The notes beneath the pieces were generated by a model. The model worked only from the letters and a program-made list of their open reading frames with translations, made no database searches and was not told the origin of the DNA. This document shows positions 1 through 64,000 of a DNA stretch of 64,000 nucleotides, piece after piece. This stretch comes from Planctomycetia bacterium (GTDB lineage: Bacteria > Planctomycetota > Planctomycetia > Pirellulales > UBA1268), in the NCBI GenBank assembly GCA_037129475.1, contig JBAXUY010000001.1, positions 37,380 to 101,379 on the forward strand, written 5' to 3'. Within the stretch, counting starts at the first letter, position 1; each line of letters begins with the position of its first letter. Made by a program: the position numbers and the translations under genes.

Positions 1-403
1 CGAATTCCTTATTCGGCCAGATCATCTGAATCTCGCTCTCGGGCACGGAGAGCGCGCGGAGCTTGTCGCACGTTTCAGGCGGTGCGACGAACGGGCCGCG
101 TCCGCCATCCGTGCGGTAGGGCCGCAGCGTCTCCGGATCCAGGTGGTCTTCGTGGCCGTGCGTCATCACGTACGCGTCCACCAGCCCAGCCAGGTCGCGC
201 GGCGCGAGCGGCGGCGGCACGAGGCGGTCGAAATTCAAGCCGGCGGCCGCGCCGACGGCCTTGCAGGCGTTGGTGAGATAGGGGTCGATGGTGATGACCT
301 TGCCGCCGGGGCTTTTCACAATCCAGCCGTTCTGGCCGAGCCACCACAGGGCGACGTGACGGGCGGGAACTTTCTGGCGCAGGATGGCTTCGCGGAGTTT
401 CAT
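1..403 (-). CDS. Metallo-beta-lactamase-fold hydrolase (UlaG-like lactonase family), 3' end cut by window edge
   Basis: Reverse translation from ATG (complement of 401-403) gives MKLREAILRQKVPARHVALWWLGQNGWIVKSPGGKVITIDPYL...VMTHGHEDHLDPETL, with the HxHxDH zinc motif. The frame stays open to position 1, so it is absent from the ORF track. Confidence 0.75.
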   Translation of the reverse strand, partial: MKLREAILRQKVPARHVALWWLGQNGWIVKSPGGKVITIDPYLTNACKAVGAAAGLNFDRLVPPPLAPRDLAGLVDAYVMTHGHEDHLDPETLRPYRTDGGRGPFVAPPETCDKLRALSVPESEIQMIWPNKEF

Positions 404-428
404 CGGCGAACTTTCCAGAGGCCGGGAA

Positions 429-1271
429 TCAGAGGCCGGGAACGTACCCCGTGCCAAACGTAGCCGTGGACTTGGTGCGGAAATCGGAAATCAGCGACAT
501 CAGCGCGGTGGTGCCGCCGTCGGCCACGATGGTCTGGCCGACGATGTAGCCCGCGCCTTCCGAGCAAAGAAACACGGCGAGCTTGGCGATTTCGGATTTC
601 TCGCCGGAGCGTCCGAGGGGAACTTTTTCAGCGGCGGCCTTGCGGGCGTCGTCCTCGTTGAAGCCGGGCAGCGCCTTGGAATAGTTTTCCACCGTGACCC
701 AGCCGGGCGCGATGGCGTTCACGCGGACACCCTTGTGGGCGATCTCGATGGCGAGCGCGCGAGTGTAGGCGTCGATGGCACCCTTGGTCGCTGCGTAGAG
801 GGCGTGCTCCGGCGCGCCGGACTGGCCGTGGATGGAGGAGATGTTGACCACCGCGCCGCCGCCGTGGGCGATCATCTCGTTCGTGACGCGCTGGGTGAGA
901 AAAAACTGTGCGCGGAGATTCACGTTGATCAGCAGATCGAACCACTCGGGCTTCATTTCGGCGAACGGCTTGTTCAGGCAGATGCCGGCATTGTTGACGA
1001 GGCAATCGATGCCGCCGAGGAAGGCGATGGCGCGATCGCCGAGGCCGATGACCTCGTCGAGCTGCGCGAAGTCGGCCTGAAAGAGCTCACAGCGGCGGCC
1101 CAGACCGCGGATCTCGTCGCGGGCGGTGACTGCGCCGTCCATGGCGTGCGAGTAGTGCAGCACCACGTCCGCGCCCTGCCGCGCGAACTCGAGCGCGATT
1201 TCGCGGCCCAGGCCCGTACCGGAGCCCGTGACGAGCACTCGCTTGCCGTGCATTTCAGCGGAAGGGGTCAT
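429..1271 (-). CDS. Short-chain dehydrogenase/reductase (SDR)
   Basis: 280 aa. VLVTGSGTGLGREIA glycine-rich NAD(P) motif, NNAG, and the YAATKGAI catalytic Y-x3-K. Start could instead be Met7 (1253). Confidence 0.9.
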   Translation of the reverse strand: MTPSAEMHGKRVLVTGSGTGLGREIALEFARQGADVVLHYSHAMDGAVTARDEIRGLGRRCELFQADFAQLDEVIGLGDRAIAFLGGIDCLVNNAGICLNKPFAEMKPEWFDLLINVNLRAQFFLTQRVTNEMIAHGGGAVVNISSIHGQSGAPEHALYAATKGAIDAYTRALAIEIAHKGVRVNAIAPGWVTVENYSKALPGFNEDDARKAAAEKVPLGRSGEKSEIAKLAVFLCSEGAGYIVGQTIVADGGTTALMSLISDFRTKSTATFGTGYVPGL

Positions 1272-1365
1272 TGAAGAATGTGGGCCGGAAGGTCGAACGT
1301 GTCCAAGACTCCCGGAGGATAGGTGGGGCAGCGGCAGTTCGGCAAGCGTCGGCCGTCTGAAAAAA

Positions 1366-1373
1366 TGTCGACA
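1366..1373. promoter_or_regulatory. TGTCGACA palindrome (site 1), divergent SDR/epimerase intergenic region
   Basis: aTGTCGACAGTTTca, between gene starts at 1271 (-) and 1472 (+). Confidence 0.5.
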
Positions 1374-1471
1374 GTTTCATTGGCCGATAAAAGGGGCCTC
1401 CCGTGCCGTTCTCCCGGGTCGCCGAAGCAGGTCGCGTGGACGGGCTGGGGGCGTGGGGTATAACGGCTCGC

Positions 1472-2410
1472 GTGAAGACCATCCTGGGTGCCGGCGGCCC
1501 GATCGCCGAAGGACTCGCCGGTGAACTCCGGTGCCGCGGCTGCCGCGACCTGCGGCTCGTGAGCCGCAACCCCCGCAAGGTCGACGCCGCGGACTCGCTG
1601 TTCGCGGCCGACCTCATGGATGCCGAGCGCACGATCGAGGCCGTGCGGGGCAGCGATACGGTGTACTTCACCGCCGGCCTGCCGCCGGTGGCGGCAATCT
1701 GGGAGCGGCAGTTCCCGGTCATCCTGGACAACGCCCTCAAGGCGACACGCAAGGCCCGGGCGAAGTTCGTCTTTTTCGACAACACCTACATGTACCCCCA
1801 GAACGGCCGGCCGCTGACCGAGGAGACGCCGTTCCTGCCGGTGGGCCGCAAGGGCCGGGTGCGCGCGGCGATGGCCTCGCGGTTGCTCGAGGAGATGGCG
1901 CGCGGCGAGATCCCGGTGCTCATCGCGCGTGCCCCGGAGTTTTACGGCCCCGGTAGGACGCGCAGCTTTACCCACGCATTCATCATCGATCCCCTCAAGG
2001 CCGGCCGGAAGCCCCGCGTGCCGGTGCGCGACGACACGCTGCGGACGCTCATCTGGACTCCCGACGCCAGCCGCGCGCTCGCGATCCTCGGTGAAGACCC
2101 GCAGGCGTACGGCCAGACCTGGCACCTGCCCTGCGACGATGCGCGGCTGACGTATCGGCAGTTCGTGGCGCTGGCTGCGGAGGTGTTCGGCCGCGAGCCC
2201 GCCTATACGGTGTTCGGGAAATGGGCGATGGCGGCCGCCGGTTTCACCTCGCGACCGCTGCGCGAGATGCGGGAGCTCCTGCCGCGATACGCCCACGACA
2301 ACGTGTTCGACTCGTCCAAGTTCAAGCGTCGCTTCCCGGACTTCGTGGTGACGACCTATCGCGACGGGCTCTTCGCCATCCGGCCAGGGCAGGACGGGGG
2401 GCTCGGTTGA
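1472..2410 (+). CDS. NAD(P)-binding epimerase/dehydratase-like (atypical SDR/NmrA-like) protein
   Basis: The ORF 1403-2410 has the Rossmann motif ILGAGGPIAEGLAGEL close to a GTG at 1472 (VKTILGAGG), which gives a typical N-terminus. ATG 1403 is the alternative start. Confidence 0.72.
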   Translation: MKTILGAGGPIAEGLAGELRCRGCRDLRLVSRNPRKVDAADSLFAADLMDAERTIEAVRGSDTVYFTAGLPPVAAIWERQFPVILDNALKATRKARAKFVFFDNTYMYPQNGRPLTEETPFLPVGRKGRVRAAMASRLLEEMARGEIPVLIARAPEFYGPGRTRSFTHAFIIDPLKAGRKPRVPVRDDTLRTLIWTPDASRALAILGEDPQAYGQTWHLPCDDARLTYRQFVALAAEVFGREPAYTVFGKWAMAAAGFTSRPLREMRELLPRYAHDNVFDSSKFKRRFPDFVVTTYRDGLFAIRPGQDGGLG

Positions 2411-2461
2411 TCAAGCGCGTCGCGAACCGGAGGCTGAACCGCCCCCACCTGAAATGCCGAC

Positions 2462-2469
2462 TGTCGACA
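2462..2469. promoter_or_regulatory. TGTCGACA palindrome (site 2), upstream of P450
   Basis: cTGTCGACAtatttg, about 120 nt upstream of ATG 2587. TAGACT lies 17 nt downstream of the TCGACA. Confidence 0.5.
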
Positions 2470-2586
2470 TATTTGTGACCGCGACGTAGACTGCGGATCC
2501 GGGTCAGGCCACGGGGCCGCCACGACATCGAGAGGACACGTTTTCTGGGCCCGCCGATTTCGCGGTGGGGATGAATTGGAGGCGCC

Positions 2587-3825
2587 ATGAATCATTCTCA
2601 AGCGATCCCCGACGTGGAGAAGGAACTCGTGTCGCATGAGTTCCTCCGCGATCCGTATCCGCTCCTGCATCACCTCCGAGAGCATGCTCCCGTGTACTGG
2701 AGCGATGCGATCGGCGGCTGGCTGCTGACGCGATACGACGACGTGATGGTGTCGCTCAAGGACACCGCCACCTTCTCCAACGAGAACCGGCTTGGGAAGG
2801 CCGTGGAATACCTCCCTCCGGAGCGGCGGGCCAAGTTCAAGCTGTTCGAGGAGCACTACGCCACCAAGGGCTTGCTGCACTCGGATCCGCCGGACCACAC
2901 CCGCATGCGGGCCGTGATCAACAAGGACTTCACGCCCAGCGTCATCGAGCAGATGCGGCCGGCCATCCAGAAAATCGTGGACGACCTGATCGACGAGGCG
3001 GAACGCCAGGGTGGCATGGACGCGGTGACCGACTTCGCCGCCGCATTGCCGATCGGCGTGATCGCGGAGATCCTCGGCGTGCCCCGATCGGATCGGCATC
3101 TGTTCAAGCGTTGGACCGACATGATCCTCGGCTTTCAGGGCGTGAACAAGCCGAGCGAGGAGGATCTGCTGCGGGCCCAGACCGGCCTGCAGGAGATCCG
3201 CCCCTATCTCCAATCGATGATCGAAGAGCGGCGCCGCCAGCCCCGCGCCGACCTCATGAGCAAGTTCGTGGCCGCCATTTCGGAAGGGGGCCGCATGACG
3301 GAGTCGGAGCTGATCAACACCTGTGTCACGCTGTTCACGGCCGGCCACGAGACGACGCTGTCGCTCATCTCGAGCACGATCTGCACGCTGCTCACCCATC
3401 CCGACCAGCTTGCGCTCCTGCGCGAGCAGCCCGATCTGCTCAAGTCGACGATCGAGGAGTCGCTGCGCTATGAGAGCCCCGTGTCGCGTCAGACGCGTCT
3501 GATGAAGAAAGACACAGAGATGCGAGGGCAGACGCTCCGACAAGGTCAGATCGTATTTCAGATGCTCAATGCCGCGAATCGCGATCCCGAGCAGTTCCCG
3601 GATCCCGACACCTTCTCCATCGCCCGCGAGCCCAACCGCCACATCGCATTCGGCCACGCCGCGCACTTCTGCGTGGGGGCGCCTCTTGCGCGGACGGAAG
3701 GATTCATCGCGGTCGGCACCCTCGTGCAGCGGCTGCCGGGCCTGAAGTTGGTGGACACGACGCCCGACTGGGATCTTGAGAAGCGCAACTCACGGGTGCT
3801 CAACTCGCTGCGAGTGTCTCTGTGA
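2587..3825 (+). CDS. Cytochrome P450
   Basis: 412 aa. I-helix AGHETT, ExxR (ESLRY), and the heme-thiolate loop FGHAAHFCVGAPLAR. Confidence 0.92.
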   Translation: MNHSQAIPDVEKELVSHEFLRDPYPLLHHLREHAPVYWSDAIGGWLLTRYDDVMVSLKDTATFSNENRLGKAVEYLPPERRAKFKLFEEHYATKGLLHSDPPDHTRMRAVINKDFTPSVIEQMRPAIQKIVDDLIDEAERQGGMDAVTDFAAALPIGVIAEILGVPRSDRHLFKRWTDMILGFQGVNKPSEEDLLRAQTGLQEIRPYLQSMIEERRRQPRADLMSKFVAAISEGGRMTESELINTCVTLFTAGHETTLSLISSTICTLLTHPDQLALLREQPDLLKSTIEESLRYESPVSRQTRLMKKDTEMRGQTLRQGQIVFQMLNAANRDPEQFPDPDTFSIAREPNRHIAFGHAAHFCVGAPLARTEGFIAVGTLVQRLPGLKLVDTTPDWDLEKRNSRVLNSLRVSL

Positions 3826-3864
3826 GGCAGCCGGCCTCCTTCCGCCACGACAGGTGACCGCCCG

Positions 3865-5979
3865 ATGCTCGGTGGACGAAACTCGCGACGCTGGGCCGCA
3901 GCGCTGCTGGTCGCCGCTGCCGGGGTCGCGTCACGCGGCGCCGACGCCGGTCAGCAGTGGGAATCGATTGAACACTGGAAAGAGACGTTTCTCGAAGGTC
4001 GGACGGCGCGCCTTCCCGTCAGTTTTCAGTATCGGGGGCAGTCGTCCCGCGACGTGCTCCCGCACTGGACGCGCACGGCGGAGGTGCGCGACACGGACGA
4101 CGGCCGCCGGCTGGCGCGACTCACATTCGTCGATCCGGCGACCGCGCTCGAAGTACGCGTCGAGGCTGTCGTCTACCGAGATTTTCCCGCCGTTGAATGG
4201 GTCGTGTGGTTCCGTAACGGCGGCTCACGACCCACCCCGCTCCTCGAGGATGTGCGGGCCCTCGATGCGGAAGTAGCTACGTTGGCCGACGCGGATCCGG
4301 CCCTCGACCTTCACTACTGCCGGGGCACGAACGTGAATGCCGAGCACCTCCCCGGCCCGGAGGAGTTCCAGCCCGCGTGGTCCGTCGTGCGGCCCGGCGA
4401 GCGGCGACGCTACGTGCCCTACGGCGGCCGGCCCTCCGACACGGTGCTGCCGTTTTTCAGCCTCGCGTCGTCCGGCGGCGAACGCGGCCTGTTCGTCGGG
4501 ATCGGTTGGACGGGGGAGTGGGCGGCGACGTTCACACGGAGCGACGCCGGAGCCACTGCGCTCGTCGCAGGAATCCGGCAGATGCGGGCCAGCCTCGAGC
4601 CCGGCGAGGAAATCCGGACGCCGGCGATTCTCGTGATGAGCTGGCGCGGCGACCGCGTGGCCGACGGGCAGAACCAACTCCGACGCCTGCTCTTGCACCA
4701 CTACACTCCGCGTCACGCCGGCAAGCCGGTCGTGCCGCCGATTTCCGCCGGCCCGCATGCCGTCATCTCCTTCGAGCAGACGTCGGAGGCGAACCTGCTC
4801 GAGTGCATCGAGCACATCTCGGCGCACCGCCTGCCGGTCGACAACTTCTGGCTCGACGCGGGCTGGTACACGTGTCCGCGGGAGCCGAGCGGATGGGACA
4901 AGACGACCGGATCGTGGACCCCGGATCCGACGCGGTTTCCGCGCGGGTTGCGGCCGATCGCCGACGCCGCGAAGCGGCACGGCATGGATTTTCTTGTGTG
5001 GTTCGAGCCGGAGCGGGTGATGCCGGGCACATGGCTGGCGGAGCACCATCCGGAGTGGCTGCTCGAGCCCGCCCCCTTGCTTCCGGAGCGGCGGTACCAG
5101 GTGGACGGCAGGTTCCGACTGCTCGATTTCGGGAATCCCGCGGCGCTCTCCTGGGCGAAGAGCTACTTCTCCCAGTTCGTCCGCGAGCAGGGGGTGAGCA
5201 TCTTCCGCATGGACTGCAATCTACATCCCGTGCTGTATTGGCAGAACGACGAACCACCAGACCGGATCGGCATGCGGGAAACGCGTCACGTGATGGGTCT
5301 CTACGAGTTCTGGGACGCGCTCGCGGCGGCCAATCCGGGGCTGAAACTCGACGTCTGCGCAGGCACCGGCAGCCGCATCGACTTCGAGGTCATGCGCCGT
5401 GCCATGAATCTGACGCGCACCGATGGCGCGTGGTGGAAGCCCGTGCCCGATCAGGCCAAGACCATCGGCCATGCGCCGTGGACGCCGTACACCGGCATCG
5501 GCGCGGTGTCCGATGCGGACTACGATTTCCGGAGCGGCATGGGGGCGGTGTTCTGCGCAAATTTCAACTACCTCGGCGACGACGAAGCCGCGTGGGGGCG
5601 TTGGAAAACACTGCTGTCGACGGTCGACGCGCTCCGCGAGGTCTACCGCGGGGATTTTTATCCGCTCACGGAGTGGAGCCTGGCCGAGGAGGACGTCGCG
5701 GCGTGGCAATACCACCGGCCCGATTTGCACAAGGCCCTGGTGCAGGTGTTCCGCCGGAGCCGGGCGGAGATGCCTGCGGAGGGCTATCGGTTCCGCCTCG
5801 CAGGCCTCGACCCGAAGGCGACCTATGCGGTGCGGGATCTCGACGCACCGACGGAAACGAAGCGGCTCTCCGGCGCCGAGCTGATGACGAACGGCCTGCT
5901 CGTCACCCTGCCGCACAAACCGCAGGCGGCGCTGCTGATCCTGGAAGAGGTCGGGCGAGACTCCCGACCAGAAGAGTAG
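3865..5979 (+). CDS. Secreted glycoside hydrolase, GH36-like (alpha-galactosidase family)
   Basis: 704 aa with an N-terminal signal-like AAALLVAAAGVASRGADA. Motifs FWLDAGWY, RFPRGLRPIADAAKRHGMDFLVWFEPERV, IFRMDCN and DVCAGTGSRIDFE resemble the GH36 catalytic (beta/alpha)8 core. Family assigned from memory, not searched. Confidence 0.78.
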   Translation: MLGGRNSRRWAAALLVAAAGVASRGADAGQQWESIEHWKETFLEGRTARLPVSFQYRGQSSRDVLPHWTRTAEVRDTDDGRRLARLTFVDPATALEVRVEAVVYRDFPAVEWVVWFRNGGSRPTPLLEDVRALDAEVATLADADPALDLHYCRGTNVNAEHLPGPEEFQPAWSVVRPGERRRYVPYGGRPSDTVLPFFSLASSGGERGLFVGIGWTGEWAATFTRSDAGATALVAGIRQMRASLEPGEEIRTPAILVMSWRGDRVADGQNQLRRLLLHHYTPRHAGKPVVPPISAGPHAVISFEQTSEANLLECIEHISAHRLPVDNFWLDAGWYTCPREPSGWDKTTGSWTPDPTRFPRGLRPIADAAKRHGMDFLVWFEPERVMPGTWLAEHHPEWLLEPAPLLPERRYQVDGRFRLLDFGNPAALSWAKSYFSQFVREQGVSIFRMDCNLHPVLYWQNDEPPDRIGMRETRHVMGLYEFWDALAAANPGLKLDVCAGTGSRIDFEVMRRAMNLTRTDGAWWKPVPDQAKTIGHAPWTPYTGIGAVSDADYDFRSGMGAVFCANFNYLGDDEAAWGRWKTLLSTVDALREVYRGDFYPLTEWSLAEEDVAAWQYHRPDLHKALVQVFRRSRAEMPAEGYRFRLAGLDPKATYAVRDLDAPTETKRLSGAELMTNGLLVTLPHKPQAALLILEEVGRDSRPEE

Positions 5980-6067
5980 AAACCCATCGAATCAACGGCG
6001 CCGTCGCCGGACGCGACGGACGCTATGCTCACGTGTGCGTGTTCGATCTCAAGAAAAGGGGGCCGTC

Positions 6068-6967
6068 ATGAAAATCTCCGGATGTCTCAACCGACTCACC
6101 CGAAGCGGTCTAGCGACCAGGCTCGTTTCCAGCATGCGATTGCCGGTGGTGCTCGCCGTGGCCGTGCTGGCTCAATCCGTCGTGGCCGGCGGTGCTGAGA
6201 ACGTGTGGAATGCCTACCAGGACTTTTACCTGGATCCGACGGCTACCGGGTGGCAGGGAGCCGTCTCGCCGTCGAACACGGGAGCCGCGTGGGGTTACTA
6301 TGCGGCGAACGTCAACGGCTATGGCGGATATCCGCGGACGATCGGCGCTTATTTTGCCCCCGGCGCGTTCAGCGCCGACAAGCCCGAGCAAAACCTCTGC
6401 GCCTACTCACCGTCGCACCAGCCACTCGGTCAGGGGAACGCGGTGGTCGGCACCACCAAGTGGGACGACACGAAAGGCACCGGCTTTCCGCGCTACGCCG
6501 ACGACAAAGGCTGGGGTTCGAGCCTCGGCCGGTATGACCTGCCGTGGTTCCCGGCCGCGCCCGGCTATGCCGCGGAAGGCCCCCAGCCACGCGAGAATCG
6601 CATCTGGTTGCAGGCCGGATACCTGCAGAACACTGGCGAGGACGGCAAGCCTTCCGCCGAGGGCATTTGTCCGGTGCTCGTCTGGAAGGCGCCGATGGCG
6701 GGAACCTTCGCCATCACCGGATCATTCCTGATCGGCCGCAACGGCGAGCCGAAGACGAACGGGGCGTCGATCGCGATCGTGGACAGCAAGGGCGACGCGT
6801 TGATGAAAAGAACCAGCGTCGAACAGGGCAAGTCCTACGAGTTCCGGTATTCCAAAAAGTACGAGGAGGGTGACGTCCTGCAGTTTCAGGTCGGCACCGA
6901 CTACAAGACCGGCACGCCGGTGGGTCTCGACGTCACGATTTCCGCTTCCGCGGAGACGGCACCGTGA
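6068..6967 (+). CDS. Secreted protein of unknown function (paralog of 20609-21475)
   Basis: ATG 6068 is preceded by AAAAGGGGG. Signal peptide LPVVLAVAVLAQSVVAGGA. Full-length similarity to the PEP-CTERM protein at 20609-21475 (WNAYQDFYLDPTATGWQGAVSPSNTGAAWGYY vs WNAFNDFYLSPTATGWTGATSPSSTGAAWGYY; GDVLQFQVG vs GDVVQFQVG). Confidence 0.7.
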   Translation: MKISGCLNRLTRSGLATRLVSSMRLPVVLAVAVLAQSVVAGGAENVWNAYQDFYLDPTATGWQGAVSPSNTGAAWGYYAANVNGYGGYPRTIGAYFAPGAFSADKPEQNLCAYSPSHQPLGQGNAVVGTTKWDDTKGTGFPRYADDKGWGSSLGRYDLPWFPAAPGYAAEGPQPRENRIWLQAGYLQNTGEDGKPSAEGICPVLVWKAPMAGTFAITGSFLIGRNGEPKTNGASIAIVDSKGDALMKRTSVEQGKSYEFRYSKKYEEGDVLQFQVGTDYKTGTPVGLDVTISASAETAP

Positions 6968-7015
6968 CGGCCGGAACACACCTCGTTGCGATTCGCGATG
7001 CACTGGGGTCGTGAC

Positions 7016-9754
7016 ATGACTGCACGGGTCGCCGCAGTGCTCGCCGTCGTAGCCGTGGTTTCCGCGGGCTCGGTCCGCGCGGCGGATCCGCAGGTGCGCA
7101 CGGTGAACATCCAGTTCGCGGGCCGCGGCGGAACGCCGCAGGGCGCGGAGGATCCGCCGCCGCCGGCGTACCAGGGCAGGGGTGTCGTCGGGGAGGGCAC
7201 GTTCTGGAATGTGGTCTCGGCGAATTCCCTCAAGCCTCCGCTCGTTCTCGATCCCGTCTCGGGATTCACCGCCGACGAGGGAAACATTCCGGTCGCGCTC
7301 GAACTGGATCACCGTGGCTGGACGGGCGCGGACCACTTTCCGCCCGAGCAGGGGGCGCCGCTCGAGCATCCGCTGCTCAACTCGTATCTCGTGGCCCAGG
7401 GGAAGCCCGCCCGTCTCGTGCTTTCCCGGCTGATCCCGGGCGAACGCTACCGGATCGTCGTCTTCGCCTCCAACTCCCGAGGCGGGGCCGGTGCCCGGAT
7501 CCAGCCCCGGGGCGGACAACGCGCCGACGCGACCGGCGCCGCAACGTCGCCGTTTCCCGTGCGGGGCGAAGACTACGTGGAGTTCGACGCCGTCGCGGCC
7601 GACGCCTCCGGCGACGTCACGCTCGACGTCCTGCCCGGTGAAGGGGCGGCGGTGGTCAACGGCCTGCAAATCCACGGCCCCTTCCACGAGGCCCCGCAGA
7701 CGGCGTCCTCCGCTCCGTCGATTCGAGACTGGTCCGCCGCGTGGCTGCCCGAACCCGAACACGAAACGGTCCGTGGCAAGCTTCCCTTCAGTTTCTCGTA
7801 CGGTGGAAAGTCCTTTCGGGAACTCGCCCCCACGTGGACGTTCACCGCGAAAAAGATCTCCGCACACGAGACCGTGTCGACGTGGCGTGATCCCGACACC
7901 GGACTGGTGGTCGAGCTGCGCGCCAAGACATTCGCGGATTTTCCTGTGGTGGAGTGGGTCGCGACCCTCTCGAATCAGGGCGACCGGCCGACCCCTGTCA
8001 TCTCCCATCTCAAGGGGCTCGACAGCCAGTTCCTCGGCGAGCCGAAGCACGGCTACACGCTGCATCACAACCTCGGCAGCAGGACGTTGGTCGACGACTT
8101 CGCGCCGAAGCGCACCGTGCTCGAGCCGGACGCCGCCGTGACGATCTCCACCGCGGGCGGCCGTCCGGCCATGGCGAACCTCCCCTTCTTCAACGTCTCC
8201 TGGAAGAGCGGCGGAGCCATCGTCGCCGTGGGTTGGCCCGGCCAGTGGGAGGCGGTCTTTTCGCGGAAGGAGTCCGGCACCCGCCTGGGCATCACGGCTG
8301 GCCAGGAGAGCCTCGAAACGTCGCTCCGTCCACGGGAAACGATTCGCACGCCGCGCATGGCGCTGCTCATCTACGAGGGCGACTTCATCGCCGGGCAGAA
8401 CCTGTGGCGGCGCTGGGCCATCGCCCATCTGATTCCGCGCGTCGGCGGGCGGCCGGTCGGCCCGATCTTCGCGGCCACCACCTCCCATCAGACCCGCGAG
8501 ATGGAGCTTGCGACGACGCGAAATCAGAAGGAATACATCGACGGCTGGATCGCCCACGACATCAAGCCCGACTTTTGGTGGATGGACGCCGGGTGGTACG
8601 AAGGGGACGGGTCGTGGGTCTCCACCGGAACGTGGTCGGTCGACAAAAAACGCTTTCCCGGCGGCCTTGGAGAGATCTCCGGCCACGCGCGCTCGCTCGG
8701 CATCGGCTCGATCCTGTGGTTCGAGCCCGAGCGCGTCTGCCCAGGAAGCGAGCTGTTCCGGACCAAGCCGGAGTGGCTGTTGGCCCCGGTGAATCTGCCC
8801 CCGGAACTGCTCTACCAAAAAGACCGGGACTGGAGGCTGCTCGATCTCGGGAATCCGGAGGCCCGGGCCTGGATCACCGAGCGCGTGAGCGGCCTGCTCG
8901 CCAGCGAGAAGATCGATTGCTATCGGCAGGATTTCAACATGGATCCGCTCTACTACTGGCGCTCGGTCGACGAGCCCGGGCGGACGGGCATCGCCGAAAA
9001 TCTCCACGTGCAGGGCTACCTCCGCTTCTGGGACGACCTCGAGCAGCGGCATCCCGGGTTGCTGATTGACAGCTGCGCCAGCGGCGGCCGTCGCAACGAC
9101 CTCGAGGCCCTCAGCCGCGCGGTTCCGTTCCTGCGGAGCGACTACGTGTTCGAGCCGACCGGGCTGCAGGGGCAGACCTACGGCCTCTCGTTCTGGTTGC
9201 CCTACGCCGGCACTGGGGTCGCTGACGCCGTCTCCCTGCGGGCGTCGAAGATCGCCGCCAGCGGGCATTATCTGCCGCCCCCCGGCCCCGCGGACCGCAT
9301 CTGGACCGACTACCTGTTCCGCAGCCAGATGGCCAGCGCCCTCGTGTCGGGCATCGACTCGCTGAACGAGCACGTGGACTTCGATCGCCTGCGCGTGCTC
9401 TTCGCGCAGTGGCGGCGCGTTGCGACGAACTACTCCGGCGACTACTACCCGTTGACCGGGTACTCCACGGGCAATGATTGCTGGATGGCGTTTCAGTTCG
9501 ACCGGCCGGAGGATGGCGCAGGGATGGTGCAGGCTTTCCGGCGGCCCGAATCCCCGTACACCGCCGTGGTTCTGCCGCTCCGCGGTCTCGACAAGGACGC
9601 GCAGTACGTCGTGCGCGACATCGACCGGGACGAGCCCCGGACGTTCGCGGGTGCGGAACTCCTCGAGACCGGCCTCCCGGTGGAGATCGCCACGAAACCC
9701 GGCGCCGTCATCATCACCTACGAAAAAACAGTTCCCGCAGGGCAGGGCCGCTGA
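7016..9754 (+). CDS. Secreted GH36-like glycoside hydrolase with about 210-aa extra N-terminal beta-sandwich-like domain
   Basis: Signal peptide MTARVAAVLAVVAVVSAGSVRA. Core motifs FWWMDAGWY, KRFPGGLGEISGHARSLGIGSILWFEPERV, CYRQDFNMDP and DSCASGGRRNDLE. Paralogous to 3865-5979 from residue about 240 onward. ATG 6986 is an alternative start. Confidence 0.8.
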   Translation: MTARVAAVLAVVAVVSAGSVRAADPQVRTVNIQFAGRGGTPQGAEDPPPPAYQGRGVVGEGTFWNVVSANSLKPPLVLDPVSGFTADEGNIPVALELDHRGWTGADHFPPEQGAPLEHPLLNSYLVAQGKPARLVLSRLIPGERYRIVVFASNSRGGAGARIQPRGGQRADATGAATSPFPVRGEDYVEFDAVAADASGDVTLDVLPGEGAAVVNGLQIHGPFHEAPQTASSAPSIRDWSAAWLPEPEHETVRGKLPFSFSYGGKSFRELAPTWTFTAKKISAHETVSTWRDPDTGLVVELRAKTFADFPVVEWVATLSNQGDRPTPVISHLKGLDSQFLGEPKHGYTLHHNLGSRTLVDDFAPKRTVLEPDAAVTISTAGGRPAMANLPFFNVSWKSGGAIVAVGWPGQWEAVFSRKESGTRLGITAGQESLETSLRPRETIRTPRMALLIYEGDFIAGQNLWRRWAIAHLIPRVGGRPVGPIFAATTSHQTREMELATTRNQKEYIDGWIAHDIKPDFWWMDAGWYEGDGSWVSTGTWSVDKKRFPGGLGEISGHARSLGIGSILWFEPERVCPGSELFRTKPEWLLAPVNLPPELLYQKDRDWRLLDLGNPEARAWITERVSGLLASEKIDCYRQDFNMDPLYYWRSVDEPGRTGIAENLHVQGYLRFWDDLEQRHPGLLIDSCASGGRRNDLEALSRAVPFLRSDYVFEPTGLQGQTYGLSFWLPYAGTGVADAVSLRASKIAASGHYLPPPGPADRIWTDYLFRSQMASALVSGIDSLNEHVDFDRLRVLFAQWRRVATNYSGDYYPLTGYSTGNDCWMAFQFDRPEDGAGMVQAFRRPESPYTAVVLPLRGLDKDAQYVVRDIDRDEPRTFAGAELLETGLPVEIATKPGAVIITYEKTVPAGQGR

Positions 9755-9823
9755 CCGCCCCCGCTCGACGGATCACTCGACGGACTCGTCTGACAACATC
9801 TCGTGCGACAGAAAGGCTCGGCC

Positions 9824-10663
9824 ATGGCGAAACCGACGATCGGAGCGTTGCTCGCGGGCAAGGGCAAGCGGCAACTGACGATGACGAACGCGGCCGACTA
9901 CAACACCGCCCGCGCCGCGGCCGAGGCGGGCATCGACATCATTCTCGCCCGCGGGATCACCGACGAGCGGCAGATCGGGCTGGTGCTCGACCAGATCGTC
10001 GCCGGTGCCCCGAGCACGGTGATCGTCTGCAATCTCCCCGCGACCATCGCCTACGTCAGCGACGCGGAGGCGATCCGGGCGGCGATGATCGCCCGGGACC
10101 ACGGGGCGGACATCATCTACTCCTCGGGCAACTCGCTGCGCCGCTTCGAGGCCATGGCCGAGCTCGGCATCAACTTCGGCGGTCACGTGGGCCTCGTTCC
10201 CATCCGGGCGAGCCGCGAGGGCGGGCTCGGCGCGCGGGGAAAGAGTCTCGACCAGGCGATCCGGATCTACGAGGAGACGCTCGCCTTCCAGAGGGCGGGC
10301 GCCGTCATGGTGGAGATGGAGTGCGTCGCGGCCGACGTCGCGGCCGAGATCACGAGGCGGGTCGACATCCTTGTGATGTCGCTCGGCAGCGGGCCCGGGT
10401 GCGACGGGCAGTTTCTTTACAGCACGGACCTCCTGGGGTTCCACGAGCCGCGTTTCCCGGGGATGAACAAGCCGTACGAGGGGCCGCTGCCCAGGCACGC
10501 CAGGCGCTACGCGAACCTGTTCGACGAGGCGAAGCGCGGCTTTGCCGCGTTCAAGGCCGATGTCGAGCGCGGCGACTTCCCCGCACAGGCCGAGACGATC
10601 AAGGTTGACCCATCCGTGGTCGCGGCCTTCCGGTCTCGGATCGACGGGTCCGCCTCCTCGTGA
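9824..10663 (+). CDS. PanB-like (3-methyl-2-oxobutanoate hydroxymethyltransferase fold / PEP-mutase superfamily) protein, divergent
   Basis: C-terminal half matches the PanB pattern (GHVGLVP, QRAGAVMVEMECVAADVAAEIT, SLGSGPGCDGQFLYSTDLLG). The N-terminal catalytic motifs are substituted (see findings). Confidence 0.68.
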   Translation: MAKPTIGALLAGKGKRQLTMTNAADYNTARAAAEAGIDIILARGITDERQIGLVLDQIVAGAPSTVIVCNLPATIAYVSDAEAIRAAMIARDHGADIIYSSGNSLRRFEAMAELGINFGGHVGLVPIRASREGGLGARGKSLDQAIRIYEETLAFQRAGAVMVEMECVAADVAAEITRRVDILVMSLGSGPGCDGQFLYSTDLLGFHEPRFPGMNKPYEGPLPRHARRYANLFDEAKRGFAAFKADVERGDFPAQAETIKVDPSVVAAFRSRIDGSASS

Positions 10664-10675
10664 CGCCGCAGGCGG

Positions 10676-11530
10676 CTACGGGAACACGACCGTGCGCCTG
10701 CCGTGCAGAAACACACGCTCCTCCAGCACCAGCCTCACGGCCCGGGCCAGCACCAGTTTCTCCACGTCGCGGCCCGCCTGGGCCATCCGCTCCGGTGTGA
10801 AGGAGTGGTCCACGGCGATCACGTCCTGCGCGATGATCGGCCCGTCGTCGAGCTCGGCGGTCACGAAATGGGCCGTGGCGCCGATCAGCTTCACGCCCCG
10901 GGCGTAGGCCTGGCGGTAAGGGGCCGCCCCGGCGAATGCCGGCAGGAACGAGTGGTGGATGTTGACCAGGCGATTGGCGTAGCGGGCGACGAACGGCTCC
11001 GAGAGCACGCGCATGTAGCGGGCCAGCACGATGTAGTCGCACGCATGTGCGTCGATCGCCGCGGCCACGGCGTCCTCGTGGGCCTCGCGGCTCACGCCCT
11101 CGTGCGGCACGTGCTGAAACGGCACGCCGAACCGCTCGACGAGCGGACGGAGCACGTCGTGGTTGCTCACCACGCCCACGATCCGTCCCGGGAGGTCGCC
11201 CACGGCGTCGAGCAAGAGCAGCTCGCCGAGGCAGTGGGGCTCGCGGGTCGCGCAGACGACGATCGGCCGCCGCTCCTCGCGGGTCACGCGAATGTGTGCG
11301 GCAGGCGGCAGCACCCGCCGCAGGTCGGCCTCCAACGCCTGGGCGGGCACGGGACCGTCAGCCCCGGCCACCTCGGCCCGAAAGAAGAACTGACGCGTGA
11401 CCGTGTCGACGAATTCCGAGTTGCTCTCGATGTTGAGCCGCCGGGCCTGGAGCACGCCCGTGATCCGGTGGATCAGGCCCACCTCGTCCGGGCAACCAAC
11501 GAGCACGATCTCACGGTTGGAAGACGTCAT
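10676..11530 (-). CDS. purU: Formyltetrahydrofolate deformylase
   Basis: 284 aa. N-terminal ACT-like region (IVLVGCPDEVGLIHRITGVL) plus formyltransferase core NIHHSFLPAFAGAAPYRQAYARGVKLIGATAHFVTAELDDGPIIAQDV. Confidence 0.9.
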   Translation of the reverse strand: MTSSNREIVLVGCPDEVGLIHRITGVLQARRLNIESNSEFVDTVTRQFFFRAEVAGADGPVPAQALEADLRRVLPPAAHIRVTREERRPIVVCATREPHCLGELLLLDAVGDLPGRIVGVVSNHDVLRPLVERFGVPFQHVPHEGVSREAHEDAVAAAIDAHACDYIVLARYMRVLSEPFVARYANRLVNIHHSFLPAFAGAAPYRQAYARGVKLIGATAHFVTAELDDGPIIAQDVIAVDHSFTPERMAQAGRDVEKLVLARAVRLVLEERVFLHGRRTVVFP

Positions 11531-11614
11531 GTCGAATAGGGCGCCAAAGCGTTCATCTGCGGTGCGGGCAGTGTTCCTGACTCACTGAGAACGACGATAG
11601 CGGCTTTTTCTTTC

Positions 11615-11623
11615 CGTCGACAG
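11615..11623. promoter_or_regulatory. Imperfect copy CGTCGACAG (site 3), purU/MFS divergent region
   Basis: ccGTCGACAGTCGACcg, one mismatch to the core, with GTCGAC duplicated. Confidence 0.35.
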
Positions 11624-11784
11624 TCGACCGTCTGACGCTCTTGATTGCAAGCCGTGTTCGAGTTGTCGGGCCCCGGTCCGGATGGTATGGTACGACGACA
11701 TTCGCCACGAATCGGTGGCGAAGCGCGGGGAAACCATGCAGGGCAAACAGTCGCCACGGATTTCCTCAACCCATTGGTGAAGGT

Positions 11785-13212
11785 ATGCAGTCGGAAGTTC
11801 GCCTCAAGCCGTTGTGGACCGCCTTCGTCGCGGCGATCGGTGGATTCCTCTTCGGCTACGACCTCGGCCTGATCGGCGCCGCGAACGTCTATCTGGAGGA
11901 ACAGTTCAAGCTCTCGGCGGCGGAACTCGGCTTCGCCACGGCGAGCGCCGTGCTCGGTTGCGTCCTCGGGCCGTTCCTCGGCGCGTGGGTGTGCGATGCC
12001 ATCGGCCGGAGGAAGACGATGATCGTGGCGGCGCTCCTGCTCGCGGTGAGCGCCGTGTTCACCGCTGTGCCCGACGTGATGTCCGACGGGAGCACCGCCG
12101 GCATCATGTGGTCGTTCAACTTCTTCCGGCTCGTCGGCGGCCTCGGCGTGGGGCTCTGCTCGATCGCCTCGCCGATGTACATCGCCGAACTCGCGCCCCC
12201 GACGAAGCGCGGTCGCCTGGGCCTCATGTACCAGCTCGCCGTCGTCCTCGGGCACGCGGTCGCCCCCTTGATCGCGTGGGCGATCGTCGCCTGGCTGCGG
12301 ATCAAGTACGGCGTCCAGCAGGGCGACGTGCCGGAGTCGTGGGCGCTGCAGCCCTGGCGCTGGATGTTCTTTTCCGAAATGGTCAGCATCCTGGCATTTG
12401 TGGGCTTCGTCTTCCGCCTGCCGGAGAGCCCGCGCTGGCTCGCTGAAAAGGGGAGGTTCGACGAGGCGGAGGGCGTCCTCCGCCGGATCGACGGCCCGGA
12501 GTTCGCCCGCGCTGAGATCGCGGAGATCCGCAGCACGCTGCACGCGGAACAGGGCCGCTGGTCCGACCTGCTCGTGGGCGGCATGCCCTGGGCGCTGTTC
12601 ATCGGCATCATGCTCGCGTTCTTCGGCAACTGGACGGGCTGGAGCGTGATCGGCGGCTACATCCCGCGACTCTTCGAGGCGGCCGGCTACCGCCGCGAGG
12701 ACGCCATCCGCGACTTCGTGTTCGTCTACGGCGCGATGGCCGCGCTGACGCTCGTCTCGATCTCGCTGGCAGACCGCGTCGGGCGGCGGCCCCTGTGGAT
12801 GTGCGCCTCGCTCCTGGGCGCGGTGATCACCCTGCTGTGCGGATTCGTCTTCGCCTGGGGTTGGCGGGGCACGCCGGTGATGATCGTGATCGCGCTCGTC
12901 ACGATACCCCACGGCCTGGCCCTCGGGGGCCTGCCCTGGCTGATGATGTCGGAGCTGTATCCGACGCGGCTGCGGGCCAAGGCGGTGGCCGTCACCACGA
13001 CGACGCTCTGGATTTTTATCTTCACGGGGGCCTACCTCTTCCCGTCGATCACGGCCTGGTCGGAGCGGACATGCGGCTCCGTGGCGGCCGCGTTCTGGCT
13101 GTTCACGGGGGTCTGCATCCTGTCGTTTTTCTTCGGCTGGCTCCTCATGCCCGAGACGAAGGGCCGCACGCTCGAAGAGATCGGCGAATCCTGGACGTCC
13201 CCGCGGCGGTGA
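11785..13212 (+). CDS. MFS sugar porter family transporter
   Basis: Start re-picked at MQSEVRLKPLW. Motifs GFLFGYDLG, GRRKTM, PESPRWLAEKGRFDEAEGVLRRI and PETKGRTLEEI are sugar-porter signatures. 12 predicted hydrophobic segments by eye. Confidence 0.88.
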   Translation: MQSEVRLKPLWTAFVAAIGGFLFGYDLGLIGAANVYLEEQFKLSAAELGFATASAVLGCVLGPFLGAWVCDAIGRRKTMIVAALLLAVSAVFTAVPDVMSDGSTAGIMWSFNFFRLVGGLGVGLCSIASPMYIAELAPPTKRGRLGLMYQLAVVLGHAVAPLIAWAIVAWLRIKYGVQQGDVPESWALQPWRWMFFSEMVSILAFVGFVFRLPESPRWLAEKGRFDEAEGVLRRIDGPEFARAEIAEIRSTLHAEQGRWSDLLVGGMPWALFIGIMLAFFGNWTGWSVIGGYIPRLFEAAGYRREDAIRDFVFVYGAMAALTLVSISLADRVGRRPLWMCASLLGAVITLLCGFVFAWGWRGTPVMIVIALVTIPHGLALGGLPWLMMSELYPTRLRAKAVAVTTTTLWIFIFTGAYLFPSITAWSERTCGSVAAAFWLFTGVCILSFFFGWLLMPETKGRTLEEIGESWTSPRR

Positions 13213-13235
13213 GCCGCCGGACACCCCCTGCACCC

Positions 13236-14618
13236 ATGCGTTTTCTTGGCGTCGATGTCGGCTCGAGCTTCATCAAGGGGGCGGTGCTCGACGTCGACTC
13301 GGCCTCAGTCTCCAACGTCGAGCGGACGGCTGCGCCGGAGCCCGTCGGCGGACTCGAGCCGACGTTCCGCGAGGTGGAGCCCGAGACGTTTCTCGATGGC
13401 ACTCGGCAGGTGCTCGAGCGGCTGCATGGCCACGCGCCCGACGCCGCGGGCGTTCTGCTCTGCAGCCAGTTGCACGGCACGCTGCTTTGCGACGGCGACG
13501 CCCGGCCGCTCACCCGCTACGTGACGTGGCAGGACACGCGCACGCTGCTGCCGCTTCCAGGCGCGAGCGAATCGTGCTTCGACGAACTCGAGCGGGTCGT
13601 GGGCCCCGACGACCGCCGACTGCTCGGCAACGAGCGCGTGCCGGGGCTGCCGATCAACCAGCTCTATCGACTCGCCCGCCTCGGCCGGCTGCCCGCCGGC
13701 GCGATTCCCGCAACGCTCCCTTTTTTCGTGGCCGCCCGGCTGTGCGACGCCCCGATCGCCTGCGACATCACGCAGGCCTACGGCCTCGGCGCCGTGAACG
13801 TGCGCACGCTCGACTGGCATCGCCCCGTGATCGAGCGGCTCGGCCTCGGCGGGCTCGCGTGGCCTGAGATCGTGCCCCAGGGCACCGTCGTCGGCGAATG
13901 GCAGGATGGCGGACGAACGCTGCCGGTGTACGCGCCGGTGGGCGACTACCACTGTTCGCAGGTCGGGGCACTGCTCCAGCCCGGCGAGTTATCTGTAAAT
14001 ATCTCCACGGGCTCAGCCGTGATCCAGATCGCCCGCGGCTGCGAGATGGGCGACTTCCAGACGCGGCCATGGTTCGACGGCACGTATCTCAAGACGATCA
14101 CGCACATTCCCGGCGGGCGGGCGATCAACGCGCTGCTCAATCTGCTCGGCGAACTCGCCGCGGCGGAGGGCGTGACGCTCGGCGATCCGTGGGGCACGGC
14201 CCTCGCCCGGGCCGCGCAGGTTTCCGACGGTGGCGGCCTCGCGATCGACCCCGCGTTTTATGCGGGGAGCATGGGAGACCACGGCACGATCGAGAATCTC
14301 CGCGAGGAAAACATGACCGTGGGCCATCTGTTCCACGCCCTGTTTGCCGGCATGGCCGACAACTACGCCCGCGCCGCTGCCCGCATCGCCCCCGGGCGCG
14401 ACTGGAGCCGGCTCGTCTTTTCCGGCGGCGTCGCCATGAAAACGCCGCTCCTGCGCCGGCTGATCATGGATCGGCTGGGAAGCGGGCACCGCCTCGCCCC
14501 GGTCGACGAGGACACGCTCTTCGGCCTGCTCGTGCTGGCCCGTGCCTTCGCCGGCCGCTCGTCCAGCGTCGCCGACGCCATCGAATCCGTCTCTCTCCCC
14601 ACCGTCACCAGGAGTTGA
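13236..14618 (+). CDS. ASKHA-superfamily carbohydrate kinase (FGGY/sedoheptulokinase-like)
   Basis: Start MRFLGVDVGSSFIKGAV (phosphate-1 motif DxGxS). C-terminal FSGGVAMKTPLLRRL is an ADENOSINE-like motif. Sits between a sugar transporter and a KDPG-type aldolase. Confidence 0.7.
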   Translation: MRFLGVDVGSSFIKGAVLDVDSASVSNVERTAAPEPVGGLEPTFREVEPETFLDGTRQVLERLHGHAPDAAGVLLCSQLHGTLLCDGDARPLTRYVTWQDTRTLLPLPGASESCFDELERVVGPDDRRLLGNERVPGLPINQLYRLARLGRLPAGAIPATLPFFVAARLCDAPIACDITQAYGLGAVNVRTLDWHRPVIERLGLGGLAWPEIVPQGTVVGEWQDGGRTLPVYAPVGDYHCSQVGALLQPGELSVNISTGSAVIQIARGCEMGDFQTRPWFDGTYLKTITHIPGGRAINALLNLLGELAAAEGVTLGDPWGTALARAAQVSDGGGLAIDPAFYAGSMGDHGTIENLREENMTVGHLFHALFAGMADNYARAAARIAPGRDWSRLVFSGGVAMKTPLLRRLIMDRLGSGHRLAPVDEDTLFGLLVLARAFAGRSSSVADAIESVSLPTVTRS

Positions 14619-14619
14619 C

Positions 14620-15303
14620 ATGGCCCGCTTCACCAGGCTCGATGTGTACAACCGGCTGCTCGAAGAGGCACTCGTCCCACTGTTTCACAACGCCGATCCG
14701 GAGAAGGCCTGCGCGATCGTCTCCGCGGTGGCGGAGGGGGGCGCGGGCGTGTGCGAGTTCACCAACCGTGGTGACCACTCGATCGACGTCTTCCGGGCCC
14801 TGGCCCAGCACTGCCAGCGGAAGGTGCCGAAGATGATCCTCGGCGCGGGGTCGATCGTCGACGACGCCACGGCCGCGCTCTTCATCGCCCACGGGGCCGA
14901 GTTCATCGTGGGCCCGTCATTCGACGAGCGGGTGGCCCGGCTCTGCAACCGCCGCCGGATCGCCTACGTCCCGGGCTGCCAGACCGCCACCGAGATCGCC
15001 ACGGCGGAGGAACTCGGCGTGGAGATCGTGAAGTTCTTTCCCGCCCGGGCTGCGGGCGGACCGGATTTCGTGAAGCACATCCTCGGGCCTGCCCCGGGCA
15101 CGCGGCTCCTGGCCACGGGCATCGGCGAGGCGACGGCCGAATCGCTCATCGCCTGGTTCAAGGCGGGCGTCTGCGGCGTGGGCCTCGGCGGCGATCTCAT
15201 CAAGGCCGACTGGGTCGCAACCGGAGATTATCCGGCGATCGCGCGGCGCGTCGGCCTGGTGCGCGACCTCGTGCGGCAGGCGCGAGGCGGGCGGCCAGCC
15301 TAG
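14620..15303 (+). CDS. eda: KDPG/KHG aldolase family protein
   Basis: Starts 2 nt after the kinase stop. 227 aa. Pattern VPLFHNADPEKA...GGAGVCEFTNRG...VPGCQTATEIATAEELGVEIVKFFPA is typical of Eda-family class I aldolases. Confidence 0.78.
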   Translation: MARFTRLDVYNRLLEEALVPLFHNADPEKACAIVSAVAEGGAGVCEFTNRGDHSIDVFRALAQHCQRKVPKMILGAGSIVDDATAALFIAHGAEFIVGPSFDERVARLCNRRRIAYVPGCQTATEIATAEELGVEIVKFFPARAAGGPDFVKHILGPAPGTRLLATGIGEATAESLIAWFKAGVCGVGLGGDLIKADWVATGDYPAIARRVGLVRDLVRQARGGRPA

Positions 15304-15935
15304 CGCGAACCGCGGCCTTCCTCGGGCCGCGTTTCCAGCGCGAGGCGGGGCGGATTGAAGAGGTCGGAGTCGGGGCGCACCTCGATCCCGAGTGTCGACT
15401 CGGCGTTGTATCGTGCCGGCAACTTCAATTCAGGGTGGATGATTCGCACCGTGTAGAAGCCGCAGTTCATGCCCCTTCGCACACCCTGCGGCAGGTCTGC
15501 CGGAGGCAGCGAGGGACTGCACACGCCATTGGCCGCGATGTCGGAGCCCGCCGGCTTCAGCCACTGCGCCAGATACGGCTCGGGCACGAGTTCGACCCGT
15601 CCGCCAGGGAGCGATCTGCCGTTCAACGTGATTTGAATCGGCTGCGAGACGAGTCCCAAGCCACTCTTCGCCCAGGTTGCGATTCGAGCCGCGATCTCCG
15701 CGGCCGACAGACTGCCATCGTGATCGGTGTCGGTCCGCTCAAACGCCGCGGCGAGCCCCGGGCTGGCGGCGGCCTCGGCGGGTGACACGGTTCCGTTGTG
15801 ATCCTTATCGCACAATTGCACCGCTGCGGCAGCCGCCCGCGAGGCATTGATCGACGGCGGATTCACTCTGGCGGGGCCGGTCGAGCAACCCGTTGAAATC
15901 GCGAGGGCGATCCCTGCCGCGATGCGACGGGGCAT
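15300..15935 (-). CDS. Lipoprotein with two EF-hand calcium-binding loops
   Basis: Start re-picked at MPRRIAAGIALAISTGC (lipobox-like). Two canonical 12-residue EF loops, DKDHNGTVSPAE and DTDHDGSLSAAE. Lies directly downstream of the DUF1559 gene, a common pairing in Planctomycetota. Confidence 0.62.
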   Translation of the reverse strand: MPRRIAAGIALAISTGCSTGPARVNPPSINASRAAAAAVQLCDKDHNGTVSPAEAAASPGLAAAFERTDTDHDGSLSAAEIAARIATWAKSGLGLVSQPIQITLNGRSLPGGRVELVPEPYLAQWLKPAGSDIAANGVCSPSLPPADLPQGVRRGMNCGFYTVRIIHPELKLPARYNAESTLGIEVRPDSDLFNPPRLALETRPEEGRGSR

Positions 15936-16043
15936 GGCGTCCAACGCTGGCCGCCTCCGTGCATCGCGTTGATCGGGTGTGGAGCCCATGTCCATCAGGT
16001 GAGAGTCAGTGGTGAGATCGAGCGTGAGGATCGCGGGCACCGA

Positions 16044-17084
16044 CTAGGGGCAGGTTGGTGTTCCGGGGCCGGAGGCATTTCCCTCGCCGGTCACGCTCGC
16101 CGTCAGCCCATCCATCCGGTTCCCGAGCCTTCGGTGAATCTCCGGAGCAATACTGTAATTGATCGTTTGCACGGAACCGTCGCACATCCCCATGATGAAT
16201 CCGGAGGAGTGCGCGCTTCCGAAAGTGAATGGAGGCGAGACGCCGCCACGATCCTGTGCCGGCGAGCAATCCCATTCGGCATTCTGGTTCGTGGAGCGAA
16301 GAGAATCATCCTGCTGGCCTATGAACATGTTCCAGTCGTCACCGCCATCGACGGAGCCGTTCTCGTAGTTGTCGGGGTTCAGGTATTTCTCGCCGACGGC
16401 GTAGGTCTTCGACAGGCCGTCGGTGATGTCTTTCGACCTCACCTTGCTCCGCACGAACACGACGCCCGTGATCTGGCTGGTGTCTGGCCATTTGAACGTC
16501 GATGAAGCTCCTTCCGCCGCATTCGAGGGACTGGCTCCGTACAGAATGCAGGGGCAGGAGTTGGACGTGGGGTTGCCCCACACACCACTCACGGATATCG
16601 CGTCTCCATAATTGGCCGCGTAGTCGGTTTTCGCCTGATTTGTAGCAGTGACGCCGGGGTTCTTCACCGCGCAACAGGCTGGTCGCAATTTCGGAACCCT
16701 GCGCGTCGGGCAGTTGAATCCGCTGACGACCGTCTGGACCAGGTCATTGGCCGACTTGTTGTAGATCGTCTGCAATTCCATGTACGGAAGCACCTGATAG
16801 GTCCAACCGCCGGGCTGGGCAGGTCCCAGCCCAAGAGTTGCATCTCCGGTCCATTCGTAACTCCAGCCTCCAGAAGGAAAAGCACCGCGGGAGTCGTGGA
16901 ACCCTTGGAAAGCCAGACCAATCTGCTTGACCTGGTTGGTGCAGGTAGTCCGGCGTCCGGATTCCCGGGCGGCCTGGACGGCCGGAAGAAGAAGCGCGAT
17001 GAGCACTCCGATGATCGCGATCACGACCAGCAGCTCCACCAACGTGAACCCGCCGATCTTCGTTCGAGTCTTTGAGACGCACAT
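16044..17084 (-). CDS. DUF1559 domain protein with prepilin-type N-terminal cleavage/methylation domain
   Basis: N-terminus [54 protein letters not shown] is the type II secretion pseudopilin-like leader plus DUF1559 signature. Visibly lower GC than its neighbours. Confidence 0.9.
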
Positions 17085-17198
17085 GCCAGAACTCCGTCGG
17101 GTGTGCTCGCTCTGTGCCCGCTGAACGTGTTCGGATCGACCCCCGCGTCAGGTGTAGCGCGTCATCAAGGCGTCAGCCCCGCTCACCGCGACCTGCTC

Positions 17199-17206
17199 TG
17201 TCGACA
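17199..17206. promoter_or_regulatory. TGTCGACA palindrome (site 4), DUF1559/2-hydroxyacid dehydrogenase divergent region
   Basis: cTGTCGACAaattatag. Confidence 0.5.
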
Positions 17207-17265
17207 AATTATAGGGAGAGCCACGAAGCCTGTCCAGCGATGCATCCAGCCCCTTTCACCAAGCC

Positions 17266-17273
17266 TGTCGACA
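17266..17273. promoter_or_regulatory. TGTCGACA palindrome (site 5), same intergenic region, 67 bp from site 4
   Basis: cTGTCGACAGTTTacc, about 85 nt upstream of ATG 17358. Confidence 0.5.
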
Positions 17274-17357
17274 GTTTACCATTCGGGCTCACCGGCGGAC
17301 AGGTTTCGCGCGCGACCCGTTCCCCGCTCGAGCCCGCGCAGACGAAGGATGCCGTCC

Positions 17358-18338
17358 ATGAAGATCGTCGTCACCGATTACGCCTTCGATGATCTGGGGG
17401 TCGAGGAGCGGGTGGCGGCCGCGGCGGGCGCGACCGTCGTCGGCGCCCAGACCAAGGATCCGAAGCAGCTCGCCGCGGCGGTCGCCGACGCCGACGCCGT
17501 GATCACGCAGTTCGCCCCGGTGAACGCCGAAGTGATCAACGCGATGCGGAAGGCGCGGGCGATCGTCCGCTACGGGATCGGCGTCGACAACGTCGACCTG
17601 GCCGCGGCCAAGGCCCGTGGCATCCCCGTCTGCAACATCCCCGACTACTGCATCGACGAGGTGGCCGACCACACGCTCGCCTTCATCCTCGCGCTCACGC
17701 GGCAGGTCGCACCGCAGAGCCGGCTGGTGCACGAAGGGGGCTGGAAGCTCGCCGCCCCGATCCCGGCCTTCCGCACGCTCGCCAGGATGACGTGCGGCGT
17801 CGTCGGCTTCGGCCGGATCGGCCGGGGCGTGGTGCGGCGGCTCGTGGGCTTCGGCGGCCGCGTGCTCGTGAGCGACCCCGTGGCGCCTGCCGATGCGATC
17901 GCCGCCGCAGGGGCGGAGGCCGCCCCGCTGGGCAAACTCCTCGCCGAGAGCGATCTCGTCACGCTCCATTGTCCCTCGCTGCCCGAGACGAAGGGGCTGA
18001 TCAACGCCACGACGCTCGCGGCGGCCAAGCAGGGCTTGCTCGTCGTGAATCTCTCCCGCGGGGATCTCGTCGACCCGGCCGCGCTCGTCGCCGCGCTCGA
18101 CAGCGGCAAGGTGGCCGGCGCCGCGCTCGACGTGTTCGCTCCGGAGCCGATTCCCGCCGGCCATCCGATCCTCGGCCGCAGCAACGTGATCCTCGCCCCG
18201 CACGTGGCGAGCGTGAGCGCCGCAGCCGTCGAGCGGCTGCGCACCACCGCGGCCACGATCGCTGTGGCCGCGCTCCGGGGTGCCCCGCTCACGTCGATCG
18301 TCAACGGCGTCGCGGGGCCGCGGATCGTGTCAGCCTGA
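17358..18338 (+). CDS. D-isomer-specific 2-hydroxyacid dehydrogenase (PGDH/CtBP-like)
   Basis: Start MKIVVTDYAF. NAD motif VGFGRIGRGVVRRL, then LSRGDLVD, LDVFAPEP and APHVAS (catalytic His). Confidence 0.88.
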   Translation: MKIVVTDYAFDDLGVEERVAAAAGATVVGAQTKDPKQLAAAVADADAVITQFAPVNAEVINAMRKARAIVRYGIGVDNVDLAAAKARGIPVCNIPDYCIDEVADHTLAFILALTRQVAPQSRLVHEGGWKLAAPIPAFRTLARMTCGVVGFGRIGRGVVRRLVGFGGRVLVSDPVAPADAIAAAGAEAAPLGKLLAESDLVTLHCPSLPETKGLINATTLAAAKQGLLVVNLSRGDLVDPAALVAALDSGKVAGAALDVFAPEPIPAGHPILGRSNVILAPHVASVSAAAVERLRTTAATIAVAALRGAPLTSIVNGVAGPRIVSA

Positions 18339-18383
18339 GCCGTGCTTGGCGATCCTGGTGAAACGAGGAGAAACGAGTCGCCC

Positions 18384-19436
18384 ATGTCCACGCCGATTGC
18401 CCCCGCCGATCTTGCCGCGTTCGTCCGTGCCGCCGGAGAGAAGGCCGGCCTTTCGCCCGAGGCGGCCGATACGCTCGCCGAGCCGCTCGTGCTCGCCGAC
18501 ATGATGGGCGTGCACACGCACGGCACGAAGTTGCTCGCGGGCTACTTGCGCAAGCTGTTGGCCTGCGGCTACCGGCCGACGGGTGTGCCGAAGATCGTGC
18601 GCGAGGGGCCAGCCTGGGCCGTCGTCGACGGTGACGCGGCCCTCGGCCAGGTCGGCTGCACGATGGCGATGCGGCTGGCGATCGCGAAGGCGAAGCAGGT
18701 GGGCGTGGCGTCGGTCTCGATCCGCAACACGGGCCACATCGGCGCTGCCGGCTACTACGCGCTCATGGCCGCACGGGAAGGCTGCCTGGGGCTCGTCGCG
18801 GGCAACGACATACCCACCGTCGCGGCGCCCGGCTCGCGCGGGGCCGTGTTCGGCAGCAATCCGCTGGCCTATGCGGCGCCGGTGCCCGGCGGCGATCCGC
18901 TGCTCTTCGATATCTCGACGGCCGCCGTGGCCGGCGGCAAGGTCTACGCCGCCGTCGCCCGGGGCGAGCCGATCCCGGGCGACTGGCTCATCGGCGAAGA
19001 CGGCCGGCCCACGAGCGACGGCAGCCTCTATCCGGCAAAGGCGGTGCTCGCCCCGATGGCAGGCCACAAGGGATACGGGTTCGCGATGTTCGCCGAACTC
19101 CTCTCCGGCGTGCTGAGCGGCGGGATGGTGGCGTTGCAGGTCGGACACTGGATGGTCGATCCACCGGAAGTGCCTTCGCGGCACTCGGCGGGCTTCGTCG
19201 TGATCGACGTGGAAGCGATCTGCGACCGTGAGGCCTACGCCGCAGCCATGAACACGATCGTGCGGCACGTCCACGGGGCGCCCACCGTCGCCGGTATCGA
19301 GCGCGTGTTTCTGCCCGGCGAGCTGGAGTGGAGGCGGCACAAGGCGGCTGCATCGGCCGGCATTCCGCTGCCTGCCGATGTCCGCGAGAAATTGGCCGCC
19401 GCCGCCGCTCTGGTGGGGCTCGCCTCGCCCGCCTGA
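18384..19436 (+). CDS. Ldh_2 family (malate/L-lactate/ureidoglycolate-type) dehydrogenase
   Basis: 350 aa. Motifs HGTKLLAGYL, NTGHIGAAGYYA and MAGHKGYGFAM are typical of the Ldh_2 family. Confidence 0.8.
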   Translation: MSTPIAPADLAAFVRAAGEKAGLSPEAADTLAEPLVLADMMGVHTHGTKLLAGYLRKLLACGYRPTGVPKIVREGPAWAVVDGDAALGQVGCTMAMRLAIAKAKQVGVASVSIRNTGHIGAAGYYALMAAREGCLGLVAGNDIPTVAAPGSRGAVFGSNPLAYAAPVPGGDPLLFDISTAAVAGGKVYAAVARGEPIPGDWLIGEDGRPTSDGSLYPAKAVLAPMAGHKGYGFAMFAELLSGVLSGGMVALQVGHWMVDPPEVPSRHSAGFVVIDVEAICDREAYAAAMNTIVRHVHGAPTVAGIERVFLPGELEWRRHKAAASAGIPLPADVREKLAAAAALVGLASPA

Positions 19437-19477
19437 CGGCCTGCCGAGAAATACGGCCTGTTTCCAGCCATTTTGCC

Positions 19478-19485
19478 TGTCGACA
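19478..19485. promoter_or_regulatory. TGTCGACA palindrome (site 6), upstream of AraC regulator
   Basis: cTGTCGACAGaatc. Confidence 0.5.
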
Positions 19486-19511
19486 GAATCGCGTGCATCC
19501 GCTAGGCTATC

Positions 19512-19519
19512 TGTCGACA
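19512..19519. promoter_or_regulatory. TGTCGACA palindrome (site 7), 34 bp from site 6
   Basis: cTGTCGACAGTTgcg, about 40 nt upstream of ATG 19559. Confidence 0.5.
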
Positions 19520-19558
19520 GTTGCGCACGAAGCGCACTTGGGCAGTCGGGGCGGGGCC

Positions 19559-20377
19559 ATGCGACGAGCCATCCCTACCAGCAAACCCTCACGCGGCGCA
19601 CGCACGCCGGCGTCCCGGGATTCGGCTGCCGAACGGAAGCAGTTTCTCGATTCGATCGCGCCCGGCAGCCACTTCCATCGCGTCTTCGACGGTCTCGACG
19701 ACGTGCTCTTCTTTGCCCGAAACCGTGCCGGAGAGATACTCTTCTTCAGCCGGGGCATTCAGCCACACGACGCGCTCGCGCACGACGGTCAGGACGCCGG
19801 GGTGGACGACGACGCGCGGTCACGCTGCCGGCCGGCGCCGGAATATGTGGCGACCGACCGCGACGTAATCGAGTCGCAGAAGCCGTCTCTCGGGCACGTG
19901 GAGATGTGGTTCGACGAGGTCGGCCTGCCCGATTGGTATGAGGTGAACAAGTATCCGATCTTCGATCGCAAGGGGGCGGTGATCGGCGTCATGGGAACGC
20001 TGCGCCGCTTCCGCGGGGCCGCCCCGGGCAACGCGGCGTTCGGCCGGCTCGCCCCGGCTCTGGCGATCCTCGGCAACGACCTGCAGAAGTTTCCCCCGCT
20101 CGAGCGGCTGGCGGCGGCGTGCCGGATGTCGCCCCGCAATCTGCAGCGTGCCTTCCACGACGTGTTCGATTTCGGCCCCCGGGATTACTGGATGAAGTGC
20201 CGGATCCGGGCGGCCTGCGCTGCACTGCGGGCCGGAGCGAAATCGCAGACTGATATCGCGCTTTCGCTCGGATTTTGCGACCAGGCCAACTTTTCACAGC
20301 ACTTCCATCGGCACACCGGAATCACACCCTCGGCCTACTCGAGGCAGGCCCGGCCGACGAAACGGGGTGCCCAGTGA
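19559..20377 (+). CDS. AraC family transcriptional regulator with N-terminal PAS-like sensor region
   Basis: C-terminal double HTH LAAACRMSPRNLQRAFHDVF...IALSLGFCDQANFSQHFHRHTGITPSAY. Start re-picked at ATG 19559. Two TGTCGACA sites lie just upstream. Confidence 0.8.
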   Translation: MRRAIPTSKPSRGARTPASRDSAAERKQFLDSIAPGSHFHRVFDGLDDVLFFARNRAGEILFFSRGIQPHDALAHDGQDAGVDDDARSRCRPAPEYVATDRDVIESQKPSLGHVEMWFDEVGLPDWYEVNKYPIFDRKGAVIGVMGTLRRFRGAAPGNAAFGRLAPALAILGNDLQKFPPLERLAAACRMSPRNLQRAFHDVFDFGPRDYWMKCRIRAACAALRAGAKSQTDIALSLGFCDQANFSQHFHRHTGITPSAYSRQARPTKRGAQ

Positions 20378-20608
20378 CAACCGTGAAAGCTCCAAAAATC
20401 GAAAAAACCAAGGAAATCGGCGTTTTTGGGGGGTTCGGCTGGCGTTTTCACACAAGCGGGGGGGTGGCGGCTGTGCCATAGTATCGCCGTGGGTCATGCA
20501 GCACGGGATGAGGCACAGAGAGTCCTGACAGCAGTTTCGATTCGAGTCGAAGCAGGGTCTAGTTTCAAAAGTTCAATTTTGTCCGGGGATTCAAAGGGGA
20601 GAGCTCCT

Positions 20609-21475
20609 ATGTCGTCCACGAAACTTTTGAGAGCGGTGATCGGAGCGGTGTTGTTCGCTTCGGCTCTCGTCTCATCGCACGTCGCCATTGCCGTGCCTAC
20701 GAGCTGGAACGCGTTCAATGATTTTTATCTGTCACCCACCGCCACTGGCTGGACGGGGGCAACCTCTCCGAGTTCAACCGGAGCAGCCTGGGGTTACTAC
20801 GATGGGAACGTCAACGGATCCAGTTTCCCGTCCCAAATAGGTTCTTACTTCACCCCGAGCTCCTCGGGCGCCGGCAGCCAGAGTCTCTATCAATTTTCGA
20901 ACGTTTCACCTTTGGGCTCGGGCTATTTCTTCAACAACACTGGCTGGGCTGCCACCGGAGGAGCGGGATTTGCTTACTACGCTGACAATCAGGGATGGGG
21001 CACCAGCCTCGGCAGTTACCCCACTCCATGGTTCAGCGGTGCTCCAGGATACGACTACTCTTTGAGCAATTTTATCTGGATGCAGCCTGCCTGGTTGAAC
21101 GGGCCTGGCGTCGAGGGAATTGCTCCGGTCCTGAGTTGGACCGCCCCCGCTTCTGGTGATTACACGTTCTCCGGTCAGTGGGTTACTGGAAATCAGCCCG
21201 GCAACAGTGCATCGGCGGCGATCGTCGACAGCTTGGGTGGCAGTGCGATTCAGAGCCGAACGGCCTTGGCGAACAACAGCCTCAACCCCTTCAGCTTTAC
21301 GAAGTCGTACAGTGCGGGCGACGTGGTCCAGTTCCAAGTCGGCTCCAACTTCGCGACCGGCAACGCCGTAGGCTTGCAGTTGAACGTCGTGGCGGTCCCC
21401 GAACCGTCGTCGATCGTGCTGCTGGCGACCGCGGCAGCGGGTGCCGCTGTGTGTGCCTACCGGAGGCGGAAGTAG
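20609..21475 (+). CDS. PEP-CTERM-anchored secreted protein, paralog of 6068-6967
   Basis: Signal peptide MSSTKLLRAVIGAVLFASALVSSHVAIA. C-terminus VPEPSSIVLLATAAAGAAVCAYRRRK is a PEP-CTERM sorting signal. Lower GC than its surroundings. Confidence 0.82.
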   Translation: MSSTKLLRAVIGAVLFASALVSSHVAIAVPTSWNAFNDFYLSPTATGWTGATSPSSTGAAWGYYDGNVNGSSFPSQIGSYFTPSSSGAGSQSLYQFSNVSPLGSGYFFNNTGWAATGGAGFAYYADNQGWGTSLGSYPTPWFSGAPGYDYSLSNFIWMQPAWLNGPGVEGIAPVLSWTAPASGDYTFSGQWVTGNQPGNSASAAIVDSLGGSAIQSRTALANNSLNPFSFTKSYSAGDVVQFQVGSNFATGNAVGLQLNVVAVPEPSSIVLLATAAAGAAVCAYRRRK

Positions 21476-21537
21476 TCGGCAGCGGTGCCGGCGATCGGTG
21501 CCGCGACCCGGGTTGAAAAAGCGTTTTCCACACAGGC

Positions 21538-21600
21538 CAGCCCTGTGCGGGTCGTGAGGCGAAAAGCCGGCACGGCCCGCACAGGGCTGTCGGCGTTTTC
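21538..21600 (+). terminator. Rho-independent terminator-like hairpin after the PEP-CTERM gene
   Basis: Perfect 14-bp inverted repeat CAGCCCTGTGCGGG (21538-21551) / CCCGCACAGGGCTG (21576-21589), followed by TCGGCGTTTTC. Confidence 0.5.
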
Positions 21601-21631
21601 GGGGCAGGGCGGGCGTCCGTTGTGAAAAATC

Positions 21632-21639
21632 TGTCGACA
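21632..21639. promoter_or_regulatory. TGTCGACA palindrome (site 8), upstream of E1 alpha-beta gene
   Basis: tcTGTCGACAGTTTagact, about 68 nt upstream of ATG 21707. Confidence 0.5.
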
Positions 21640-21706
21640 GTTTAGACTCCCAGTCGGTGGATCTCGCCGCCGTCAGCATCGGCACCGTCCCGAATGGAGG
21701 AGACGC

Positions 21707-23758
21707 ATGACCGTGAAACGCGAACGCACTACGACCGCAACGAAGCCGCGTCGCGGGGCCCGGGAGGCGGAGCCCGCGGCGAGCGAACCCGCCCGCGGGG
21801 AACTGCTCGACCTCTTCCGCTCGATGCTCACGATCCGGCTCACGGAAGAGGAACTCGCCCGCTGCCACCAACGGGGGCTGATCCACGGCGCCTGCCACAC
21901 CTACGTGGGCCAGGAGGCGATCGCCTCGGGCGTGTGTGCGCATCTCGAGCCGAGTGACGTCGTCTTCAGCACCCATCGCGGCCACGGCCACGCGCTGGCC
22001 AAGGGCCTCCCTCCGGAGCAGCTCATCGCCGAACTCTTCGGCCGGGCCACAGGGTGCTCGCGTGGGCGCGGTGGCAGCATGCACCTCTTCGCCCCCGAGA
22101 TCGGCCTCCTCGGCACGAGCGGGATCGTCGGCCCCTGCATTCTCCAGGCGGCCGGCGGCGGCTACGCCTTCAAGCTCGCGGGCAACGGCGGCGTGGCGGT
22201 GGCCTTCTTCGGCGACGGCGCCGTGAACAACGGCGCCTTCCACGAAGGGCTCAACATGGCGGCCATCTGGAAGCTGCCGGTGCTCTTCATCTGCGAGAAC
22301 AACCAGTTCGCCACGGAAGTTCCCTTCCGCGAGGCGAGCGGCATCCCCGACGTTGGCCGCCGCGCCGCCAACTACGGCCTCGCCGGCGAGGAGGTCGACG
22401 GCAACGACGTGCTCGCGGTGCACGCGGCCGCAGCGCGGGCCGTGGCCCGGGCGCGGGCCGGCGAGGGAGCCACGCTCATCGAGTGCAAGACCTACCGCAC
22501 GCGGGCCCACGCCGAGGGGATGAGCGACTTCGACTACCGCACCCGTGAGGAGGTGGACGACTGGAAGGGGCGGTGTCCGATCGCCACCTTTCGCCGCGTG
22601 CTCGAGACGGAGCATGGGATCCCCGCCGCGGAACTCGACGCCGTGGAGGCCGAGGTGGCCGACGAGGTAGCCCGCGGCCGTGCGGCCGCCGAGAAGGCTC
22701 CCGAGCCCCCTCCGACCGATGCCACCACGCACGTCTACGCCACGCCACGAAACGTGACCGAACCGTCGGCTGACCCGTCCGCGCGGCAGATCACGTTCGT
22801 CCAAGCCACTGTCGAGGCGCTCGATACGGCGATGGCTGCCGATCCGTCGATCTTCGTCCTCGGCGAGGGCATCGGCCGCCGCGGTGGGAGCTTTCGCACC
22901 ACGGCCGGCCTGTTCGCGAAGTACGGGGCCGACCGGCTCCGCGACACGCCGATCTCCGAGCGGGGCTTCACGGGCCTCGCCTGCGGCGCGGCGATGGCGG
23001 GGGCTCGGCCGGTCGTCGACTTCATGTTCATCGACTTCCTGCTCGACGCCTGGGGCGAGGTCGTCAACCAGATCGCGAAGATGCAATTCATGTCGAGCGG
23101 CCGGCTCAAGATGCCGGTCGTACTCCGCGGCTGCATCGGCATGGGTCACTCCGCGGCCACGCACCACTCGGGCAGCTACTACGGCATGCTCGCACAGGTG
23201 CCGGGCCTGCGGGTGGTCGTGCCCTCGACGCCCCGCGACGCCAAGGGGCTCTTTCTGCACGCGCTGCGCGGCGACGACCCCGTGTTTTTCCTCGATCACC
23301 GCGAACTTCTGCAGGTGAAGGGCCCGGTGGAGGAGACCGACTTCGAGATCCCCTTCGGCCGCGCGCGGATCGCCCGCGCGGGCACGGACGCCACGGTCGT
23401 GGCCCTGGGTCGGATGAACCACCTCTGCCTCGCCGCCGCGGAGGTGCTCGCCAAGGAGGGGGCGAGCATCGAGGTGATCGATCCGCGGACGGTGAACCCG
23501 TTTGACGCCGACACGGTCCTGGCCTCGGTGGCGAAGACGGGCCGGCTGCTCGTGGTCGACGAGCCGACGGGGCCCTGCGGCCTCGCGGCGGAGGTGGCGG
23601 CGCTCGCAGCTGACCGCGGCTTCGACGATCTCGACGCGCCGGTGCGGCGGCTGTGCAGCGTGGCGTCGCCCACGCCCTACAGCCCCGTGCTCGAGGCGCA
23701 GGTGCTGCCCTCCGCCGCAACGGTCGAGGCGGCGATCCGCAGCCTGCTCGCGGAGTGA
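21707..23758 (+). CDS. 2-oxoacid dehydrogenase E1 component, fused alpha and beta subunits (TPP-dependent)
   Basis: 683 aa. The alpha part has the TPP motif GDGAVNNGAFHEGLNMAAIWKLPVLFICENNQFA. The beta part has DTPISERGFTGLACGAAMAGARPVV and a C-terminal transketolase-like domain. Confidence 0.9.
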   Translation: MTVKRERTTTATKPRRGAREAEPAASEPARGELLDLFRSMLTIRLTEEELARCHQRGLIHGACHTYVGQEAIASGVCAHLEPSDVVFSTHRGHGHALAKGLPPEQLIAELFGRATGCSRGRGGSMHLFAPEIGLLGTSGIVGPCILQAAGGGYAFKLAGNGGVAVAFFGDGAVNNGAFHEGLNMAAIWKLPVLFICENNQFATEVPFREASGIPDVGRRAANYGLAGEEVDGNDVLAVHAAAARAVARARAGEGATLIECKTYRTRAHAEGMSDFDYRTREEVDDWKGRCPIATFRRVLETEHGIPAAELDAVEAEVADEVARGRAAAEKAPEPPPTDATTHVYATPRNVTEPSADPSARQITFVQATVEALDTAMAADPSIFVLGEGIGRRGGSFRTTAGLFAKYGADRLRDTPISERGFTGLACGAAMAGARPVVDFMFIDFLLDAWGEVVNQIAKMQFMSSGRLKMPVVLRGCIGMGHSAATHHSGSYYGMLAQVPGLRVVVPSTPRDAKGLFLHALRGDDPVFFLDHRELLQVKGPVEETDFEIPFGRARIARAGTDATVVALGRMNHLCLAAAEVLAKEGASIEVIDPRTVNPFDADTVLASVAKTGRLLVVDEPTGPCGLAAEVAALAADRGFDDLDAPVRRLCSVASPTPYSPVLEAQVLPSAATVEAAIRSLLAE

Positions 23759-23786
23759 CACGGAACGACGAGGAGCATGACACGCG

Positions 23787-25247
23787 ATGGCTGCTGAAGT
23801 CACGATCCCCCGGCTCGGATGGTCGATGGAGGAGGGTGTGTTCGCCGGCTGGCTCAAGCAGCCCGGAGACACGGTGAAGCCCGGTGAGCAACTCTTCATG
23901 CTCGAGGGGGAGAAGGCCACGCAGGAGATCGAGGCGGTCGACGGCGGAATCTTGCATCTCGCGCCCGACGCGCCGAACGCGGGCCAGACGGTGCTCGTGG
24001 GCCGCGTGATCGGAAAGCTCTGCGCCGCGGGCGAGACGCCGACCTGGTCGGCCGCCCCGGCGGCGCCCGTCGCCGCGCCCGCACCCGCGGCGGTGAACGC
24101 CCCCGCTCCTGAACGGGCGGCCCCAGTTCCGCCGCCCGCTCCCGCGCCCAGGGCGGTTCCCATTCCCACACCCGCTGCGAACGGCGGCCGACCATCATCC
24201 GGCGCCGTGCCCGCTGCCGCATCGCCGAGCGTGCGACGGCTCGCGCGGCAACTTGGCATCGACCTCGCGACAATCACGCCGCGACTGCCCGGTGGACGGC
24301 TGTCCGTCGACGATCTCGCTCCGGCGCGGCCTGCCACGAGGCTGTCACACTCTTCATCGACCCCTGCCGCCGCCCCGGTGGTGAGCCGTAAAAGTTCGCC
24401 GCGGGCCCGACGTGCGGCTCAGGAACGCGGCATCGACGTGGCTACGGTCCGTGGCGGCGGAGCGAATGGCCGTGTCCGCGAGCGCGACGTGCTCGCAGCG
24501 GCCAACGGCGGCATCGCCCATGCCGCGGACCCGATGACGAGTTCGGCGGGCGGCTCCGCGATCCCGATCTCGCAAACCCGGCGGACGATCGCCCGGCAGA
24601 TGGTGCGGAGCCGGCAGGAGACGGTGCCCGTCACGCTCACGGCGTGGGCCGACGCGACGGCGCTCCTCGCCGCCCGCTCGGCCCTCAAAGCCGCCGCCGG
24701 CCCCGAGGCTCCGACGCTCAACGACATGCTGCTCAAACTCCTCGCCGAGTCGATCCTCGCCCATCCGCTGCTCGCCGCCCGCTGGGAGGAAACGCAGCTC
24801 GTGTTTCCCGGCGATCGCATCGACATCGGCCTCGCCGTCGACGCGAAGGGCGGCCTCGTCGTGCCGGTGGTGCGCGACGTGGCGGCTGTGACGCTGTTCG
24901 ACGTGGCGCGGCAGTCGCGCTCGCTCGTGGAGCGGGCCCGCTCCGGCCGGCTCACGGCCGCCGACATGCAGGGGGGCGTGTTCACGCTCACGAGCCTCGG
25001 CTCGTACGGGATCGAATTCTTCACGCCCGTGATCAACCATCCCGAGGCGGCGATCCTCGGCGTCGGCGCGATCCGGATGCAGCCCGTGCCGCCCCCCGGT
25101 GGCCAGGACGGCTTCATCCTCCAGCGGCAGATCCCGCTCTCGCTCACGTTCGATCACCGGATCGTCGACGGCGGGCCGGCGGCGCGGTTCCTCGGCGACC
25201 TGGCCGCGCGGATCGCCGCGGCGGGCGAGACGGAAGGTGCAGCCTGA
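23787..25247 (+). CDS. Dihydrolipoamide acyltransferase (E2) of a 2-oxoacid dehydrogenase complex
   Basis: Lipoyl domain (MLEGEKATQEIEA). Two peripheral-subunit-binding-like segments (ASPSVRRLARQLGIDLATI; SSPRARRAAQERGIDVATVRGGGANGRV). Catalytic domain with LSLTFDHRIVDGGPAARFL. Confidence 0.9.
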   Translation: MAAEVTIPRLGWSMEEGVFAGWLKQPGDTVKPGEQLFMLEGEKATQEIEAVDGGILHLAPDAPNAGQTVLVGRVIGKLCAAGETPTWSAAPAAPVAAPAPAAVNAPAPERAAPVPPPAPAPRAVPIPTPAANGGRPSSGAVPAAASPSVRRLARQLGIDLATITPRLPGGRLSVDDLAPARPATRLSHSSSTPAAAPVVSRKSSPRARRAAQERGIDVATVRGGGANGRVRERDVLAAANGGIAHAADPMTSSAGGSAIPISQTRRTIARQMVRSRQETVPVTLTAWADATALLAARSALKAAAGPEAPTLNDMLLKLLAESILAHPLLAARWEETQLVFPGDRIDIGLAVDAKGGLVVPVVRDVAAVTLFDVARQSRSLVERARSGRLTAADMQGGVFTLTSLGSYGIEFFTPVINHPEAAILGVGAIRMQPVPPPGGQDGFILQRQIPLSLTFDHRIVDGGPAARFLGDLAARIAAAGETEGAA

Positions 25248-25283
25248 CTTTAGTCGGCAGGATGAGATGACGTCGGAGCGAAC

Positions 25284-25964
25284 CTAGGGATTCGCCTTGT
25301 CGTCGTCGGCCGGCGCCTTCGGCATCACCTTGATCCAGCCTGCGACGTGCTTGTGGGCTGCTGCGGCGGCCTTCTTCGGGTCGCCCGAGCGGATGGCGTC
25401 GAGGAGCGTCTGATGGGCCTCGGCGGTCTCCTGCCTGGTGCGCTTGGTGACCGGCTGATGTCGCATCTGCATCTGGGCGAGCCAGAGGCCGACCTGATCG
25501 CGGAGAGAGTTCCAGCAGAGCAGGAGCCGGCGGTTGCCCGCCGCGCGGACGATCGTGTCGTGGAATTCCGCATCGAGCCGGGAGACGTCGGCGAGCGTCT
25601 TTACCGACCTCGTGGCGGCGATGTTCGCGGCCAGCGCGTTGAACGTGGAGGCCTTCGCCCGCTCGGCGGCCAGGGAAGCCGCGACGGGATCGATCATCAG
25701 CCGGACCGTGTGGATCTCGTCGATGTCCAGCGGGCTGAGCACGGGCACGCGAGTACGGCCCGTGGCGTCGAACTCCACGAGGCCCCGCAATTCCAACTCG
25801 ATGAGCGCCTCGCGGATCGGCGCCCGGCTGACGCCGAGCATCTCCGAGAGCGACGGCTCCGAAATCTTCGAGCCCGGCTTGAACTGGCCGGCCATGATCG
25901 CCCGGGCCAGACGGGAGCAAACAGTCTGCGACAGGTTGTTGCGTTCGACGCGGGCGAGAGGCAT
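25284..25964 (-). CDS. GntR family (FadR-subfamily-like) transcriptional regulator
   Basis: Start re-picked at MPLARVERNN. Winged HTH SEPSLSEMLGVSRAPIREALIELELRGLVE plus an all-helical FCD-like C-terminal domain. The rest of ORF 25284-26522 is antisense to the FAH gene. Confidence 0.88.
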   Translation of the reverse strand: MPLARVERNNLSQTVCSRLARAIMAGQFKPGSKISEPSLSEMLGVSRAPIREALIELELRGLVEFDATGRTRVPVLSPLDIDEIHTVRLMIDPVAASLAAERAKASTFNALAANIAATRSVKTLADVSRLDAEFHDTIVRAAGNRRLLLCWNSLRDQVGLWLAQMQMRHQPVTKRTRQETAEAHQTLLDAIRSGDPKKAAAAAHKHVAGWIKVMPKAPADDDKANP

Positions 25965-25999
25965 AGCGATGAGCCGATTATAGACAAAAAACCATGGAT

Positions 26000-26007
26000 T
26001 GTCGACG
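26000..26007. promoter_or_regulatory. Near-copy TGTCGACG (site 9), 36 nt upstream of the GntR gene start
   Basis: atTGTCGACGgat, 7 of 8 positions match. Confidence 0.35.
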
Positions 26008-26044
26008 GATGCCCGTGCGGCGGCCCCGGCTGCCGGCCGTCGCG

Positions 26045-26845
26045 TCAGGCCTCCTCGACCACAGGATTCGTGAGCCGTCCGATTTTCTCGATCTCGATCG
26101 TCACACTGTCGCCGGGCTTCAGGAACACCGGCGGCTTGCGGGCGAAGCCCACGCCGTGGGGCGTGCCGGTGAGGATCACCGTGCCGGGGTTCAGGATCAT
26201 GCTCGCCGACATGAACTCGATGATCGCGGGAACGTCGAAGATCATGTCGTTCGTATTCCAGTCCTGCAGTGTCTGACCGTTGAGGATCGTGCGGATCGCG
26301 AGCGCGTTGGGGTTCGGGATCTCGTCGGTCGTCACGAGCGCGGGGCCGAGCGGGCAGAACGTGGCGAAGGTCTTGCCGCGGCACCACTGACCGCCGCCGC
26401 CATTCCGCTGCCAATCGCGGGCGGAGACGTCGTTGGCACACGTGTAGCCGAGCACGTGCTTCAGCGCATCGGCCCGACCGACGTTGTGGCACCGCTTGCC
26501 GATCACCACCGCCAGTTCGCACTCGTAGTCGACCTCGTCGCTGCGGAGCTTCCGGGGGAGCACGATCGGGTCGCCGGGGTTCTGGAGCGTGCCCGAGTTC
26601 TTCATGAAGAGCACGGGGTGGGCCGGCGGTTCGGCGTTGCTCTCCGCGGCGTGCTGCTTGTAGTTGAGGCCGATGCAGAGGATGTCGCGGGGCACGAGCG
26701 GGGCGAGGAGTTTCTCGACCGTGGCCGGCGTGCCGGTGTCGCGGAGGCCGCCGAAGAGATCGCCCTCGAGGAGTGTCGTGCGGCCGTCATCGTGAAGCCG
26801 CCCAAAATGCTCGCGGCCGGAGGAGAGGAAGCGGACGATTTTCAT
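26045..26845 (-). CDS. Fumarylacetoacetate hydrolase (FAH) family protein
   Basis: Start MKIVRFLSSGREHFG. Motifs ILCIGLNYKQHAAE, DYECELAVVIG and VILTGTPHGVG. Confidence 0.88.
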   Translation of the reverse strand: MKIVRFLSSGREHFGRLHDDGRTTLLEGDLFGGLRDTGTPATVEKLLAPLVPRDILCIGLNYKQHAAESNAEPPAHPVLFMKNSGTLQNPGDPIVLPRKLRSDEVDYECELAVVIGKRCHNVGRADALKHVLGYTCANDVSARDWQRNGGGGQWCRGKTFATFCPLGPALVTTDEIPNPNALAIRTILNGQTLQDWNTNDMIFDVPAIIEFMSASMILNPGTVILTGTPHGVGFARKPPVFLKPGDSVTIEIEKIGRLTNPVVEEA

Positions 26846-26873
26846 GGCGTGGACCTCGGGGGAACGTGTGTGT

Positions 26874-26887
26874 AACTGTCGACAGTT
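26874..26887. promoter_or_regulatory. Perfect 14-bp palindrome AACTGTCGACAGTT (site 10), FAH/LpdA-like divergent region
   Basis: The longest symmetric version of the motif. It lies 29 nt from the FAH start (26845) and 132 nt from the LpdA-like start (27019). Confidence 0.55.
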
Positions 26888-27018
26888 CGGAGGCGAGTCT
26901 ACCGATGTACAGGCGAAAAGGATAGAACGTTGAACGTCGGTGCTGCGAGCGACGGGCGGACGCCGTTCGTGGGGCCAGGTCGCTCGCAGGCTCCAACCAA
27001 TTTTCCGATAGGAACGGT

Positions 27019-28407
27019 ATGGCACGACGCCAGCGGATCGCGATTCTCGGTGGCGGCCCCGGCGGGTACGAGGCGGCCCTTGTCGCCGCCCAGTTTGGCG
27101 CCGAGGTGACGCTCGTCGAGCGGGACGGGCTCGGTGGGGCGGCGGTGCGCACCGACTGCGTGCCGAGCAAGGCCCTCGTGGCGACGGCCGCGGCGATGAG
27201 CCAGATCCGCTCGGCGGCGACGCTGGGTGTCCATGCGGTGCAGCCCGGCTTCTCTGCCGCGGACATGAATCGGCGGATCGTGGCGCTGGCCCTGGCGCAG
27301 TCTCACGACGTTCGCCTCGGGCTGGAGCGGGCTGGCGTGCGGATCATCCTCGGCGAAGGGCGGCTGCACGGGCCGCAGCGGCTGCTCGTGCGCACTGCCG
27401 TGGGCACCGGACAGGAGCGGACGGAGGAACTCACTGCCGACGTCGTACTGCTGGCGACCGGGGCTCGTCCACGGATGCTGCCAGGGATCGTTCCTGACGG
27501 CGAACGAATCCTCACCTGGACGCAGCTCTACGGGCTTCGCGAACTGCCCGCCCATCTCGTCGTGGTGGGCTCCGGTGTGACCGGTGCCGAGTTCGCGTGT
27601 GCCTACCTGTCGCTCGGCTCCCGCGTGACGCTTGTCTCCTCGCGCGATCACGTGCTTCCCACCGAGGACGAGGATGCGGCGCTCGTGGTGGAGAAAGTCT
27701 TCCGCAGGAGCGGCGGCGTGGTAAAGCCACAGAGCAGGGCCGTCGCGGTGCAGCGGACCGGGGATGGCGTCGTGGTGCAGCTGGCCGACGGCGGCGAGGT
27801 CACGGGATCGCACGCCCTCGTCGCGATCGGTGCGGTTCCGAACACCGACGGGCTGGGGTTCGCGGAGGCGGGCGTGAGGCTCGACGACCGCGGCTTCATC
27901 GAGGTGGACCGCGTTTCGAGGACGGCGGCGGCCAACGTGTATGCCGCCGGAGACTGCACCGGCGTGCTCATGCTGGCGTCGGTGGCCGCGATGCAGGGAC
28001 GGATCGCGATGTGGCACGCGCTGGGGGAAACCGTGGCACCGCTCGATCTCGGCGTCGTCGCGGCGACGGTGTTCACTCAGCCGGAGATCGCGACCGTGGG
28101 TGATCGGAGCGGTCAGGAGTGCGTGCAACTCCCGCTTGCCACCAACGCCCGCGCGAAGATGGAGGTGATCGAGGATGGATTCATCAAGCTTTTCGCCCGC
28201 GCCGGCACCGTGGTCGGCGGGGTGGTCTGCTCGCCCCACGCCAGCGAACTCATCCATCCGATCACGATCGCCGTGGCCGAGCGGCTGACCGTCGATCGGC
28301 TCGCCCAGATCTTCACCGTCTATCCCTCGCTGTCGGGCTCTGTCGCCGAGGCCGCCCGTCGGCTGCATTCGCGCGGTGACGGACAGCACGAAAGGTCAAA
28401 ATCCTGA
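27019..28407 (+). CDS. Flavoprotein disulfide-reductase-fold NAD(P)H oxidoreductase, LpdA-like, lacking the redox-active CxxxxC
   Basis: FAD motif ILGGGPGGYEAA and NAD motif VVVGSGVTGAEFA. The site normally reading GGTCLNxGCIPSK reads GGAAVRTDCVPSK (one Cys only). The C-terminal HPTLSE-type His-Glu segment reads YPSLSGS. Confidence 0.85.
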   Translation: MARRQRIAILGGGPGGYEAALVAAQFGAEVTLVERDGLGGAAVRTDCVPSKALVATAAAMSQIRSAATLGVHAVQPGFSAADMNRRIVALALAQSHDVRLGLERAGVRIILGEGRLHGPQRLLVRTAVGTGQERTEELTADVVLLATGARPRMLPGIVPDGERILTWTQLYGLRELPAHLVVVGSGVTGAEFACAYLSLGSRVTLVSSRDHVLPTEDEDAALVVEKVFRRSGGVVKPQSRAVAVQRTGDGVVVQLADGGEVTGSHALVAIGAVPNTDGLGFAEAGVRLDDRGFIEVDRVSRTAAANVYAAGDCTGVLMLASVAAMQGRIAMWHALGETVAPLDLGVVAATVFTQPEIATVGDRSGQECVQLPLATNARAKMEVIEDGFIKLFARAGTVVGGVVCSPHASELIHPITIAVAERLTVDRLAQIFTVYPSLSGSVAEAARRLHSRGDGQHERSKS

Positions 28408-28443
28408 GATCCGGGATGGGGCAAGAAGCGCGGAGAGCGTCAA

Positions 28444-29430
28444 CTACAGAAGTTCCTCCAACAGGTGTGCAATCGATGATTCATGACGCGACCTGTGGAA
28501 CGCGCGAGGCATCCGCGCCGTGACATTCAGCGTGGACGTGAAAAGCCCCGCCAGCGTCGGCCAGCTGATCTCATCCGTACCGAGAAATTGAATGCCATGC
28601 GTTTCATCGGCGTATTCCCGAATGGACGGCAGAAAACTCGAGACGACAGGAACGCCTCTGGCAAGGGCCTCCAAAATCACCAGTGGCTGATTGTCGAGGC
28701 GAGTGGGGTGGAAAAGATGCGAGCAGGAGCCCAATTCGTGGAGCACGGTTTCCGGCGGCACTTCACCGAGGTGGAGGACGTTCTCGGGCACGTCCACGAG
28801 AAAGTCTGGTTCCATGGCCCGACCGATGAGTTTGAACTTCCAGCCGAGATCCTTGGTGAGTCTCGCCAGTTGCACCACGATGTCGGTGCCCTTCAAGCGC
28901 GACAACGTGGCGACGTGCGCGATGACCGGTGCCGTGAAGGTGGGGCGGTTCACGACGACGCTGTCGACACAGTTGGGAATCACGTGGACGCCGAAGCCGT
29001 GGCGTTCCCACACCCAAGGCGCGAAGGTTCTGTACGCGCAGTGGTGAGATGCAAATACGAGCGCGGTGGCGCCTTTGAGGCAGGGGTTGATGAGGCGCCC
29101 GTTGATCAGGTCGAAGAAATGGGTGTCTTCGTGAATCCACCAGGCGACTTTGCGTTTTGCCTGGAGCAACTGCGTTACCACGTCCGCGGTCGCCGCCGAA
29201 TGGCAGACAACGCCATCGTAGTCCGCAGCGTGAAAGCTGCCGGTGAGTATCGGCGGCCCGCCGGATATCAAAGACACATACCTGGCAAAAGGCTCCGTGG
29301 CTTTGCGCACGCAGAAGAATGCCACGTCGTAGCCCAACTCGCGCATGAGGTGCGCCGCTCGAACGCCTGCGAGCGGGGCTCCAGTCATGGTCCCCTCGTG
29401 GAGGACCGTGAGAATTCTTTGGCCAGGCAT
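28444..29430 (-). CDS. Glycosyltransferase family 4-like (GT-B fold)
   Basis: Start re-picked at MPGQRILTVLHEG. C-terminal HPTRLDNQPLVILEALARGVPVVSS resembles the GT4 E-x7-E region. Clearly lower GC than flanking genes. Confidence 0.72.
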   Translation of the reverse strand: MPGQRILTVLHEGTMTGAPLAGVRAAHLMRELGYDVAFFCVRKATEPFARYVSLISGGPPILTGSFHAADYDGVVCHSAATADVVTQLLQAKRKVAWWIHEDTHFFDLINGRLINPCLKGATALVFASHHCAYRTFAPWVWERHGFGVHVIPNCVDSVVVNRPTFTAPVIAHVATLSRLKGTDIVVQLARLTKDLGWKFKLIGRAMEPDFLVDVPENVLHLGEVPPETVLHELGSCSHLFHPTRLDNQPLVILEALARGVPVVSSFLPSIREYADETHGIQFLGTDEISWPTLAGLFTSTLNVTARMPRAFHRSRHESSIAHLLEELL

Positions 29431-29524
29431 GGAAGGTCGCAAAATGTGCGTGCAGGATAGTGTCGCGAAACGCGGCTGCAGCAGATACTTTACACGGAGT
29501 CGTGTAATCGTGTAGCGTTGTGTC

Positions 29525-29902
29525 ATGGCCAGGAAGCGATCTGCCGATGCCACCGGGTGCTGCAAGCCCGGCTCGCTCAAAGATCGTCCGCTCATGTCGC
29601 CCATTCAGGCGGGCGGGCTGGCAGCTGTTTTCAAGGTGCTGGCCAACGACACCCGGCTCCGGCTCCTGCACGCCCTCGTGCGAGCCGAAGAGTTGTGTGT
29701 CACGGAACTGGCCGATGAAGTCGGCATGAAGCCGCAGGCGGTTTCCAACCAGCTGCAACGGTTGTGCAGTCTCGGGATCATCCAGTCCCGCCGGGCTGGA
29801 GTGAATGTCCACTACCGGGTCGTGGACCTGTGCGTCCGGTCGCTTCTCGATCAAGGCCTGTGCCTGACCGAAGAGGCCACGAGACGCAACAACGGTGCAT
29901 GA
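29525..29902 (+). CDS. arsR: ArsR/SmtB family metalloregulator
   Basis: 125 aa. FKVLANDTRLRLLHALVRAEELCVTELADEVGMKPQAVSNQLQRL winged HTH. Stop overlaps the next gene start (ATGATG at 29899-29904). Confidence 0.88.
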   Translation: MARKRSADATGCCKPGSLKDRPLMSPIQAGGLAAVFKVLANDTRLRLLHALVRAEELCVTELADEVGMKPQAVSNQLQRLCSLGIIQSRRAGVNVHYRVVDLCVRSLLDQGLCLTEEATRRNNGA

Positions 29903-30597
29903 TGAACCAGCACGTGATGTCGTCCCGTCTCTGTGCAGAAGCGTTCGGCACGTTTTGTCTCGTGTTCGCCGGCACCGGGGCTTTGGTCGTCGACGAGGTG
30001 ACGGGAGGCGCCGTTACGCACGTGGGCGTGGCGCTCACATTCGGCCTGGTCGTGATGGCGTTGGTCTATGCGATTGGAGACGTTTCCGGATGCCACATCA
30101 ATCCGGCCGTGACTCTCGGGCTGTGTGCCGCCGGGCGATGCGATCGGGCGATCGTGCTGCCGTCCATCTTCAGCCAGTGTGTCGGGGCGTTTCTGGCGAG
30201 CGGCACGCTGCGACTACTGTTTCCGCACAGCGCCACGCTCGGGGCGACGCTTCCCGCCGGCAGCGATCTTCAGTCGCTCATTCTCGAATTCGTACTGACC
30301 CTGATCCTCATGTTCGTGATCCTCAGCGTGTCCTCCGCAGGCCGCCAGGGAAAACGTCTGGGCGGCATCGTCATCGGCGGTGTGATCGGCTTCGAAGCCC
30401 TGTTTGCCGGGCCGATCAGCGGGGCATCGATGAACCCGGCGCGCTCCTTGGCTCCGGCAGTCGTGGCGATGCACCTCGGTTCCGTGTGGATCTATCTCGT
30501 GGCCCCGATTGCCGGGGCGTTGGCGAGCGTGCCGCTGTACCGTTGCATTCACTCGTCGCCGCGCTGCGGTTCGGGCGATGCGGGAGGGTGTTCATGA
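29899..30597 (+). CDS. MIP-family channel (aquaporin/aquaglyceroporin), probable arsenite channel by context
   Basis: Two NPA boxes (HINPAVTLG, MNPARSLAPAV) and six hydrophobic segments. Sits between arsR and arsC with 4-nt overlaps at both ends. Confidence 0.88.
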   Translation: MMNQHVMSSRLCAEAFGTFCLVFAGTGALVVDEVTGGAVTHVGVALTFGLVVMALVYAIGDVSGCHINPAVTLGLCAAGRCDRAIVLPSIFSQCVGAFLASGTLRLLFPHSATLGATLPAGSDLQSLILEFVLTLILMFVILSVSSAGRQGKRLGGIVIGGVIGFEALFAGPISGASMNPARSLAPAVVAMHLGSVWIYLVAPIAGALASVPLYRCIHSSPRCGSGDAGGCS

Positions 30598-30992
30598 AGA
30601 CTGTCTTGTTCGTCTGCGTCGAAAACTCGAATCGAAGCCAGATGGCCGAAGCCTTCGCCCGGATGCACGGCGGAGGCAGGGTGCAGGCCGCCAGTTCCGG
30701 TTCACGCCCATCGGGCCGCATCAACCCCAAGGCGATCCACGCCATGCAGGAGTTGGGGTATGACCTGACCACCCACTCCTCGAAAGGATTGGAGACCTTC
30801 AACGGCAGGGCGGTGGACGTGGCCGTTACGATGGGATGCGGTGACGAGTGCCCGCTCGTGCTCGCCGCCCGCCGGGAGGATTGGCAGATCCCGGACCCGC
30901 GGGAGATGTCGCCCGAAGAATTTCGGGGTGTCAGGGACCTGATCGAGAAAAAGGTTCTGACGTTGCTCGCTTCACTCGACAACCTCTGCTGA
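30594..30992 (+). CDS. arsC: Arsenate reductase, LMW-PTP type
   Basis: MKTVLFVCVENSNRSQMAEAF carries the CX5R(S) P-loop. 132 aa. ATGA overlap with the upstream channel gene. Confidence 0.88.
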   Translation: MKTVLFVCVENSNRSQMAEAFARMHGGGRVQAASSGSRPSGRINPKAIHAMQELGYDLTTHSSKGLETFNGRAVDVAVTMGCGDECPLVLAARREDWQIPDPREMSPEEFRGVRDLIEKKVLTLLASLDNLC

Positions 30993-31003
30993 AAGGTGAC
31001 CCT

Positions 31004-31435
31004 ATGACCGTGAAAGAGTTTCGGGCCGTTCTGGCCGCCCATCCGGCCACGAAGATGCACTGGATGCTGCCGGACCGGTCGTTCGTCCCGGTCCATTACC
31101 ACATCACGGAAGTGGGGCGTGTGCAGAAGGACTTCATCGACTGCGGCGGCACGGTCCGATCCACGACCTCCTGCCTGCTCCAGATCTGGGTGGCCGACGA
31201 CAAGGATCATCGGCTCGAGACGACCACGTTGGAGAAGATCATGGATATCGCCAGTGCGGTGCTGAAGAGCGACGATCTGCCGGTCGAAGTCGAGTACGAG
31301 GAGGCAACGATCTCGCAGTATCCGGTTGCCGGTGCGGAAGTGACGCCCGCCGGTCTGTTGTTCTCGCTCGGCACCAAGCACACCGCCTGCCTCGCGCCGG
31401 AGAAGTGCGGGGTCGGGGGTGAAGGGTGCTGCTGA
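31004..31435 (+). CDS. DUF6428-like protein (ars-operon-associated, function unknown)
   Basis: 143 aa. VPVHYHITEVGRVQKDFIDCGGTVRS...QIWVADDKDHRL matches my recollection of the DUF6428 family that rides in ars operons. Cys-rich C-terminus (CLAPEKCGVGGEGCC). Confidence 0.6.
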   Translation: MTVKEFRAVLAAHPATKMHWMLPDRSFVPVHYHITEVGRVQKDFIDCGGTVRSTTSCLLQIWVADDKDHRLETTTLEKIMDIASAVLKSDDLPVEVEYEEATISQYPVAGAEVTPAGLLFSLGTKHTACLAPEKCGVGGEGCC

Positions 31436-31479
31436 GGCGTGTGGACTCTCGCGTCGACCAACGATACGGGCGGTCCAGA

Positions 31480-32307
31480 CTAGCCGCGGATGCCATACCG
31501 GCGGCGGATGAGGCGAAGGAACCACGCCTCGGGGAGAATCTTCCGCAGCGCCATGAGCAGCGGGGCGGGGGGCGCGACCGGATAGCGGAGCCGCCAGCCG
31601 CGGTCCGTGATCGCGCGGACAATCGTCGCGGCGACCACCTCGGGTCCGCTCCCTGCCTCGCGACCGCCTGACAGCGAAATCTGCTCGCAGTGTGAGGCCA
31701 GCTCGTCGTAGCCGCCCCCTGGCGGCGCGGCGATCGGCTCCCGGCTGCGACCGTAGAACTCGGTGCGGATCGCGCCGGGCTCGACGAGCCGCATGCGGAT
31801 GCCGAATGGCCGCAGTTCGAACGCCAGCGATTCGCTGAACCCCTCCACGGCCCACTTCGTCGCGTGATAGATGCTGTAGAGCGGAAACGTCACCCGCCCG
31901 CCCATCGACGACACCTGCACGAGCGTGCCGCTTCCCTGCCGTCGCATCACCGGGATCGCGGCCCGCGTGACCCGCATCAGCCCGAACACGTTGGTTTCGA
32001 ACTGCCGACGGATCGTCTCGTCGTCCGTCCCCTCGAACACCCCATCGACCGCGTAGCCGGCGTTGTTCACGACCGCGTCGAGACGGCCGAACCGTGCCAC
32101 TGCTTCCGCCACCGCCGCCTCGATGGTCTCGGAGTTCGTGACGTCGAGCGGAAGCACGATCACGCCGGGGAGCGATGCCAGGTCTGCGGCGTCGTCCGGT
32201 CGCCGCATCGTCGCCGCCACGCTCCAGCCGCGTGCCGCACACGCGGCCACCGTCGCCCGGCCGATGCCGGACGAGGCCCCGGTGACGAGGACGGCGGGAG
32301 CGGGCAT
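31480..32307 (-). CDS. Short-chain dehydrogenase/reductase (SDR)
   Basis: Start MPAPAVLVTGASSGIGRA. Motifs NNAG and YHATKWAVEGF (Y-x3-K). The remaining 5' part of ORF 31480-33984 is antisense to the acyltransferase gene. Confidence 0.88.
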   Translation of the reverse strand: MPAPAVLVTGASSGIGRATVAACAARGWSVAATMRRPDDAADLASLPGVIVLPLDVTNSETIEAAVAEAVARFGRLDAVVNNAGYAVDGVFEGTDDETIRRQFETNVFGLMRVTRAAIPVMRRQGSGTLVQVSSMGGRVTFPLYSIYHATKWAVEGFSESLAFELRPFGIRMRLVEPGAIRTEFYGRSREPIAAPPGGGYDELASHCEQISLSGGREAGSGPEVVAATIVRAITDRGWRLRYPVAPPAPLLMALRKILPEAWFLRLIRRRYGIRG

Positions 32308-32397
32308 GGCAGGGTGGCTATTCAGGAGACGGAGAACCCGCCACAACATATCCGTTTCGGGTCGGCCATGCAGGGCAGACCCGCTCGGAGCGACGCC

Positions 32398-33966
32398 ATG
32401 ACCGAACGCCGCAGCGACCTCGACGCCCTCCGCAGTTTCGCGATGGCACTCGGTATCGCCGTGCATGCGAGCCTGGCGTTCTACCAGGCGCCGTGGCCCG
32501 TGCACGACACGCGGCCGAGCGGCCTGCTGCCACTCGTGTTCCTCGCCATCCACGGCTTCCGGATGCCGCTGTTCTTCCTCCTGAGCGGCTACTTCACGAT
32601 GCTCGTGTATCGCCGCCGGGGCCTCGGCAGCCTGCTCCGGCAGCGATTCGCGCGGATCGTCGTGCCCCTCGTGCTCGCGATGGCCACGATCGGGCCGCTC
32701 GACGGCGCGCTCCAACGGCACGCCATCCGCTCGAACCAAGCCGACCCGGCGATCGCCGAGATGTTCGCCGGCGATGCCGACGCGGTTCGCCGCCGATTCG
32801 CCGCGGGGGCCGACGCCGAGGGCCGCGACGCCCTGTTTCGCCGGCGGATGCTCTCGTGGGCGGCCTGCTCCAACCATCCCGCGGTCGTCGCGGCTGTGCT
32901 CGACGCGGGCGGCGACGTCAACGCCCGTGGCGGGCTCGGCGACACCACGCTGCACGAGGCCGTGGCCTTCGGACGCGATGAGGCTGCGGCGGCACTGCTC
33001 GATGTCGGTGCCGATCCACGGATCGCCAACCGGTCGGGCCGCACGCCCCTGGCGATGACGCTCCTCTCGCCCGAACTGGCCGCCGAGTACGCGCCGCTGC
33101 TTGGCCTGCCGCCGCTCGATGCAGACGAGATCGCCCGGGGTCGCGGGCGGATCCGCGCGATGCTCGGCGATGACGAAATGACCGTCGGCGGCCCGCTCGA
33201 CCGCGTGGTGCTCGCCTACTGGCAATGGCTGGGGTCCGACCGCTTCCGGCTCCGCTTCGGCGGCAGGCCGTTGCACCTCGTCGACACCAACCTCTTCGAC
33301 CACCTCTGGTTTCTGTGGTTTCTCTGCTGGCTCGTGGGGGCGTTCGCGACGGTCGCAGCCATGAATCTCCTGCCGAGCGGCCGCCACCGGTGGTGGTTCG
33401 TGCCACTGTCGCTCGTGCCGCAGCTCTTCATGGGGCAGTCGATGTCGGGGTTCTTTGGGCCCGACACGTCGTTCGGCCTCCTGCCGATGCCCCACCTGCT
33501 GGTCTTCTACGGCTGCTTTTATTTTTTTGGGGCTGCGACGTTCGCGGCTGAAGGGATGGAGACGCGGCTCGGGGCACGCTGGCCGCTCCTGCTGCCGGCG
33601 GCCTTGGTGCTCTTCGTCGTCGGAGTCGTCACGATCGGCGTCCGGCCGGCCGCGGCCGTGCTCCAACCGGCCTACGCCTGGGCGATGTCGCTTGGACTGA
33701 TCGGCCTCTTCCACCGAGTTTTCGCTCACCCAAGTGCACGGGTCGCCTGGCTCGCCGATGCGGCGTACTGGATGTATCTCGCGCACGTACCGCTCGTCAT
33801 TGCGGCGCAGATCGCCGTGCGCGACTGGCCGCTGCCGGGCATCGTGAAGTTTCTGCTGATCCTGGCTGCCGTGACCACCGTGCTGCTCGTGTCGTACGCA
33901 TGGTGCATCCGCCCCACGATCCTCGGCCGAATCCTCAACGGCCCGCGGACGGCGGCGAAGCGGTAG
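32398..33966 (+). CDS. Acyltransferase family 3 membrane protein with internal ankyrin-repeat insertion
   Basis: N-terminus RSDLDALRSFAMALGIAVHASLAF is the Acyl_transf_3 signature. Multiple TM segments flank a soluble insert containing GDTTLHEAVAFGRDEAAAALLDVGADPRIANRSGRTPLAM (ankyrin consensus). ATG 32368 is an alternative start. Confidence 0.75.
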   Translation: MTERRSDLDALRSFAMALGIAVHASLAFYQAPWPVHDTRPSGLLPLVFLAIHGFRMPLFFLLSGYFTMLVYRRRGLGSLLRQRFARIVVPLVLAMATIGPLDGALQRHAIRSNQADPAIAEMFAGDADAVRRRFAAGADAEGRDALFRRRMLSWAACSNHPAVVAAVLDAGGDVNARGGLGDTTLHEAVAFGRDEAAAALLDVGADPRIANRSGRTPLAMTLLSPELAAEYAPLLGLPPLDADEIARGRGRIRAMLGDDEMTVGGPLDRVVLAYWQWLGSDRFRLRFGGRPLHLVDTNLFDHLWFLWFLCWLVGAFATVAAMNLLPSGRHRWWFVPLSLVPQLFMGQSMSGFFGPDTSFGLLPMPHLLVFYGCFYFFGAATFAAEGMETRLGARWPLLLPAALVLFVVGVVTIGVRPAAAVLQPAYAWAMSLGLIGLFHRVFAHPSARVAWLADAAYWMYLAHVPLVIAAQIAVRDWPLPGIVKFLLILAAVTTVLLVSYAWCIRPTILGRILNGPRTAAKR

Positions 33967-34025
33967 GCGCGCCGTTTCCGGCAACGACGACCTTCTCGGG
34001 TGACGGACGGCCCGCCGACCGGTCG

Positions 34026-36368
34026 CTACGAGCCCATCTTCATGGTCCGCAGCCGCAGCGCGTTGGCCACGACCGACACCGAACTCAGGCTCATGGCGGC
34101 GGCGGCGATCATCGGGTTGAGCAGCAGGTGGCTCGAGAGCGGATAGAGCACCCCCGCCGCGATCGGCACGCCCAGCGCGTTGTAGACGAGCGCGAAGAAC
34201 AGGTTTTGGCGGATGTTGCGCATCGTGTGGCGGCTCAAGTCGATCGCCTTCACGATCCCCCGGAGGTCGCCCTTCACGAGCGTCACCCCGGCCGATTCGA
34301 TGGCGGCGTCGGAGCCGGTGCCCATGGCGATGCCGACGTCGGCCGCGGCCAGGGCCGGCGCGTCGTTGATCCCGTCGCCGGCCATCGCCACCGTGCGTCC
34401 CTCCGCCTGCAAGGCCCGGACGAGGTCGTGCTTCCCCTCCGGCTTCACTCCGGCGCGAAACTCGTCGATCCCGAGCCCGGCGGCGACGGTGCGGGCCGTC
34501 TGTTCGCTGTCGCCGGTGAGCATGATGATCCGCAGCCCGAGGTCATGGAGGCTGCGGACCGCCTCGGGTGTCGAAGCCTTGATCGGGTCCGACACCGCGA
34601 TCAGCCCGGCGAGTCGCTTGTCGATGGCCACGTGCATCACCGTGCGGCCCTGCTGCTGGAGCGCTGCGGACCGCTCGTCGAGGGCCGCCAGATCGGCCAC
34701 GTGCTCCTCGGCGAGCCAGGCCCGCTTGCCGACGAGCACCTCCCGGCCCTCGACGGTGCCCCGGGCGCCGCCGCCCGTCACGGAATCGAAGTGGGCCACC
34801 GTCGGTACCGACAGGTTTCGCGCCGTGGCCCCCGCCACGATCGCCCGGGCCAGCGGGTGCTCACTCTGCTGCTCGACGCTTGCGGCAGTCCGCAGGAGAT
34901 CCACCTCGGTCATGCCTGCGGCCGGGAGGCACTCGGTGAGCGACGGGCGGCCGGCCGTCAGCGTTCCCGTCTTGTCGACGACCACGGTGTCGACCTTCTC
35001 GAGCCGTTCGAGCACCTCGGCGTTCTTCACGAGCACGCCCTCCCGCGCCCCGCGGCCGATGCCGACCATGATCGACATCGGCGTGGCGAGCCCCAGCGCG
35101 CAGGGGCAGGCGATGATCAGCACGGCGACGGCATTGACCAGCGCCCAGGCCAGCGGCGGCTGCTCCGGCGCCGCGATCGCCCACACCAGAAACGTGACGA
35201 CGGCGATCGCCAGCACGGCGGGCACGAAATAGCCCGCCACGGCGTCGGCGACCTTCTGGATCGGCGCCCGGCTCCGCTGCGCGTCGGCCACCATGCCGAT
35301 GATCCGCGCGAGCACCGTGTCTGTGCCGACCTTGTCGGCGACCATCAGGAACGACCCCGTCTGGTTGAGCGTGCCGCCGATCACCGCATCGCCGATCCGC
35401 TTCTCCACGGGCATCGGCTCGCCGGTGATCATCGATTCCTCGACCGAGCTTCCGCCTTCCGTCAGCCGGCCGTCCACGGGGATCTTCTCGCCGGGCCGCA
35501 CCCGCAGCACGTCGCCCTGATGCACGTCGTCGAGCGGCACCTCGCGTTCCTCGCCCTGGCGGACCACCCGGGCCACGGGCGGGGCCAGCGACAAAAGTTC
35601 GCGGATGGCGGCCCCCGTGCGGTGCCGGGCCCGCAGTTCGAGCAGCTGCCCGAGCAGCACCAGCGTGATGATCACCGCCGCCGCCTCGAAATACACCGGC
35701 ACGCCGCCGTCGTGCCGGAACTGGTGCGGGATGAGCGTGGGAAACAGGACGGCGACGAGGCTGTAGAGATACGCGGCACCCGTGCCGATGGCGATCAGCG
35801 TGAACATGTTGAGGTGGCCCGTCACGAGCGACCAGAATCCCCGCTCGAAGAACGGCCAGCCGGCCCAGAGCACCACCGGCGTGGCGAGGGCCAGCTGCAG
35901 CCAGGGCTCGATCGACGGCCCCAGCCAGCGATCGACCGGCACGCCCAGCATGGGCAGCATCGAGATGAGAAACACCGGCAGCGTGAGCGTGGCGGCGATC
36001 CAAAACCTCCGGGTCATGCCGCGCAACTCGGGATCGTCGTCTTCCGTATCGAGTTGCAGGGTCTTCGGCTCCAGGTCCATGCCGCACTTCGGGCAGGCCC
36101 CGGGCCCCACCTGCTCGATCTCCGGATGCATCGGGCATGTATAGATGGCATCGGCGCGGCCGGTGGCCGGAGCGGCGGCTGGGCGGTGCGACCCGCAGCA
36201 GGACGACGCTGGCGCTGACGCTGGTAATGACGAGATGGAGAGCAACGCGTCGCCCTTGAACTTCCGGAGGCAGCCCTCGGAGCAGAAGTAGGAGGTGACG
36301 CCGTCGCGAACCGCGCTCTTGGCGGTCTTTTCATCGACGGTCATGCCGCAGATGGGATCAGTAGCCAT
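34026..36368 (-). CDS. copA: Heavy-metal (Cu+/Ag+-type) translocating P1B-type ATPase
   Basis: 780 aa. CPC in [22 protein letters not shown] and GDGINDAP. The N-terminus has a TRASH/YHS-like [11 protein letters not shown]...YFCSEGC and a [24 protein letters not shown] Cys4 module. Confidence 0.92.
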
Positions 36369-36450
36369 GGGTGCAGGGTTCCTTTTCAGAGGGCATCAGC
36401 CTACCCGAGGTGTTCGCCATGCAGGGCGGGGAGCTGGGCATGCCCGGCTC

Positions 36451-37179
36451 TCAGCCGCTCGCACTCCGACGGCGTGCGTGGCCCAGGTACATGATCTGCA
36501 CCGTGGGCAGCCGGCCGAAGGTGAAGTCGAGGCGACGGTCGAGCCCGCAGGGGCCCAACCCGACGATCGGCCCGACACTCAAGCCACGGGCGACGAGCTT
36601 GGCACGGAGTTCTGAGGGCTTGATGAATTTTGCAGGATCGTGCGTGCCCCACGGCAGCAGCCGCAGGATGCGCTCGCCCATGTGCACGATGACGAACGTC
36701 GCGAGCATCGTGCGGTTGATGGTGTCGAACAGGAACAAGCCGCCCGGCTTCAGCACGCGGGCGATCTCGTCGAGCACGCGGTCGACATCGGCGACGTGTT
36801 CCAGGACATCCACGCAGACCACGCAGTCGACGCTGCGATCGGCGAGAGGAATCGCCTCGCCGCTGCCGAGCCGATAATCGATGGCAAGCCCTTCTTCGCC
36901 GGCATGGGCCCTGGCGGCGACGACTGCTGCGTCGGTGGGGTCGACACCGATGACGGTCGCTCCGCGTTTGGCCAGCGCCTCCGACATGAAGCCGCCGCCA
37001 CACCCCAGATCGAGAACGGTCTTGCCGTGCCAGGTGCCGATGACCGTGTCAAAAACGGAAAGCCGCGCGGGCACGAGGTTGTGCAGGAGACGCAGGAACC
37101 GCTGCGACCCGTCCCACCAATTGGCGGCGTGAGTACGGTAGATGGAGAGGTCATTTCGCATCGCGTGCGTCTGAATCAC
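36451..37179 (-). CDS. Class I SAM-dependent methyltransferase, UbiG-like
   Basis: VLDLGCGGGFMSEALAKRGATVIGVD (motif I), DCVVCVDVLEHV and LKPGGLFLFDTINRT. N-terminal WWD...LH pattern as in UbiG-family O-methyltransferases. Confidence 0.8.
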   Translation of the reverse strand: MIQTHAMRNDLSIYRTHAANWWDGSQRFLRLLHNLVPARLSVFDTVIGTWHGKTVLDLGCGGGFMSEALAKRGATVIGVDPTDAAVVAARAHAGEEGLAIDYRLGSGEAIPLADRSVDCVVCVDVLEHVADVDRVLDEIARVLKPGGLFLFDTINRTMLATFVIVHMGERILRLLPWGTHDPAKFIKPSELRAKLVARGLSVGPIVGLGPCGLDRRLDFTFGRLPTVQIMYLGHARRRSASG

Positions 37180-37201
37180 TTTCCGGCCGCCGGCATGGTA
37201 C

Positions 37202-38563
37202 TCAAGGCCCCGCCTGACGCATCACGATCGCCGCATTGTGCCCGCCAAAGGCCGACGACTGCGAGACTGCCCAGACGAGCCCGGCGTCGGTCGATCGCCG
37301 GACAAAGTTCAGCGGCCGCACCGGATCCTCCAGGTTCACGCAGCCGTGCACCTTCTGATCGCGGAGCGACAAGGCGGTGATCGCGGCTTCGATCGCTCCG
37401 CTTGCACCGATGCAATGGCCGGTGAGCGACTTCGTGGCGTTGACGAGCGGCCGCGAGCCGAAGATCGTTTCGATGACGGCTGATTCCACGTCGTCGTTGA
37501 CGACGGTCCCGGTTCCATGGGCATTGACGTAGTCGACGTCGCCCGGGTCGATCCCGGCGTCGGCGAGCGACGAACCGACGGCCCGCGCCAGCTGCTGGCC
37601 GGCCGGTTCCATGATCATCATGCTGTAGGCGTCGAACGACTCGCCGTATCCGACGATCTCGGCGTAGATCCGGGCGCCGCGTCGGCGGGCATGCTGCCAC
37701 TCCTCGCAGACGAGCACCGCCGCGCCCCCTTCCGCCAGGAGAAATCCCGTGCGGTTGCGGTCGAACGGGCGGTTTGCAGCGTCCGGACGATCGACGACCG
37801 AGGCCAGCGTTCTCGCGGTGTCGAACGCCCTGAACACCCCGCCGAACGGGTCGCCCACGAACTCCGCTCCGCCGCAGAGAACCATGTCGGTGTCACCGTG
37901 GCGGATGGAGCGCAGGGCGTGGCCGACCGCCGCGGTCCCGGCGGCGCAGGCGAGCGCACACGTGGTGTTCGGCCCCCGCAGGGAATAGCGGATGCCGAGC
38001 GTGGCCGACACCGCATTGGGCATGATCATCGACGCCGCGAAGGGGTTGAACCGTTTTGGAAGGGCCGCGAGCAGCGTGTCGAGGGCAGCCGTCGCGGGAT
38101 CGGTGGCTTGCGGTTCGCTGCGGCATTCGAGCGGTTGAATCGGCGTGAGCAGGTGGCTGTTTTGGGACGTGATCAGCGTGGTGATTCCGCCCACGGCGGT
38201 GCCCATGAACACGCCCGCCCGATCACAATCGATTCCCGCCAGCTGCCAGATGCCGCGCTTCGCGTCCACCAGCGACGCCTCCAGCCCGGCGTCGGCGAGT
38301 GCCTCCCCGGCCGCGACGATCGCAAGCATGGCCGATGTGTCGAGCCGCATCGCCTCGAGCGGCGTGATGCCCGCCGCCTCGAAGTCCACGGTCGGCAGCG
38401 GCGCCCAGACGGTCGACTGAAACCCGCTCCAGCGCAGCCACTGGTCGGGAATCGGGGCGACTGCCGCCCGGCCCGCGAGGGAGGCGTCCCAGCACTCGGC
38501 TGTGGAGGTGCCCACGGGCGATACCATGCCGATGCCGGTGACCGCCACCCGCCGCCGGCTCAC
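37202..38563 (-). CDS. Beta-ketoacyl-ACP synthase (KAS I/II, FabF-like) with intact Cys-His-His triad
   Basis: 453 aa. VAVTGIGMVSPVG, TTCALACAAGTAAVG (Cys), YVNAHGTGT (His) and KSLTGHCIGASG (His). Start overlaps the ACP stop by 4 nt. Confidence 0.9.
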   Translation of the reverse strand: MSRRRVAVTGIGMVSPVGTSTAECWDASLAGRAAVAPIPDQWLRWSGFQSTVWAPLPTVDFEAAGITPLEAMRLDTSAMLAIVAAGEALADAGLEASLVDAKRGIWQLAGIDCDRAGVFMGTAVGGITTLITSQNSHLLTPIQPLECRSEPQATDPATAALDTLLAALPKRFNPFAASMIMPNAVSATLGIRYSLRGPNTTCALACAAGTAAVGHALRSIRHGDTDMVLCGGAEFVGDPFGGVFRAFDTARTLASVVDRPDAANRPFDRNRTGFLLAEGGAAVLVCEEWQHARRRGARIYAEIVGYGESFDAYSMMIMEPAGQQLARAVGSSLADAGIDPGDVDYVNAHGTGTVVNDDVESAVIETIFGSRPLVNATKSLTGHCIGASGAIEAAITALSLRDQKVHGCVNLEDPVRPLNFVRRSTDAGLVWAVSQSSAFGGHNAAIVMRQAGP

Positions 38564-38847
38564 GAGAGCCCCTGCTCACCGATCCGCAGGCTGACGTAGT
38601 CGACAACCTCCTCGACCGTGGAAAGCTGGGCGGCTTCGTCGAAGGAAATCTTGCCCTTGAACTCGCGTTCGAGCGCCATCACCAGCATGACCGCGTCGAC
38701 CGAGTCGGCACCGAGATCTTCCCGGAGCCGGCTGCCGGCCGGCACGACAGCGGATTCGAGCCCGAGCACGTCGCGGATCACCACGTCAATCCGTGCTGCC
38801 ACCGCGGCGGAGGCCGGTGATGCCGGGTCTGACACGTCGGTCTCCAA
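38560..38847 (-). CDS. Acyl carrier protein
   Basis: 95 aa. Phosphopantetheine site LREDLGADSVDAVMLVMALEREF. Confidence 0.85.
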   Translation of the reverse strand: METDVSDPASPASAAVAARIDVVIRDVLGLESAVVPAGSRLREDLGADSVDAVMLVMALEREFKGKISFDEAAQLSTVEEVVDYVSLRIGEQGLS

Positions 38848-38936
38848 GAAGTGTGGATGTCACCCGCGTCCGTGCGTCGAAGCAGTCCAGTCTAAACGCT
38901 GCGGGAACGCCAGTCGATCCGCCGACTACGGCCGTC

Positions 38937-40157
38937 TCAGACCACCCGTGCGACCATCGCCGTCGCCGTGAGGCCCGGCCCAAACGCGAGGCTGACGACC
39001 AACGTGCCCGTCGTGACGTCAGGGTTGCGCAGGATGCGATCCCAGATGTGCGGCACCGTGGCCGAACTCTTGTTGCCCCCTTCGCGGAGCGCATCCTTGC
39101 TGAGCGCGATCTGGTCCTTCGAAAGGCGGAGGCAGCTGCCGACCAAGTCGACGATCGCCGGGCCGCCGGGATGGATCACCCAGATGATGTCTCCCTTGTC
39201 GGACTGGAGGTCGAGGCCGGTGTCGCGCAGGAGGGTGCCGATGAATTCCTCTGCGTGGGCCGCGATGAGCCGCGGCACGTCGATCGAGAGCGTCATCTCG
39301 AATCGGTTGACGATCGGCCGCCAGGTCATGGCGTCGGAGGAATTCGGAATCGTGGTGTCCGCATACCGGATCACCTCGAGACCGCGCCCGGGCCGCTCCC
39401 GGAACACCTCGTCGGTGCATGCCGAATAGCGGATGAACCCGTCGGCAAACAGGCTGTCGCAGATGATGTGCTCGGCGTCGAGGTGGTCGGGGGCCACGTG
39501 GATCGAGCAGATCTCGGTGTGGGCGATGTCGACTCGCCCGCCGGCACGCGCCAGTCCGCTCCGCGCCGCTGCCAGGGAGCCGGCGGCCATCCGCACCGCG
39601 GGGAACGCACCGTAGCAGCCCTGGTGGTAGCAATGGCTGACGGTCGTCCGGAACCAACCCCTCTCGGAGACCAGTTCGTGCACCGGACTGGGCAGACGGT
39701 AGCCGGTGGTCGAGACGTGGATCAACTCGCCGGGGGCGTCGTCCGGGTCTGGATACATCTGGTCGAGCGCCGCCCGCGCGTGCCTGCGGAAGATCGCCAG
39801 CCGGTCGTCGATGTCGGCGCCACCGGCCTTGGCCAGAAACGTGCTCGTAAACGGGATCGTGGCAAAATCCAGGTCGGCGGGGTCCTTGGCCGCCTCCGCG
39901 TCCGGCAGGACCGAGATCCGCCGCGACGCGATGTGCTTGGGGGAAACGCAGTACTTCTCCCACGCCGCCCGAATCGTCCCGGCCGCCGCATCCGTCGTGC
40001 TTCGCCCGCCGCTCCCGCCATTCGACGCGTCTACGAACTCGGCGAAGCGGATCGAGATTTCACGGAGTTTGTCCTGCTTGACCGACTCGGTCAGGTAGAC
40101 CGGCCGGAAATCGGACAGCACGACACCCATGCGATCGGCGCTCACGGCGTTCTTCAT
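38937..40157 (-). CDS. Type III polyketide synthase (chalcone/stilbene synthase superfamily)
   Basis: 406 aa. Cys in CYHQGCYGAFPAVR, His in WVIHPGGPAIVD, Asn in GGNKSSATVPHIW, and C-terminal AFGPGLT. Met10 is an alternative start. Confidence 0.85.
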   Translation of the reverse strand: MKNAVSADRMGVVLSDFRPVYLTESVKQDKLREISIRFAEFVDASNGGSGGRSTTDAAAGTIRAAWEKYCVSPKHIASRRISVLPDAEAAKDPADLDFATIPFTSTFLAKAGGADIDDRLAIFRRHARAALDQMYPDPDDAPGELIHVSTTGYRLPSPVHELVSERGWFRTTVSHCYHQGCYGAFPAVRMAAGSLAAARSGLARAGGRVDIAHTEICSIHVAPDHLDAEHIICDSLFADGFIRYSACTDEVFRERPGRGLEVIRYADTTIPNSSDAMTWRPIVNRFEMTLSIDVPRLIAAHAEEFIGTLLRDTGLDLQSDKGDIIWVIHPGGPAIVDLVGSCLRLSKDQIALSKDALREGGNKSSATVPHIWDRILRNPDVTTGTLVVSLAFGPGLTATAMVARVV

Positions 40158-40483
40158 GTCCAGGCTCCATCGATCTGCCGTCGCCTCGCTGGCCGCCGCA
40201 GGCCGTCATCCGCGCCACGTTGCGACGAGGATACGCCATGTGCACGCTCGAAGCAAAAAGACCACCGCAGGGCGGCTCCAGCAGTGGCATCACTTGAAGG
40301 AGAGCAGGTCGGCCCTCAATCTCGCCTCATTGCCCCTAACGTCGGCGGCACCCGTGTTCGACTGTGTGGGGTGCGTCGACTGCATCAGACCGACGCAGGA
40401 CTCCACCAGCAGTCCGTCGGCAAGCCCCGATGCTGATGCGTGGAGAGGTCGGTCCCGGCAAGCCAATCGTGTGAAAGTAGGCC

Positions 40484-41356
40484 ATGTACCACCGGACCAT
40501 GGGTACAACACTCGTCGTCTGCAGCGTATCGCTGATGGCGGTTGCACTGCTTCCCGTGACTGCTGCCGCCGAGGCTCTCGAATCGCTCGATCTCGATGCA
40601 TTTGCCCCATTCGATTCCGGGGCCGAGGTGCCATACGAGCCCGATTCTTTCGTGCCCGGATTCGATCGTGCGGCAGTCATGCCCTCGCCCCCTTCGGGCA
40701 GATTTGACGGCGTGATTTCCGACCGACCGGCACGCCAGTTCTATCTGAGCAGCATCATCGGCGGATCATTCCTGGTCGCGACCGCCGACAACACCCCGTC
40801 GTCGATTCTCACCGCCGGCGGTGCCATGGGCATCGCATTCGATCGCCCCAACGGCCGGCTCCGCATCGAGGCCGAGGGCCGATATCGTGATCCGATCGAA
40901 CAGACGTATATCGGGTTCAACAGGGAGACGCCGCGGGTCGGCCTCGCCGCCCCAGGTCCCGTCCCGCCCAAGCCCGAACTCATCGGCACGATGCAGGCCA
41001 GATCCACTGGCGGGTGGTCGGCGATGGCCAACGTCTGGCGTGACTTTGAACTCACGGATCGCTTTGACGCCTACGGGGGTGGTGGCATCGGTGGCGCCGG
41101 CTTCGAAACCTCGTTTCAGCAGATTGATGCGGCAGAGCCGGCTCCTGTTGTCTATAAATACCTGACCGAATATGCTTGGCAGACCGGTGTCGGTGCCATC
41201 TGGAACGTCAACGACCGAGTCGCGGTCGACGTGAGCTACCGACTGTTCGGTCTCGGATGGTCGATCACGGCGAACGATCTCGCGTACGGATTTTTGCGAT
41301 CAGAGGTCCTTCTCTCGCTCCGGGTGTACGAACCATTTCGCGGACTGATTCGCTGA
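40484..41356 (+). CDS. Outer-membrane beta-barrel protein (OmpA-like/Opa-like barrel)
   Basis: Signal peptide LVVCSVSLMAVALLPVTAAAEA. Alternating-hydrophobic strands, a GGGIGGAGFE loop, and a near-terminal aromatic residue (SLRVYEPFRGLIR). Confidence 0.6.
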   Translation: MYHRTMGTTLVVCSVSLMAVALLPVTAAAEALESLDLDAFAPFDSGAEVPYEPDSFVPGFDRAAVMPSPPSGRFDGVISDRPARQFYLSSIIGGSFLVATADNTPSSILTAGGAMGIAFDRPNGRLRIEAEGRYRDPIEQTYIGFNRETPRVGLAAPGPVPPKPELIGTMQARSTGGWSAMANVWRDFELTDRFDAYGGGGIGGAGFETSFQQIDAAEPAPVVYKYLTEYAWQTGVGAIWNVNDRVAVDVSYRLFGLGWSITANDLAYGFLRSEVLLSLRVYEPFRGLIR

Positions 41357-41405
41357 TGCAGATCCTGAGCATCCCCCGTGCAGCGCCCGCGCCGTCTCCG
41401 AGGCC

Positions 41406-42299
41406 GTGGCGATGATCGTCTCGCCGTGCATGCCGCCTATGGATCTCGGTGCGAAGGCCTCGATCCGCAGCCACTATGACCTCGCGACGCCGTTCTATCG
41501 GCTGTTCTGGGGGCCGCACATCCATCACGGCCTCTGGTCGGCCGAAGACGCGGTCCGCGAGCAGCCCCACGCCTCGCCGCTGGCGGCGCAGGAAGCCCTC
41601 ACCGATGCCCTGGCCACGCTGGCGGACATCCAACCCGGTCAGCGCGTCCTCGACGTGGGCTGCGGCATGGGCGGTTCATCGATCCGGCTTGCCAGGCAGC
41701 GACACTGCGACGTGACCGGCATCACGCTCAGCGGCGTGCAGCGGCGTTGGGCCTCGATGGGAGCGTGGCGGAACGGCGTGACGAACGCGGTGCGTTTTCG
41801 TCAAGCGGATGCCGAACGAGTGACCTTCGAGGCCGCGAGTTTCGACGTCGTCTGGAGCATCGAGTGCACCGAACATCTGTTCGACAAGGCGGCGTTCTTC
41901 CGGCGGGCAGCCGGCTGGCTCCGGCCCGGCGGCCGGATGGCGATCTGTGCCTGGCTGGCGGCCGATGACGCCGATCGCCCCGGGCTGCGCGAGCAGGTGG
42001 AAGCGGTCTGCGACTCCTTCCTCTGCCCCTCGCTCGGCAGCTTCTCGGACTACACCGGCTGGATGACCGATGCGGGCCTCCAGGTGGAGCACACGGAAGA
42101 CTGGACGGCCCGCGTCGCCCGGACATGGGAACTCTGTGACGCGCGCGTGCGTCGGTTCGGTCTGCCGTGGCTGGCACGGTTGATCGACGGTCGACAGGCG
42201 ACGTTTCTCGACAACTTCAAGACGCTTCTCGACGCCTACCGCTCCGGGGCCATGCAGTACGGATGCATCGTCGCCCGGCGACCGGAAACGGCGACATGA
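41406..42299 (+). CDS. Class I SAM-dependent methyltransferase (gamma-tocopherol MT / CMAS-like)
   Basis: SHYDLATPFYRLFWGPHIHHGLW, VLDVGCGMGGSSIRLA and LRPGGRMAI. Confidence 0.8.
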   Translation: MAMIVSPCMPPMDLGAKASIRSHYDLATPFYRLFWGPHIHHGLWSAEDAVREQPHASPLAAQEALTDALATLADIQPGQRVLDVGCGMGGSSIRLARQRHCDVTGITLSGVQRRWASMGAWRNGVTNAVRFRQADAERVTFEAASFDVVWSIECTEHLFDKAAFFRRAAGWLRPGGRMAICAWLAADDADRPGLREQVEAVCDSFLCPSLGSFSDYTGWMTDAGLQVEHTEDWTARVARTWELCDARVRRFGLPWLARLIDGRQATFLDNFKTLLDAYRSGAMQYGCIVARRPETAT

Positions 42300-42348
42300 C
42301 GCAGGATCGCTCCCTCGCCACACCATCACAGCCAGGACCGTCACAGGG

Positions 42349-43140
42349 ATGGGCAGATTTTTCGGCATTGCTTTCGGGCTGGCGACGCACGTCCTGTTCG
42401 CCTTCACCGTCTGGCATCTGTTCTGGTTCCTGAAGGGGCCGCTGCCGGGTGACGCACCGACATCGTCGCTCGGGCTTGGCGCGTCGCTCGGCATCGACAC
42501 CCTGCTGGCGGTGGCGTTCGCGGCACCGCACAGCATATTCCTCCTGCCGTCGGTGAGACGCAGGCTCGTGGCGGCCGGCATCCCCGCACCGTTCTACGGC
42601 TGTTTCTACTGCGTGGTCACCTGCGCCGTGCTGCTGCTGACGATCTTTTGCTGGCAGCCCACCACCGTCGTGGCCTGGCGCTGGGTCGCCCCCTTCGACA
42701 GCGCCGTGACCGCGGCCTTCGCCGCGTCGTGGGTGGCGCTGTTCTACAGCCTGCACCTCACGGGCCTGGGGTGGCAGACCGGCTGGACGCCCTGGTGGCA
42801 CTGGGCCCGCGGTCTGCCGCAGCCGAATCGCGCGTTCATCGAACGGGGCGCCTACCGCTTCCTGCGGCATCCGGTGTACCTGAGTTTCCTGGGCCTGATC
42901 TGGTTCACGCCCCTCGTGACGTTCGATCGCGTCGTGCTGATCGCCGTGTGGTCGACCTACATCTTCGTCGGCAGCGCGCTCAAGGATGGACGACTGGTGC
43001 ACTTCATGGGCGACACGTATCGCGACTACCAGGCGCGCGTGCCGGGGTATCCGGGCGTGCGGTTCGGGCCACTGGGGCGGGTGCGGCCGCCGGTCGTGAC
43101 ATCGCGTGACGCGATCGAGGGTCGTCGCTACGTCGCGTAG
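42349..43140 (+). CDS. Integral-membrane methyltransferase, ICMT/PEMT family (SrsB/BpsB-like)
   Basis: Multiple TM segments. C-terminal FLRHPVYLSFLGLIWFTP...VWSTYIFVGSALKDGRL resembles the isoprenylcysteine carboxyl methyltransferase family SAM-binding region. Confidence 0.7.
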   Translation: MGRFFGIAFGLATHVLFAFTVWHLFWFLKGPLPGDAPTSSLGLGASLGIDTLLAVAFAAPHSIFLLPSVRRRLVAAGIPAPFYGCFYCVVTCAVLLLTIFCWQPTTVVAWRWVAPFDSAVTAAFAASWVALFYSLHLTGLGWQTGWTPWWHWARGLPQPNRAFIERGAYRFLRHPVYLSFLGLIWFTPLVTFDRVVLIAVWSTYIFVGSALKDGRLVHFMGDTYRDYQARVPGYPGVRFGPLGRVRPPVVTSRDAIEGRRYVA

Positions 43141-44384
43141 CCAAACGCTTCGGCCAAGCGGACGGTTTTCGCGTCCAACGCGAACGGCAGCCGAACCCGT
43201 TGCCAGCTCGTTCCACGGTCGGGATCGATGTCCTTGTGATCCAGGAAATGCATGTCGCCCAGCGTGCAGTGCTGCCGATCGCCGTGATGCGTGAGTCGAT
43301 CACCGTCGTAGGGGGTCAGCAATCCCGGATGAAAGTCGACACCGAACGCGTTGCAGATGGTCGACGAGGTTGTCTCGAGGTCGGTGAGCAAGTCCTCGAA
43401 TCGAATCACGCTGGTGCGGCTCTGCGGCACGTCCCGGAGAAACGTCCCGATGGTTTCGTTCATCTGCACCCAGCAGTGCTCGGCATACTTCCAGGGCGAA
43501 GGATGCCACCCGGGCCAGGACGATCCGTACAGGCGATGAAAACGCATCCGCACCAACGAATCGATGACCGCGTAGGGATGCCGAACCAGGTGAACGAAGC
43601 GGGGTTCGTGAAACCGTTCAGCGGCCGGTCGTAAAAAAGAGGCATCCGCGGCGTAGAGTGGCGACTTGTCGACCAGCAGCCTGCGTCTCGTGGCGTCGTG
43701 CAACTCGCGATAGACATCTGCCACCGGCAGGTCGGCGTTTTCACACGCCCGAATTCGTGCTCGAGCCTCCTGGTGCGAGAGTTGCCCGAGCGCCGCGACG
43801 GTGGCGACCACGCCACTGCCCATCCAGCCGAACCCATGTTCCCGAAACCACTCCGCTCGCTGCCCCATCGTCTCAAACGGCAGCAGATTCAACTCCGGCG
43901 GGGAGAAGAGCTCGGGATGACCGTGAAGCATCACACGCACCAGCGTCGACCCCGCTCGGGGCGACGACAAAACGAAGCACACATTCGACACCTTCGTGCG
44001 CGCCGCGACCGGCGTCCGCCGGGAAGGAATGTGAACCGCCGACGCGGAACTACGCCGAGGTGTCGTCCAATCCGGTTCCTCGAATTCGTTCGCGAGGTAG
44101 CCGGCCAACTCGCGCAGGCAGGTCAGGGTGGCCATTTCGCCGGGGTAGATTCGCCACCCCAACGTGTTTGTGACCGCCTGGCGAAGCACGCCGAAGAACG
44201 GTTCGATGGCCTTGGATGGATCGGTGGAATGCACCCATGAAAAGACGGATTCGCCTGTCACATCGGCGATATCGCGACCGATCAGCCCCGCCACGCTCGC
44301 CCGCAGTCGCTCCAGGATCAAACGCGAGCGCTCCGTCGGAGGGCTTCCGTTCAGCAGCGTCACGAACGCATCGACTGGTTGCAC
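43128..44384 (-). CDS. Sulfotransferase (Sulfotransfer_3, CurM/OLS-type) with about 130-aa N-terminal carrier-protein-like extension
   Basis: PAPS 5'-phosphosulfate loop VLSSPRAGSTLVRVMLHGHPELFSPPELNLLPF. The listed ORF (to 44804) overlaps cheB, so the true start must be internal. GTG at 44384 was chosen and is uncertain (first ATG is far downstream). Confidence 0.72.
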   Translation of the reverse strand: MQPVDAFVTLLNGSPPTERSRLILERLRASVAGLIGRDIADVTGESVFSWVHSTDPSKAIEPFFGVLRQAVTNTLGWRIYPGEMATLTCLRELAGYLANEFEEPDWTTPRRSSASAVHIPSRRTPVAARTKVSNVCFVLSSPRAGSTLVRVMLHGHPELFSPPELNLLPFETMGQRAEWFREHGFGWMGSGVVATVAALGQLSHQEARARIRACENADLPVADVYRELHDATRRRLLVDKSPLYAADASFLRPAAERFHEPRFVHLVRHPYAVIDSLVRMRFHRLYGSSWPGWHPSPWKYAEHCWVQMNETIGTFLRDVPQSRTSVIRFEDLLTDLETTSSTICNAFGVDFHPGLLTPYDGDRLTHHGDRQHCTLGDMHFLDHKDIDPDRGTSWQRVRLPFALDAKTVRLAEAFGYAT

Positions 44385-44524
44385 CGAATCAGCGCCTCCT
44401 GCCGCAGGAAGGGTAGGGCAGTCGACGGCACTTTCGCAACGACCGGATGGGGGCTGAGCGACGGGTGCGGCGAGGCGGAGGCAGTTTGCGGCCCGTCCGA
44501 GCCTGCCGACGCCGCCGGGCCGCC

Positions 44525-45655
44525 TTACAAGGCTGCCTGACTCGCCACGGCGCGGACGATCGCCGCGGCGATGCCGGGCAGCGGCACGACCTGCTCGGCC
44601 GATCCCAGTTCGATCGCCGCACGCGGCATCCCGAACACCACGGAGGTGGCCTCGTCCTGCGCGATCGTGCGGCCACCGGCGGCGCGAATCGCCTGCATGC
44701 CCACGGCACCGTCGCTCCCCATGCCGGTGAGCAGGGTGGCCACCGCCAGCCTGCCGGCCGACTCGGCAGCGGACCGAAAGAGCACGTCCACCGCGGGCCG
44801 GCAATGATGCACGGGGGGGGTCTCCAGCAGTCGCACGCGATACGCGCCCGCCTGCCAGGTCACGGCCAGATGGCGTTCACCGGGCGCGATCACGCACAGC
44901 CCGGGCTGCAGCGTCATGCCCTCCTCCGCCTCGCACACGCGATAGCCGCATGCCTGATCGAGCCGTTCGGCGACCACGCGGGAGAAGTAGGCCGAGATGT
45001 GCTGCACGACGGCGATCGGTGGCAGGCCTGCCGGCAACTGGGGCAGGATCGTCCGCAGCGCCTCGACGCCTCCGGTCGACGATCCGATGACCACGAGCTG
45101 CCGGGGATCGATTCGGTGCGGTGCGGCCAACGGCTGCGCGCCGCGATCGGTAGACGGCACGCCTGCCGCTGGTGGCTCGGTCGGTGGTGCCCCGGCCTCC
45201 AATGGCAATGCCGTCGTGTGCGCGTCCTGACGACGCACAAGCCCCTTCGAGGCGGCCGCAGCCTTGACGTGGTAGGCCAGCCGAGCACCGAGGCCGCCGA
45301 TCGACATCGTTCCATCGGGTTTGGCGAGGACGTCCACGGCGCCCGCCTCCATGGCATCGAGCGCCGCCTGCGACCCGGCCTGGGTGAGGGAACTCACCAC
45401 GACCACGGGCAGGGGGTGGTGCTGCATCAGGATGCGCAGGAACGTCAGGCCATTCATGCGGGGCATTTCCAAGTCGAGCGTGAGCACGTCCGGATCGAAC
45501 CGGAGGATCTTCTCGCGGGCGACGTAGGGATCGCACGCGGTGGCCACCACCTCGATCTCCGGATCGAGCGACAGGGCGTCGCTGATCGCCTTGCGGACGA
45601 GTGCCGAGTCGTCGACCACGAGCACGCGGACTTTGCGGGGTTGTTGGGTATGCAT
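44525..45655 (-). CDS. cheB: Chemotaxis response regulator protein-glutamate methylesterase
   Basis: REC domain VRVLVVDDSALVRKAI...DVLTLDLEMPRMNG. Methylesterase domain with VVIGSSTGG and VVQHI. Start taken at Met20 (45655); ATG 45712 is the alternative. Confidence 0.9.
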   Translation of the reverse strand: MHTQQPRKVRVLVVDDSALVRKAISDALSLDPEIEVVATACDPYVAREKILRFDPDVLTLDLEMPRMNGLTFLRILMQHHPLPVVVVSSLTQAGSQAALDAMEAGAVDVLAKPDGTMSIGGLGARLAYHVKAAAASKGLVRRQDAHTTALPLEAGAPPTEPPAAGVPSTDRGAQPLAAPHRIDPRQLVVIGSSTGGVEALRTILPQLPAGLPPIAVVQHISAYFSRVVAERLDQACGYRVCEAEEGMTLQPGLCVIAPGERHLAVTWQAGAYRVRLLETPPVHHCRPAVDVLFRSAAESAGRLAVATLLTGMGSDGAVGMQAIRAAGGRTIAQDEATSVVFGMPRAAIELGSAEQVVPLPGIAAAIVRAVASQAAL

Positions 45656-45681
45656 GGGTGTCACGTGCGTGTGTGGTTCGG

Positions 45682-46518
45682 TCACCTGGGCCGCCGATAG
45701 ACGCTGGGCCACTCGCCCTGCAGCGGGTGCCTCATGCCGAGCAGGCTTTCTGCATGCCCGACGAACAGGAATCCGCCCGGAGCGAGCATCGCGACCAGCC
45801 GGTCGAGGAGTTCCTGGCGCGACTCTGGATCGAAATAGATCATCGCATTGCGGCAGAAGATCACATCCTGGCCACCCGGCAGCGGATACTCGGGCTGGAA
45901 CAGGTTCACCCGCTGCACGAGCACCCGTCGCCGCAGTTCCGGCCTCACTCGGCAGAATCCCTCGCGCTCTCCGAAGCCGCGAAGGAAGTAACGCCGCAAC
46001 TGTTCAAGAGGCAGCGCGACCTTCCCGGCCTCGTAGATGCCGCTGCGGCACCGCTCCAGCATCCGGCTGGAGATGTCGGTCGCATGCACGTGCCAGGTGA
46101 CGTGCGGATGCGACCTCGCGCACTCCGCCAGCACGACGGCCAGCGAATAGGGCTCCTCGCCCGACGAGGCCGCCGCCGACCACACCTGGAGCGGTCGATC
46201 ACCGCGGCTGGCGACGACCTCGGGCAACACCCGTTCTGCCAGAAGCTGGAAGTGGGATGGCTCCCTGAAAAAATGAGTGTGGTTCGTGGTGATCAGGTCG
46301 ATGAGTCGGCCCACCTCCTCCTCGCCCGCGGCCGACGCGAGCAGCCTGCAGTAGGCGTCGAAACCGTCGAGTTGCAACGCGTGCAGGCGCTGGGCGAGCC
46401 GGCCGGAGACGAGCGCCTGTCGATCAGGCCCCAGCTGGATCCGGCTCCGTTCGTGGATGAGATTGGCCAGGTAGGCGTAGGCGTCGGGCGTGAGTCGTGG
46501 TTCCTGTGGCAGCACCAT
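45682..46518 (-). CDS. cheR: Chemotaxis protein methyltransferase
   Basis: 278 aa. TTNHTHFFREPSHF, VWSAAASSGEEPYSLA and IFCRNAMIYFD. Confidence 0.9.
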   Translation of the reverse strand: MVLPQEPRLTPDAYAYLANLIHERSRIQLGPDRQALVSGRLAQRLHALQLDGFDAYCRLLASAAGEEEVGRLIDLITTNHTHFFREPSHFQLLAERVLPEVVASRGDRPLQVWSAAASSGEEPYSLAVVLAECARSHPHVTWHVHATDISSRMLERCRSGIYEAGKVALPLEQLRRYFLRGFGEREGFCRVRPELRRRVLVQRVNLFQPEYPLPGGQDVIFCRNAMIYFDPESRQELLDRLVAMLAPGGFLFVGHAESLLGMRHPLQGEWPSVYRRPR

Positions 46519-46546
46519 GTCGATCCTTCGCCCCCGGGCCCGATCC

Positions 46547-48178
46547 TCAGTACGACGTGAAATGCCGATCTTCCGGATCCTCGGCCGCGGTCGACTCCGC
46601 CGAAGACGCCACGGGCCTGATCGGCAGACGTTCCCCGACGGGCTCGGCAGGCATCGGGATCATGTCGACGCGCCGCGACACGGCAGCCGCCGGACGCCGC
46701 CGCGGCGTTGCCGCGCTCACCGTCGCGGCAGGCACCACGCCGCCGCCGGTGCCGCGGCCGGCCAGGCCGCGGAGCAGGGTGACGGCGGACTGCAGCGCGT
46801 GCGCCTGCGCCTTGAGCTGCTCCGCTGCCGATGCGCTCTGCTCTGCGCCGGCGGAGTTGCTCTGCGTGACCTGGTCCATCTGCCCCATCGCCACGCCCAC
46901 TTGGCGGATGCCCTGGGCCTGCTCGCGTGCGGCGGTGGCGATCTCGGCCACGAGCCCGTCGGCGGCCGCGACCGTGCGGACGATCTGTTCGAGGGCCTCG
47001 CCCAACCGGCCGCAGCTCGTCGAGCCTCGCCGGCTGTTGGCGATGGCCGCCTCGATCTTGTCGGCCGTCTGCCGGGCCGCCGCGGCGCTCCGCTGCGCCA
47101 GCGATCGCACCTCGTCGGCCACCACGGCGAAGCCCGCTCCCGCCTCTCCCGCCCGCGCGGCCTCGACGGCCGCATTGAGCGCGAGAATGTTCGTCTGGAA
47201 GGCGATCTCGTCGATGTCCTTGACGATCTTCGCCACCTCGGTGCTGGATGACGCGATCGCCAGCATCGCCTGGTTCATCTCGGTCATGGAGTCGGCGCCG
47301 GCCTGCGCGGATTCCCGAGCCTGTCCTGCGAAGGTCTTCGCCTTGTCGGCATTGTCGGCCGTGCTGCGGATCATCGCCGTCATCTGCTCGAGCGCCGCGC
47401 TCGTCTCCGTCACGGCCGCCGCCTGCTCGTTGCAGCCCTCGGCGAGCGACCGGCCGGCCGAAGCCAATTGCGTGGCGGCGAGCGCCGTATGCGACGCCCC
47501 GGTCTCCAAGGAATCCGAGATTCCGCCGAGCGACTTTCGTGTCGCCCGATTCACCAAGCCGCACACGACGCCCCCCACGATGATCGCGGCCGCCAGCGTG
47601 CCGCCGAGGAGCAGGAAACTGTTGGCGACGGTCCTTCCGGCCGCCTCGACCTGCCGCTTGGCAAGGACCACGTTGTGGTCGACGCACTTGTTGAGGGTGT
47701 CGATCACCCTGTCGAGAGCGGGATCCGCCTCGTCCTTCATCGCCTGCTGTGCCTCCGCCAACGTTCCCCGGCGCAGCGGCGAGAGCACCAACTCCACCGC
47801 CGACGTATACGTCCGCCAGGCCGCGCTGGCGGCCGCGAACAGACGCTCCTCCTCGGCGTCGGCCAGCAGTGTCTGGTAGTCGACGAGCGCGGCTTCTCCG
47901 TCGCGGAGCGGCCTCCGAAAGCTGGCGTCATCGAACGCGATGGCGCCGCCGTCGGCGCGGGCGTCGAGCAGGATGCGCCGCACGGCCGCACGGGATGCGA
48001 ACGTGGACTGGCTCAGGCGGTTGAGCGCCACGACCGAAGGAAGTGAATTGGTCGCCACCGCCACCAAGGCCTCGTTGATGCTCATGATCCGCCACAGTCC
48101 GATGGCCCCGAGCAGCACCGTGCTGAACATCAGAATGCCGACGCTCCAGGTGATCTTGGCAGGGAGTGAACGACTCAT
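46547..48178 (-). CDS. Methyl-accepting chemotaxis protein (four-helix-bundle sensor)
   Basis: Start re-picked at [18 protein letters not shown]. Two TM segments. Signalling hairpin [38 protein letters not shown]. Long Pro/Ala/Arg-rich tail ending HFTSY. Confidence 0.9.
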
Positions 48179-48723
48179 GGGAGTTCCTGGGGGGCGGAGG
48201 AGGGCTCCGTCGACGTGACGATGTCGGCGGTGGAAATCAGATCGAGATCGATGAGTGCGCGGACGAGCGGGCCGGCCTTCGCCATGCCCGTGATGAATCG
48301 GGTGTCGATGGCGCCGCCGAAGTCGGGAGTGGGCTCGATGTCGGCGGCGGTGAAGGTGGCAACCTCCTCGACTCCGTCCACGATCACGCCGTACAGGCGG
48401 GCACGTCCGGCGGTGCCTCCCACCTGGGAGACGACGATGCACTGCCTCTCCTGGTCGGTCGCATCGGGCAGGCCGAAGCGCGTCCGCAGGTCGACCAGCG
48501 GGATGATCTTGCCGCGAAGGTTGATGACGCCGCGGACGTGCGCGGGCATGCCGGCCACCGGCGTGATCGGACAGAGGCGGATGATTTCCCGGACCGAGAG
48601 CACCGGCACGCCGTACGACTCGTCCCCCAGCGTGACGACGAGATACTTGCCCGGCTGGGCGACGGCGGACGACATTGCCTGCGGTGGATGCAGCGGTTGG
48701 TTCATGATCTGCATGATCCCCAC
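48175..48723 (-). CDS. cheW: Chemotaxis coupling protein
   Basis: 182 aa. [21 protein letters not shown] and [14 protein letters not shown]. Stop overlaps the MCP start (4 nt). Confidence 0.88.
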
Positions 48724-48734
48724 GAAGGGTGTGA

Positions 48735-50963
48735 TCAGGCGGCCTCGCCGGCCGTTGACTTGAGCTTCACCAGCGTATTGACGTCGAGAATCAGGCCCAC
48801 GCGTCCGTCCCCGAGGATCGCCGCGCCCGCGAAGGCCGGCTGACTGCGGAACATGTCGCCCAGGCTTTTGATCACGACCTCCTGCTTGCCGAGCAGTTCA
48901 TCGACGAGCAGGCAGCGGACGTCCTGCCCCGACTCCACCACCACCACGATACCCTCGGTAGGGTCGCTCGTTTTGCTGGGTGTGCCGAGATGGCGGCCCA
49001 GCCTGAGCACCGGCGTCAGCCGCCCGCGGACCTCCACGAGTTCCCCGCGGCCATGCACGGTGGAGACCGCCCCCGGCAACGGCCGGAACGACTCGCGAAC
49101 CGAGAGCGTCGGAACGATGTATCGCTCGTCGCCGACGCCGACGATCAGCCCCTCGATGATCGCGAGCGTGAGCGGCACGTACAGCGTGAACGTGGTGCCG
49201 CGGCCCTCGACCGAGTCGACCTCGATCTTCCCGCGGATGCTCTCGATCCCACGCCGCACGACGTCCATGCCGACGCCGCGGCCGGACAGGCCGGTGACCT
49301 TCTCTACGGTGGAGAAACCAGGCGCGAAGATGAGGTCGAGAATCTCCAGCCGCCCGGGGCTCTCGCCGGGTTGCACGAGCCCGCGTTCGATCGCCTTTTT
49401 GAGGATCCGGTCGGCCGCAAGCCCCCGGCCGTCGTCCTCGACGCGGATCACCACGAATCCGCCCTGGTGGTAGGCGCGGAGCGTGATGGTGCCCGTGGAC
49501 GGTTTTCCCGCAGCGGTTCGCAGGGCGGGCAACTCGATCCCGTGGTCGGCCGAATTGCGGATCATGTGCACGAGCGGATCGGCGAGCAGCTCGACGAGGC
49601 TGCGGTCGAGTTCCGTCTCCTCGCCCTCCATGCGGAGGTCGATGTCCTTGCCGAGTTCCACCGACAGGTCGCGGACCAGCCGGCCCATGCGGCGAAAGAC
49701 GCCGCCGATCGGCACCATCCGCAGCGCCATCGCCGTCCGCTGCAAATCCGAGGTGATGCTCCGCAGCTGCCCCAGACAGCGATCGAGATGCTGGTTGCCA
49801 AGGTTTCTGACTTCGGGGCTCTGCACGACCAGCGATTGGGCGACCACGAGTTCACCGACGAGGTCGATCAGTCCGTCGAGCTTGCGGGTATCGACCCTGA
49901 CGGTGCCCGACGTCGCCGGGCCGCCGACAGCCGCTGGAGAATGGTGATCCGGCTGCTGCGCGGAGTCCGCCGCGTGTGCCGTCGGAGCCGCTGACACCTG
50001 CCGGGACGACGCAGGTGCATCCTCCGTCTCCGTCGGCACGGCAGCGGGTGTGACTGCCGCGGGCCGTGCTTCGACGGCCGTTGACGATGGGGGGGCGGAA
50101 GGCGGCGCCTCGGTCGGCGGGGCCGGTGCCCCGGTCGTCGCCGGGCGGCTCCCGCCGCTTCGCAACAGCGTCTTGACCCGCGCCGTGACCGCGGGAATCG
50201 GCAGCGGAATGCTTCTGCCCCGCTGAACGCCGCCGAGTTGGCGGAGGCTCTCGTCGACATACCGCCGCAGCACGTCGCCGCCGGCGAGAATGAGGTCGAT
50301 CGCCTCGCGATCCAGCCGCAGTTGGCCGCGCCGCGCCGTATCGAGCACCGACTCGAGCTCGTGCGTGAGGCGCTGCAGCACGCCCAACTTCAGCACACCG
50401 GCGTTGCCCTTGAACGAGTGGAACACGCGAAACACGGTATCGATCGAGGTTGCATCCGTCGGGTTCCGTTCCAGTGTGAGCACCCCGTGCTCCATCTCTT
50501 GGAGCAGATCCTGCGACTCCGCACAGAAGAGTTCGACCATCTCGTCGTCGAACCCGACCGGCAGCACCACGACGTCGACGTCATCAGCTCCATCACCCGC
50601 CGCTGCGAACGAGACCGCCGGCTCCGTCGGGGCCGCCCAGGCGTCAGGCAGCGGAGCAGGATCCTGGCCCCGTTCCCAGGCCAACGTGGCTGCCACCATC
50701 CAGGGCTGCCAGGCGTGCAATTCACGAATCATGTCGGCTGTCAACGGCGCCTCGTTCTCCGCGCCCGCAAGCCAGCGGCGGCAGGCCGCGATCGCGTGCC
50801 GGACGGCCTGCGGCGCGGCTGAGCATGCCTCGTCGATCCTTGCGACGAGCCCGCGGATCGACGACGCCGGCGTCGTGCCTGCCTGCACGAAGGCCAGATC
50901 GAGAGCCAGTTGCTCGAGCAGGGCCGAGGCCCGCGCGGCATTGCTTGCCGACTTCGTCATCAC
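48735..50963 (-). CDS. cheA: Chemotaxis histidine kinase
   Basis: 742 aa. Hpt [16 protein letters not shown]. Kinase N/G boxes [18 protein letters not shown] and [10 protein letters not shown]-terminal CheW-like domain. No receiver domain. Confidence 0.92.
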
Positions 50964-52438
50964 GTCGTCCTCGTCCGCGGATCGCCGCCCACGATCGCCT
51001 CGAGCGATCCCGCCACGTCCCGCAAGCCCTTGGCCTGCGCCATGAGTTCTTCGGCCGCGGCCGAGCTCTCCTCCGCGCCGACGGCCGACTGAAGCGTGAC
51101 TTTCTCGATCTGCGTGAGCGACGCACCGATGCTCCCCACGGCCCGCTGCTGCTCGTCGCTGCCGCGGCGAACGTCCTCGACGAGCGATTGCACTCCGCTC
51201 GATTTCCCCGCCACGCCACGCACGGCCGCCGCGACGGCGTCGACCTTCTCGCGGCCCGATCGCGTACGGGCGATCGATTCGCCGATGAGCGCGGCCGTCT
51301 CCCGTGCCGCCTCCGCGCTGCGGCCCGCGAGCGCCCGCACTTCGTTGGCCACCACGGCGAATCCCTGCCCCGCCTCCCCCGCCCGGGCGGCCTCGACGGC
51401 CGCGTTGAGCGCGAGAATGTTGGTCTGGAAGGCGATCTCGTCGATCACCTTGTTGATCTTGGAAATCCGTCCCGACGCCGCGTCGATCTCCTCCATGGCG
51501 GCCACGAGCGTCTGCAGTTCCGTCTGCGCGGCTCCCAGGTCGTCGTGCTCACGGCGGACCTGCTCGCTGGCCGCCTGTGCACGACGGACATTCTGGCTCG
51601 CCATCCCTCCGACCTCACGTGCCGTGGATGTGATCCGCTCCACTGCGGTGACCTGCTGCGTGGTCCCCTCGGCCAACACGCGACTTGCCGCCGCCACCTG
51701 GGTTGCACCGGTAGACACGTAGGCCGCGCTGCAGGCAATTTCCCCCACCGCGTGGCGCAGCTGCGTGGCATGCCGCCACAGGCTGACGGCAGCCACGACG
51801 GACGAGATCAGCGCCACGCCGATTCCCAGGAGCGTGGCCATGTCGCCGCGCCGCCGCGCGGCTGCCACCGCCGCCGCGGTCCGACGGTCGAGCAGCGCCT
51901 CGAATTCGCCGATCGGACCCATGATCCGCGCCTTGTCGGCATGGTACGCGGCATCGTGCATGATCCGCCGGGCGAGATCCTGGTCCGGCGGGCCTCGCTT
52001 GGTGTAGCCGCCCCGGCCGTCGTCGAACTCCCCCTTCATGGCGTGCATCGCGATCGTTTCGGTGGTGACGAGCGCGTTGGAGTTGTCCTCGGCCTCCTTG
52101 AGTTTGGCGAATTCCGCGTCCGTGAAGCCCTGCTGGGCCATGAGCGTTCGCAGCGGCACGGTGCGGCCATCCTGCCGGGCCGCCGTGCCGTTGCGGACCT
52201 CGAGCACGTGCCAGAACTCGCGCTCGTACTGCGGGTCGCCGGTCACCGCGTAGGTTCGGGCCAGCCGCGTCAGGTCGTCGGAACTCTGCCGCAGTTCATT
52301 GGCCAGCTGACGCGAGTCGAACCGGTTGGCGTAGGCCCGCTGCACGGCCCGCTGGCTGCCGTAGACGTAGACGGCCAGGCCCACGAGCAGGAGGATCGGG
52401 CCCAACGTGGCGATCTGCAAGCGACGGATCGTGTTCAT
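50960..52438 (-). CDS. Methyl-accepting chemotaxis protein (helical periplasmic sensor, CHASE3-like by eye)
   Basis: Start re-picked at [26 protein letters not shown]. Hairpin [38 protein letters not shown]. The upstream part of ORF 50960-53764 is antisense to the next gene. Confidence 0.88.
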
Positions 52439-52720
52439 GGGCTGCCAATCGGGCCGCTGGATCGGAAAACGAACGGGGGCAACCCGCGGCTGGGGTGTAT
52501 TGTAGTTCGCGATTTTCTGGCACGCGGCAGCCCCCGGAGCGGGGGCCTCCGAGGCCAGGCTGTGCCGCGTCTGCCGACGATCCGGCGGCTGCGAGCCGCT
52601 TTCTTTCCCGTCGAAATCGCACCCTTTTGGCGGCAGCGTCAAAGGTCGAACCCCGAACCCCCGGGATGGATCAAGAAACGGGGAGGACGTTCGACTGGCA
52701 TCATCGACTACGCTTTGATC

Positions 52721-54781
52721 ATGAAACGAGTGAACGGTCATTTCGTGAACTACGCGTTGTGTCTGCTGCCATGGTTGGCAGCCGGCGCGTGCCTGGCTGC
52801 CGATGCTGCCGTGGCGGCGCGGGTGGAAGGCCGGCCGATCCCGGCGGACCACCTGGGCCTGCGATCGCTCGCCGGTGCCGCCATCCCGTTCGCCGAGTCT
52901 CTCGGCCCCGATGGCCGGGCCGTCTGCTTTGCGTTTCTCCACCCGGCTTGTCCGCTGGCGCAGGAATACGGTCCGGTGCTCAACGCACTCGCCGACGAGT
53001 TCGCCGGTGAAGGCATCCGCTTCGTGGGCGTGGTCTGTGAACTCGACGATGCCGGCGAGGTCGAGGCCTATCGCCGCGAGTTTGGGATCACGTTCCCGAT
53101 CCGCCTCGATACCGACTTCACGCTGGCCGAGGCGCTCGACGCGACGGTCACGCCCGAGGTGGTGCTCGTCGACCGAGACCGGTTGATCCGCTACTCCGGC
53201 CGGATCGACGACCGCTACAAGGTTCGGGGCGTGATGTCGCCCGGCAATCCAGATCCGGAGCTGCGGTCGGCGATCATCGATCTCATTGCCGGTCGCGAGA
53301 TCCGTGAGCCGCGGACGGACGCGTCGGGCTGCCCGCTCGATCGGCCGGAGCGGCCGACGCCGTCCACCGTTCCAGGCGAGGCGGGCGTCACGTTCCACCG
53401 CGACGTGCTGCCCTTCCTGCATGCCCAGTGCCAGCGGTGCCACAGCCCGAATCAGGCCGGCCCGTTCAACCTGCTCACCTACGACGACGCGGTCGAATGG
53501 ATTGAACTGGGCCTCGAGGAGATCGACGCCCGGCGGATGCCGCCGGCACAGATCGAGAGCGACCTCGACTTTCGCGTGACGAAGCCTCCGACCGCGGCGG
53601 AGGTGGCGATGCTGCGGGCCTGGGTGGCGGCCGGGAAGCCGGAGGGGGATCCCGCGGAGACGCCGAAGCTCGAGCCGCTGCCCGACTACTCGGGCTTCCA
53701 GGAGGGGCTCGGCCCCCCCGACATCGTGCTCCAGCAACCCGAGCCGACGCAACTCGGCGCGCACGGGAACGACGTCTATCGGAACATCATCTTTCCGCTG
53801 AATCGCGCCGAGGATTTGAAGCTGCGGGCGATCCAGTTTTTACCCGGGAATCGCAAGGTCGTGCACCATGCCCTGATCGGCCACCTGCCGCGGGAGACCG
53901 TGGAGGAGGCCGTGCGGGACCATGGCGGGCGGGAAGGCTTCAGCCATCCGGACGACCGGGCGGGAGGCTTTCAGGATCCGCACGGCATCGGGTTTCGGGT
54001 GCCGCCGATTCGCGACGACGGGCAGCCGCGGGCCTTGTTCGTCAGCGGCTTCGTGCCGGGGGTGCAGGCGGTGGCCGCCCCTGCCGACGCGGCTCTGGTG
54101 ATCCCGGCGGGTTGCGACGTCACGGTGCAGATGCACTACGTGCGCACGGGGAAGCGTGAGATCGATTCGAGCCGCGTCGGCATCTGGCTCGACAGGCGGC
54201 CGCCGCGGAAGGTGATGAACATGATCTACCTCTCCGGCGATTTTGCGGTGGTGCCCCCGGGCGTCACCGACTTCCGCATCACGGGCAGCTACACGCTCCC
54301 CGAGGACGCGGACATGGTGGGCGTCATCCCGCACGCGCACCAGCTGGCACGCTGGGTGGAGATCAGAGCCCACCTGCCGGGCCAGGAGCGGCCGCTCCTG
54401 CTCCTACGGGTGCCGCAGTGGGACTACAACTGGCAGTCGCCCTACGACCTCGAGAAACCGATGCAGTTCCCGGCCGGCACGCGGTTCGAGGCGGAGTGTG
54501 CCTACGACAACTCCACCGCCAATCCGCGCAACCCGTTCGACCCCCCTCAGAACGTCTGGCACAACGAGACGATCAACGACGAGATGCTGCTGCCGATGTT
54601 CACGTTCACTTCCGAAAAGCCGCTCGATCCCAAGGGCGACACGTTCAGAAAGTTCTTCTCGACGCTCGTGCGGTCGAGGTTTCTCCGGCGGCTGGTGGAT
54701 CACCGCTTCAAGTACGTCGCCGATCCGCAGGGCGACATCAGCGTCTCGCCCGATTACGACCCCGACGATCACCGCTACTAG
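52721..54781 (+). CDS. Secreted tri-domain protein: thioredoxin-fold (redoxin) + c-type heme (CxxCH) module + PHM/DBH-like type II copper monooxygenase
   Basis: Start [26 protein letters not shown] (signal peptide). Redoxin region [17 protein letters not shown] at 53429-53443. Copper ligand pattern VHHAL, VQMHY, PHAHQL and NDEMLL. Confidence 0.8.
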
Positions 54782-54799
54782 AGCCAGGACATCCCGTAC

Positions 54800-56794
54800 A
54801 TGACGCTCGCGGTAAACACAGGCCTCTCCGTCGTGGCCAATGCGCTGACCGTGTCGGTGCCCGATGCCCACGGCGGCGGGGAGCGAAAGACGCTTCTTGA
54901 GAACGTGAGCTTTCGGGTCGAGCCGGGCGAGTTCGTCTGCGTGCTCGGCCCCAGCGGGGCGGGCAAGAGCACGCTCGCCCGGGCGCTGCTTGGCGAACGG
55001 GCGATCGAAGCCGGTCGACTGCTCGTCGGTGGGCACGACGTGTTTCGCGAAGCCGACGCCCTCCGGGGCTCGATCGGCTACGTGCCCCAGCGCGACGTCA
55101 ATCCGCCGGCGCTGCCGGTGGAGCGGGCGCTCCACTACGCGTCGGAGGTGCGGCTTCCGGCGGAGGCGTCGGCTGCGGAACGGCGGGCCGCGATCGACCG
55201 GGTCATCGACGAGGTCGGCCTCGACAGGGTGCGGCAGGGGACGATCAGCAGCCTCTCGGGCGGTGAGATGAAGCGGGCGAGCCTCGCGGCAGAGATGCTC
55301 GCCGCTCCTGGCCTGCTCGTGCTCGACGAGGCGACCTCCAGCCTCGATCCGGCCACGGAGTCGCGCATCATGACGCTGCTCGCCGAACGCGCGCGGGCAG
55401 GCACGACCGTGGTCGCGGTCACGCACCACCTCGACAACGTGGACAAGGCCGACAAGCTCCTGATCCTCGGCCACGGTGAGGTGGTGTGGTTCGGCTCCCG
55501 CGTGGAGGCCCTCGGCCACTTCGGGGTGCATCGGCTGGCCGATGTGTACGTCGCCATCGAAGACCAGCCGCGCGGCTTCTGGTCGGCCCGCTGGCGGGAG
55601 CGGGAGGCCGAAGACCGCCAGCTGGCGGAGTCGCAGTCTCGCGATGCCACGGCCGTCGACCACTTGGCCGAAGCGCACGCGGACCGGACGGCATCCCTTG
55701 CGGCGGTTTCGATTCCTGGCTTCGGCCGCCAGTTCGCCACGTTCTTCTGCCGGGAGCTCGAGACCGTCGTCCGCGATCGCGTGGGCCTCGTCATGGCGGC
55801 GCTCCTGCCGCTGGCGCTCGCGGCGGCCGTGCTGGCCGGTTTTGCCGACGTCCGCTTCCGCAATCCGCTCATGCTCACGCGGTTCCTCGACCCCGGCGAG
55901 AAGGACGTGCTGGCCGACGTGTGGGGCGAGGTGTCGGAGGCGATCGCCACCGAGTCGGTCTCGGAGCAAGACGCCAGCATTCCCGGTCAGATCCGGGTAT
56001 TCCTCGACAGCCAGCCGAAGTTGCTCGCCCATCTGCGGGAGCCGTCCACCAAACGGATCGTCCGCGACGCCCTCGCCGACACGCTTCCGGTCGCACCGGA
56101 TCGCGAGATCCTCGACCCGGGCGGCACCTATAAATGGCTCTCGCTGATGAGCATCTGCATGGTCATCCTCGGGTTCGTGACCGGGTTTCGGGAGATCGTG
56201 AGGGAGCGGCCGATGCTCGACCTCGAGCGGCGGCACGGCCTGCGGTTCGCCGCCTACGTGATCGCCAAGGTTGCGGCGCTGGCCGTCGTGCTCGCGGTGC
56301 AGGTCGCGGTCTTCAGATCCACCGTCGAACTGGGCTTCATGATTCGCGAAGCGATCGGAGGCGAGTCGCCCGCCGAGATCTACCGGCGCGGGGCGGTCGT
56401 CTCGGCGAGCTACAACTGGCTGGCCGCGGTGGCCTGCGCAGCCATGGGGCTCATCGTCTCCGCCTGCGTCCGTTCGACCGACAAGGGCGTGCTCGCGGTG
56501 CCGCTGTTGATCACGCCGCAGATCCTGCTCGGGGCCACGATCCTGCCGATCAAGGGCGGCGTGCTTGCCGTGCTCGCGAAGCTCTTTTCACCGCTCTACT
56601 GGGCCCATCGCGGCTGCCGCAGCGAAGGGGGAGGAGTGCCCGTCTTCTGGCAAAACCTTGGCCACTACGACCCGGCCCTTTGGATTCCCTACGCCGCCCT
56701 CCTTACGCAGATCCTGGTGGCGACGCTGATCACGATCCTCCTGCTCCGCTGGCAGGAACGGGCGGTCATGGGCCGCAATCGCGCCGTACGGTGA
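54800..56794 (+). CDS. ABC transporter, fused ATPase and ABC-2-type permease
   Basis: Walker A GPSGAGKST, signature LSGGEMKR, Walker B LLVLDEATSSLD. The C-terminal about 350 aa has multiple TM segments. Confidence 0.85.
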   Translation: MTLAVNTGLSVVANALTVSVPDAHGGGERKTLLENVSFRVEPGEFVCVLGPSGAGKSTLARALLGERAIEAGRLLVGGHDVFREADALRGSIGYVPQRDVNPPALPVERALHYASEVRLPAEASAAERRAAIDRVIDEVGLDRVRQGTISSLSGGEMKRASLAAEMLAAPGLLVLDEATSSLDPATESRIMTLLAERARAGTTVVAVTHHLDNVDKADKLLILGHGEVVWFGSRVEALGHFGVHRLADVYVAIEDQPRGFWSARWREREAEDRQLAESQSRDATAVDHLAEAHADRTASLAAVSIPGFGRQFATFFCRELETVVRDRVGLVMAALLPLALAAAVLAGFADVRFRNPLMLTRFLDPGEKDVLADVWGEVSEAIATESVSEQDASIPGQIRVFLDSQPKLLAHLREPSTKRIVRDALADTLPVAPDREILDPGGTYKWLSLMSICMVILGFVTGFREIVRERPMLDLERRHGLRFAAYVIAKVAALAVVLAVQVAVFRSTVELGFMIREAIGGESPAEIYRRGAVVSASYNWLAAVACAAMGLIVSACVRSTDKGVLAVPLLITPQILLGATILPIKGGVLAVLAKLFSPLYWAHRGCRSEGGGVPVFWQNLGHYDPALWIPYAALLTQILVATLITILLLRWQERAVMGRNRAVR

Positions 56795-56798
56795 AGCC

Positions 56799-57635
56799 AT
56801 GCCTCAACGGGCGTTCATCCATCAGATCTTCTACGACGACAAGACCCGCGCGCAGCTCGACCCGGGGTTTCTGCCGCTCGACAACACCGCGAACCTGCGG
56901 CCCGACTGGAGTGAGTATTGGCCGATCCGGCGGTTCGTGCTGGCGAACAACTTTTTCCGGGACGCCGGCTACGGATTCTTGTCGCCGAAGTTCGGCGCCA
57001 AGACGGGGCTGACGGCGGCCGATGTCCACCGGTTCATCGCCGAGGAAGAGGCGGACGTCTTTCTCTTTTCACCCTGGCTCGATGAGTCGGCGATGGTGCT
57101 CAACGTGTTCCAGCAGGCTGCCCTGCACGATCCGGGGATTCCAACGCTGTTTGCCGAAGTGTTGGCTCAGTTCGCGCCCGGAATCGACACCCTCCGCCTG
57201 GTGATGGATTCCAGGCATGTCGTGTTCTGCAATTATTTCGTCGCCCGTCCCACCTTCTGGCAGCGCTGGTTCAGCCTGTGCGAGCCGATCTTCCACCTGT
57301 GTGAGCATGGCGACGATCGGCTCGCGGCCCGGTTGCGCGCGCTGGTTCCGCACGATGGCCGGCAAAACCCGGCCAAGGTTTTCCTGATCGAGCGGGTCGC
57401 CTCGTTCATTCTCGCGACCGAATCCCGGTGGAAGGTACGGGCCTACGACCCTGCCCGGTTGCCGTTGTCGAAGGCCCCAGTGGCGAGCCGCGAGGTTTTT
57501 GAGCGACTCGATGCGCTCAAGCGTGCCTGGCGAACCGATGGAGATCCGAAGCATATGCGTGCGTATCGCGAGCTGATGGCGTCGCTTGCGGACTCGCTCA
57601 GAGCACGCGCAGCCGGGTTCGATATCCCACGGTGA
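56799..57635 (+). CDS. Hypothetical protein (no family recognised)
   Basis: 278-aa ORF starting 5 nt after the ABC stop. Codon usage and composition resemble neighbouring genes. No motif I can name. Confidence 0.5.
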   Translation: MPQRAFIHQIFYDDKTRAQLDPGFLPLDNTANLRPDWSEYWPIRRFVLANNFFRDAGYGFLSPKFGAKTGLTAADVHRFIAEEEADVFLFSPWLDESAMVLNVFQQAALHDPGIPTLFAEVLAQFAPGIDTLRLVMDSRHVVFCNYFVARPTFWQRWFSLCEPIFHLCEHGDDRLAARLRALVPHDGRQNPAKVFLIERVASFILATESRWKVRAYDPARLPLSKAPVASREVFERLDALKRAWRTDGDPKHMRAYRELMASLADSLRARAAGFDIPR

Positions 57636-58323
57636 AGTACTCGAGGTGCTTGGCTTCCGGCAACGAATAGTGGAATCCCCACCCCATCTGCCGCGAGTGA
57701 GCACTCCGCTCCCGCGCGGCGATCGCCCGTTGTCTTTGGATGCCGTATTCCCAGCTCCGCCATTTGGTGTGATAGAGATTCGGGAAACCGGAGCACCACT
57801 GCACGGTGGTGTCGCCATGCTTCTGCGGGTTGCCGTCGTGGCTGCCCGGCTCGAAATTCGTTTCCCTGATGGTGTCTCGGAACAACACCGGCTTCGAGTA
57901 GCGGGCATTCGGAACGCCATACCGCAGCCTCCACATGTCGTCTCCGCGATCCCCGAAAAGTTCGAAACCCAGGCACCTGCAGACGTCCCACTCGGGCTGC
58001 TTCAGGTTCGCCACCAGGAACTCCCTGGTCACGGCGACCCACTCGTCGGCATCGACGATGCAGTAGTACGAGGCAGGGTGATCCTTCCAGCGCTGGTTGC
58101 GAATGTCGATGAGGGATTGTTCATCAAACGTGTTCGCCGTGTCGAAGAATCTGACTTCGCACCCTTTGCGGAGAGCAACGGCAGCCGTGTCATCGGTCGA
58201 CTGGTTGTCGTAGACGACGATCCTGCACTCGGGAATGGCGGTCCTGTACCAGTCGATAAAGTCGCTGATGATCGCCTCTTCGTTCCACGTCACCGTCAGA
58301 ACAGTCAGCAGATTTGGTGTCAT
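57598..58323 (-). CDS. Glycosyltransferase family 2-like protein
   Basis: Start re-picked at MTPNLLTVLTVTWNEEAII. DNQSTDDT and IVDADEW (DxD-like) fit the GT-A fold. Lower GC than neighbours. Confidence 0.58.
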   Translation of the reverse strand: MTPNLLTVLTVTWNEEAIISDFIDWYRTAIPECRIVVYDNQSTDDTAAVALRKGCEVRFFDTANTFDEQSLIDIRNQRWKDHPASYYCIVDADEWVAVTREFLVANLKQPEWDVCRCLGFELFGDRGDDMWRLRYGVPNARYSKPVLFRDTIRETNFEPGSHDGNPQKHGDTTVQWCSGFPNLYHTKWRSWEYGIQRQRAIAARERSAHSRQMGWGFHYSLPEAKHLEYFTVGYRTRLRVL

Positions 58324-58373
58324 GGGTGGTGTGTTTCGCCGGGGAGGAACATGGGGGACATCGCGTGTGTTGA

Positions 58374-59648
58374 TCACCGACAGGACAGCACGGGCTCGTT
58401 CGTGCGCAAGGCCTCCTCCACGATGTCGGCCGCCCGGCCGACGCCGTCGAGGCGTGCGATCTCCGCGGCTCGCTCACCGGCGCGTGTGCGGTAGCCAGTA
58501 TCGCCGAGCACCCGCTCGACGGCCTGCCGCAGCCGCGCGGCGGTCAGTTGCTTCGGCAGCACCACCTCCGCCAGCCCGAGCCACTCGAGCCGGCGCGCGA
58601 CTCCCGGCTGGTCGTTCGTGATCGGGATCGCCACCATCGGCACGCCGCGGGCGAGCGACTCGAGCGTTGTGTTGAGCCCGGCATGGGTGATGGCGAGCGT
58701 TGCCCGGTCGAGGATCGCCATCTGCGGCGCCACGGGCACGAGAATGGGATCGCCCGGGCAGTGGGCGGAGAGCGACGCGACGTCCTGATCGGCGGCCCCG
58801 AGCGAGAGCACGAGCTGCACGTCGAGCGACGCGACGGCCTCGGCGATCGTCGTGAACATCCCCGCGAGCCGGTTCTGCAAGGTGCCCAGCGACGCATAGA
58901 CGAGCGGACGTCCGTCGAGCCGGTCCCACGGAAACGGCACCTCGCTCCCCCCGCCGGCATGCCATGGCCCCGTGAAGTGCAGCCGCGGCTCCGGCCGGGC
59001 CCGCGGGAAGTCGAAGAAGGCCGGCTGCTGGGCGATCTCCGCGAGACAGAGCGGGGCCTCCTCGCTGATCCGCGGTGCGAGGCCGTGCCGCACCCGGTGG
59101 GCGTTGATCGTGTCCCGCACCGGTGCCGTCACGCGATGGAGAAACCAGTTGCCCGCGGCATTCCGCAGCCGGCCGAGCGGTCCCGGCCGATACCGCCAGG
59201 GGAGCACGGCCGGCGGGCAGGCCGGGTCGCGGTTGAGTGCGAGCGCGTTGGCCACCTTCACGAACGGCAGCCCCTCGATCTCGGCCACCGTGCCGGCGGC
59301 CGGGTTCACCTGATCGACGAGCAGGCCCTCGATGCCGATCTCGCGGCACACCGTGGGCAGGTCGCGGAGCGTCACCTCGGCCGCCAGCCGCATCATGTCG
59401 ATCGTGTAGCGAAGCGCCTTGAGTGCCGTCATGCCGCCGAGCGTCCTCGCCTGTGCCGCGATCGCCCCCTGCGGAAACTCGGTGGCGCCGATGGCTGCGA
59501 ACCCCAGTCCGGCCGCGACGGCCTTCGCCGCGCCGTCGGGTCGGGCCACGACAGTCACGCAGTGCCCGCGCCGCACGAGCTCGCGGCCGAGCGACGTCAT
59601 CGGGTTTAAATGCCCGGAGAGCTCAGGGCAGGCGAGGCCGATATGCAT
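58374..59648 (-). CDS. UDP-glycosyltransferase, GT1 family (MGT/UGT-like)
   Basis: Start MHIGLACPELSGHLNPMTSLGRELVRRGH. C-terminal nucleotide-sugar signature THAGLNTTLESLARGVPMVAIPITNDQPGVARR. Confidence 0.8.
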   Translation of the reverse strand: MHIGLACPELSGHLNPMTSLGRELVRRGHCVTVVARPDGAAKAVAAGLGFAAIGATEFPQGAIAAQARTLGGMTALKALRYTIDMMRLAAEVTLRDLPTVCREIGIEGLLVDQVNPAAGTVAEIEGLPFVKVANALALNRDPACPPAVLPWRYRPGPLGRLRNAAGNWFLHRVTAPVRDTINAHRVRHGLAPRISEEAPLCLAEIAQQPAFFDFPRARPEPRLHFTGPWHAGGGSEVPFPWDRLDGRPLVYASLGTLQNRLAGMFTTIAEAVASLDVQLVLSLGAADQDVASLSAHCPGDPILVPVAPQMAILDRATLAITHAGLNTTLESLARGVPMVAIPITNDQPGVARRLEWLGLAEVVLPKQLTAARLRQAVERVLGDTGYRTRAGERAAEIARLDGVGRAADIVEEALRTNEPVLSCR

Positions 59649-59847
59649 ACTGTCGCTTTCAGAGGAGCACCCTTCGCTCCGCAAATCCGCACGCGCGTGG
59701 TCGAGCCGCGAAGGGCCCACGTCCACGCATCTGGCAGCGATCCGTCTGCCGGTTGTGGACCTGGCCAAAACCCCATTACCCTACCTGATCCGGATCGTGA
59801 CGGGCGAGATTTGTGGCCAAACGGGACCCCGAGGTGTTGCGCTCTCC

Positions 59848-60387
59848 ATGACGACGTCAGGCCCCCGCTCGTCCGGCGGACTGTCGCCGATTCGCAGCCG
59901 GCTCGAGGAGTTGCACCGCCGATACCGCTCCTTTCACGAAGGCGAGGTGGCGACCTACATTCCCGAACTCGCCGGCGCGAACCCCGACTGGTTCGCGATC
60001 TGCGTCGCCACGACCGACGGATACGTCTACGAGGTCGGCGACTTCGCCCAGCCGTTCACGATCCAGTCGATCTCCAAACCCTTCGTCTACGGTTTGGCGC
60101 TGGAGGACAACGGCCGCGATGCCCTCGTCCGCCGAGGTGAGCGACTGGTCACCGCGGGCGACAAGGCCGGCTCGTTGATCCTCCTCGTTCGTGGACTCGT
60201 CTCCGCCTGGATTCCCGTGCCGGGCGGGCGAGACCGCAGGCTGGCAACCTTCACCGCGGGTGCGATGGTGGGAGAGGTGGCGTTCGCGGAGGAGTCGCTC
60301 AGATCTGCCACGGTGATCGCCGACAAGCTTCGCAAGGCGAACCACGACCTCGGCGTCTACGACCACGTCTCGACGGGTCGCAGCTGA
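59848..60387 (+). pseudogene. Glutaminase N-terminal fragment fused in frame to the C-terminal half of a cyclic-nucleotide-binding domain (probable internal-deletion remnant)
   Basis: Residues about 20-95, YIPELAGANPDWFAICVATTDGYVYEVGDFAQPFTIQSISKPFVYGLALEDNG, match the first third of GlsA including the catalytic S-x-x-K. The sequence then switches to GERLVTAGDKAGSLILLVRGLVS...GEVAFAEESLRSATVIA (cNMP beta-roll). The rest of the glutaminase fold is missing. Confidence 0.55.
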
Positions 60388-60388
60388 G

Positions 60389-61741
60389 CTACACCCGCTC
60401 CAGCCGCAACTCGACCGGCCGTGACGTGCGGAGCGTGACCCGCGGCGTGGGCGTGATCGGAGCCGGATCGGCGAGCCGGGTGCGGAACCTCGACAGAAGA
60501 GTGCCCATGATGATCTGCGACTCGATCATCGCGAAGCTGTTGCCGATGCACGTCCGCGGGCCCGCGCTGAACGGCAGGTAGGCGAACTTGTTCTTCTGCT
60601 CTTCGCGGCCCGCCTCGAACCGCTCGGGGCGAAACGCATCGGGATCGTGCCAGAGATCCGGCAGCCGGTGGATCGCGTAGGGGCAGAAGATCACGAGGTC
60701 GCCCGTGGCCACCTTCGTGCCGGCGAGGTCGTCGGGCCCGAGGGCGCGGCGGTCGAACATCCACACCGGCGGATAGAGCCGGAGTGTCTCCTGGATCACC
60801 GCCTTCAGCCGCGGCAGGTGCGGCAGGTCCTCCACCGTCGGGGCTCTGCCGCCGGTCGCCGCGCGGAGCTCGTCGCGCAGCCGCTCCTGCTCGTCGGGGT
60901 GGCGGTCGAGCAGATACCAGAGCCACGAGAGCGCGTTGGCCGTCGTCTCGTGCCCCGCGATCATGAGCGTCATCACCTCGTCGTGGAGTTGGGCGTCGCT
61001 CATCGCCTCGCCAGTCTCCGCGTCGCGGGCGAGCATCAGAATCGTGAGCAGGTCGCGATGCCCGTCCTGCGGCGCTTCTCCCGCGGCGAGCCGGCGGCGC
61101 TTCGTGGCGATCAGCCGCTTCACGATTTCGTTGAGCGACGCGAGCGCCGGCCGCAGCCGCCGGTTGGTGGCGGTCGGCATCCAGAGCGGCGGCCGGATCG
61201 GCGAAGACGCCCGCGCTGCGAGGCAGGCCAGGATCACTGGGAAGACGCGATTGATCTCCGCGGCGCTCCCCGCGATATCGTCGCCGAAGAGCGTTTCAGC
61301 CACCACGCGGAGCGTGAACCGCATCATATCGGTGCCGGCATCGACCGTCGTGCCGGCCGCCGCGGCCCGCCCCCATTCGTCGGCCGTCTCGGACGCCAGT
61401 CGCGAGATGATCGGCGCGAAGTGCCGAACGCTCTCGCCGTGAAAGGCGGGCTGGGCGATCCGCCGCTGCCGCTTCCAGAACGCGCCGCCGCTCGTGAGCA
61501 TGCCGTTGCCGAGCACGACGCGGACGGCGTCGAAGGCGGGGGTGCGCTTGTCGTAGTTGTCGATGTTGTCGAGCAGAACGTGCCGGACGAGCACCGGATC
61601 GGAGACGAGATGGCCCCGCGCAAGCCCGATCTTGAGCGGCACGACCCCCCCCTGTCGGGAGCGGCGGACGAATTCGCCGCACGCATCCTGCACGAGCGCA
61701 GGGAGGTCTCCGCCGATCAGTCGGGTGAGCATGCCGGGCAT
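60389..61741 (-). CDS. Cytochrome P450
   Basis: 450 aa. IAGHETT, ETLRLYPP, and the heme loop FSAGPRTCIGNSFAMIES. Confidence 0.9.
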   Translation of the reverse strand: MPGMLTRLIGGDLPALVQDACGEFVRRSRQGGVVPLKIGLARGHLVSDPVLVRHVLLDNIDNYDKRTPAFDAVRVVLGNGMLTSGGAFWKRQRRIAQPAFHGESVRHFAPIISRLASETADEWGRAAAAGTTVDAGTDMMRFTLRVVAETLFGDDIAGSAAEINRVFPVILACLAARASSPIRPPLWMPTATNRRLRPALASLNEIVKRLIATKRRRLAAGEAPQDGHRDLLTILMLARDAETGEAMSDAQLHDEVMTLMIAGHETTANALSWLWYLLDRHPDEQERLRDELRAATGGRAPTVEDLPHLPRLKAVIQETLRLYPPVWMFDRRALGPDDLAGTKVATGDLVIFCPYAIHRLPDLWHDPDAFRPERFEAGREEQKNKFAYLPFSAGPRTCIGNSFAMIESQIIMGTLLSRFRTRLADPAPITPTPRVTLRTSRPVELRLERV

Positions 61742-61863
61742 CGACGGCCTTTCATGTCTCGTTGCACCCTCGCCCGGAGTTCGATCACAATCCAGCGTCG
61801 GCTGGCGCAGCCTCGGCGGGCCCGCAGGCGGAGCAGTCTAACGAACACCGACGGCTCGTGTGA

Positions 61864-63534
61864 ATGAAGGCGATTCCCACCACCGCGCAATCACAGCACC
61901 GCGGCACCCTCGACGACTTCCTCGCACCCGAGGATATCGTGCCGGTTCCCTCGCTCACGGAGGAACAATGGAACACGCTCAGGCGGGTGGCCGGCCGCGA
62001 ACTCGCCTGGCGCTTCGCCACGCTCCGCAACCTATGGGTTCATCGCGGGCGGCTCGTTGCCGATGCCCTCGGCTTCGCCTGGGGTGGCATTTACCGCACG
62101 CTTCTCGTCGGCTCCATCGTCGCCACGTCGTATCGCAACGAGGGGCTCTTTCGCGCGGGGGAACGTATCCAGGGAACCGGTGACTTTTTCCGTGGGGGGT
62201 TCCTGCTCGCGCGGTCTTCGAACGAGTTCCGCGAGATCGCCCGGCTCGTCAACCTGCGGCATCACGTCGCGGGCGTGGTGGTCGCGGATGCAGACGGCGG
62301 CTACCGCGTGATCGACGGCTACGAGGCCGACTATGCCTACGTCGCCACGGCCTTCATCGAGGCGATTCGCCGCGGCCTGGCCACCTGCGGCCTGCCCCCC
62401 GACAGCCCGCGCGGTCGTGCACTGGGCGAGCAGGTCTGCACCGTGCTCTACCAGGTCGCAGGATTCACCGGTCTGCGTCGCATTCCCCGCGACCTCGCCG
62501 CACACGAGCGGTTCCGTGACGCCTACGACCGGCATCTCCGCGAGCGGCCGGCGTCGGCGCGAGTCCAGCGGATGGCCCGGGAGATCGCCCGGCGGATCGT
62601 GCCGGTCACGGCCGTGCTTGCCGACGAGAAGGTGGCTGACCACATTCGTCGCCACCTGGATCCAGAGACGGCCGGATATCTTTTTCCCGAGGCTCCGGGT
62701 GCCGACCTCGAGGCGCAGCGAGACGAGTGGATGCGGCGGCACCGCGCCCGCAAGCCGATCGATGCCATCCGGGCCCGCTCCGCCGCGCGCGAGGCCATCT
62801 GGAAGCGGCCCGACGTGGCCGCTCTCCGCAGAGCCTACGAGCAGGCTGCTTCCGACAGCACCGACGACCGGCTCATCGGCGCGATTCTGCTGCACGCGAT
62901 CGACACCGGCGGTGACGCCGCCCGGCCGCTCGAACGGCGCGCCATCGACCTGGCCGACGGCGAGGCGCTCATCCGCCAGGGCGAGACGGTGGGCGAGATG
63001 TACGTCGTGCTCTCTTCCACGGCGTCTCTCGTGGTGCTTCAGCATACGGATGCGGGGGCTGAGCCGCGTCAGGTGGCCACACTTGCCGCGCCGATCGTGC
63101 TCGGCGAGATCGGCATGTGGCGCGGCCAGCCGGCCGTGGCCACGGTGCTCTCGCGGGGGCCCAACCGGCTCGACGTGCTGGTGATCGACGCCGAGCGGTT
63201 CGAGTCGCTCAAGCAAGAGCCTGGTTTCCGGGCGGCGACGGCCGCCGAGGTCCAGCGGCGTCTGGCGCTGAACACGGCCCTCACGGGCACGCAGCTCGAA
63301 GACGCGGCCGCGCGGAGCGGCGACGCCCGGCTGGCCTCGATCGCGCAGTTGTTCCGCTATCTGACGGGCGACTCGCACGTCGCGCTCGACGCGGTCATCG
63401 ATCTCCCCCACGACGCCACGCCGGTGGAGTGTGTCGAGGCGCTCCGTCGGCAGGTCGACGCGGCCATCGCCGCCGGGGGGCTCGAGCCCGACCTCGTCCG
63501 CTACCTCCAGCAGGTCGTCACCACCATCGGCTGA
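61864..63534 (+). CDS. Cyclic-nucleotide-binding domain protein with large uncharacterised N-terminal domain
   Basis: 556 aa. cNMP-like beta-roll LIRQGETVGEMYVVLSSTASLVV...LGEIGMWRGQPAVATVLS. I did not recognise the N-terminal 330 aa. Confidence 0.68.
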   Translation: MKAIPTTAQSQHRGTLDDFLAPEDIVPVPSLTEEQWNTLRRVAGRELAWRFATLRNLWVHRGRLVADALGFAWGGIYRTLLVGSIVATSYRNEGLFRAGERIQGTGDFFRGGFLLARSSNEFREIARLVNLRHHVAGVVVADADGGYRVIDGYEADYAYVATAFIEAIRRGLATCGLPPDSPRGRALGEQVCTVLYQVAGFTGLRRIPRDLAAHERFRDAYDRHLRERPASARVQRMAREIARRIVPVTAVLADEKVADHIRRHLDPETAGYLFPEAPGADLEAQRDEWMRRHRARKPIDAIRARSAAREAIWKRPDVAALRRAYEQAASDSTDDRLIGAILLHAIDTGGDAARPLERRAIDLADGEALIRQGETVGEMYVVLSSTASLVVLQHTDAGAEPRQVATLAAPIVLGEIGMWRGQPAVATVLSRGPNRLDVLVIDAERFESLKQEPGFRAATAAEVQRRLALNTALTGTQLEDAAARSGDARLASIAQLFRYLTGDSHVALDAVIDLPHDATPVECVEALRRQVDAAIAAGGLEPDLVRYLQQVVTTIG

Positions 63535-63723
63535 CCTGCCCCGTCGCCGGGACGGTGCCGCGCAGGATGGCGACGCGACGTCGAGCAAGACGCCCGCGGC
63601 TGGCCTCGGCTTGCACGGTCCGGGCGGAGGCCACGCCGACACCCCGAAAATTGCTTCCGCGCGGAGCCGTGGTAGATTTTCGTCGTCTGTTCCGCCGCCG
63701 TACCGCCTTTGCAGGGACATCCC

Positions 63724-64000
63724 GTGGTCATTCCTCGCCGCCCGTGGTTATCGCTCCTGTCGCTGTTCGCGCGAGGCGCGGCCCCATCGGCACGCCGGCG
63801 CGGCGTGCGTCGCCGCGAGGTCTTCTGCGCCCAGTTCGATGGTGGCCAGGAAGCGGCATTCTCCAGATCGTCCGCGATCCTGGGCTGCGACACGCTGGAG
63901 CGGAGAATCGTGCTCACGGCGTCTCCGGCGGCGGACTTCGATTTCGTTGCCGGCACGATCACGGGCTACCACGGGGCCGGCGGGGTCGTGGATATTCCCG
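63724..64000 (+). CDS. 5' end of a secreted protein gene running off the window (tentative)
   Basis: Frame open from 63676 to the window end. GTG 63724 (or TTG 63709) gives VVIPRRPWLSLLSLFARGAAP...CDTLERRIVLTASPA, which resembles N-termini of large planctomycetal surface proteins. Absent from the ORF track because no stop lies in the window. Confidence 0.3.
   Translation, partial: MVIPRRPWLSLLSLFARGAAPSARRRGVRRREVFCAQFDGGQEAAFSRSSAILGCDTLERRIVLTASPAADFDFVAGTITGYHGAGGVVDIP

Follow-up and report, generated by a model that had tools for sequence, protein, structure and literature searches.

A recurrent intergenic palindrome as the probable operator of an FCD-type GntR regulator in a planctomycete sugar-acid and pyruvate-dehydrogenase gene block

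A short palindrome, TGTCGACA, recurs upstream of genes in the 64-kb stretch of DNA analysed here (the window) and is, judging from sequence, very probably the operator of a GntR-type regulator of the FadR/FCD subfamily encoded at 25284-25964 on the minus strand. If this holds, the regulator would act, in an uncultured freshwater planctomycete, as the on/off switch of a sugar-acid and pyruvate-dehydrogenase gene block, a solid gene switch of an ordinary kind.

Exact copies of TGTCGACA start at 1366, 2462, 17199, 17266, 19478, 19512, 21632, 26877 and 28962. Dinucleotide shuffles predict 1.24 +/- 1.24 copies, and the nine observed were reached in 0/100 of them. On a gene map that combines a codon-likelihood gene caller with Pfam matches, eight copies fall between genes and the ninth (28962) lies within a GT4 gene, just as an earlier note on this DNA had placed them. 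Intergenic DNA makes up 9.9% of the window and holds 8/9 copies (binomial p = 7e-8); for intergenic DNA alone the expectation is 0.07-0.12 copies (Poisson P(>=8) = 1e-14). The recurrence of the palindrome is genuine and goes far beyond chance.

The eight sites outside genes are spread over six intergenic regions from 1.3 to 27 kb, three of them divergent, and not over 'at least eight promoter regions' as had been thought. Gaps to the nearest start codon are about 30-150 nt, in keeping with the earlier description of sites shortly upstream of gene starts. Site-bearing regions number 6/15 in 1-28 kb vs 0/15 in 28-64 kb (Fisher p = 0.017); the latter part had already been read as free of intergenic copies. 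Near-copies (7/8) are indeed present in coding DNA, at 5615, 7875 and 11404, 1-2 nt from where they had been reported.

In its full form the motif is a palindrome of 16 bp, AAACTGTCGACAGTTT. Across 41 unique sites, 73% of half-sites have C/G next to the core, and the arms are A/T-rich, in a genome of 67% GC. A PWM scan places the eight intergenic sites at 18-27 bits, with a gap below them; the copy in coding DNA reaches 13.7 bits. Of the 25 sites that have just one gene downstream (in the window and the orthologous loci), 8 have their better half-site pointing toward the gene and 8 away from it, so the plus-strand CAGTT asymmetry proposed earlier is not general. It is barely credible that the copies reflect chance or composition, a dispersed REP-like repeat or a by-product of SalI-type GTCGAC. 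This hexamer is common in the high-GC DNA here, with many xGTCGACx copies within coding regions, one of them an exact TGTCGACA; against this stand the shuffles, the extreme intergenic enrichment and the conservation of site positions across relatives described below. Moreover, the copies have nothing but the 16-bp core in common, their flanks being unrelated, and so do not belong to a repeat element.

The predicted operators, listed without strand, are:

1362-1377: operator 1, AAAATGTCGACAGTTT; 26.7 bits; divergent region between an SDR gene (-) and an epimerase-family gene (+)
2458-2473: operator 2, CGACTGTCGACATATT; 20.7 bits; upstream of the P450-GH36 gene string
17195-17210: operator 3; 18.1 bits; directly after the TATAAT of a minus-strand promoter-like element facing the DUF1559 gene
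17262-17277: operator 4, AGCCTGTCGACAGTTT; 22.9 bits; 84 nt upstream of the 2-hydroxyacid dehydrogenase start
19474-19489: operator 5; 19.7 bits; upstream of the AraC-family gene
19508-19523: operator 6; 22.6 bits; 34 bp from operator 5, just after a TAGGCT hexamer
21628-21643: operator 7, AATCTGTCGACAGTTT; 27.4 bits, the window's best; 67 nt upstream of the fused E1 alpha/beta gene
26873-26888: operator 8, TAACTGTCGACAGTTC; 23.6 bits; between the FAH-family hydrolase (-, start 26845) and the Lpd-like flavoprotein (+, start 27019)
25996-26011: weak operator, one-mismatch core TGTCGACG at 26000; 10.0 bits; upstream of the GntR gene
11611-11626: weak candidate operator, TTTCCGTCGACAGTCG; 12.3 bits; between purU (-) and an MFS-FGGY kinase-KDPG aldolase string (+)

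Operator 8 contains the perfect 14-mer AACTGTCGACAGTT (26874-26887) that had been noticed at the last site. The one-mismatch copies reported earlier are likewise present; the one at 11615, with core CGTCGACA, is overlapped by an extra GTCGAC half-site, and such half-sites adjoin the core in many related loci.

The regulator gene and the genes that it would control are listed next; the regulator's own promoter and the MFS-kinase-KDPG aldolase string would join the proposed regulon through their weaker sites.

25284-25964 (-): GntR-type regulator; GntR winged helix-turn-helix plus FCD domain, 226 aa, recognition helix GVSRAPIREAL
429-1271 (-) and 1403-2410 (+): SDR gene and epimerase-family gene (Pfam matches), putative targets of operator 1
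2587-10663 (+): probable target string of P450, GH36, an unknown gene, GH36 and a PanB-like gene; operon extent putative
16044-17084 (-): DUF1559 / N-terminal methylation-motif protein, putative target
17358-19436 (+): putative target operon, D-2-hydroxyacid dehydrogenase and Ldh_2-family dehydrogenase
19559-20377 (+): AraC-family regulator gene behind the double operator, putative target
21707-25247 (+): putative target operon, fused E1 alpha/beta and E2 of a pyruvate-dehydrogenase-like complex
26045-26845 (-): FAH-family hydrolase, putative target, upstream of the GntR gene on the same strand
27019-28407 (+): Lpd-like flavoprotein, putative target, divergent from the FAH gene

The best NCBIfam match of the FAH-family hydrolase is 2,4-didehydro-3-deoxy-L-rhamnonate hydrolase, under the curated cut-off, while the flavoprotein passes the cut-off of NAD(P)H-quinone dehydrogenase PRK07845.

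Several sites overlap promoter-like elements. The TCGACA of operator 2 is the first hexamer of TCGACA-17-TAGACT (2464-2492, +) at the P450 gene, and the weak site in the GntR promoter provides the -35 hexamer of a minus-strand TCGACA-17-TATAAT (26005-25977, 11/12 matches). By eye, operator 5 carries the TCGACA (19480) of a TCGACA-17-TAGGCT element, which operators 5 and 6 bracket. Operator 3 directly follows the -10 hexamer of a minus-strand TGGACA-17-TATAAT (17236-17208, 11/12 matches), and operator 7 lies within the spacer of TTGTGA-17-TAGACT (by eye), 3 nt before TAGACT. The palindrome thus supplies the -35 hexamer or overlaps its position at three promoter-like elements, and elsewhere sits within the spacer or behind the -10. 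This overlap with the -35 hexamer or with the start region after the -10, also at the regulator's own promoter, points to repression.

The earlier note had offered a second reading, the motif as a promoter element, and the overlap on which it drew stands: TCGACA is 5/6 of TTGACA, and at 2464, at 26005 (-) and, by eye, at 19480 a -10-like hexamer follows it after 17 nt. That the motif itself is a housekeeping -35 TCGACA or an alternative sigma factor site is, however, quite improbable. Its placement relative to -10-like hexamers varies (after TATAAT at 17199, in the spacer at 21632, after TAGGCT at 19512), as befits an operator that sometimes overlaps a -35; a -35 element has no reason for the symmetry of the 16-mer; none of the 15 intergenic regions in 28-64 kb contains the motif; and in Actinomycetota and Chloroflexota, too, it accompanies GntR homologues.

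As an operator of the GntR-type regulator, the 16-mer would be bound by a dimer with one winged-helix domain per TGTC half-site, as the family suggests. Binding would block RNA polymerase, as expected from sites placed over the -35 hexamer, in the spacer or on the start region that follows the -10, and so repress transcription. A small carboxylate in the FCD domain may then release the repressor; the effector is probably a pathway intermediate or product, e.g. a 2-keto-3-deoxy sugar acid, pyruvate or lactate.

We compared 80 loci, each retrieved by peptide patterns that included the recognition helix and centred on the regulator. Exact TGTCGACA lies <=200 bp upstream of the regulator homologue in 35/78 loci with the helix VSRAP[IV]REAL, and with one mismatch in 9 more; these 78 loci come from Planctomycetota, Verrucomicrobiota, Chloroflexota and Actinomycetota, and given the retrieval by helix patterns this cross-phylum result is a helix-operator association rather than independent orthology. 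In the 37-50% identity group the site is found at 14/23 regulator genes vs 10/287 other genes (p = 2e-12), and in the 30-37% group at 7/17 vs 9/292 (p = 3e-6). An unanchored metagenome scan with the perfect 16-mer gave mostly chance-like low-GC matches, with ~11/120 adjoining a GntR homologue.

In orthologous loci, 28/31 copies are intergenic (p = 1e-24); the presence of the regulator near these sites is by construction, the loci being centred on it. In the phylogenetic footprinting suggested earlier, locus L081 (regulator 93% identical) keeps six sites in the same intergenic regions, which are themselves only 29-47% identical. The AraC double site with its 34-bp spacing, operator 7 and the weak site between the FAH and GntR genes are kept there. 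All 6/6 orthologous loci retain the 2-hydroxyacid dehydrogenase site, and L003, L004 and L012 have exact sites in the intergenic region upstream of KDPG-aldolase orthologues. Directly in front of the regulator gene, the closest orthologues (L001-L010) carry no exact site, and autoregulation there would need the FAH promoter.

Which protein reads the palindrome? The AraC-family gene (19559-20377), the note's second candidate, bears two strong sites 34 bp apart, both kept in L081. Proteins of the AraC family usually recognise longer sites that are non-palindromic or direct repeats. Site-carrying loci, apart from the closest relative and a 33%-identical match in L050, have no AraC homologue within 10 kb of the regulator, and the 27 orthologous loci in which none was detected hold 28 intergenic sites. 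The motif also matches the published GntR/FadR rule (PMC4494728), and the double site brackets TCGACA-17-TAGGCT, which is the layout of a repressed target. That this protein binds the palindrome and controls the island is thus very improbable; its gene looks like a target rather than the binder, and is possibly a second tier of control.

It is also unlikely, though less so, that the binder is a same-helix paralogous FCD-GntR or another regulator encoded beyond the window, with the local GntR merely a target. Several paralogous clades in related lineages combine the VSRAP[IV]REAL helix with the same core operator, and the local regulator's own site is weak (one mismatch, 10 bits). However, orthologous loci keep the FAH-GntR / E1-E2 block and the sites together, the sites cluster around the local GntR gene and are absent from the remaining 36 kb, and nothing in the data requires a second regulator. 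The local GntR-type regulator, which the note had named as the simplest candidate, is favoured by its GntR and FCD domains, the operator rule, the 35/78 loci and the conserved sites.

Both domains exceed Pfam cut-offs (GntR 53 bits, FCD 80 bits). The best NCBIfam match is PhnR (104 bits), and no curated NCBIfam equivalog model reached its cut-off; the PdhR model, whose cut-off is 330, gave 48 bits. Suvorova et al. 2015 (PMC4494728) give NyGTM-N0-1-KACNy, with TKGT/ACMA boxes, as the consensus of the FadR subfamily and describe a 2-nt GT..AC spacing in the GntR, HpxS, HypR, MdcY, PrpR and UxuR groups. The motif here fits this FadR/FCD-type rule (GT-M-K-AC, 2-nt centre class), and its TGTC-GACA core occurs in 123 rows of the published FadR-subfamily site table, a comparative set without Planctomycetota or Verrucomicrobiota (PMC4494728). 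Domain architecture, operator rule, A/T-rich arms and extra half-sites adjoining the core are all shared with the subfamily (FadR, LldR, GlcC, DgoR, UxuR, PhnR and others); the published PhnR motif ACTGTTGACAGT differs from ACTGTCGACAGT in one central base.

In the same table, a transcription factor with helix VSRAPIREAF has a row giving ATTGTCGACAAT (PMC4494728), which is also the predicted motif of P. aeruginosa PrpR, a GntR-family repressor of the 2-methylcitrate cycle that binds its own upstream region in EMSA (PMC9765439). The regulator here shares with PrpR the GntR plus FCD architecture, a palindromic operator with identical 8-bp core TGTCGACA and 2-nt GT..AC spacing, a site upstream of its own gene and a similar helix-turn-helix (SEP...GVSRAPIREAL here, SEP...GISRGPLREAI in the PrpR type). 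Its nearest solved structure, 7xp0, has a helix-turn-helix sequence identical to a PrpR row of the site table (PMC4494728), but this PrpR-like chain is only distantly similar (E = 6e-19). The operator flanks also differ (AAC/GTT here, ATT/AAT in PrpR), the Pfam-based gene map shows no prpB/prpC-type genes beside the sites, and the proposed regulon consists of sugar-acid and 2-oxoacid dehydrogenase genes, in a planctomycete. The regulator here is no orthologue of PrpR.

E. coli PdhR is an FCD-type GntR repressor of pdhR-aceEF-lpd, released by pyruvate. As there, the FCD-GntR gene adjoins E1, E2 and Lpd-like genes, with operators at the E1 promoter and its own, and the predicted logic is the same: a carboxylate-sensing repressor over a 2-oxoacid dehydrogenase complex. 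The PdhR box, in contrast, has a 3-nt spacer (PMC4494728) vs 2 nt here, and the regulon proposed here is much wider.

Two further observations were made. The link of this regulator clade to PSCyt/PSD/DUF1501 genes is, in our judgement, the most interesting by-product. In the window, a terminator-like hairpin separates a PEP-CTERM gene from the E1 promoter and operator, and the aligned region is kept in L081:

21538-21589 (+): long hairpin followed by CGGCGTTTTCGG, terminator-like; -54.8 kcal/mol, z = -4.4

The palindrome TGTCGACA is a predicted operator of a local GntR regulon, the reading preferred by the earlier note and one well supported by comparison of related sequences. In the window, which is about 67% G+C, the exact motif occurs nine times, as against 1.24 ± 1.24 copies in dinucleotide-preserving shuffles, and nine copies were reached in 0 of 100 shuffles. 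All nine coordinates reported earlier proved exact, and the one-mismatch copies at 11615 and 26000 and the 7/8 copies within coding sequence are present as well. Genes were called with a codon-likelihood caller that agrees with the Pfam map and leaves 9.9% of the window as intergenic DNA. Eight of the nine copies lie in this fraction (binomial p = 7e-8), where 0.07-0.12 copies are expected from intergenic composition alone (Poisson P(≥8) = 1e-14). The motif had been said to mark at least eight promoter regions: the eight intergenic copies stand, but they occupy only six intergenic regions, all at 1.3-27 kb. Its absence from the intergenic DNA of 28-64 kb was also read correctly, with 0 of 15 regions occupied there versus 6 of 15 in 1-28 kb (Fisher p = 0.017). 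The sole exact copy in a coding region, in the GT4 gene (window 28958-28973), scores 13.7 bits without the flanking consensus and is probably a chance copy.

Pfam scans uphold the gene map drawn up from the sequence. Planctomycete hallmarks in the window are a DUF1559 protein with an N-terminal methylation motif and a PEP-CTERM protein.

Gene map of the catabolic island (Pfam)
429-1271, (-), SDR gene
1403-2410, epimerase-family gene
2587-10663, P450, GH36, unknown gene, GH36 and PanB-like genes
(-), PurU gene
11641-15303, MFS sugar transporter, FGGY kinase and KDPG aldolase genes
(-), EF-hand and DUF1559 genes
17358-19436, D-2-hydroxyacid dehydrogenase and Ldh_2 genes
19559-20377, AraC-family gene
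20378-21475, PEP-CTERM gene region
21707-25247, fused E1 alpha/beta and E2 genes
25284-25964, (-), GntR/FCD regulator gene
26045-26845, (-), FAH-family gene
27019-28407, Lpd-like flavoprotein gene
(-), GT4 gene

The PEP-CTERM region (20378-21475) has weak coding statistics, with a G+C of 0.57 over 20378-21265, and its homologues at the corresponding position in comparison loci L003 and L005 and in L081, the contig carrying a 93%-identical regulator, are 56-60% identical. At window 21707-23758 a single 683-aa protein combines E1 alpha and E1 beta of the 2-oxoacid dehydrogenase. Every orthologous locus has this fusion too, 80-93% identical and usually preceded by an SDR gene.

From 41 non-redundant intergenic sites of the window and related loci we derived a symmetric 16-mer consensus, AAACTGTCGACAGTTT, with A/T-rich arms and, in 73% of half-sites, C/G next to the core. 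Scanned with the PWM, the window yields the eight intergenic sites at 18-27 bits with a clear gap below them, under which three weak candidates lie in DNA left uncalled by the gene caller.

Weak candidates in the PWM scan
11611, between purU and the MFS gene, 12.3 bits
21219, within the Pfam-supported PEP-CTERM ORF, 10.4 bits
25996, upstream of the regulator gene, 10.0 bits

The plus-strand CAGTT asymmetry described earlier did not persist: where just one gene lies downstream (25 sites), the better half-site points toward that gene eight times and away from it eight times.

Phylogenetic footprinting, which the earlier note had proposed, was carried out against L081, where the block FAH-GntR / E2-E1 / PEP-CTERM / AraC / Ldh_2 / 2-hydroxyacid dehydrogenase // DUF1559 is kept. 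Six exact sites occupy matching intergenic regions in L081, although these regions are only 29-47% identical to those of the window. The paired sites ahead of the AraC gene are 34 bp apart in both (window 19474-19523; L081:16509-16558), and a TAGG.T hexamer and CCGCTAGG.T are kept between them; at the E1 site, ..CTGTCGACAGTTTA.ACTC is retained. Identity reaches 81% in the FAH-GntR spacer, with CCGTCGACAAT and a TATAAT/TACAAT hexamer included, and the weak site at the regulator's own promoter is kept. The site pair between the 2-hydroxyacid dehydrogenase and DUF1559 genes is spaced 67 bp in the window versus 119 bp in L081. Among the more distant orthologues, six of six loci keep the site ahead of the 2-hydroxyacid dehydrogenase, exact sites occupy the intergenic region upstream of the KDPG-aldolase orthologues in L003, L004 and L012, and further exact sites precede FAH in L001 and L007 and Ldh_2 in L003. 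Across the orthologous loci, 28 of 31 copies are intergenic (p = 1e-24). For AraC, no homologue turned up within 10 kb in the 27 orthologous loci, and the 80 loci fetched yielded a single match (L050, 33% identical).

A scan for consensus promoters found three strong sigma-70-like elements, every one of which involves a site.

Promoter-like elements
26005..25977, minus strand, TCGACA-17-TATAAT (11/12), the regulator's own promoter-like element, with the weak site as its -35 hexamer
17236..17208, minus strand, TGGACA-17-TATAAT (11/12), directed toward DUF1559, with operator 3 (the copy at 17199) immediately past the -10 hexamer, where transcription would be expected to start
2464..2492, TCGACA-17-TAGACT, upstream of the P450 gene

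By eye, the TCGACA of operator 5 (at 19480) stands 17 nt ahead of a TAGGCT, with operator 6 after that hexamer, and operator 7 falls within the spacer of TTGTGA-17-TAGACT; the sites at 21632 and 17266 lie 3 nt ahead of a TAnnnT hexamer. As an alternative, the motif had been read as a -35 promoter element. The distance to a -10 hexamer is indeed 16-18 nt at 2464, 26005 and, by eye, 19480, but not at 17199, 21632 and 17266. The position varies but always overlaps parts of the core promoter, an arrangement typical of a repressor's operator rather than of a promoter element at constant position. A terminator-like hairpin (21538-21589; 19 pairs, -54.8 kcal/mol, z = -4.4) followed by the T-run CGGCGTTTTCGG separates the PEP-CTERM gene from the E1 operator, and the aligned region is kept in L081. 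The position of this hairpin suggests that E1-E2 is under its own regulated promoter.

Binding of a dimeric GntR repressor to a palindrome is a textbook mechanism. The regulator carries a GntR-type winged helix-turn-helix (PF00392, 53.2 bits versus a gathering score of 27), matched at residues 198-259 of the long ORF, that is, about residues 12-73 of the 226-aa protein, and a C-terminal FCD effector/oligomerisation domain (PF07729, 80.3 bits versus 24.3). Operators of the FadR subfamily follow NyGTM-N0-1-KACNy, with TKGT/ACMA boxes (Suvorova et al. 2015, PMC4494728). AAACTGTCGACAGTTT obeys this rule for FCD proteins, its GT-C-G-AC falling in the N0 class of 2-nt spacing, which the same work lists for the GntR, HpxS, HypR, MdcY, PrpR and UxuR groups. 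Additional half-sites are frequent 7-12 nt from the site centre (PMC4494728); here GTCGAC stands beside the core at 11615 and in many comparison loci. The comparative set of PMC4494728 contains no Planctomycetota or Verrucomicrobiota. A TGTC-GACA core appears in 123 rows of its site table, for example for a factor with the helix VSRAPIREAF and sites ATTGTCGACAAT; PhnR rows read ACTGTTGACAGT and PrpR rows ATTGTC[A/T]ACAAT. In Pseudomonas aeruginosa, the GntR-family repressor PrpR has a predicted motif ATTGTCGACAAT 84 bp upstream of its own gene, in a region bound in EMSA (PMC9765439). The 8-bp core of this 12-nt palindrome is identical to ours, whereas its flanks are T/A, and those found here are C/G (73%) and A/T. 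The PdhR operator, listed in the 3-nt spacer class (PMC4494728), differs from the 2-nt spacing of the window motif. Pfam scans of the genes at 0.4-34 kb revealed no methylcitrate genes beside the sites (citrate-synthase-like, PEP-mutase/isocitrate-lyase-like or MmgE/PrpD domains). No NCBIfam equivalog cut-off is passed by the regulator: PhnR reaches 104 bits versus 271, and PdhR 48.1 bits versus 330 in a match confined to the HTH region. The nearest solved structure is 7xp0 (E = 6e-19), the HTH of which is identical to that in a PrpR row of the PMC4494728 table; a literature search on this PDB entry found nothing. The regulator thus belongs to neither the PrpR nor the PdhR orthologous group. 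By analogy it would work as they do, as a predicted carboxylate-sensing FCD repressor acting here also over a 2-oxoacid dehydrogenase complex.

As for function, no NCBIfam equivalog was obtained for FAH, E1, E2, the 2-hydroxyacid dehydrogenase, Ldh_2 or the kinase. The best matches, below cut-off, are 2,4-didehydro-3-deoxy-L-rhamnonate hydrolase for FAH and pyruvate-dehydrogenase models for E1 and E2; the Lpd-like protein passes an NAD(P)H-quinone dehydrogenase model. KDPG aldolase and aldehyde dehydrogenase genes also have sites nearby in relatives, where a PfkB kinase is a further neighbour. From these below-cut-off matches and neighbours, together with the Lpd match, the two GH36 genes, the MFS transporter and the FGGY kinase, we propose with low confidence that the regulon serves the uptake of sugars or deoxy-sugars and their breakdown via 2-keto-3-deoxy acids to pyruvate, lactate or lactaldehyde, and then acetyl-CoA. 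The predicted regulon would comprise GH36 glycosidases, a P450, sugar-acid steps of the KDPG-aldolase and FAH types, 2-hydroxyacid dehydrogenases, a pyruvate-dehydrogenase-like complex and a second regulator, a grouping that helps in annotating the island. To our knowledge, few transcription-factor regulons have been described for Planctomycetota. With one regulator, a 16-bp operator and about ten target promoters readable from sequence, this uncultured freshwater lineage offers a testable predicted regulon.

Many homologues of the regulator, 63-93% identical, occur in uncultured Planctomycetes, the best match in a representative genome being 79% identical. Using a profile of homologues we fetched 80 loci from representative genomes, 78 of them usable, which form three groups: orthologues of 64-79% identity in MAGs labelled mostly Pirellulales, Planctomycetia or Planctomycetota; proteins of 37-50% identity in Planctomycetota and Verrucomicrobiota; and proteins of 30-37% identity in Chloroflexota and Actinomycetota. 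Among the orthologue MAGs, several isolate names (ME..., ELA..., LacPavin, K_DeepCast) presumably denote lake sampling series. As expected of the FadR subfamily, predicted operators lie at the regulator's own gene: besides the weak site in the window, an exact TGTCGACA lies at most 200 bp upstream in 35 of 78 loci, and a one-mismatch copy in nine further loci. Sites are found at 14 of 23 regulator genes of the 37-50% group versus 10 of 287 other genes of these loci (p = 2e-12), and at 7 of 17 versus 9 of 292 in the 30-37% group (p = 3e-6). The retrieval patterns contained the recognition helix VSRAP[IV]REAL, and nearly all loci carry it. This helix and the operator core are associated across four phyla, as protein-DNA recognition predicts; the association is not independent evidence of orthology.

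One sub-clade (L040, L044, L045, L047, L048, L052) has the same helix, yet PES for SEP before it and a GTARV wing in place of GRTRV. TGTCGACA is absent upstream of its regulator genes, and its operator may differ or sit elsewhere.

When metagenome contigs were searched for the perfect 16-mer without anchoring to the regulator, 120 stretches were recovered. Of these, 80 come from contigs with less than 50% G+C, have no regulator nearby and look chance-like, as an A/T-armed 16-mer would in a very large collection. A GntR homologue is present in 13 of the 120, about 11 of these adjoining the site; the strict recognition-helix pattern, reading away within 450 nt of the site, occurs in six, as against one occurrence in 357 kb far from sites. 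The scan gives modest backing to the link between site and regulator. The metagenome contig L104:1-1674 (PVBE012257584.1; 1.7 kb, 42% G+C) is a repeat array with no relation to the regulon, in which 44 copies of TGTCGACA follow one another at short, uneven intervals.

The kind of system described here is well known; what goes beyond routine is a clean regulon prediction in a poorly studied phylum and a link to the PSCyt/PSD and DUF1501 families, in which the wider value of the finding lies. Such genes are near the regulator in 38 of 59 fetched Planctomycetota/Verrucomicrobiota (PVC) loci, and none was detected in the window at E ≤ 1e-15. Sites of relatives precede either proteins of about 1400 aa with PSCyt1 and PSD2-5/PSCyt3 (DUF1585/1587/1588/1592/1595) or PSCyt2/PSD1 proteins (DUF1549/DUF1553) followed by DUF1501, the usual layout in the 37-50% group being site, GntR, DUF1549/DUF1553, DUF1501. 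Within the lineage of the window itself, PSD proteins of about 1400 aa have sites upstream, as do sugar-acid and pyruvate-dehydrogenase genes.

TGTCGACA sites with PSCyt/PSD or DUF1501 genes in comparison loci
L022:10370-14605
L026:1851-6122
L008:4424-8596
L025:7097-12827
L035:1992-4916
L042:9929-14451
L033:9908-14623
L029:1071-9933

Among the papers of the library searched, none ties GntR to these families. Tentatively, and with somewhat less than even confidence, we suggest that uncharacterised PSCyt/PSD and DUF1501 cassettes may be controlled throughout the PVC group by FCD-GntR proteins with VSRAP[IV]REAL, acting through the TGTCGACA operator. If regulatory, the link would tie these very abundant uncharacterised families to carboxylate or sugar-acid catabolism and open a route to their inducer.

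Farther afield, the regulator of two Anaerolineae loci (L056:9920-14996, L080:9912-14801) has a ATTGTCGACAATC-type site and is followed by a DHDPS-family lyase and, in L056, a BNR/sialidase-like protein, a neighbourhood that looks sialic-acid-like. In Microbacteriaceae (L069:8223-10690, L073:8203-10645), the regulator and a divergent SBP_bac_5 ABC transporter gene flank the site.

What the first reader, a model, noticed from the sequence alone, without database searches (positions are those of the whole stretch)
36451..44384. Type III PKS locus with its own ACP and ketosynthase, three phenolic-lipid-type methyltransferases, a beta-barrel OMP and a CurM-type sulfotransferase
SEEN: On the minus strand, a chalcone-synthase-like type III PKS has all three catalytic residues placed as expected (Cys in YHQGCYGAF, His in IHPGGPAIVD, Asn in GNKSSATV). 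An ACP (LGADSVD) follows 90 nt downstream. Its stop overlaps the start of a FabF-like ketosynthase with an intact Cys-His-His triad. A UbiG-like methyltransferase comes next. Divergently transcribed are a signal-peptide beta-barrel OMP, a gamma-tocopherol-MT/CMAS-like methyltransferase and a membrane ICMT-family methyltransferase. A Sulfotransfer_3 (CurM/OLS-type) sulfotransferase converges on them. ESTABLISHED: Type III PKS plus ICMT-type membrane methyltransferase pairs (SrsA/SrsB in Streptomyces griseus, BpsA/BpsB in Bacillus subtilis) make methylated alkylresorcinols or alkylpyrones. In the Azotobacter Ars system, the fatty-acyl starter is handed from a carrier protein directly to the type III PKS. 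Type III PKS loci in Planctomycetota have been linked to alkylresorcinols. INFERENCE: The ACP and KAS build or extend a dedicated long-chain starter that is delivered ACP-bound to the PKS. All three methyltransferases come from families that act on phenolic or prenyl lipids. The sulfotransferase would sulfate either a ring hydroxyl (sulfated alkylresorcinols exist as natural products, e.g. panosialins) or a beta-hydroxy intermediate. The OMP hints at an outer-membrane destination. I cannot tell from memory whether this exact ACP-KAS-ST-OMP combination has been described, so it is the best candidate here for an undescribed lipid pathway.
Basis: partly seen in the sequence, partly recalled or inferred. 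Interest (0 to 1): 0.82.

Follow-up and report, generated by a model that had tools for sequence, protein, structure and literature searches.

The report
Alkylresorcinol lipid cluster with own ACP–ketosynthase
An uncultured freshwater planctomycete carries a conserved gene cluster that most likely makes methylated long-chain phenolic (alkylresorcinol) lipids using an Azotobacter-type type III polyketide synthase fed by its own small carrier protein and ketosynthase, while the neighbouring sulfotransferase is probably just a neighbour.

Summary
The PKS (38937-40157, -) is an ArsB/ArsC-type enzyme: ArsC is its best solved relative (E 1e-81, against 1e-22 for chalcone synthases). It has the Cys181/His329/Asn362 triad and Trp279 at the ArsB-W281 position that specifies resorcinols. 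Of 28 related loci, all from freshwater Pirellulales/Planctomycetota MAGs, 22 have the ACP and FabF-like KAS directly after the PKS, with a 4-nt ACP-stop/KAS-start overlap. The tailoring and export genes vary. A related ACP-KAS cassette also sits beside a second, only 30% identical type III PKS clade, which argues for functional coupling. The CurM-type sulfotransferase is found in 0 of 28 related loci. Its 73%-identical orthologue lies in an unrelated neighbourhood, its N-terminal carrier-like domain has lost the attachment serine, and it lies just downstream of cheB. I therefore read the locus as an Ars-like phenolic-lipid pathway in which a discrete type II ACP-KAS pair replaces the ArsA/ArsD type I fatty acid synthase. 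This is a new variant of a known kind, and the sulfated-product idea is not supported. No product has been observed. The exact role of the KAS is inferred.

The parts
38937..40157 (-). Type III PKS of the ArsB/ArsC type, predicted to be an alkylresorcinol synthase. The true start may be Met10 at 40130, because most homologues are 397 aa.
   Evidence: Pfam Chal_sti_synt_C scores 82 bits. ArsC (3VS8/3VS9) matches at E 1e-81 over residues 11-403, against 1e-22 for chalcone synthases. Cys181, His329, Asn362 and Trp279 are invariant in 38 close relatives. The role of this Trp comes from PMC6274091 and PMC7064976.
38560..38847 (-). Dedicated acyl carrier protein (95 aa) with the phosphopantetheine-site motif LGADSVD.
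   Evidence: Pfam PP-binding scores 45 bits. The best NCBIfam ACP models score 68.4 and 63.3 bits, just under their AcpP cutoffs of 71 and 70.45. The gene follows the PKS in 22 of 28 related loci.
37202..38563 (-). FabF-like beta-ketoacyl-ACP synthase (453 aa). It has an intact Cys-His-His triad and about 39 extra residues relative to FabF. It is translationally coupled to the ACP gene by a GTGA overlap.
   Evidence: Pfam and NCBIfam hits. FabF 6OKG matches at E 5.5e-78. C206, H349, K378 and H383 are invariant in 116 family members. The AF2 model has pLDDT 94.1, and Foldseek finds FabF at TM 0.92. The overlap was read directly from the sequence.
36451..37179 (-). UbiG-like soluble SAM-dependent O-methyltransferase, the last gene of the PKS operon.
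   Evidence: TIGR01983 scores 166.7 bits, above its 102.95 cutoff. 4KDC (UbiG) matches at E 2.9e-37 over the full length. Present in 14 of 28 related loci.
40228..40256 (-). Conserved promoter-like block (TTGCTT, 17 nt, TATCCT) in the 326-bp divergent intergenic region, pointing toward the PKS.
   Evidence: The five-locus intergenic alignment has 69% mean identity, with this block among the best conserved. The strict sigma-70 consensus scan did not call it, so it is tentative.
40484..41356 (+). Secreted OMP-like protein (290 aa), probably a small beta-barrel. It may act as an envelope acceptor or channel for the lipid.
   Evidence: It has one N-terminal hydrophobic signal-type segment and no other. 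All 7 orthologues hit Pfam OMP_b-brl (best E 9.6e-7) and OmpA_membrane, all below threshold. Present in 11 of 28 related loci. The structure prediction failed.
41406..42299 (+). CMAS-family class I SAM methyltransferase (RebM/TleD/MitM-like). Whether it acts as an O- or a C-methyltransferase is not resolved.
   Evidence: Pfam CMAS scores 81 bits. 3BUS matches at E 1.2e-33 and 5GM1 at 4.4e-26. Present in 7 of 28 related loci. In the other loci a FAD monooxygenase plus a UbiE-like MT take its place.
42349..43140 (+). Polytopic membrane methyltransferase of the ICMT/MddA superfamily.
   Evidence: NCBIfam MddA scores 84 bits over the full length, well below its 270 cutoff. Pfam ICMT scores 19.2 bits against a cutoff of 24. 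4A2N (ICMT) matches at E 0.011 on the C-terminal SAM-binding region. There are four or more hydrophobic segments and an RHPxY motif. Present in 10 of 28 related loci.
43128..44384 (-). CurM-type sulfotransferase with a degenerate N-terminal carrier-like domain. It is an adjacent gene and probably not part of the pathway.
   Evidence: Sulfotransfer_3 scores 82.8 bits. It is 38% identical to the CurM ST. The DSL serine is not conserved in this subfamily. It is found in 0 of 28 related loci. The 73% orthologue P0124 lies in an unrelated context, and so does a 38% homologue. It starts 140 nt downstream of cheB with its own AGGAGG-GTG start.

Best explanation
The locus 36451-43140 is a biosynthetic cluster for a methylated long-chain 5-alkylresorcinol (phenolic lipid) destined for the cell envelope.

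Shown:
- The PKS is an ArsB/ArsC-family type III PKS with an intact Cys-His-Asn triad.
- It has the tryptophan that directs aldol (resorcinol) rather than lactone (pyrone) cyclisation.
- It is almost always followed by a dedicated ACP and a translationally coupled FabF-type condensing enzyme.

Inferred:
- The ACP-KAS pair takes the place of the Azotobacter type I fatty acid synthase ArsA/ArsD.
- The KAS condenses an acyl primer from the general pool with malonyl on the dedicated ACP. This may be a single condensation, or several rounds in which housekeeping FabG/FabZ/FabI reduce the chain and so lengthen it.
- The resulting acyl-ACP is handed directly to the PKS cysteine.
- The PKS adds malonyl-CoA units, cyclises and decarboxylates to give the alkylresorcinol.
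- The UbiG-like MT, the CMAS-family MT and the membrane ICMT/MddA-like MT then methylate ring hydroxyls and/or a ring or chain carbon.
- The secreted OMP-like protein helps place the lipid in the outer membrane. MmpL transporters may do this job in sister loci.

The sulfotransferase next door is not part of the conserved pathway.
For: - PKS assignment: (ArsC E 1e-81; the window residue aligns with the Trp of the ArsC G284W structure 3VS9). (triad and Trp invariant in 38 relatives). (literature on W281/G284 and on direct ACP-to-ArsB/C transfer).
- Conserved PKS-ACP-KAS: (22 of 28 loci, PKS identity 68-94%). GTGA coupling.
- Independent recurrence: KAS homologues at 57-59% and 49-51% identity, each preceded by an ACP, lie beside a canonical 359-aa type III PKS that is only 30% identical to the window PKS. 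Some of these loci also carry UbiE-like MTs.
- Relatives of the PKS at about 40% identity sit in true Ars-like clusters: a type I FAS, then the PKS, then a DH/PPTase. Another sits after a FAAL-ACP. Carrier-protein priming is therefore the rule in this PKS family.
- KAS competence: triad, Lys378 and FabF fold.
- Tailoring and export genes recur with the cluster.
- Flanking genes are unrelated: a P-type ATPase on one side and the che operon on the other.
Against: - No product has been observed, and no enzyme in this clade has been characterised.
- The cluster has no ketoreductase, dehydratase, enoyl reductase, malonyl transferase or PPTase. Nor does the rest of the 64-kb window. Full elongation cycles would need housekeeping enzymes to accept the dedicated ACP, which is untested.
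- Four related loci (L016, L018, L023, L026) lack ACP-KAS next to the PKS, so the pair is not strictly obligatory in cis.
- The same ACP-KAS family also occurs without any PKS, with a radical SAM enzyme and a crotonase or with a hydrolase. It is therefore a general-purpose module, and its chemistry here cannot be read from homology.
- The regiochemistry of the methyltransferases and the fold of the OMP-like protein are not established.
Confidence: 0.62

Rival explanations
1. The sulfotransferase is a working member of the pathway, and the end product is a sulfated, methylated alkylresorcinol or a sulfated beta-hydroxy intermediate.
For: - The ST lies next to the cluster, and its stop overlaps the end of the membrane MT gene.
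- It is a CurM-type ST, a kind that acts on ACP-bound beta-hydroxyacyl chains.
- More distant sulfotransferases sit immediately after an ArsB-like PKS in a Polyangiaceae genome and within 9 kb of one in Methylocaldum. Sulfation of this lipid class elsewhere is therefore plausible.
Against: - The ST is absent from all 28 related loci at E 1e-3, including the 93%-identical sister locus L005.
- The one close orthologue whose neighbourhood I examined, P0124 at 73% identity, lies beside a sulfatase and hypothetical genes in four overlapping contigs. A 38% homologue follows dnaJ. Neither has a PKS nearby.
- The STs linked to a PKS in other phyla belong to a different subfamily, with only about 30% identity over 135 residues.
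- The ST is on the che-operon strand, 140 nt after cheB.
- Its carrier-like domain lacks the attachment serine.
- There is no TE or KR partner and no PAPS synthesis gene in the window.
Confidence: 0.08
2. The real end product is an alkyl-benzoquinone or quinol, a 'polyketide quinone' that acts as a membrane electron carrier like the mycobacterial and Streptomyces PkQ and Srs quinones. In this genome the ring hydroxylase would be encoded elsewhere.
For: - Sister loci replace the CMAS-type MT with a UbiH-like FAD monooxygenase plus a UbiE-like MT, alongside the UbiG-like and membrane MTs. That is a ubiquinone-style set of ring-decorating enzymes.
- In L002 and L003 the cluster sits next to cbb3 oxidase genes.
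- MT1 scores above the UbiG equivalog cutoff.
- PkQ operons consisting of a type III PKS, an MT and an oxidoreductase are an established precedent (PMC9927152).
Against: - The cluster contains no monooxygenase, and tblastn with the sister-locus FAD monooxygenase finds nothing anywhere in the 64-kb window at E 1e-6. Pfam scans of the other large ORFs found two P450s but no UbiH-type enzyme.
- MmpL exporters and a secreted OMP-like protein point to export rather than to an inner-membrane redox pool.
- The cbb3 adjacency rests on two near-identical contigs.
Confidence: 0.15
3. ACP-KAS and the PKS are neighbours that work in separate pathways. The ACP-KAS pair would make an unrelated specialised fatty acid, and the PKS would be primed by ordinary acyl-CoA, as the characterised planctomycetal enzymes appear to be.
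For: - The same ACP-KAS family occurs without a PKS in other clusters.
- Four related PKS loci lack it.
- Characterised planctomycetal type III PKSs made alkylresorcinols in C. glutamicum without any partner (PMC10896814).
- ArsB and ArsC accept acyl-CoA in vitro.
Against: - The fixed order PKS-ACP-KAS holds over a 68-94% range of PKS identity.
- The cassette was recruited independently next to a second type III PKS clade.
- Every other branch of this PKS family examined is physically paired with a carrier-protein-bearing loader.
Confidence: 0.1

Closest known systems
Azotobacter vinelandii Ars system (ArsA/ArsD type I fatty acid synthase plus ArsB/ArsC type III PKSs), which makes cyst alkylresorcinols and alkylpyrones
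   Same: - The PKS is by far closest to ArsC among solved structures (E 1e-81).
- It has the ArsB-type Trp at the position that decides cyclisation.
- The family is physically linked to a carrier-protein loader.
- The predicted product class, long-chain alkylresorcinol envelope lipids, is the same.
   Different: - There is no type I FAS and no DH/PPTase protein. A 95-aa discrete ACP and a FabF-like KAS stand in their place.
- There is one PKS rather than a resorcinol/pyrone pair.
- There are three methyltransferases and an OMP-like protein, none of which is part of ars.
- The organisms are uncultured freshwater Pirellulales, not a cyst-forming gammaproteobacterium.
SrsABC (Streptomyces griseus), PkqABC (mycobacteria, Streptomyces), HidABC (cyanobacteria) and the planctomycetal MT-oxidoreductase-PKS operon (PMC10896814)
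   Same: All combine a type III PKS that makes an alkylresorcinol with a membrane ICMT-superfamily methyltransferase. Sister loci of the window cluster also carry a FAD monooxygenase, as these operons do.
   Different: - The PKS belongs to a different clade. The canonical 359-aa clade is only 30% identical to it.
- Those operons have no ACP or KAS.
- The window locus has no oxidoreductase.
- The membrane MT here is 263 aa and resembles MddA. Its matches to ICMT are below threshold.
Dedicated ACP plus KAS pairs that divert fatty acid synthesis: NodF/NodE and AcpXL/FabF-XL in rhizobia, AcpM/KasA-KasB in mycobacteria (cited from my own knowledge)
   Same: In each case a small specialised ACP is encoded next to a FabF-type condensing enzyme with an intact triad, and the reductive steps are borrowed from housekeeping FAS II. 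This is the logic I propose here.
   Different: Those pairs feed acyltransferases or the mycolate machinery, not a type III PKS. The KAS here belongs to a separate family with about 39 inserted residues. No orthology to NodE or KasA was shown.
CurM/OLS sulfotransferase-thioesterase off-loading module
   Same: The neighbouring ST is 38% identical to the CurM ST domain. Like it, the ST is preceded by a carrier-protein-like domain.
   Different: - It is a stand-alone protein with no TE.
- The carrier-like domain has lost the serine.
- It is not conserved with the cluster (0 of 28 loci).

Membership tests
Type III polyketide synthase (chalcone synthase superfamily) | Cys-His-Asn catalytic triad in the thiolase fold | tested here: met
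   Cys181, His329 and Asn362 align with the ArsC triad and are invariant in 116 homologues. Pfam Chal_sti_synt_C scores 82 bits against a cutoff of 27.
ArsB/ArsC-type alkylresorcinol/alkylpyrone synthases | Specific sequence relationship to ArsB/ArsC rather than to other type III PKSs | tested here: met
   3VS8/3VS9 (ArsC) match at E 7e-80 to 1e-81 over residues 11-403. The next solved type III PKS matches at E 2.8e-22.
ArsB/ArsC-type alkylresorcinol/alkylpyrone synthases | Residue at ArsB-281/ArsC-284: Trp gives a resorcinol, Gly or Leu gives a pyrone | tested here: met
   Trp279 aligns with the Trp of the ArsC G284W structure and is invariant in 38 close relatives. The rule itself is taken from PMC6274091 and PMC7064976. 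The product was not measured.
ArsB/ArsC-type alkylresorcinol/alkylpyrone synthases | Partner type I fatty acid synthase (ArsA) and DH/PPTase (ArsD) in the operon | tested here: not met
   Neither is in the window or in the 28 related loci. Both are present next to the roughly 40% homologues in Methylocaldum and Pseudoduganella.
ArsB/ArsC-type alkylresorcinol/alkylpyrone synthases | Direct transfer of the starter acyl group from a carrier protein to the PKS | not testable with these tools
   Only genomic linkage to an ACP can be shown. An acyl-transfer assay is needed.
Beta-ketoacyl-ACP synthase II (FabF) | Cys-His-His triad plus the catalytic Lys, in the FabF fold | tested here: met
   C206, H349, H383 and K378 are invariant. 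The AF2 model has pLDDT 94.1, and Foldseek gives TM 0.92 to P. aeruginosa and E. coli FabF.
Beta-ketoacyl-ACP synthase II (FabF) | Score above the curated FabF equivalog cutoff, i.e. a housekeeping orthologue | tested here: not met
   TIGR03150 scores 340.4 bits against a cutoff of 493.75, and the match is split by an insertion of about 39 residues. This is a paralogous family.
Acyl carrier protein | PP-binding domain with the DSx serine | tested here: met
   Pfam PF00550 scores 45.3 bits against a cutoff of 20.8. The LGADSVD motif is present. The protein falls just below the AcpP model cutoffs, at 68.4 bits against 71.
UbiG (ubiquinone O-methyltransferase) | Score above the TIGR01983 equivalog cutoff | tested here: met
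   166.7 bits against a cutoff of 102.95. 4KDC matches at E 2.9e-37.
UbiG (ubiquinone O-methyltransferase) | Acts in a ubiquinone pathway, on polyprenyl-phenol substrates | not tested
   No other ubi genes were found in the window. Its position as the last gene of the PKS operon in 14 loci points to a phenolic-lipid substrate instead. This is inference.
ICMT-family membrane methyltransferases (SrsB/BpsB type) | Significant match to the ICMT domain, and a polytopic membrane protein | tested here: inconclusive
   Pfam ICMT scores 19.2 bits, below the cutoff of 24. 4A2N matches at E 0.011. NCBIfam MddA scores 84 bits over the full length, below its cutoff of 270. There are four or more hydrophobic segments and an RHPxY motif.
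SrsABC/PkqABC/HidABC-type operon | FAD oxidoreductase or hydroxylase encoded with the PKS and the MT | tested here: not met
   None in the window cluster. One is present in sister loci L002, L003, L009, L013, L019 and L023.
CurM/OLS-type sulfotransferase module | Sulfotransfer_3 domain related to the CurM ST | tested here: met
   82.8 bits against a cutoff of 27. It is 38% identical to the CurM ST chain. The PSB-loop motif SSPRAGSTL is invariant.
CurM/OLS-type sulfotransferase module | Functional upstream ACP and downstream thioesterase | tested here: not met
   The N-terminal domain aligns with the ACPs of ACP-ST homologues, but the DSL serine is not conserved. There is no PP-binding hit and no TE domain.
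Membership of the ST in this gene cluster | Co-occurrence with the PKS in related genomes | tested here: not met
   0 of 28 loci at E 1e-3. The 73% orthologue examined lies in an unrelated context, and so does a 38% homologue.
Outer-membrane beta-barrel protein | Signal peptide plus a beta-barrel domain | tested here: inconclusive
   A signal-type N-terminus is present. OMP_b-brl and OmpA_membrane hits appear in all 7 orthologues but fall below the gathering score. The AF2 single-sequence model was unusable, with pLDDT 29. A profile search of the PDB found no hit.

The most novel reading that the evidence does not exclude
A translationally coupled ACP plus FabF-like KAS cassette may be a general 'type II priming module' for bacterial type III PKSs. 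It has been recruited independently by two PKS clades that are only 30% identical.

In the Pirellulales family it would feed a pathway whose full version makes a ubiquinone-like alkyl-benzoquinone. That full version has a FAD monooxygenase plus UbiE-like, UbiG-like and membrane methyltransferases, and sits beside cbb3 oxidase genes. The product would be a polyketide electron carrier in a phylum otherwise known for menaquinone. The window locus would be a non-hydroxylated, methyl-ether variant of that pathway.
Probability: 0.2. Interest if true: 0.7.

Novelty: new variant of a known kind. Interest (0 to 1): 0.5.

Why it matters
Known ways of feeding a long acyl chain to a type III PKS are acyl-CoA, a type I FAS or PKS carrier domain (Ars, Steely, Cyl), housekeeping acyl-ACP (Gcs, HidC) and FAAL-ACP loaders. 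A dedicated discrete ACP plus FabF-type ketosynthase would add a type II/type III hybrid to that list.

The cluster comes with a clear, testable prediction. Co-expressing ACP-KAS should change the yield or alkyl chain length of the resorcinol product.

It also points to a phenolic-lipid family that is widespread in abundant but uncultured freshwater Pirellulales (Lake Mendota, Lake Zurich, Rimov, Lac Pavin and other MAGs) and that surveys of cultured planctomycetes would have missed. The mix-and-match tailoring sets across sister loci form a natural series for working out what these lipids do, whether as envelope lipids or as redox carriers.

Separately, dropping the sulfotransferase from the cluster prevents a misleading 'sulfated alkylresorcinol' annotation.

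Tried and rejected
- Exact-sequence look-ups found nothing on record for the window PKS or for the 100%-identical ST entry P0121. The source record could not be retrieved. Its name is known only: 'MAG: sulfotransferase [Planctomycetia bacterium]', on a 124,920-bp contig.
- The AF2 single-sequence model of the OMP-like protein was unusable, with pLDDT 29. No homologue alignment was admissible for that tool. A profile search of the PDB with 7 orthologues gave nothing meaningful.
- No Rfam family reached its gathering score in 33000-46000. The strict sigma-70 scan found no promoter in 36000-45000, and terminator-like hits were not above the shuffle expectation.
- I asked whether the STs next to ArsB-like PKSs in Polyangiaceae and Methylocaldum are orthologues of the window ST. 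They are not: about 30% identity over 135 residues.
- I asked whether the 201-aa and 272-aa hypothetical proteins in the second PKS-clade loci are SrsB-like or OMP-like counterparts. No similarity was found.
- I looked for FAS II reductive genes, a PPTase, FabD and PAPS synthesis genes elsewhere in the window. None were found.
[quoted passage not shown] The library is incomplete, so this is absence of evidence only.
- I considered and rejected the idea that the KAS is a decarboxylating KS (a Cys-to-Ser/Gln type, as in beta-branching cassettes). The active-site Cys is invariant.

Full report
**1. Observation**

The region 36451-44384 holds eight open reading frames whose frames are supported by third-position GC.

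| Gene | Coordinates | Strand |
|---|---|---|
| UbiG-like methyltransferase (MT1) | 36451-37179 | - |
| FabF-like ketosynthase (KAS) | 37202-38563 | - |
| Acyl carrier protein (ACP) | 38560-38847 | - |
| Type III PKS | 38937-40157 | - |
| Secreted OMP-like protein | 40484-41356 | + |
| CMAS-family methyltransferase (MT2) | 41406-42299 | + |
| Polytopic membrane methyltransferase | 42349-43140 | + |
| Sulfotransfer_3 protein (ST) | 43128-44384 | - |

- The Pfam and NCBIfam assignments are strong for six of the eight proteins.
- The OMP-like protein and the ICMT-like protein match their families only below threshold.
- The ACP stop and the KAS start overlap as GTGA. The ST has its own AGGAGG-spaced GTG start.

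**2. Boundaries**

- To the left of MT1 lies a heavy-metal P-type ATPase (34026-36368, -).
- To the right of the ST lies a chemotaxis operon on the minus strand: cheB at 44525-45712, then cheR, an MCP gene, cheW and cheA.
- The ST therefore sits 140 nt downstream of cheB, on the che strand, and converges on the membrane MT gene.
- The rest of the 64-kb window encodes unrelated metabolism. It has no FAS II reductive genes, no PPTase and no PAPS synthesis genes.

**3. What the PKS is**

- Among solved structures the PKS matches Azotobacter vinelandii ArsC (3VS8/3VS9) at E 1e-81 over nearly its whole length. Every other type III PKS scores about 1e-22.
- Cys181, His329 and Asn362 align with the ArsC triad.
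- Trp279 aligns with the Trp of the ArsC G284W mutant. In the Ars enzymes this residue decides between resorcinol (ArsB Trp281) and pyrone (ArsC Gly284) (PMC6274091 and PMC7064976).
- The triad and the Trp are invariant in 38 close relatives. More distant homologues split between Trp and Leu at this position.
- ArsB and ArsC are also the textbook case of a type III PKS that receives its starter directly from a carrier domain.

**4. Who has it, and what travels with it**

- Close homologues (66-94% identity) exist only in metagenomes and MAGs. The next homologues drop to about 40% identity.
- A scan of GTDB species representatives returned 22 loci. All are from freshwater Planctomycetota or Pirellulales MAGs from Lake Mendota, Lake Zurich, Rimov, Lac Pavin, Loclat and others.
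- I mapped the window proteins onto these loci, the contigs, and two metagenome loci.

| Gene | Loci with it (of 28) |
|---|---|
| ACP and KAS directly after the PKS | 22 |
| UbiG-like MT | 14 |
| Membrane MT | 10 |
| CMAS-type MT | 7 |
| OMP-like gene | 11 |
| FAD monooxygenase plus UbiE-like MT (alternative module) | 6 |
| MmpL transporter | 7 |
| Sulfotransferase (even at E 1e-3) | 0 |

- The loci without ACP-KAS beside the PKS are L016, L018, L023 and L026. L026 is the continuation of L020.
- Some of the 28 loci are duplicate or near-identical contigs (for example L004 and L008, and L002 and L003), so the counts slightly overstate independent observations.
- The core of the cluster is therefore PKS-ACP-KAS. 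Tailoring and export genes are interchangeable.
- The divergent intergenic region is itself conserved. It contains a promoter-like TTGCTT-17-TATCCT block, which the strict consensus scan did not call.

**5. The ACP-KAS pair**

- The KAS has the FabF fold. The AF2 model from 116 sequences has pLDDT 94.1, and Foldseek gives TM 0.92 to FabF structures.
- Its Cys-His-His-Lys catalytic set is invariant.
- It falls well below the FabF equivalog cutoff.
- It carries about 39 extra residues: a beta-hairpin at 96-108 and a helix-loop-helix at 127-166. These lie just before the K170/R171 loop. By my own knowledge of FabF, this loop corresponds to part of the ACP-docking surface, so that placement is inference.
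- The KAS belongs to a broad, distinct family that is usually preceded by an ACP gene. The 4-nt overlap is seen in the window and in the called genes of loci L035-L037 and L004.

A metagenome scan with this family gave three kinds of neighbourhood (mapped):

- KAS at 57-59% identity (439 aa): ACP-KAS lies divergent from a canonical 359-aa type III PKS in a dozen loci. That PKS is only 30% identical to the window PKS.
- KAS at 49-51% identity: four loci again pair the cassette with that second PKS clade, three of them with UbiE-like MTs as well.
- KAS at 44-49% identity: the cassette sits in a FadL, radical-SAM, ACP, KAS, crotonase cluster. In one genome it follows an alpha/beta hydrolase.

Recruitment next to two unrelated type III PKS clades is the strongest evidence that the pair works with the PKS and does not merely sit beside it.

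**6. The wider PKS family**

- The roughly 40% homologues in Methylocaldum and Pseudoduganella lie in true Ars-like operons. These hold an ArsA-like type I FAS of about 2,510 aa, the PKS, an ArsD-like DH/PPTase, an ABC transporter, a LolA-like protein and a glycosyltransferase.
- A Polyangiaceae homologue follows a FAAL-ACP loader.
- Every branch examined therefore has a carrier-protein loader.
- In the Pirellulales branch the loader is a discrete ACP with a type II ketosynthase.

**7. The sulfotransferase**

- It is a genuine CurM-type ST. It is 38% identical to the CurM ST chain, and the PAPS-loop motif is invariant.
- About 130 N-terminal residues align with the ACP of ACP-ST didomain homologues. 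The DSL serine is not conserved in this subfamily, so the domain is a degenerate carrier.
- Orthologues at 65-75% identity exist. The one whose neighbourhood I examined, P0124 at 73%, lies next to a sulfatase and hypothetical genes with no PKS nearby. A 38% homologue follows dnaJ.
- Together with 0 of 28 co-occurrence and its position after cheB, this makes the ST a neighbour and not a pathway member.
- The sulfotransferases next to ArsB-like PKSs in other phyla belong to a different subfamily. They show that sulfated phenolic lipids may exist elsewhere, but they do not rescue the link here.

**8. Tailoring enzymes**

- MT1 is UbiG-like over its full length.
- MT2's nearest solved relatives are RebM (3BUS), TleD (5GM1) and MitM. 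O- versus C-methylation cannot be decided from this.
- The membrane MT has at least four hydrophobic segments and an RHPxY motif. It shows weak ICMT and full-length MddA similarity.
- The OMP-like protein has only an N-terminal signal-type segment. All seven orthologues give consistent but sub-threshold OMP_b-brl and OmpA-TM matches.

**9. Mechanism**

Shown:
- An ArsB-type, Trp-bearing type III PKS.
- A catalytically complete condensing enzyme.
- A dedicated ACP with the attachment serine.
- Conserved linkage and translational coupling of ACP and KAS.

Inferred:
- The KAS moves an acyl primer onto the dedicated ACP by condensing it with malonyl-ACP.
- This happens either once, giving a 3-oxoacyl-ACP starter, or repeatedly, with housekeeping FabG/FabZ/FabI reducing each round and so lengthening the chain. 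The second route parallels ArsA, NodFE and AcpM/KasA.
- The PKS takes the acyl-ACP and adds two or three malonyl-CoA units. It then performs a C2-C7 aldol cyclisation with decarboxylation to give a 5-alkylresorcinol.
- The MTs add methyl groups.
- The product goes to the envelope.

I put about 0.6 on this overall picture. I put much less on either version of the KAS role.

**10. Rival explanations**

- A polyketide-quinone end product is suggested by the monooxygenase/UbiE/UbiG-type sets in sister loci and by the cbb3 adjacency in L002 and L003 (precedent PMC9927152). Nothing in the window supports it.
- Independent pathways for ACP-KAS and the PKS is argued against by the double recruitment in section 5.

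**11. Novelty**

- The published planctomycetal type III PKS cluster is MT-oxidoreductase-PKS, found in cultured strains, and that paper mentions ACP only generically.
- Reviews and genome-mining papers that I searched describe type I FAS, type I PKS, FAAL-ACP and housekeeping-ACP priming. None describes a discrete ACP plus FabF-like KAS operon partner.
- Within the limits of that library, this is a new variant of a known kind of system, the Ars-type phenolic-lipid cluster.
- It is of moderate interest.

Noticed in passing
L035:6438-9320 (also L036, L041, L043-L049, L051, L103); L050, L062, L071, L087: A homologous ACP-KAS cassette lies next to a different, canonical 359-aa type III PKS clade that is only 30% identical to the window PKS. 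The KAS is 57-59% or 49-51% identical to the window KAS, and in L035/L036 the called ACP and KAS genes show the same 4-nt overlap. Several of these loci also carry UbiE-like methyltransferases. This suggests a general type II priming module for type III PKSs.
   Followed up: partly
L085:3217-9650, L075:5061-8362, L056, L064, L079, L099: More distant members of the same KAS family (44-49% identity) sit in a recurring cluster with no PKS: a FadL/TodX outer-membrane channel, a radical SAM enzyme of about 510 aa, an ACP, the KAS and an enoyl-CoA hydratase. I could not place this lipid pathway.
   Followed up: partly
L027:2390-21224 (Methylocaldum-type), L028:2425-19339 (Pseudoduganella lurida), L029:7896-12391 (Polyangiaceae MAG): Homologues of the PKS at about 40% identity lie in full Ars-like operons: a type I FAS, the PKS, a DH/PPTase, a MacB-type ABC transporter, a LolA-like protein and a glycosyltransferase. 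L027 also has a sulfotransferase about 9 kb away. In the myxobacterial MAG a FAAL-ACP, the PKS and a sulfotransferase sit back to back. Sulfated or glycosylated phenolic lipids may exist in these lineages.
   Followed up: partly
window 43128-44384 (-); homologues P0122-P0131: This is a stand-alone planctomycetal subfamily of CurM-type sulfotransferases. Its N-terminal domain aligns with the ACP of ACP-ST didomain proteins but has lost the phosphopantetheine serine. The substrate is unknown. The one close orthologue whose neighbourhood I examined (P0124, 73% identical) sits beside a sulfatase.
   Followed up: partly
L002:16096-21194 and L003:7694-12792: In these sister loci the PKS cluster, which here includes a FAD monooxygenase and UbiE-like and other MTs, is followed directly by a THAP4/nitrobindin-like haem-binding protein, a cytochrome c gene and cbb3-type oxidase genes (COX1, FixO). 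This hints at a respiratory link for the quinone-type variant.
   Followed up: no
L007:12977-13181: In this related MAG the UbiG-like MT downstream of the KAS survives only as two short fragments (query residues 1-26 and 115-158). It is probably a decayed gene, which shows how readily the tailoring genes are lost.
   Followed up: no
window 40261-40276 (-): The window carries a 14-nt insertion, absent from four sister loci, just upstream of the conserved promoter-like block. It forms a short GC-rich hairpin followed by a T run.
   Followed up: no
window 58374-61837 (-) and 2575-3825 (+): A GT1-family (EryCIII-like) glycosyltransferase lies next to a cytochrome P450 at 58374-61837. A second P450 sits beside an SDR and an epimerase near the window start. 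These may be small tailoring or natural-product loci unrelated to the finding.
   Followed up: no
window 31864-33966 (+) and 29764-31435 (+): An unusual fusion of an Acyl_transf_3 membrane acyltransferase domain with ankyrin repeats (700 aa) lies upstream of the copper ATPase. Next to it are an aquaporin (MIP) gene and a DUF6428 gene.
   Followed up: no
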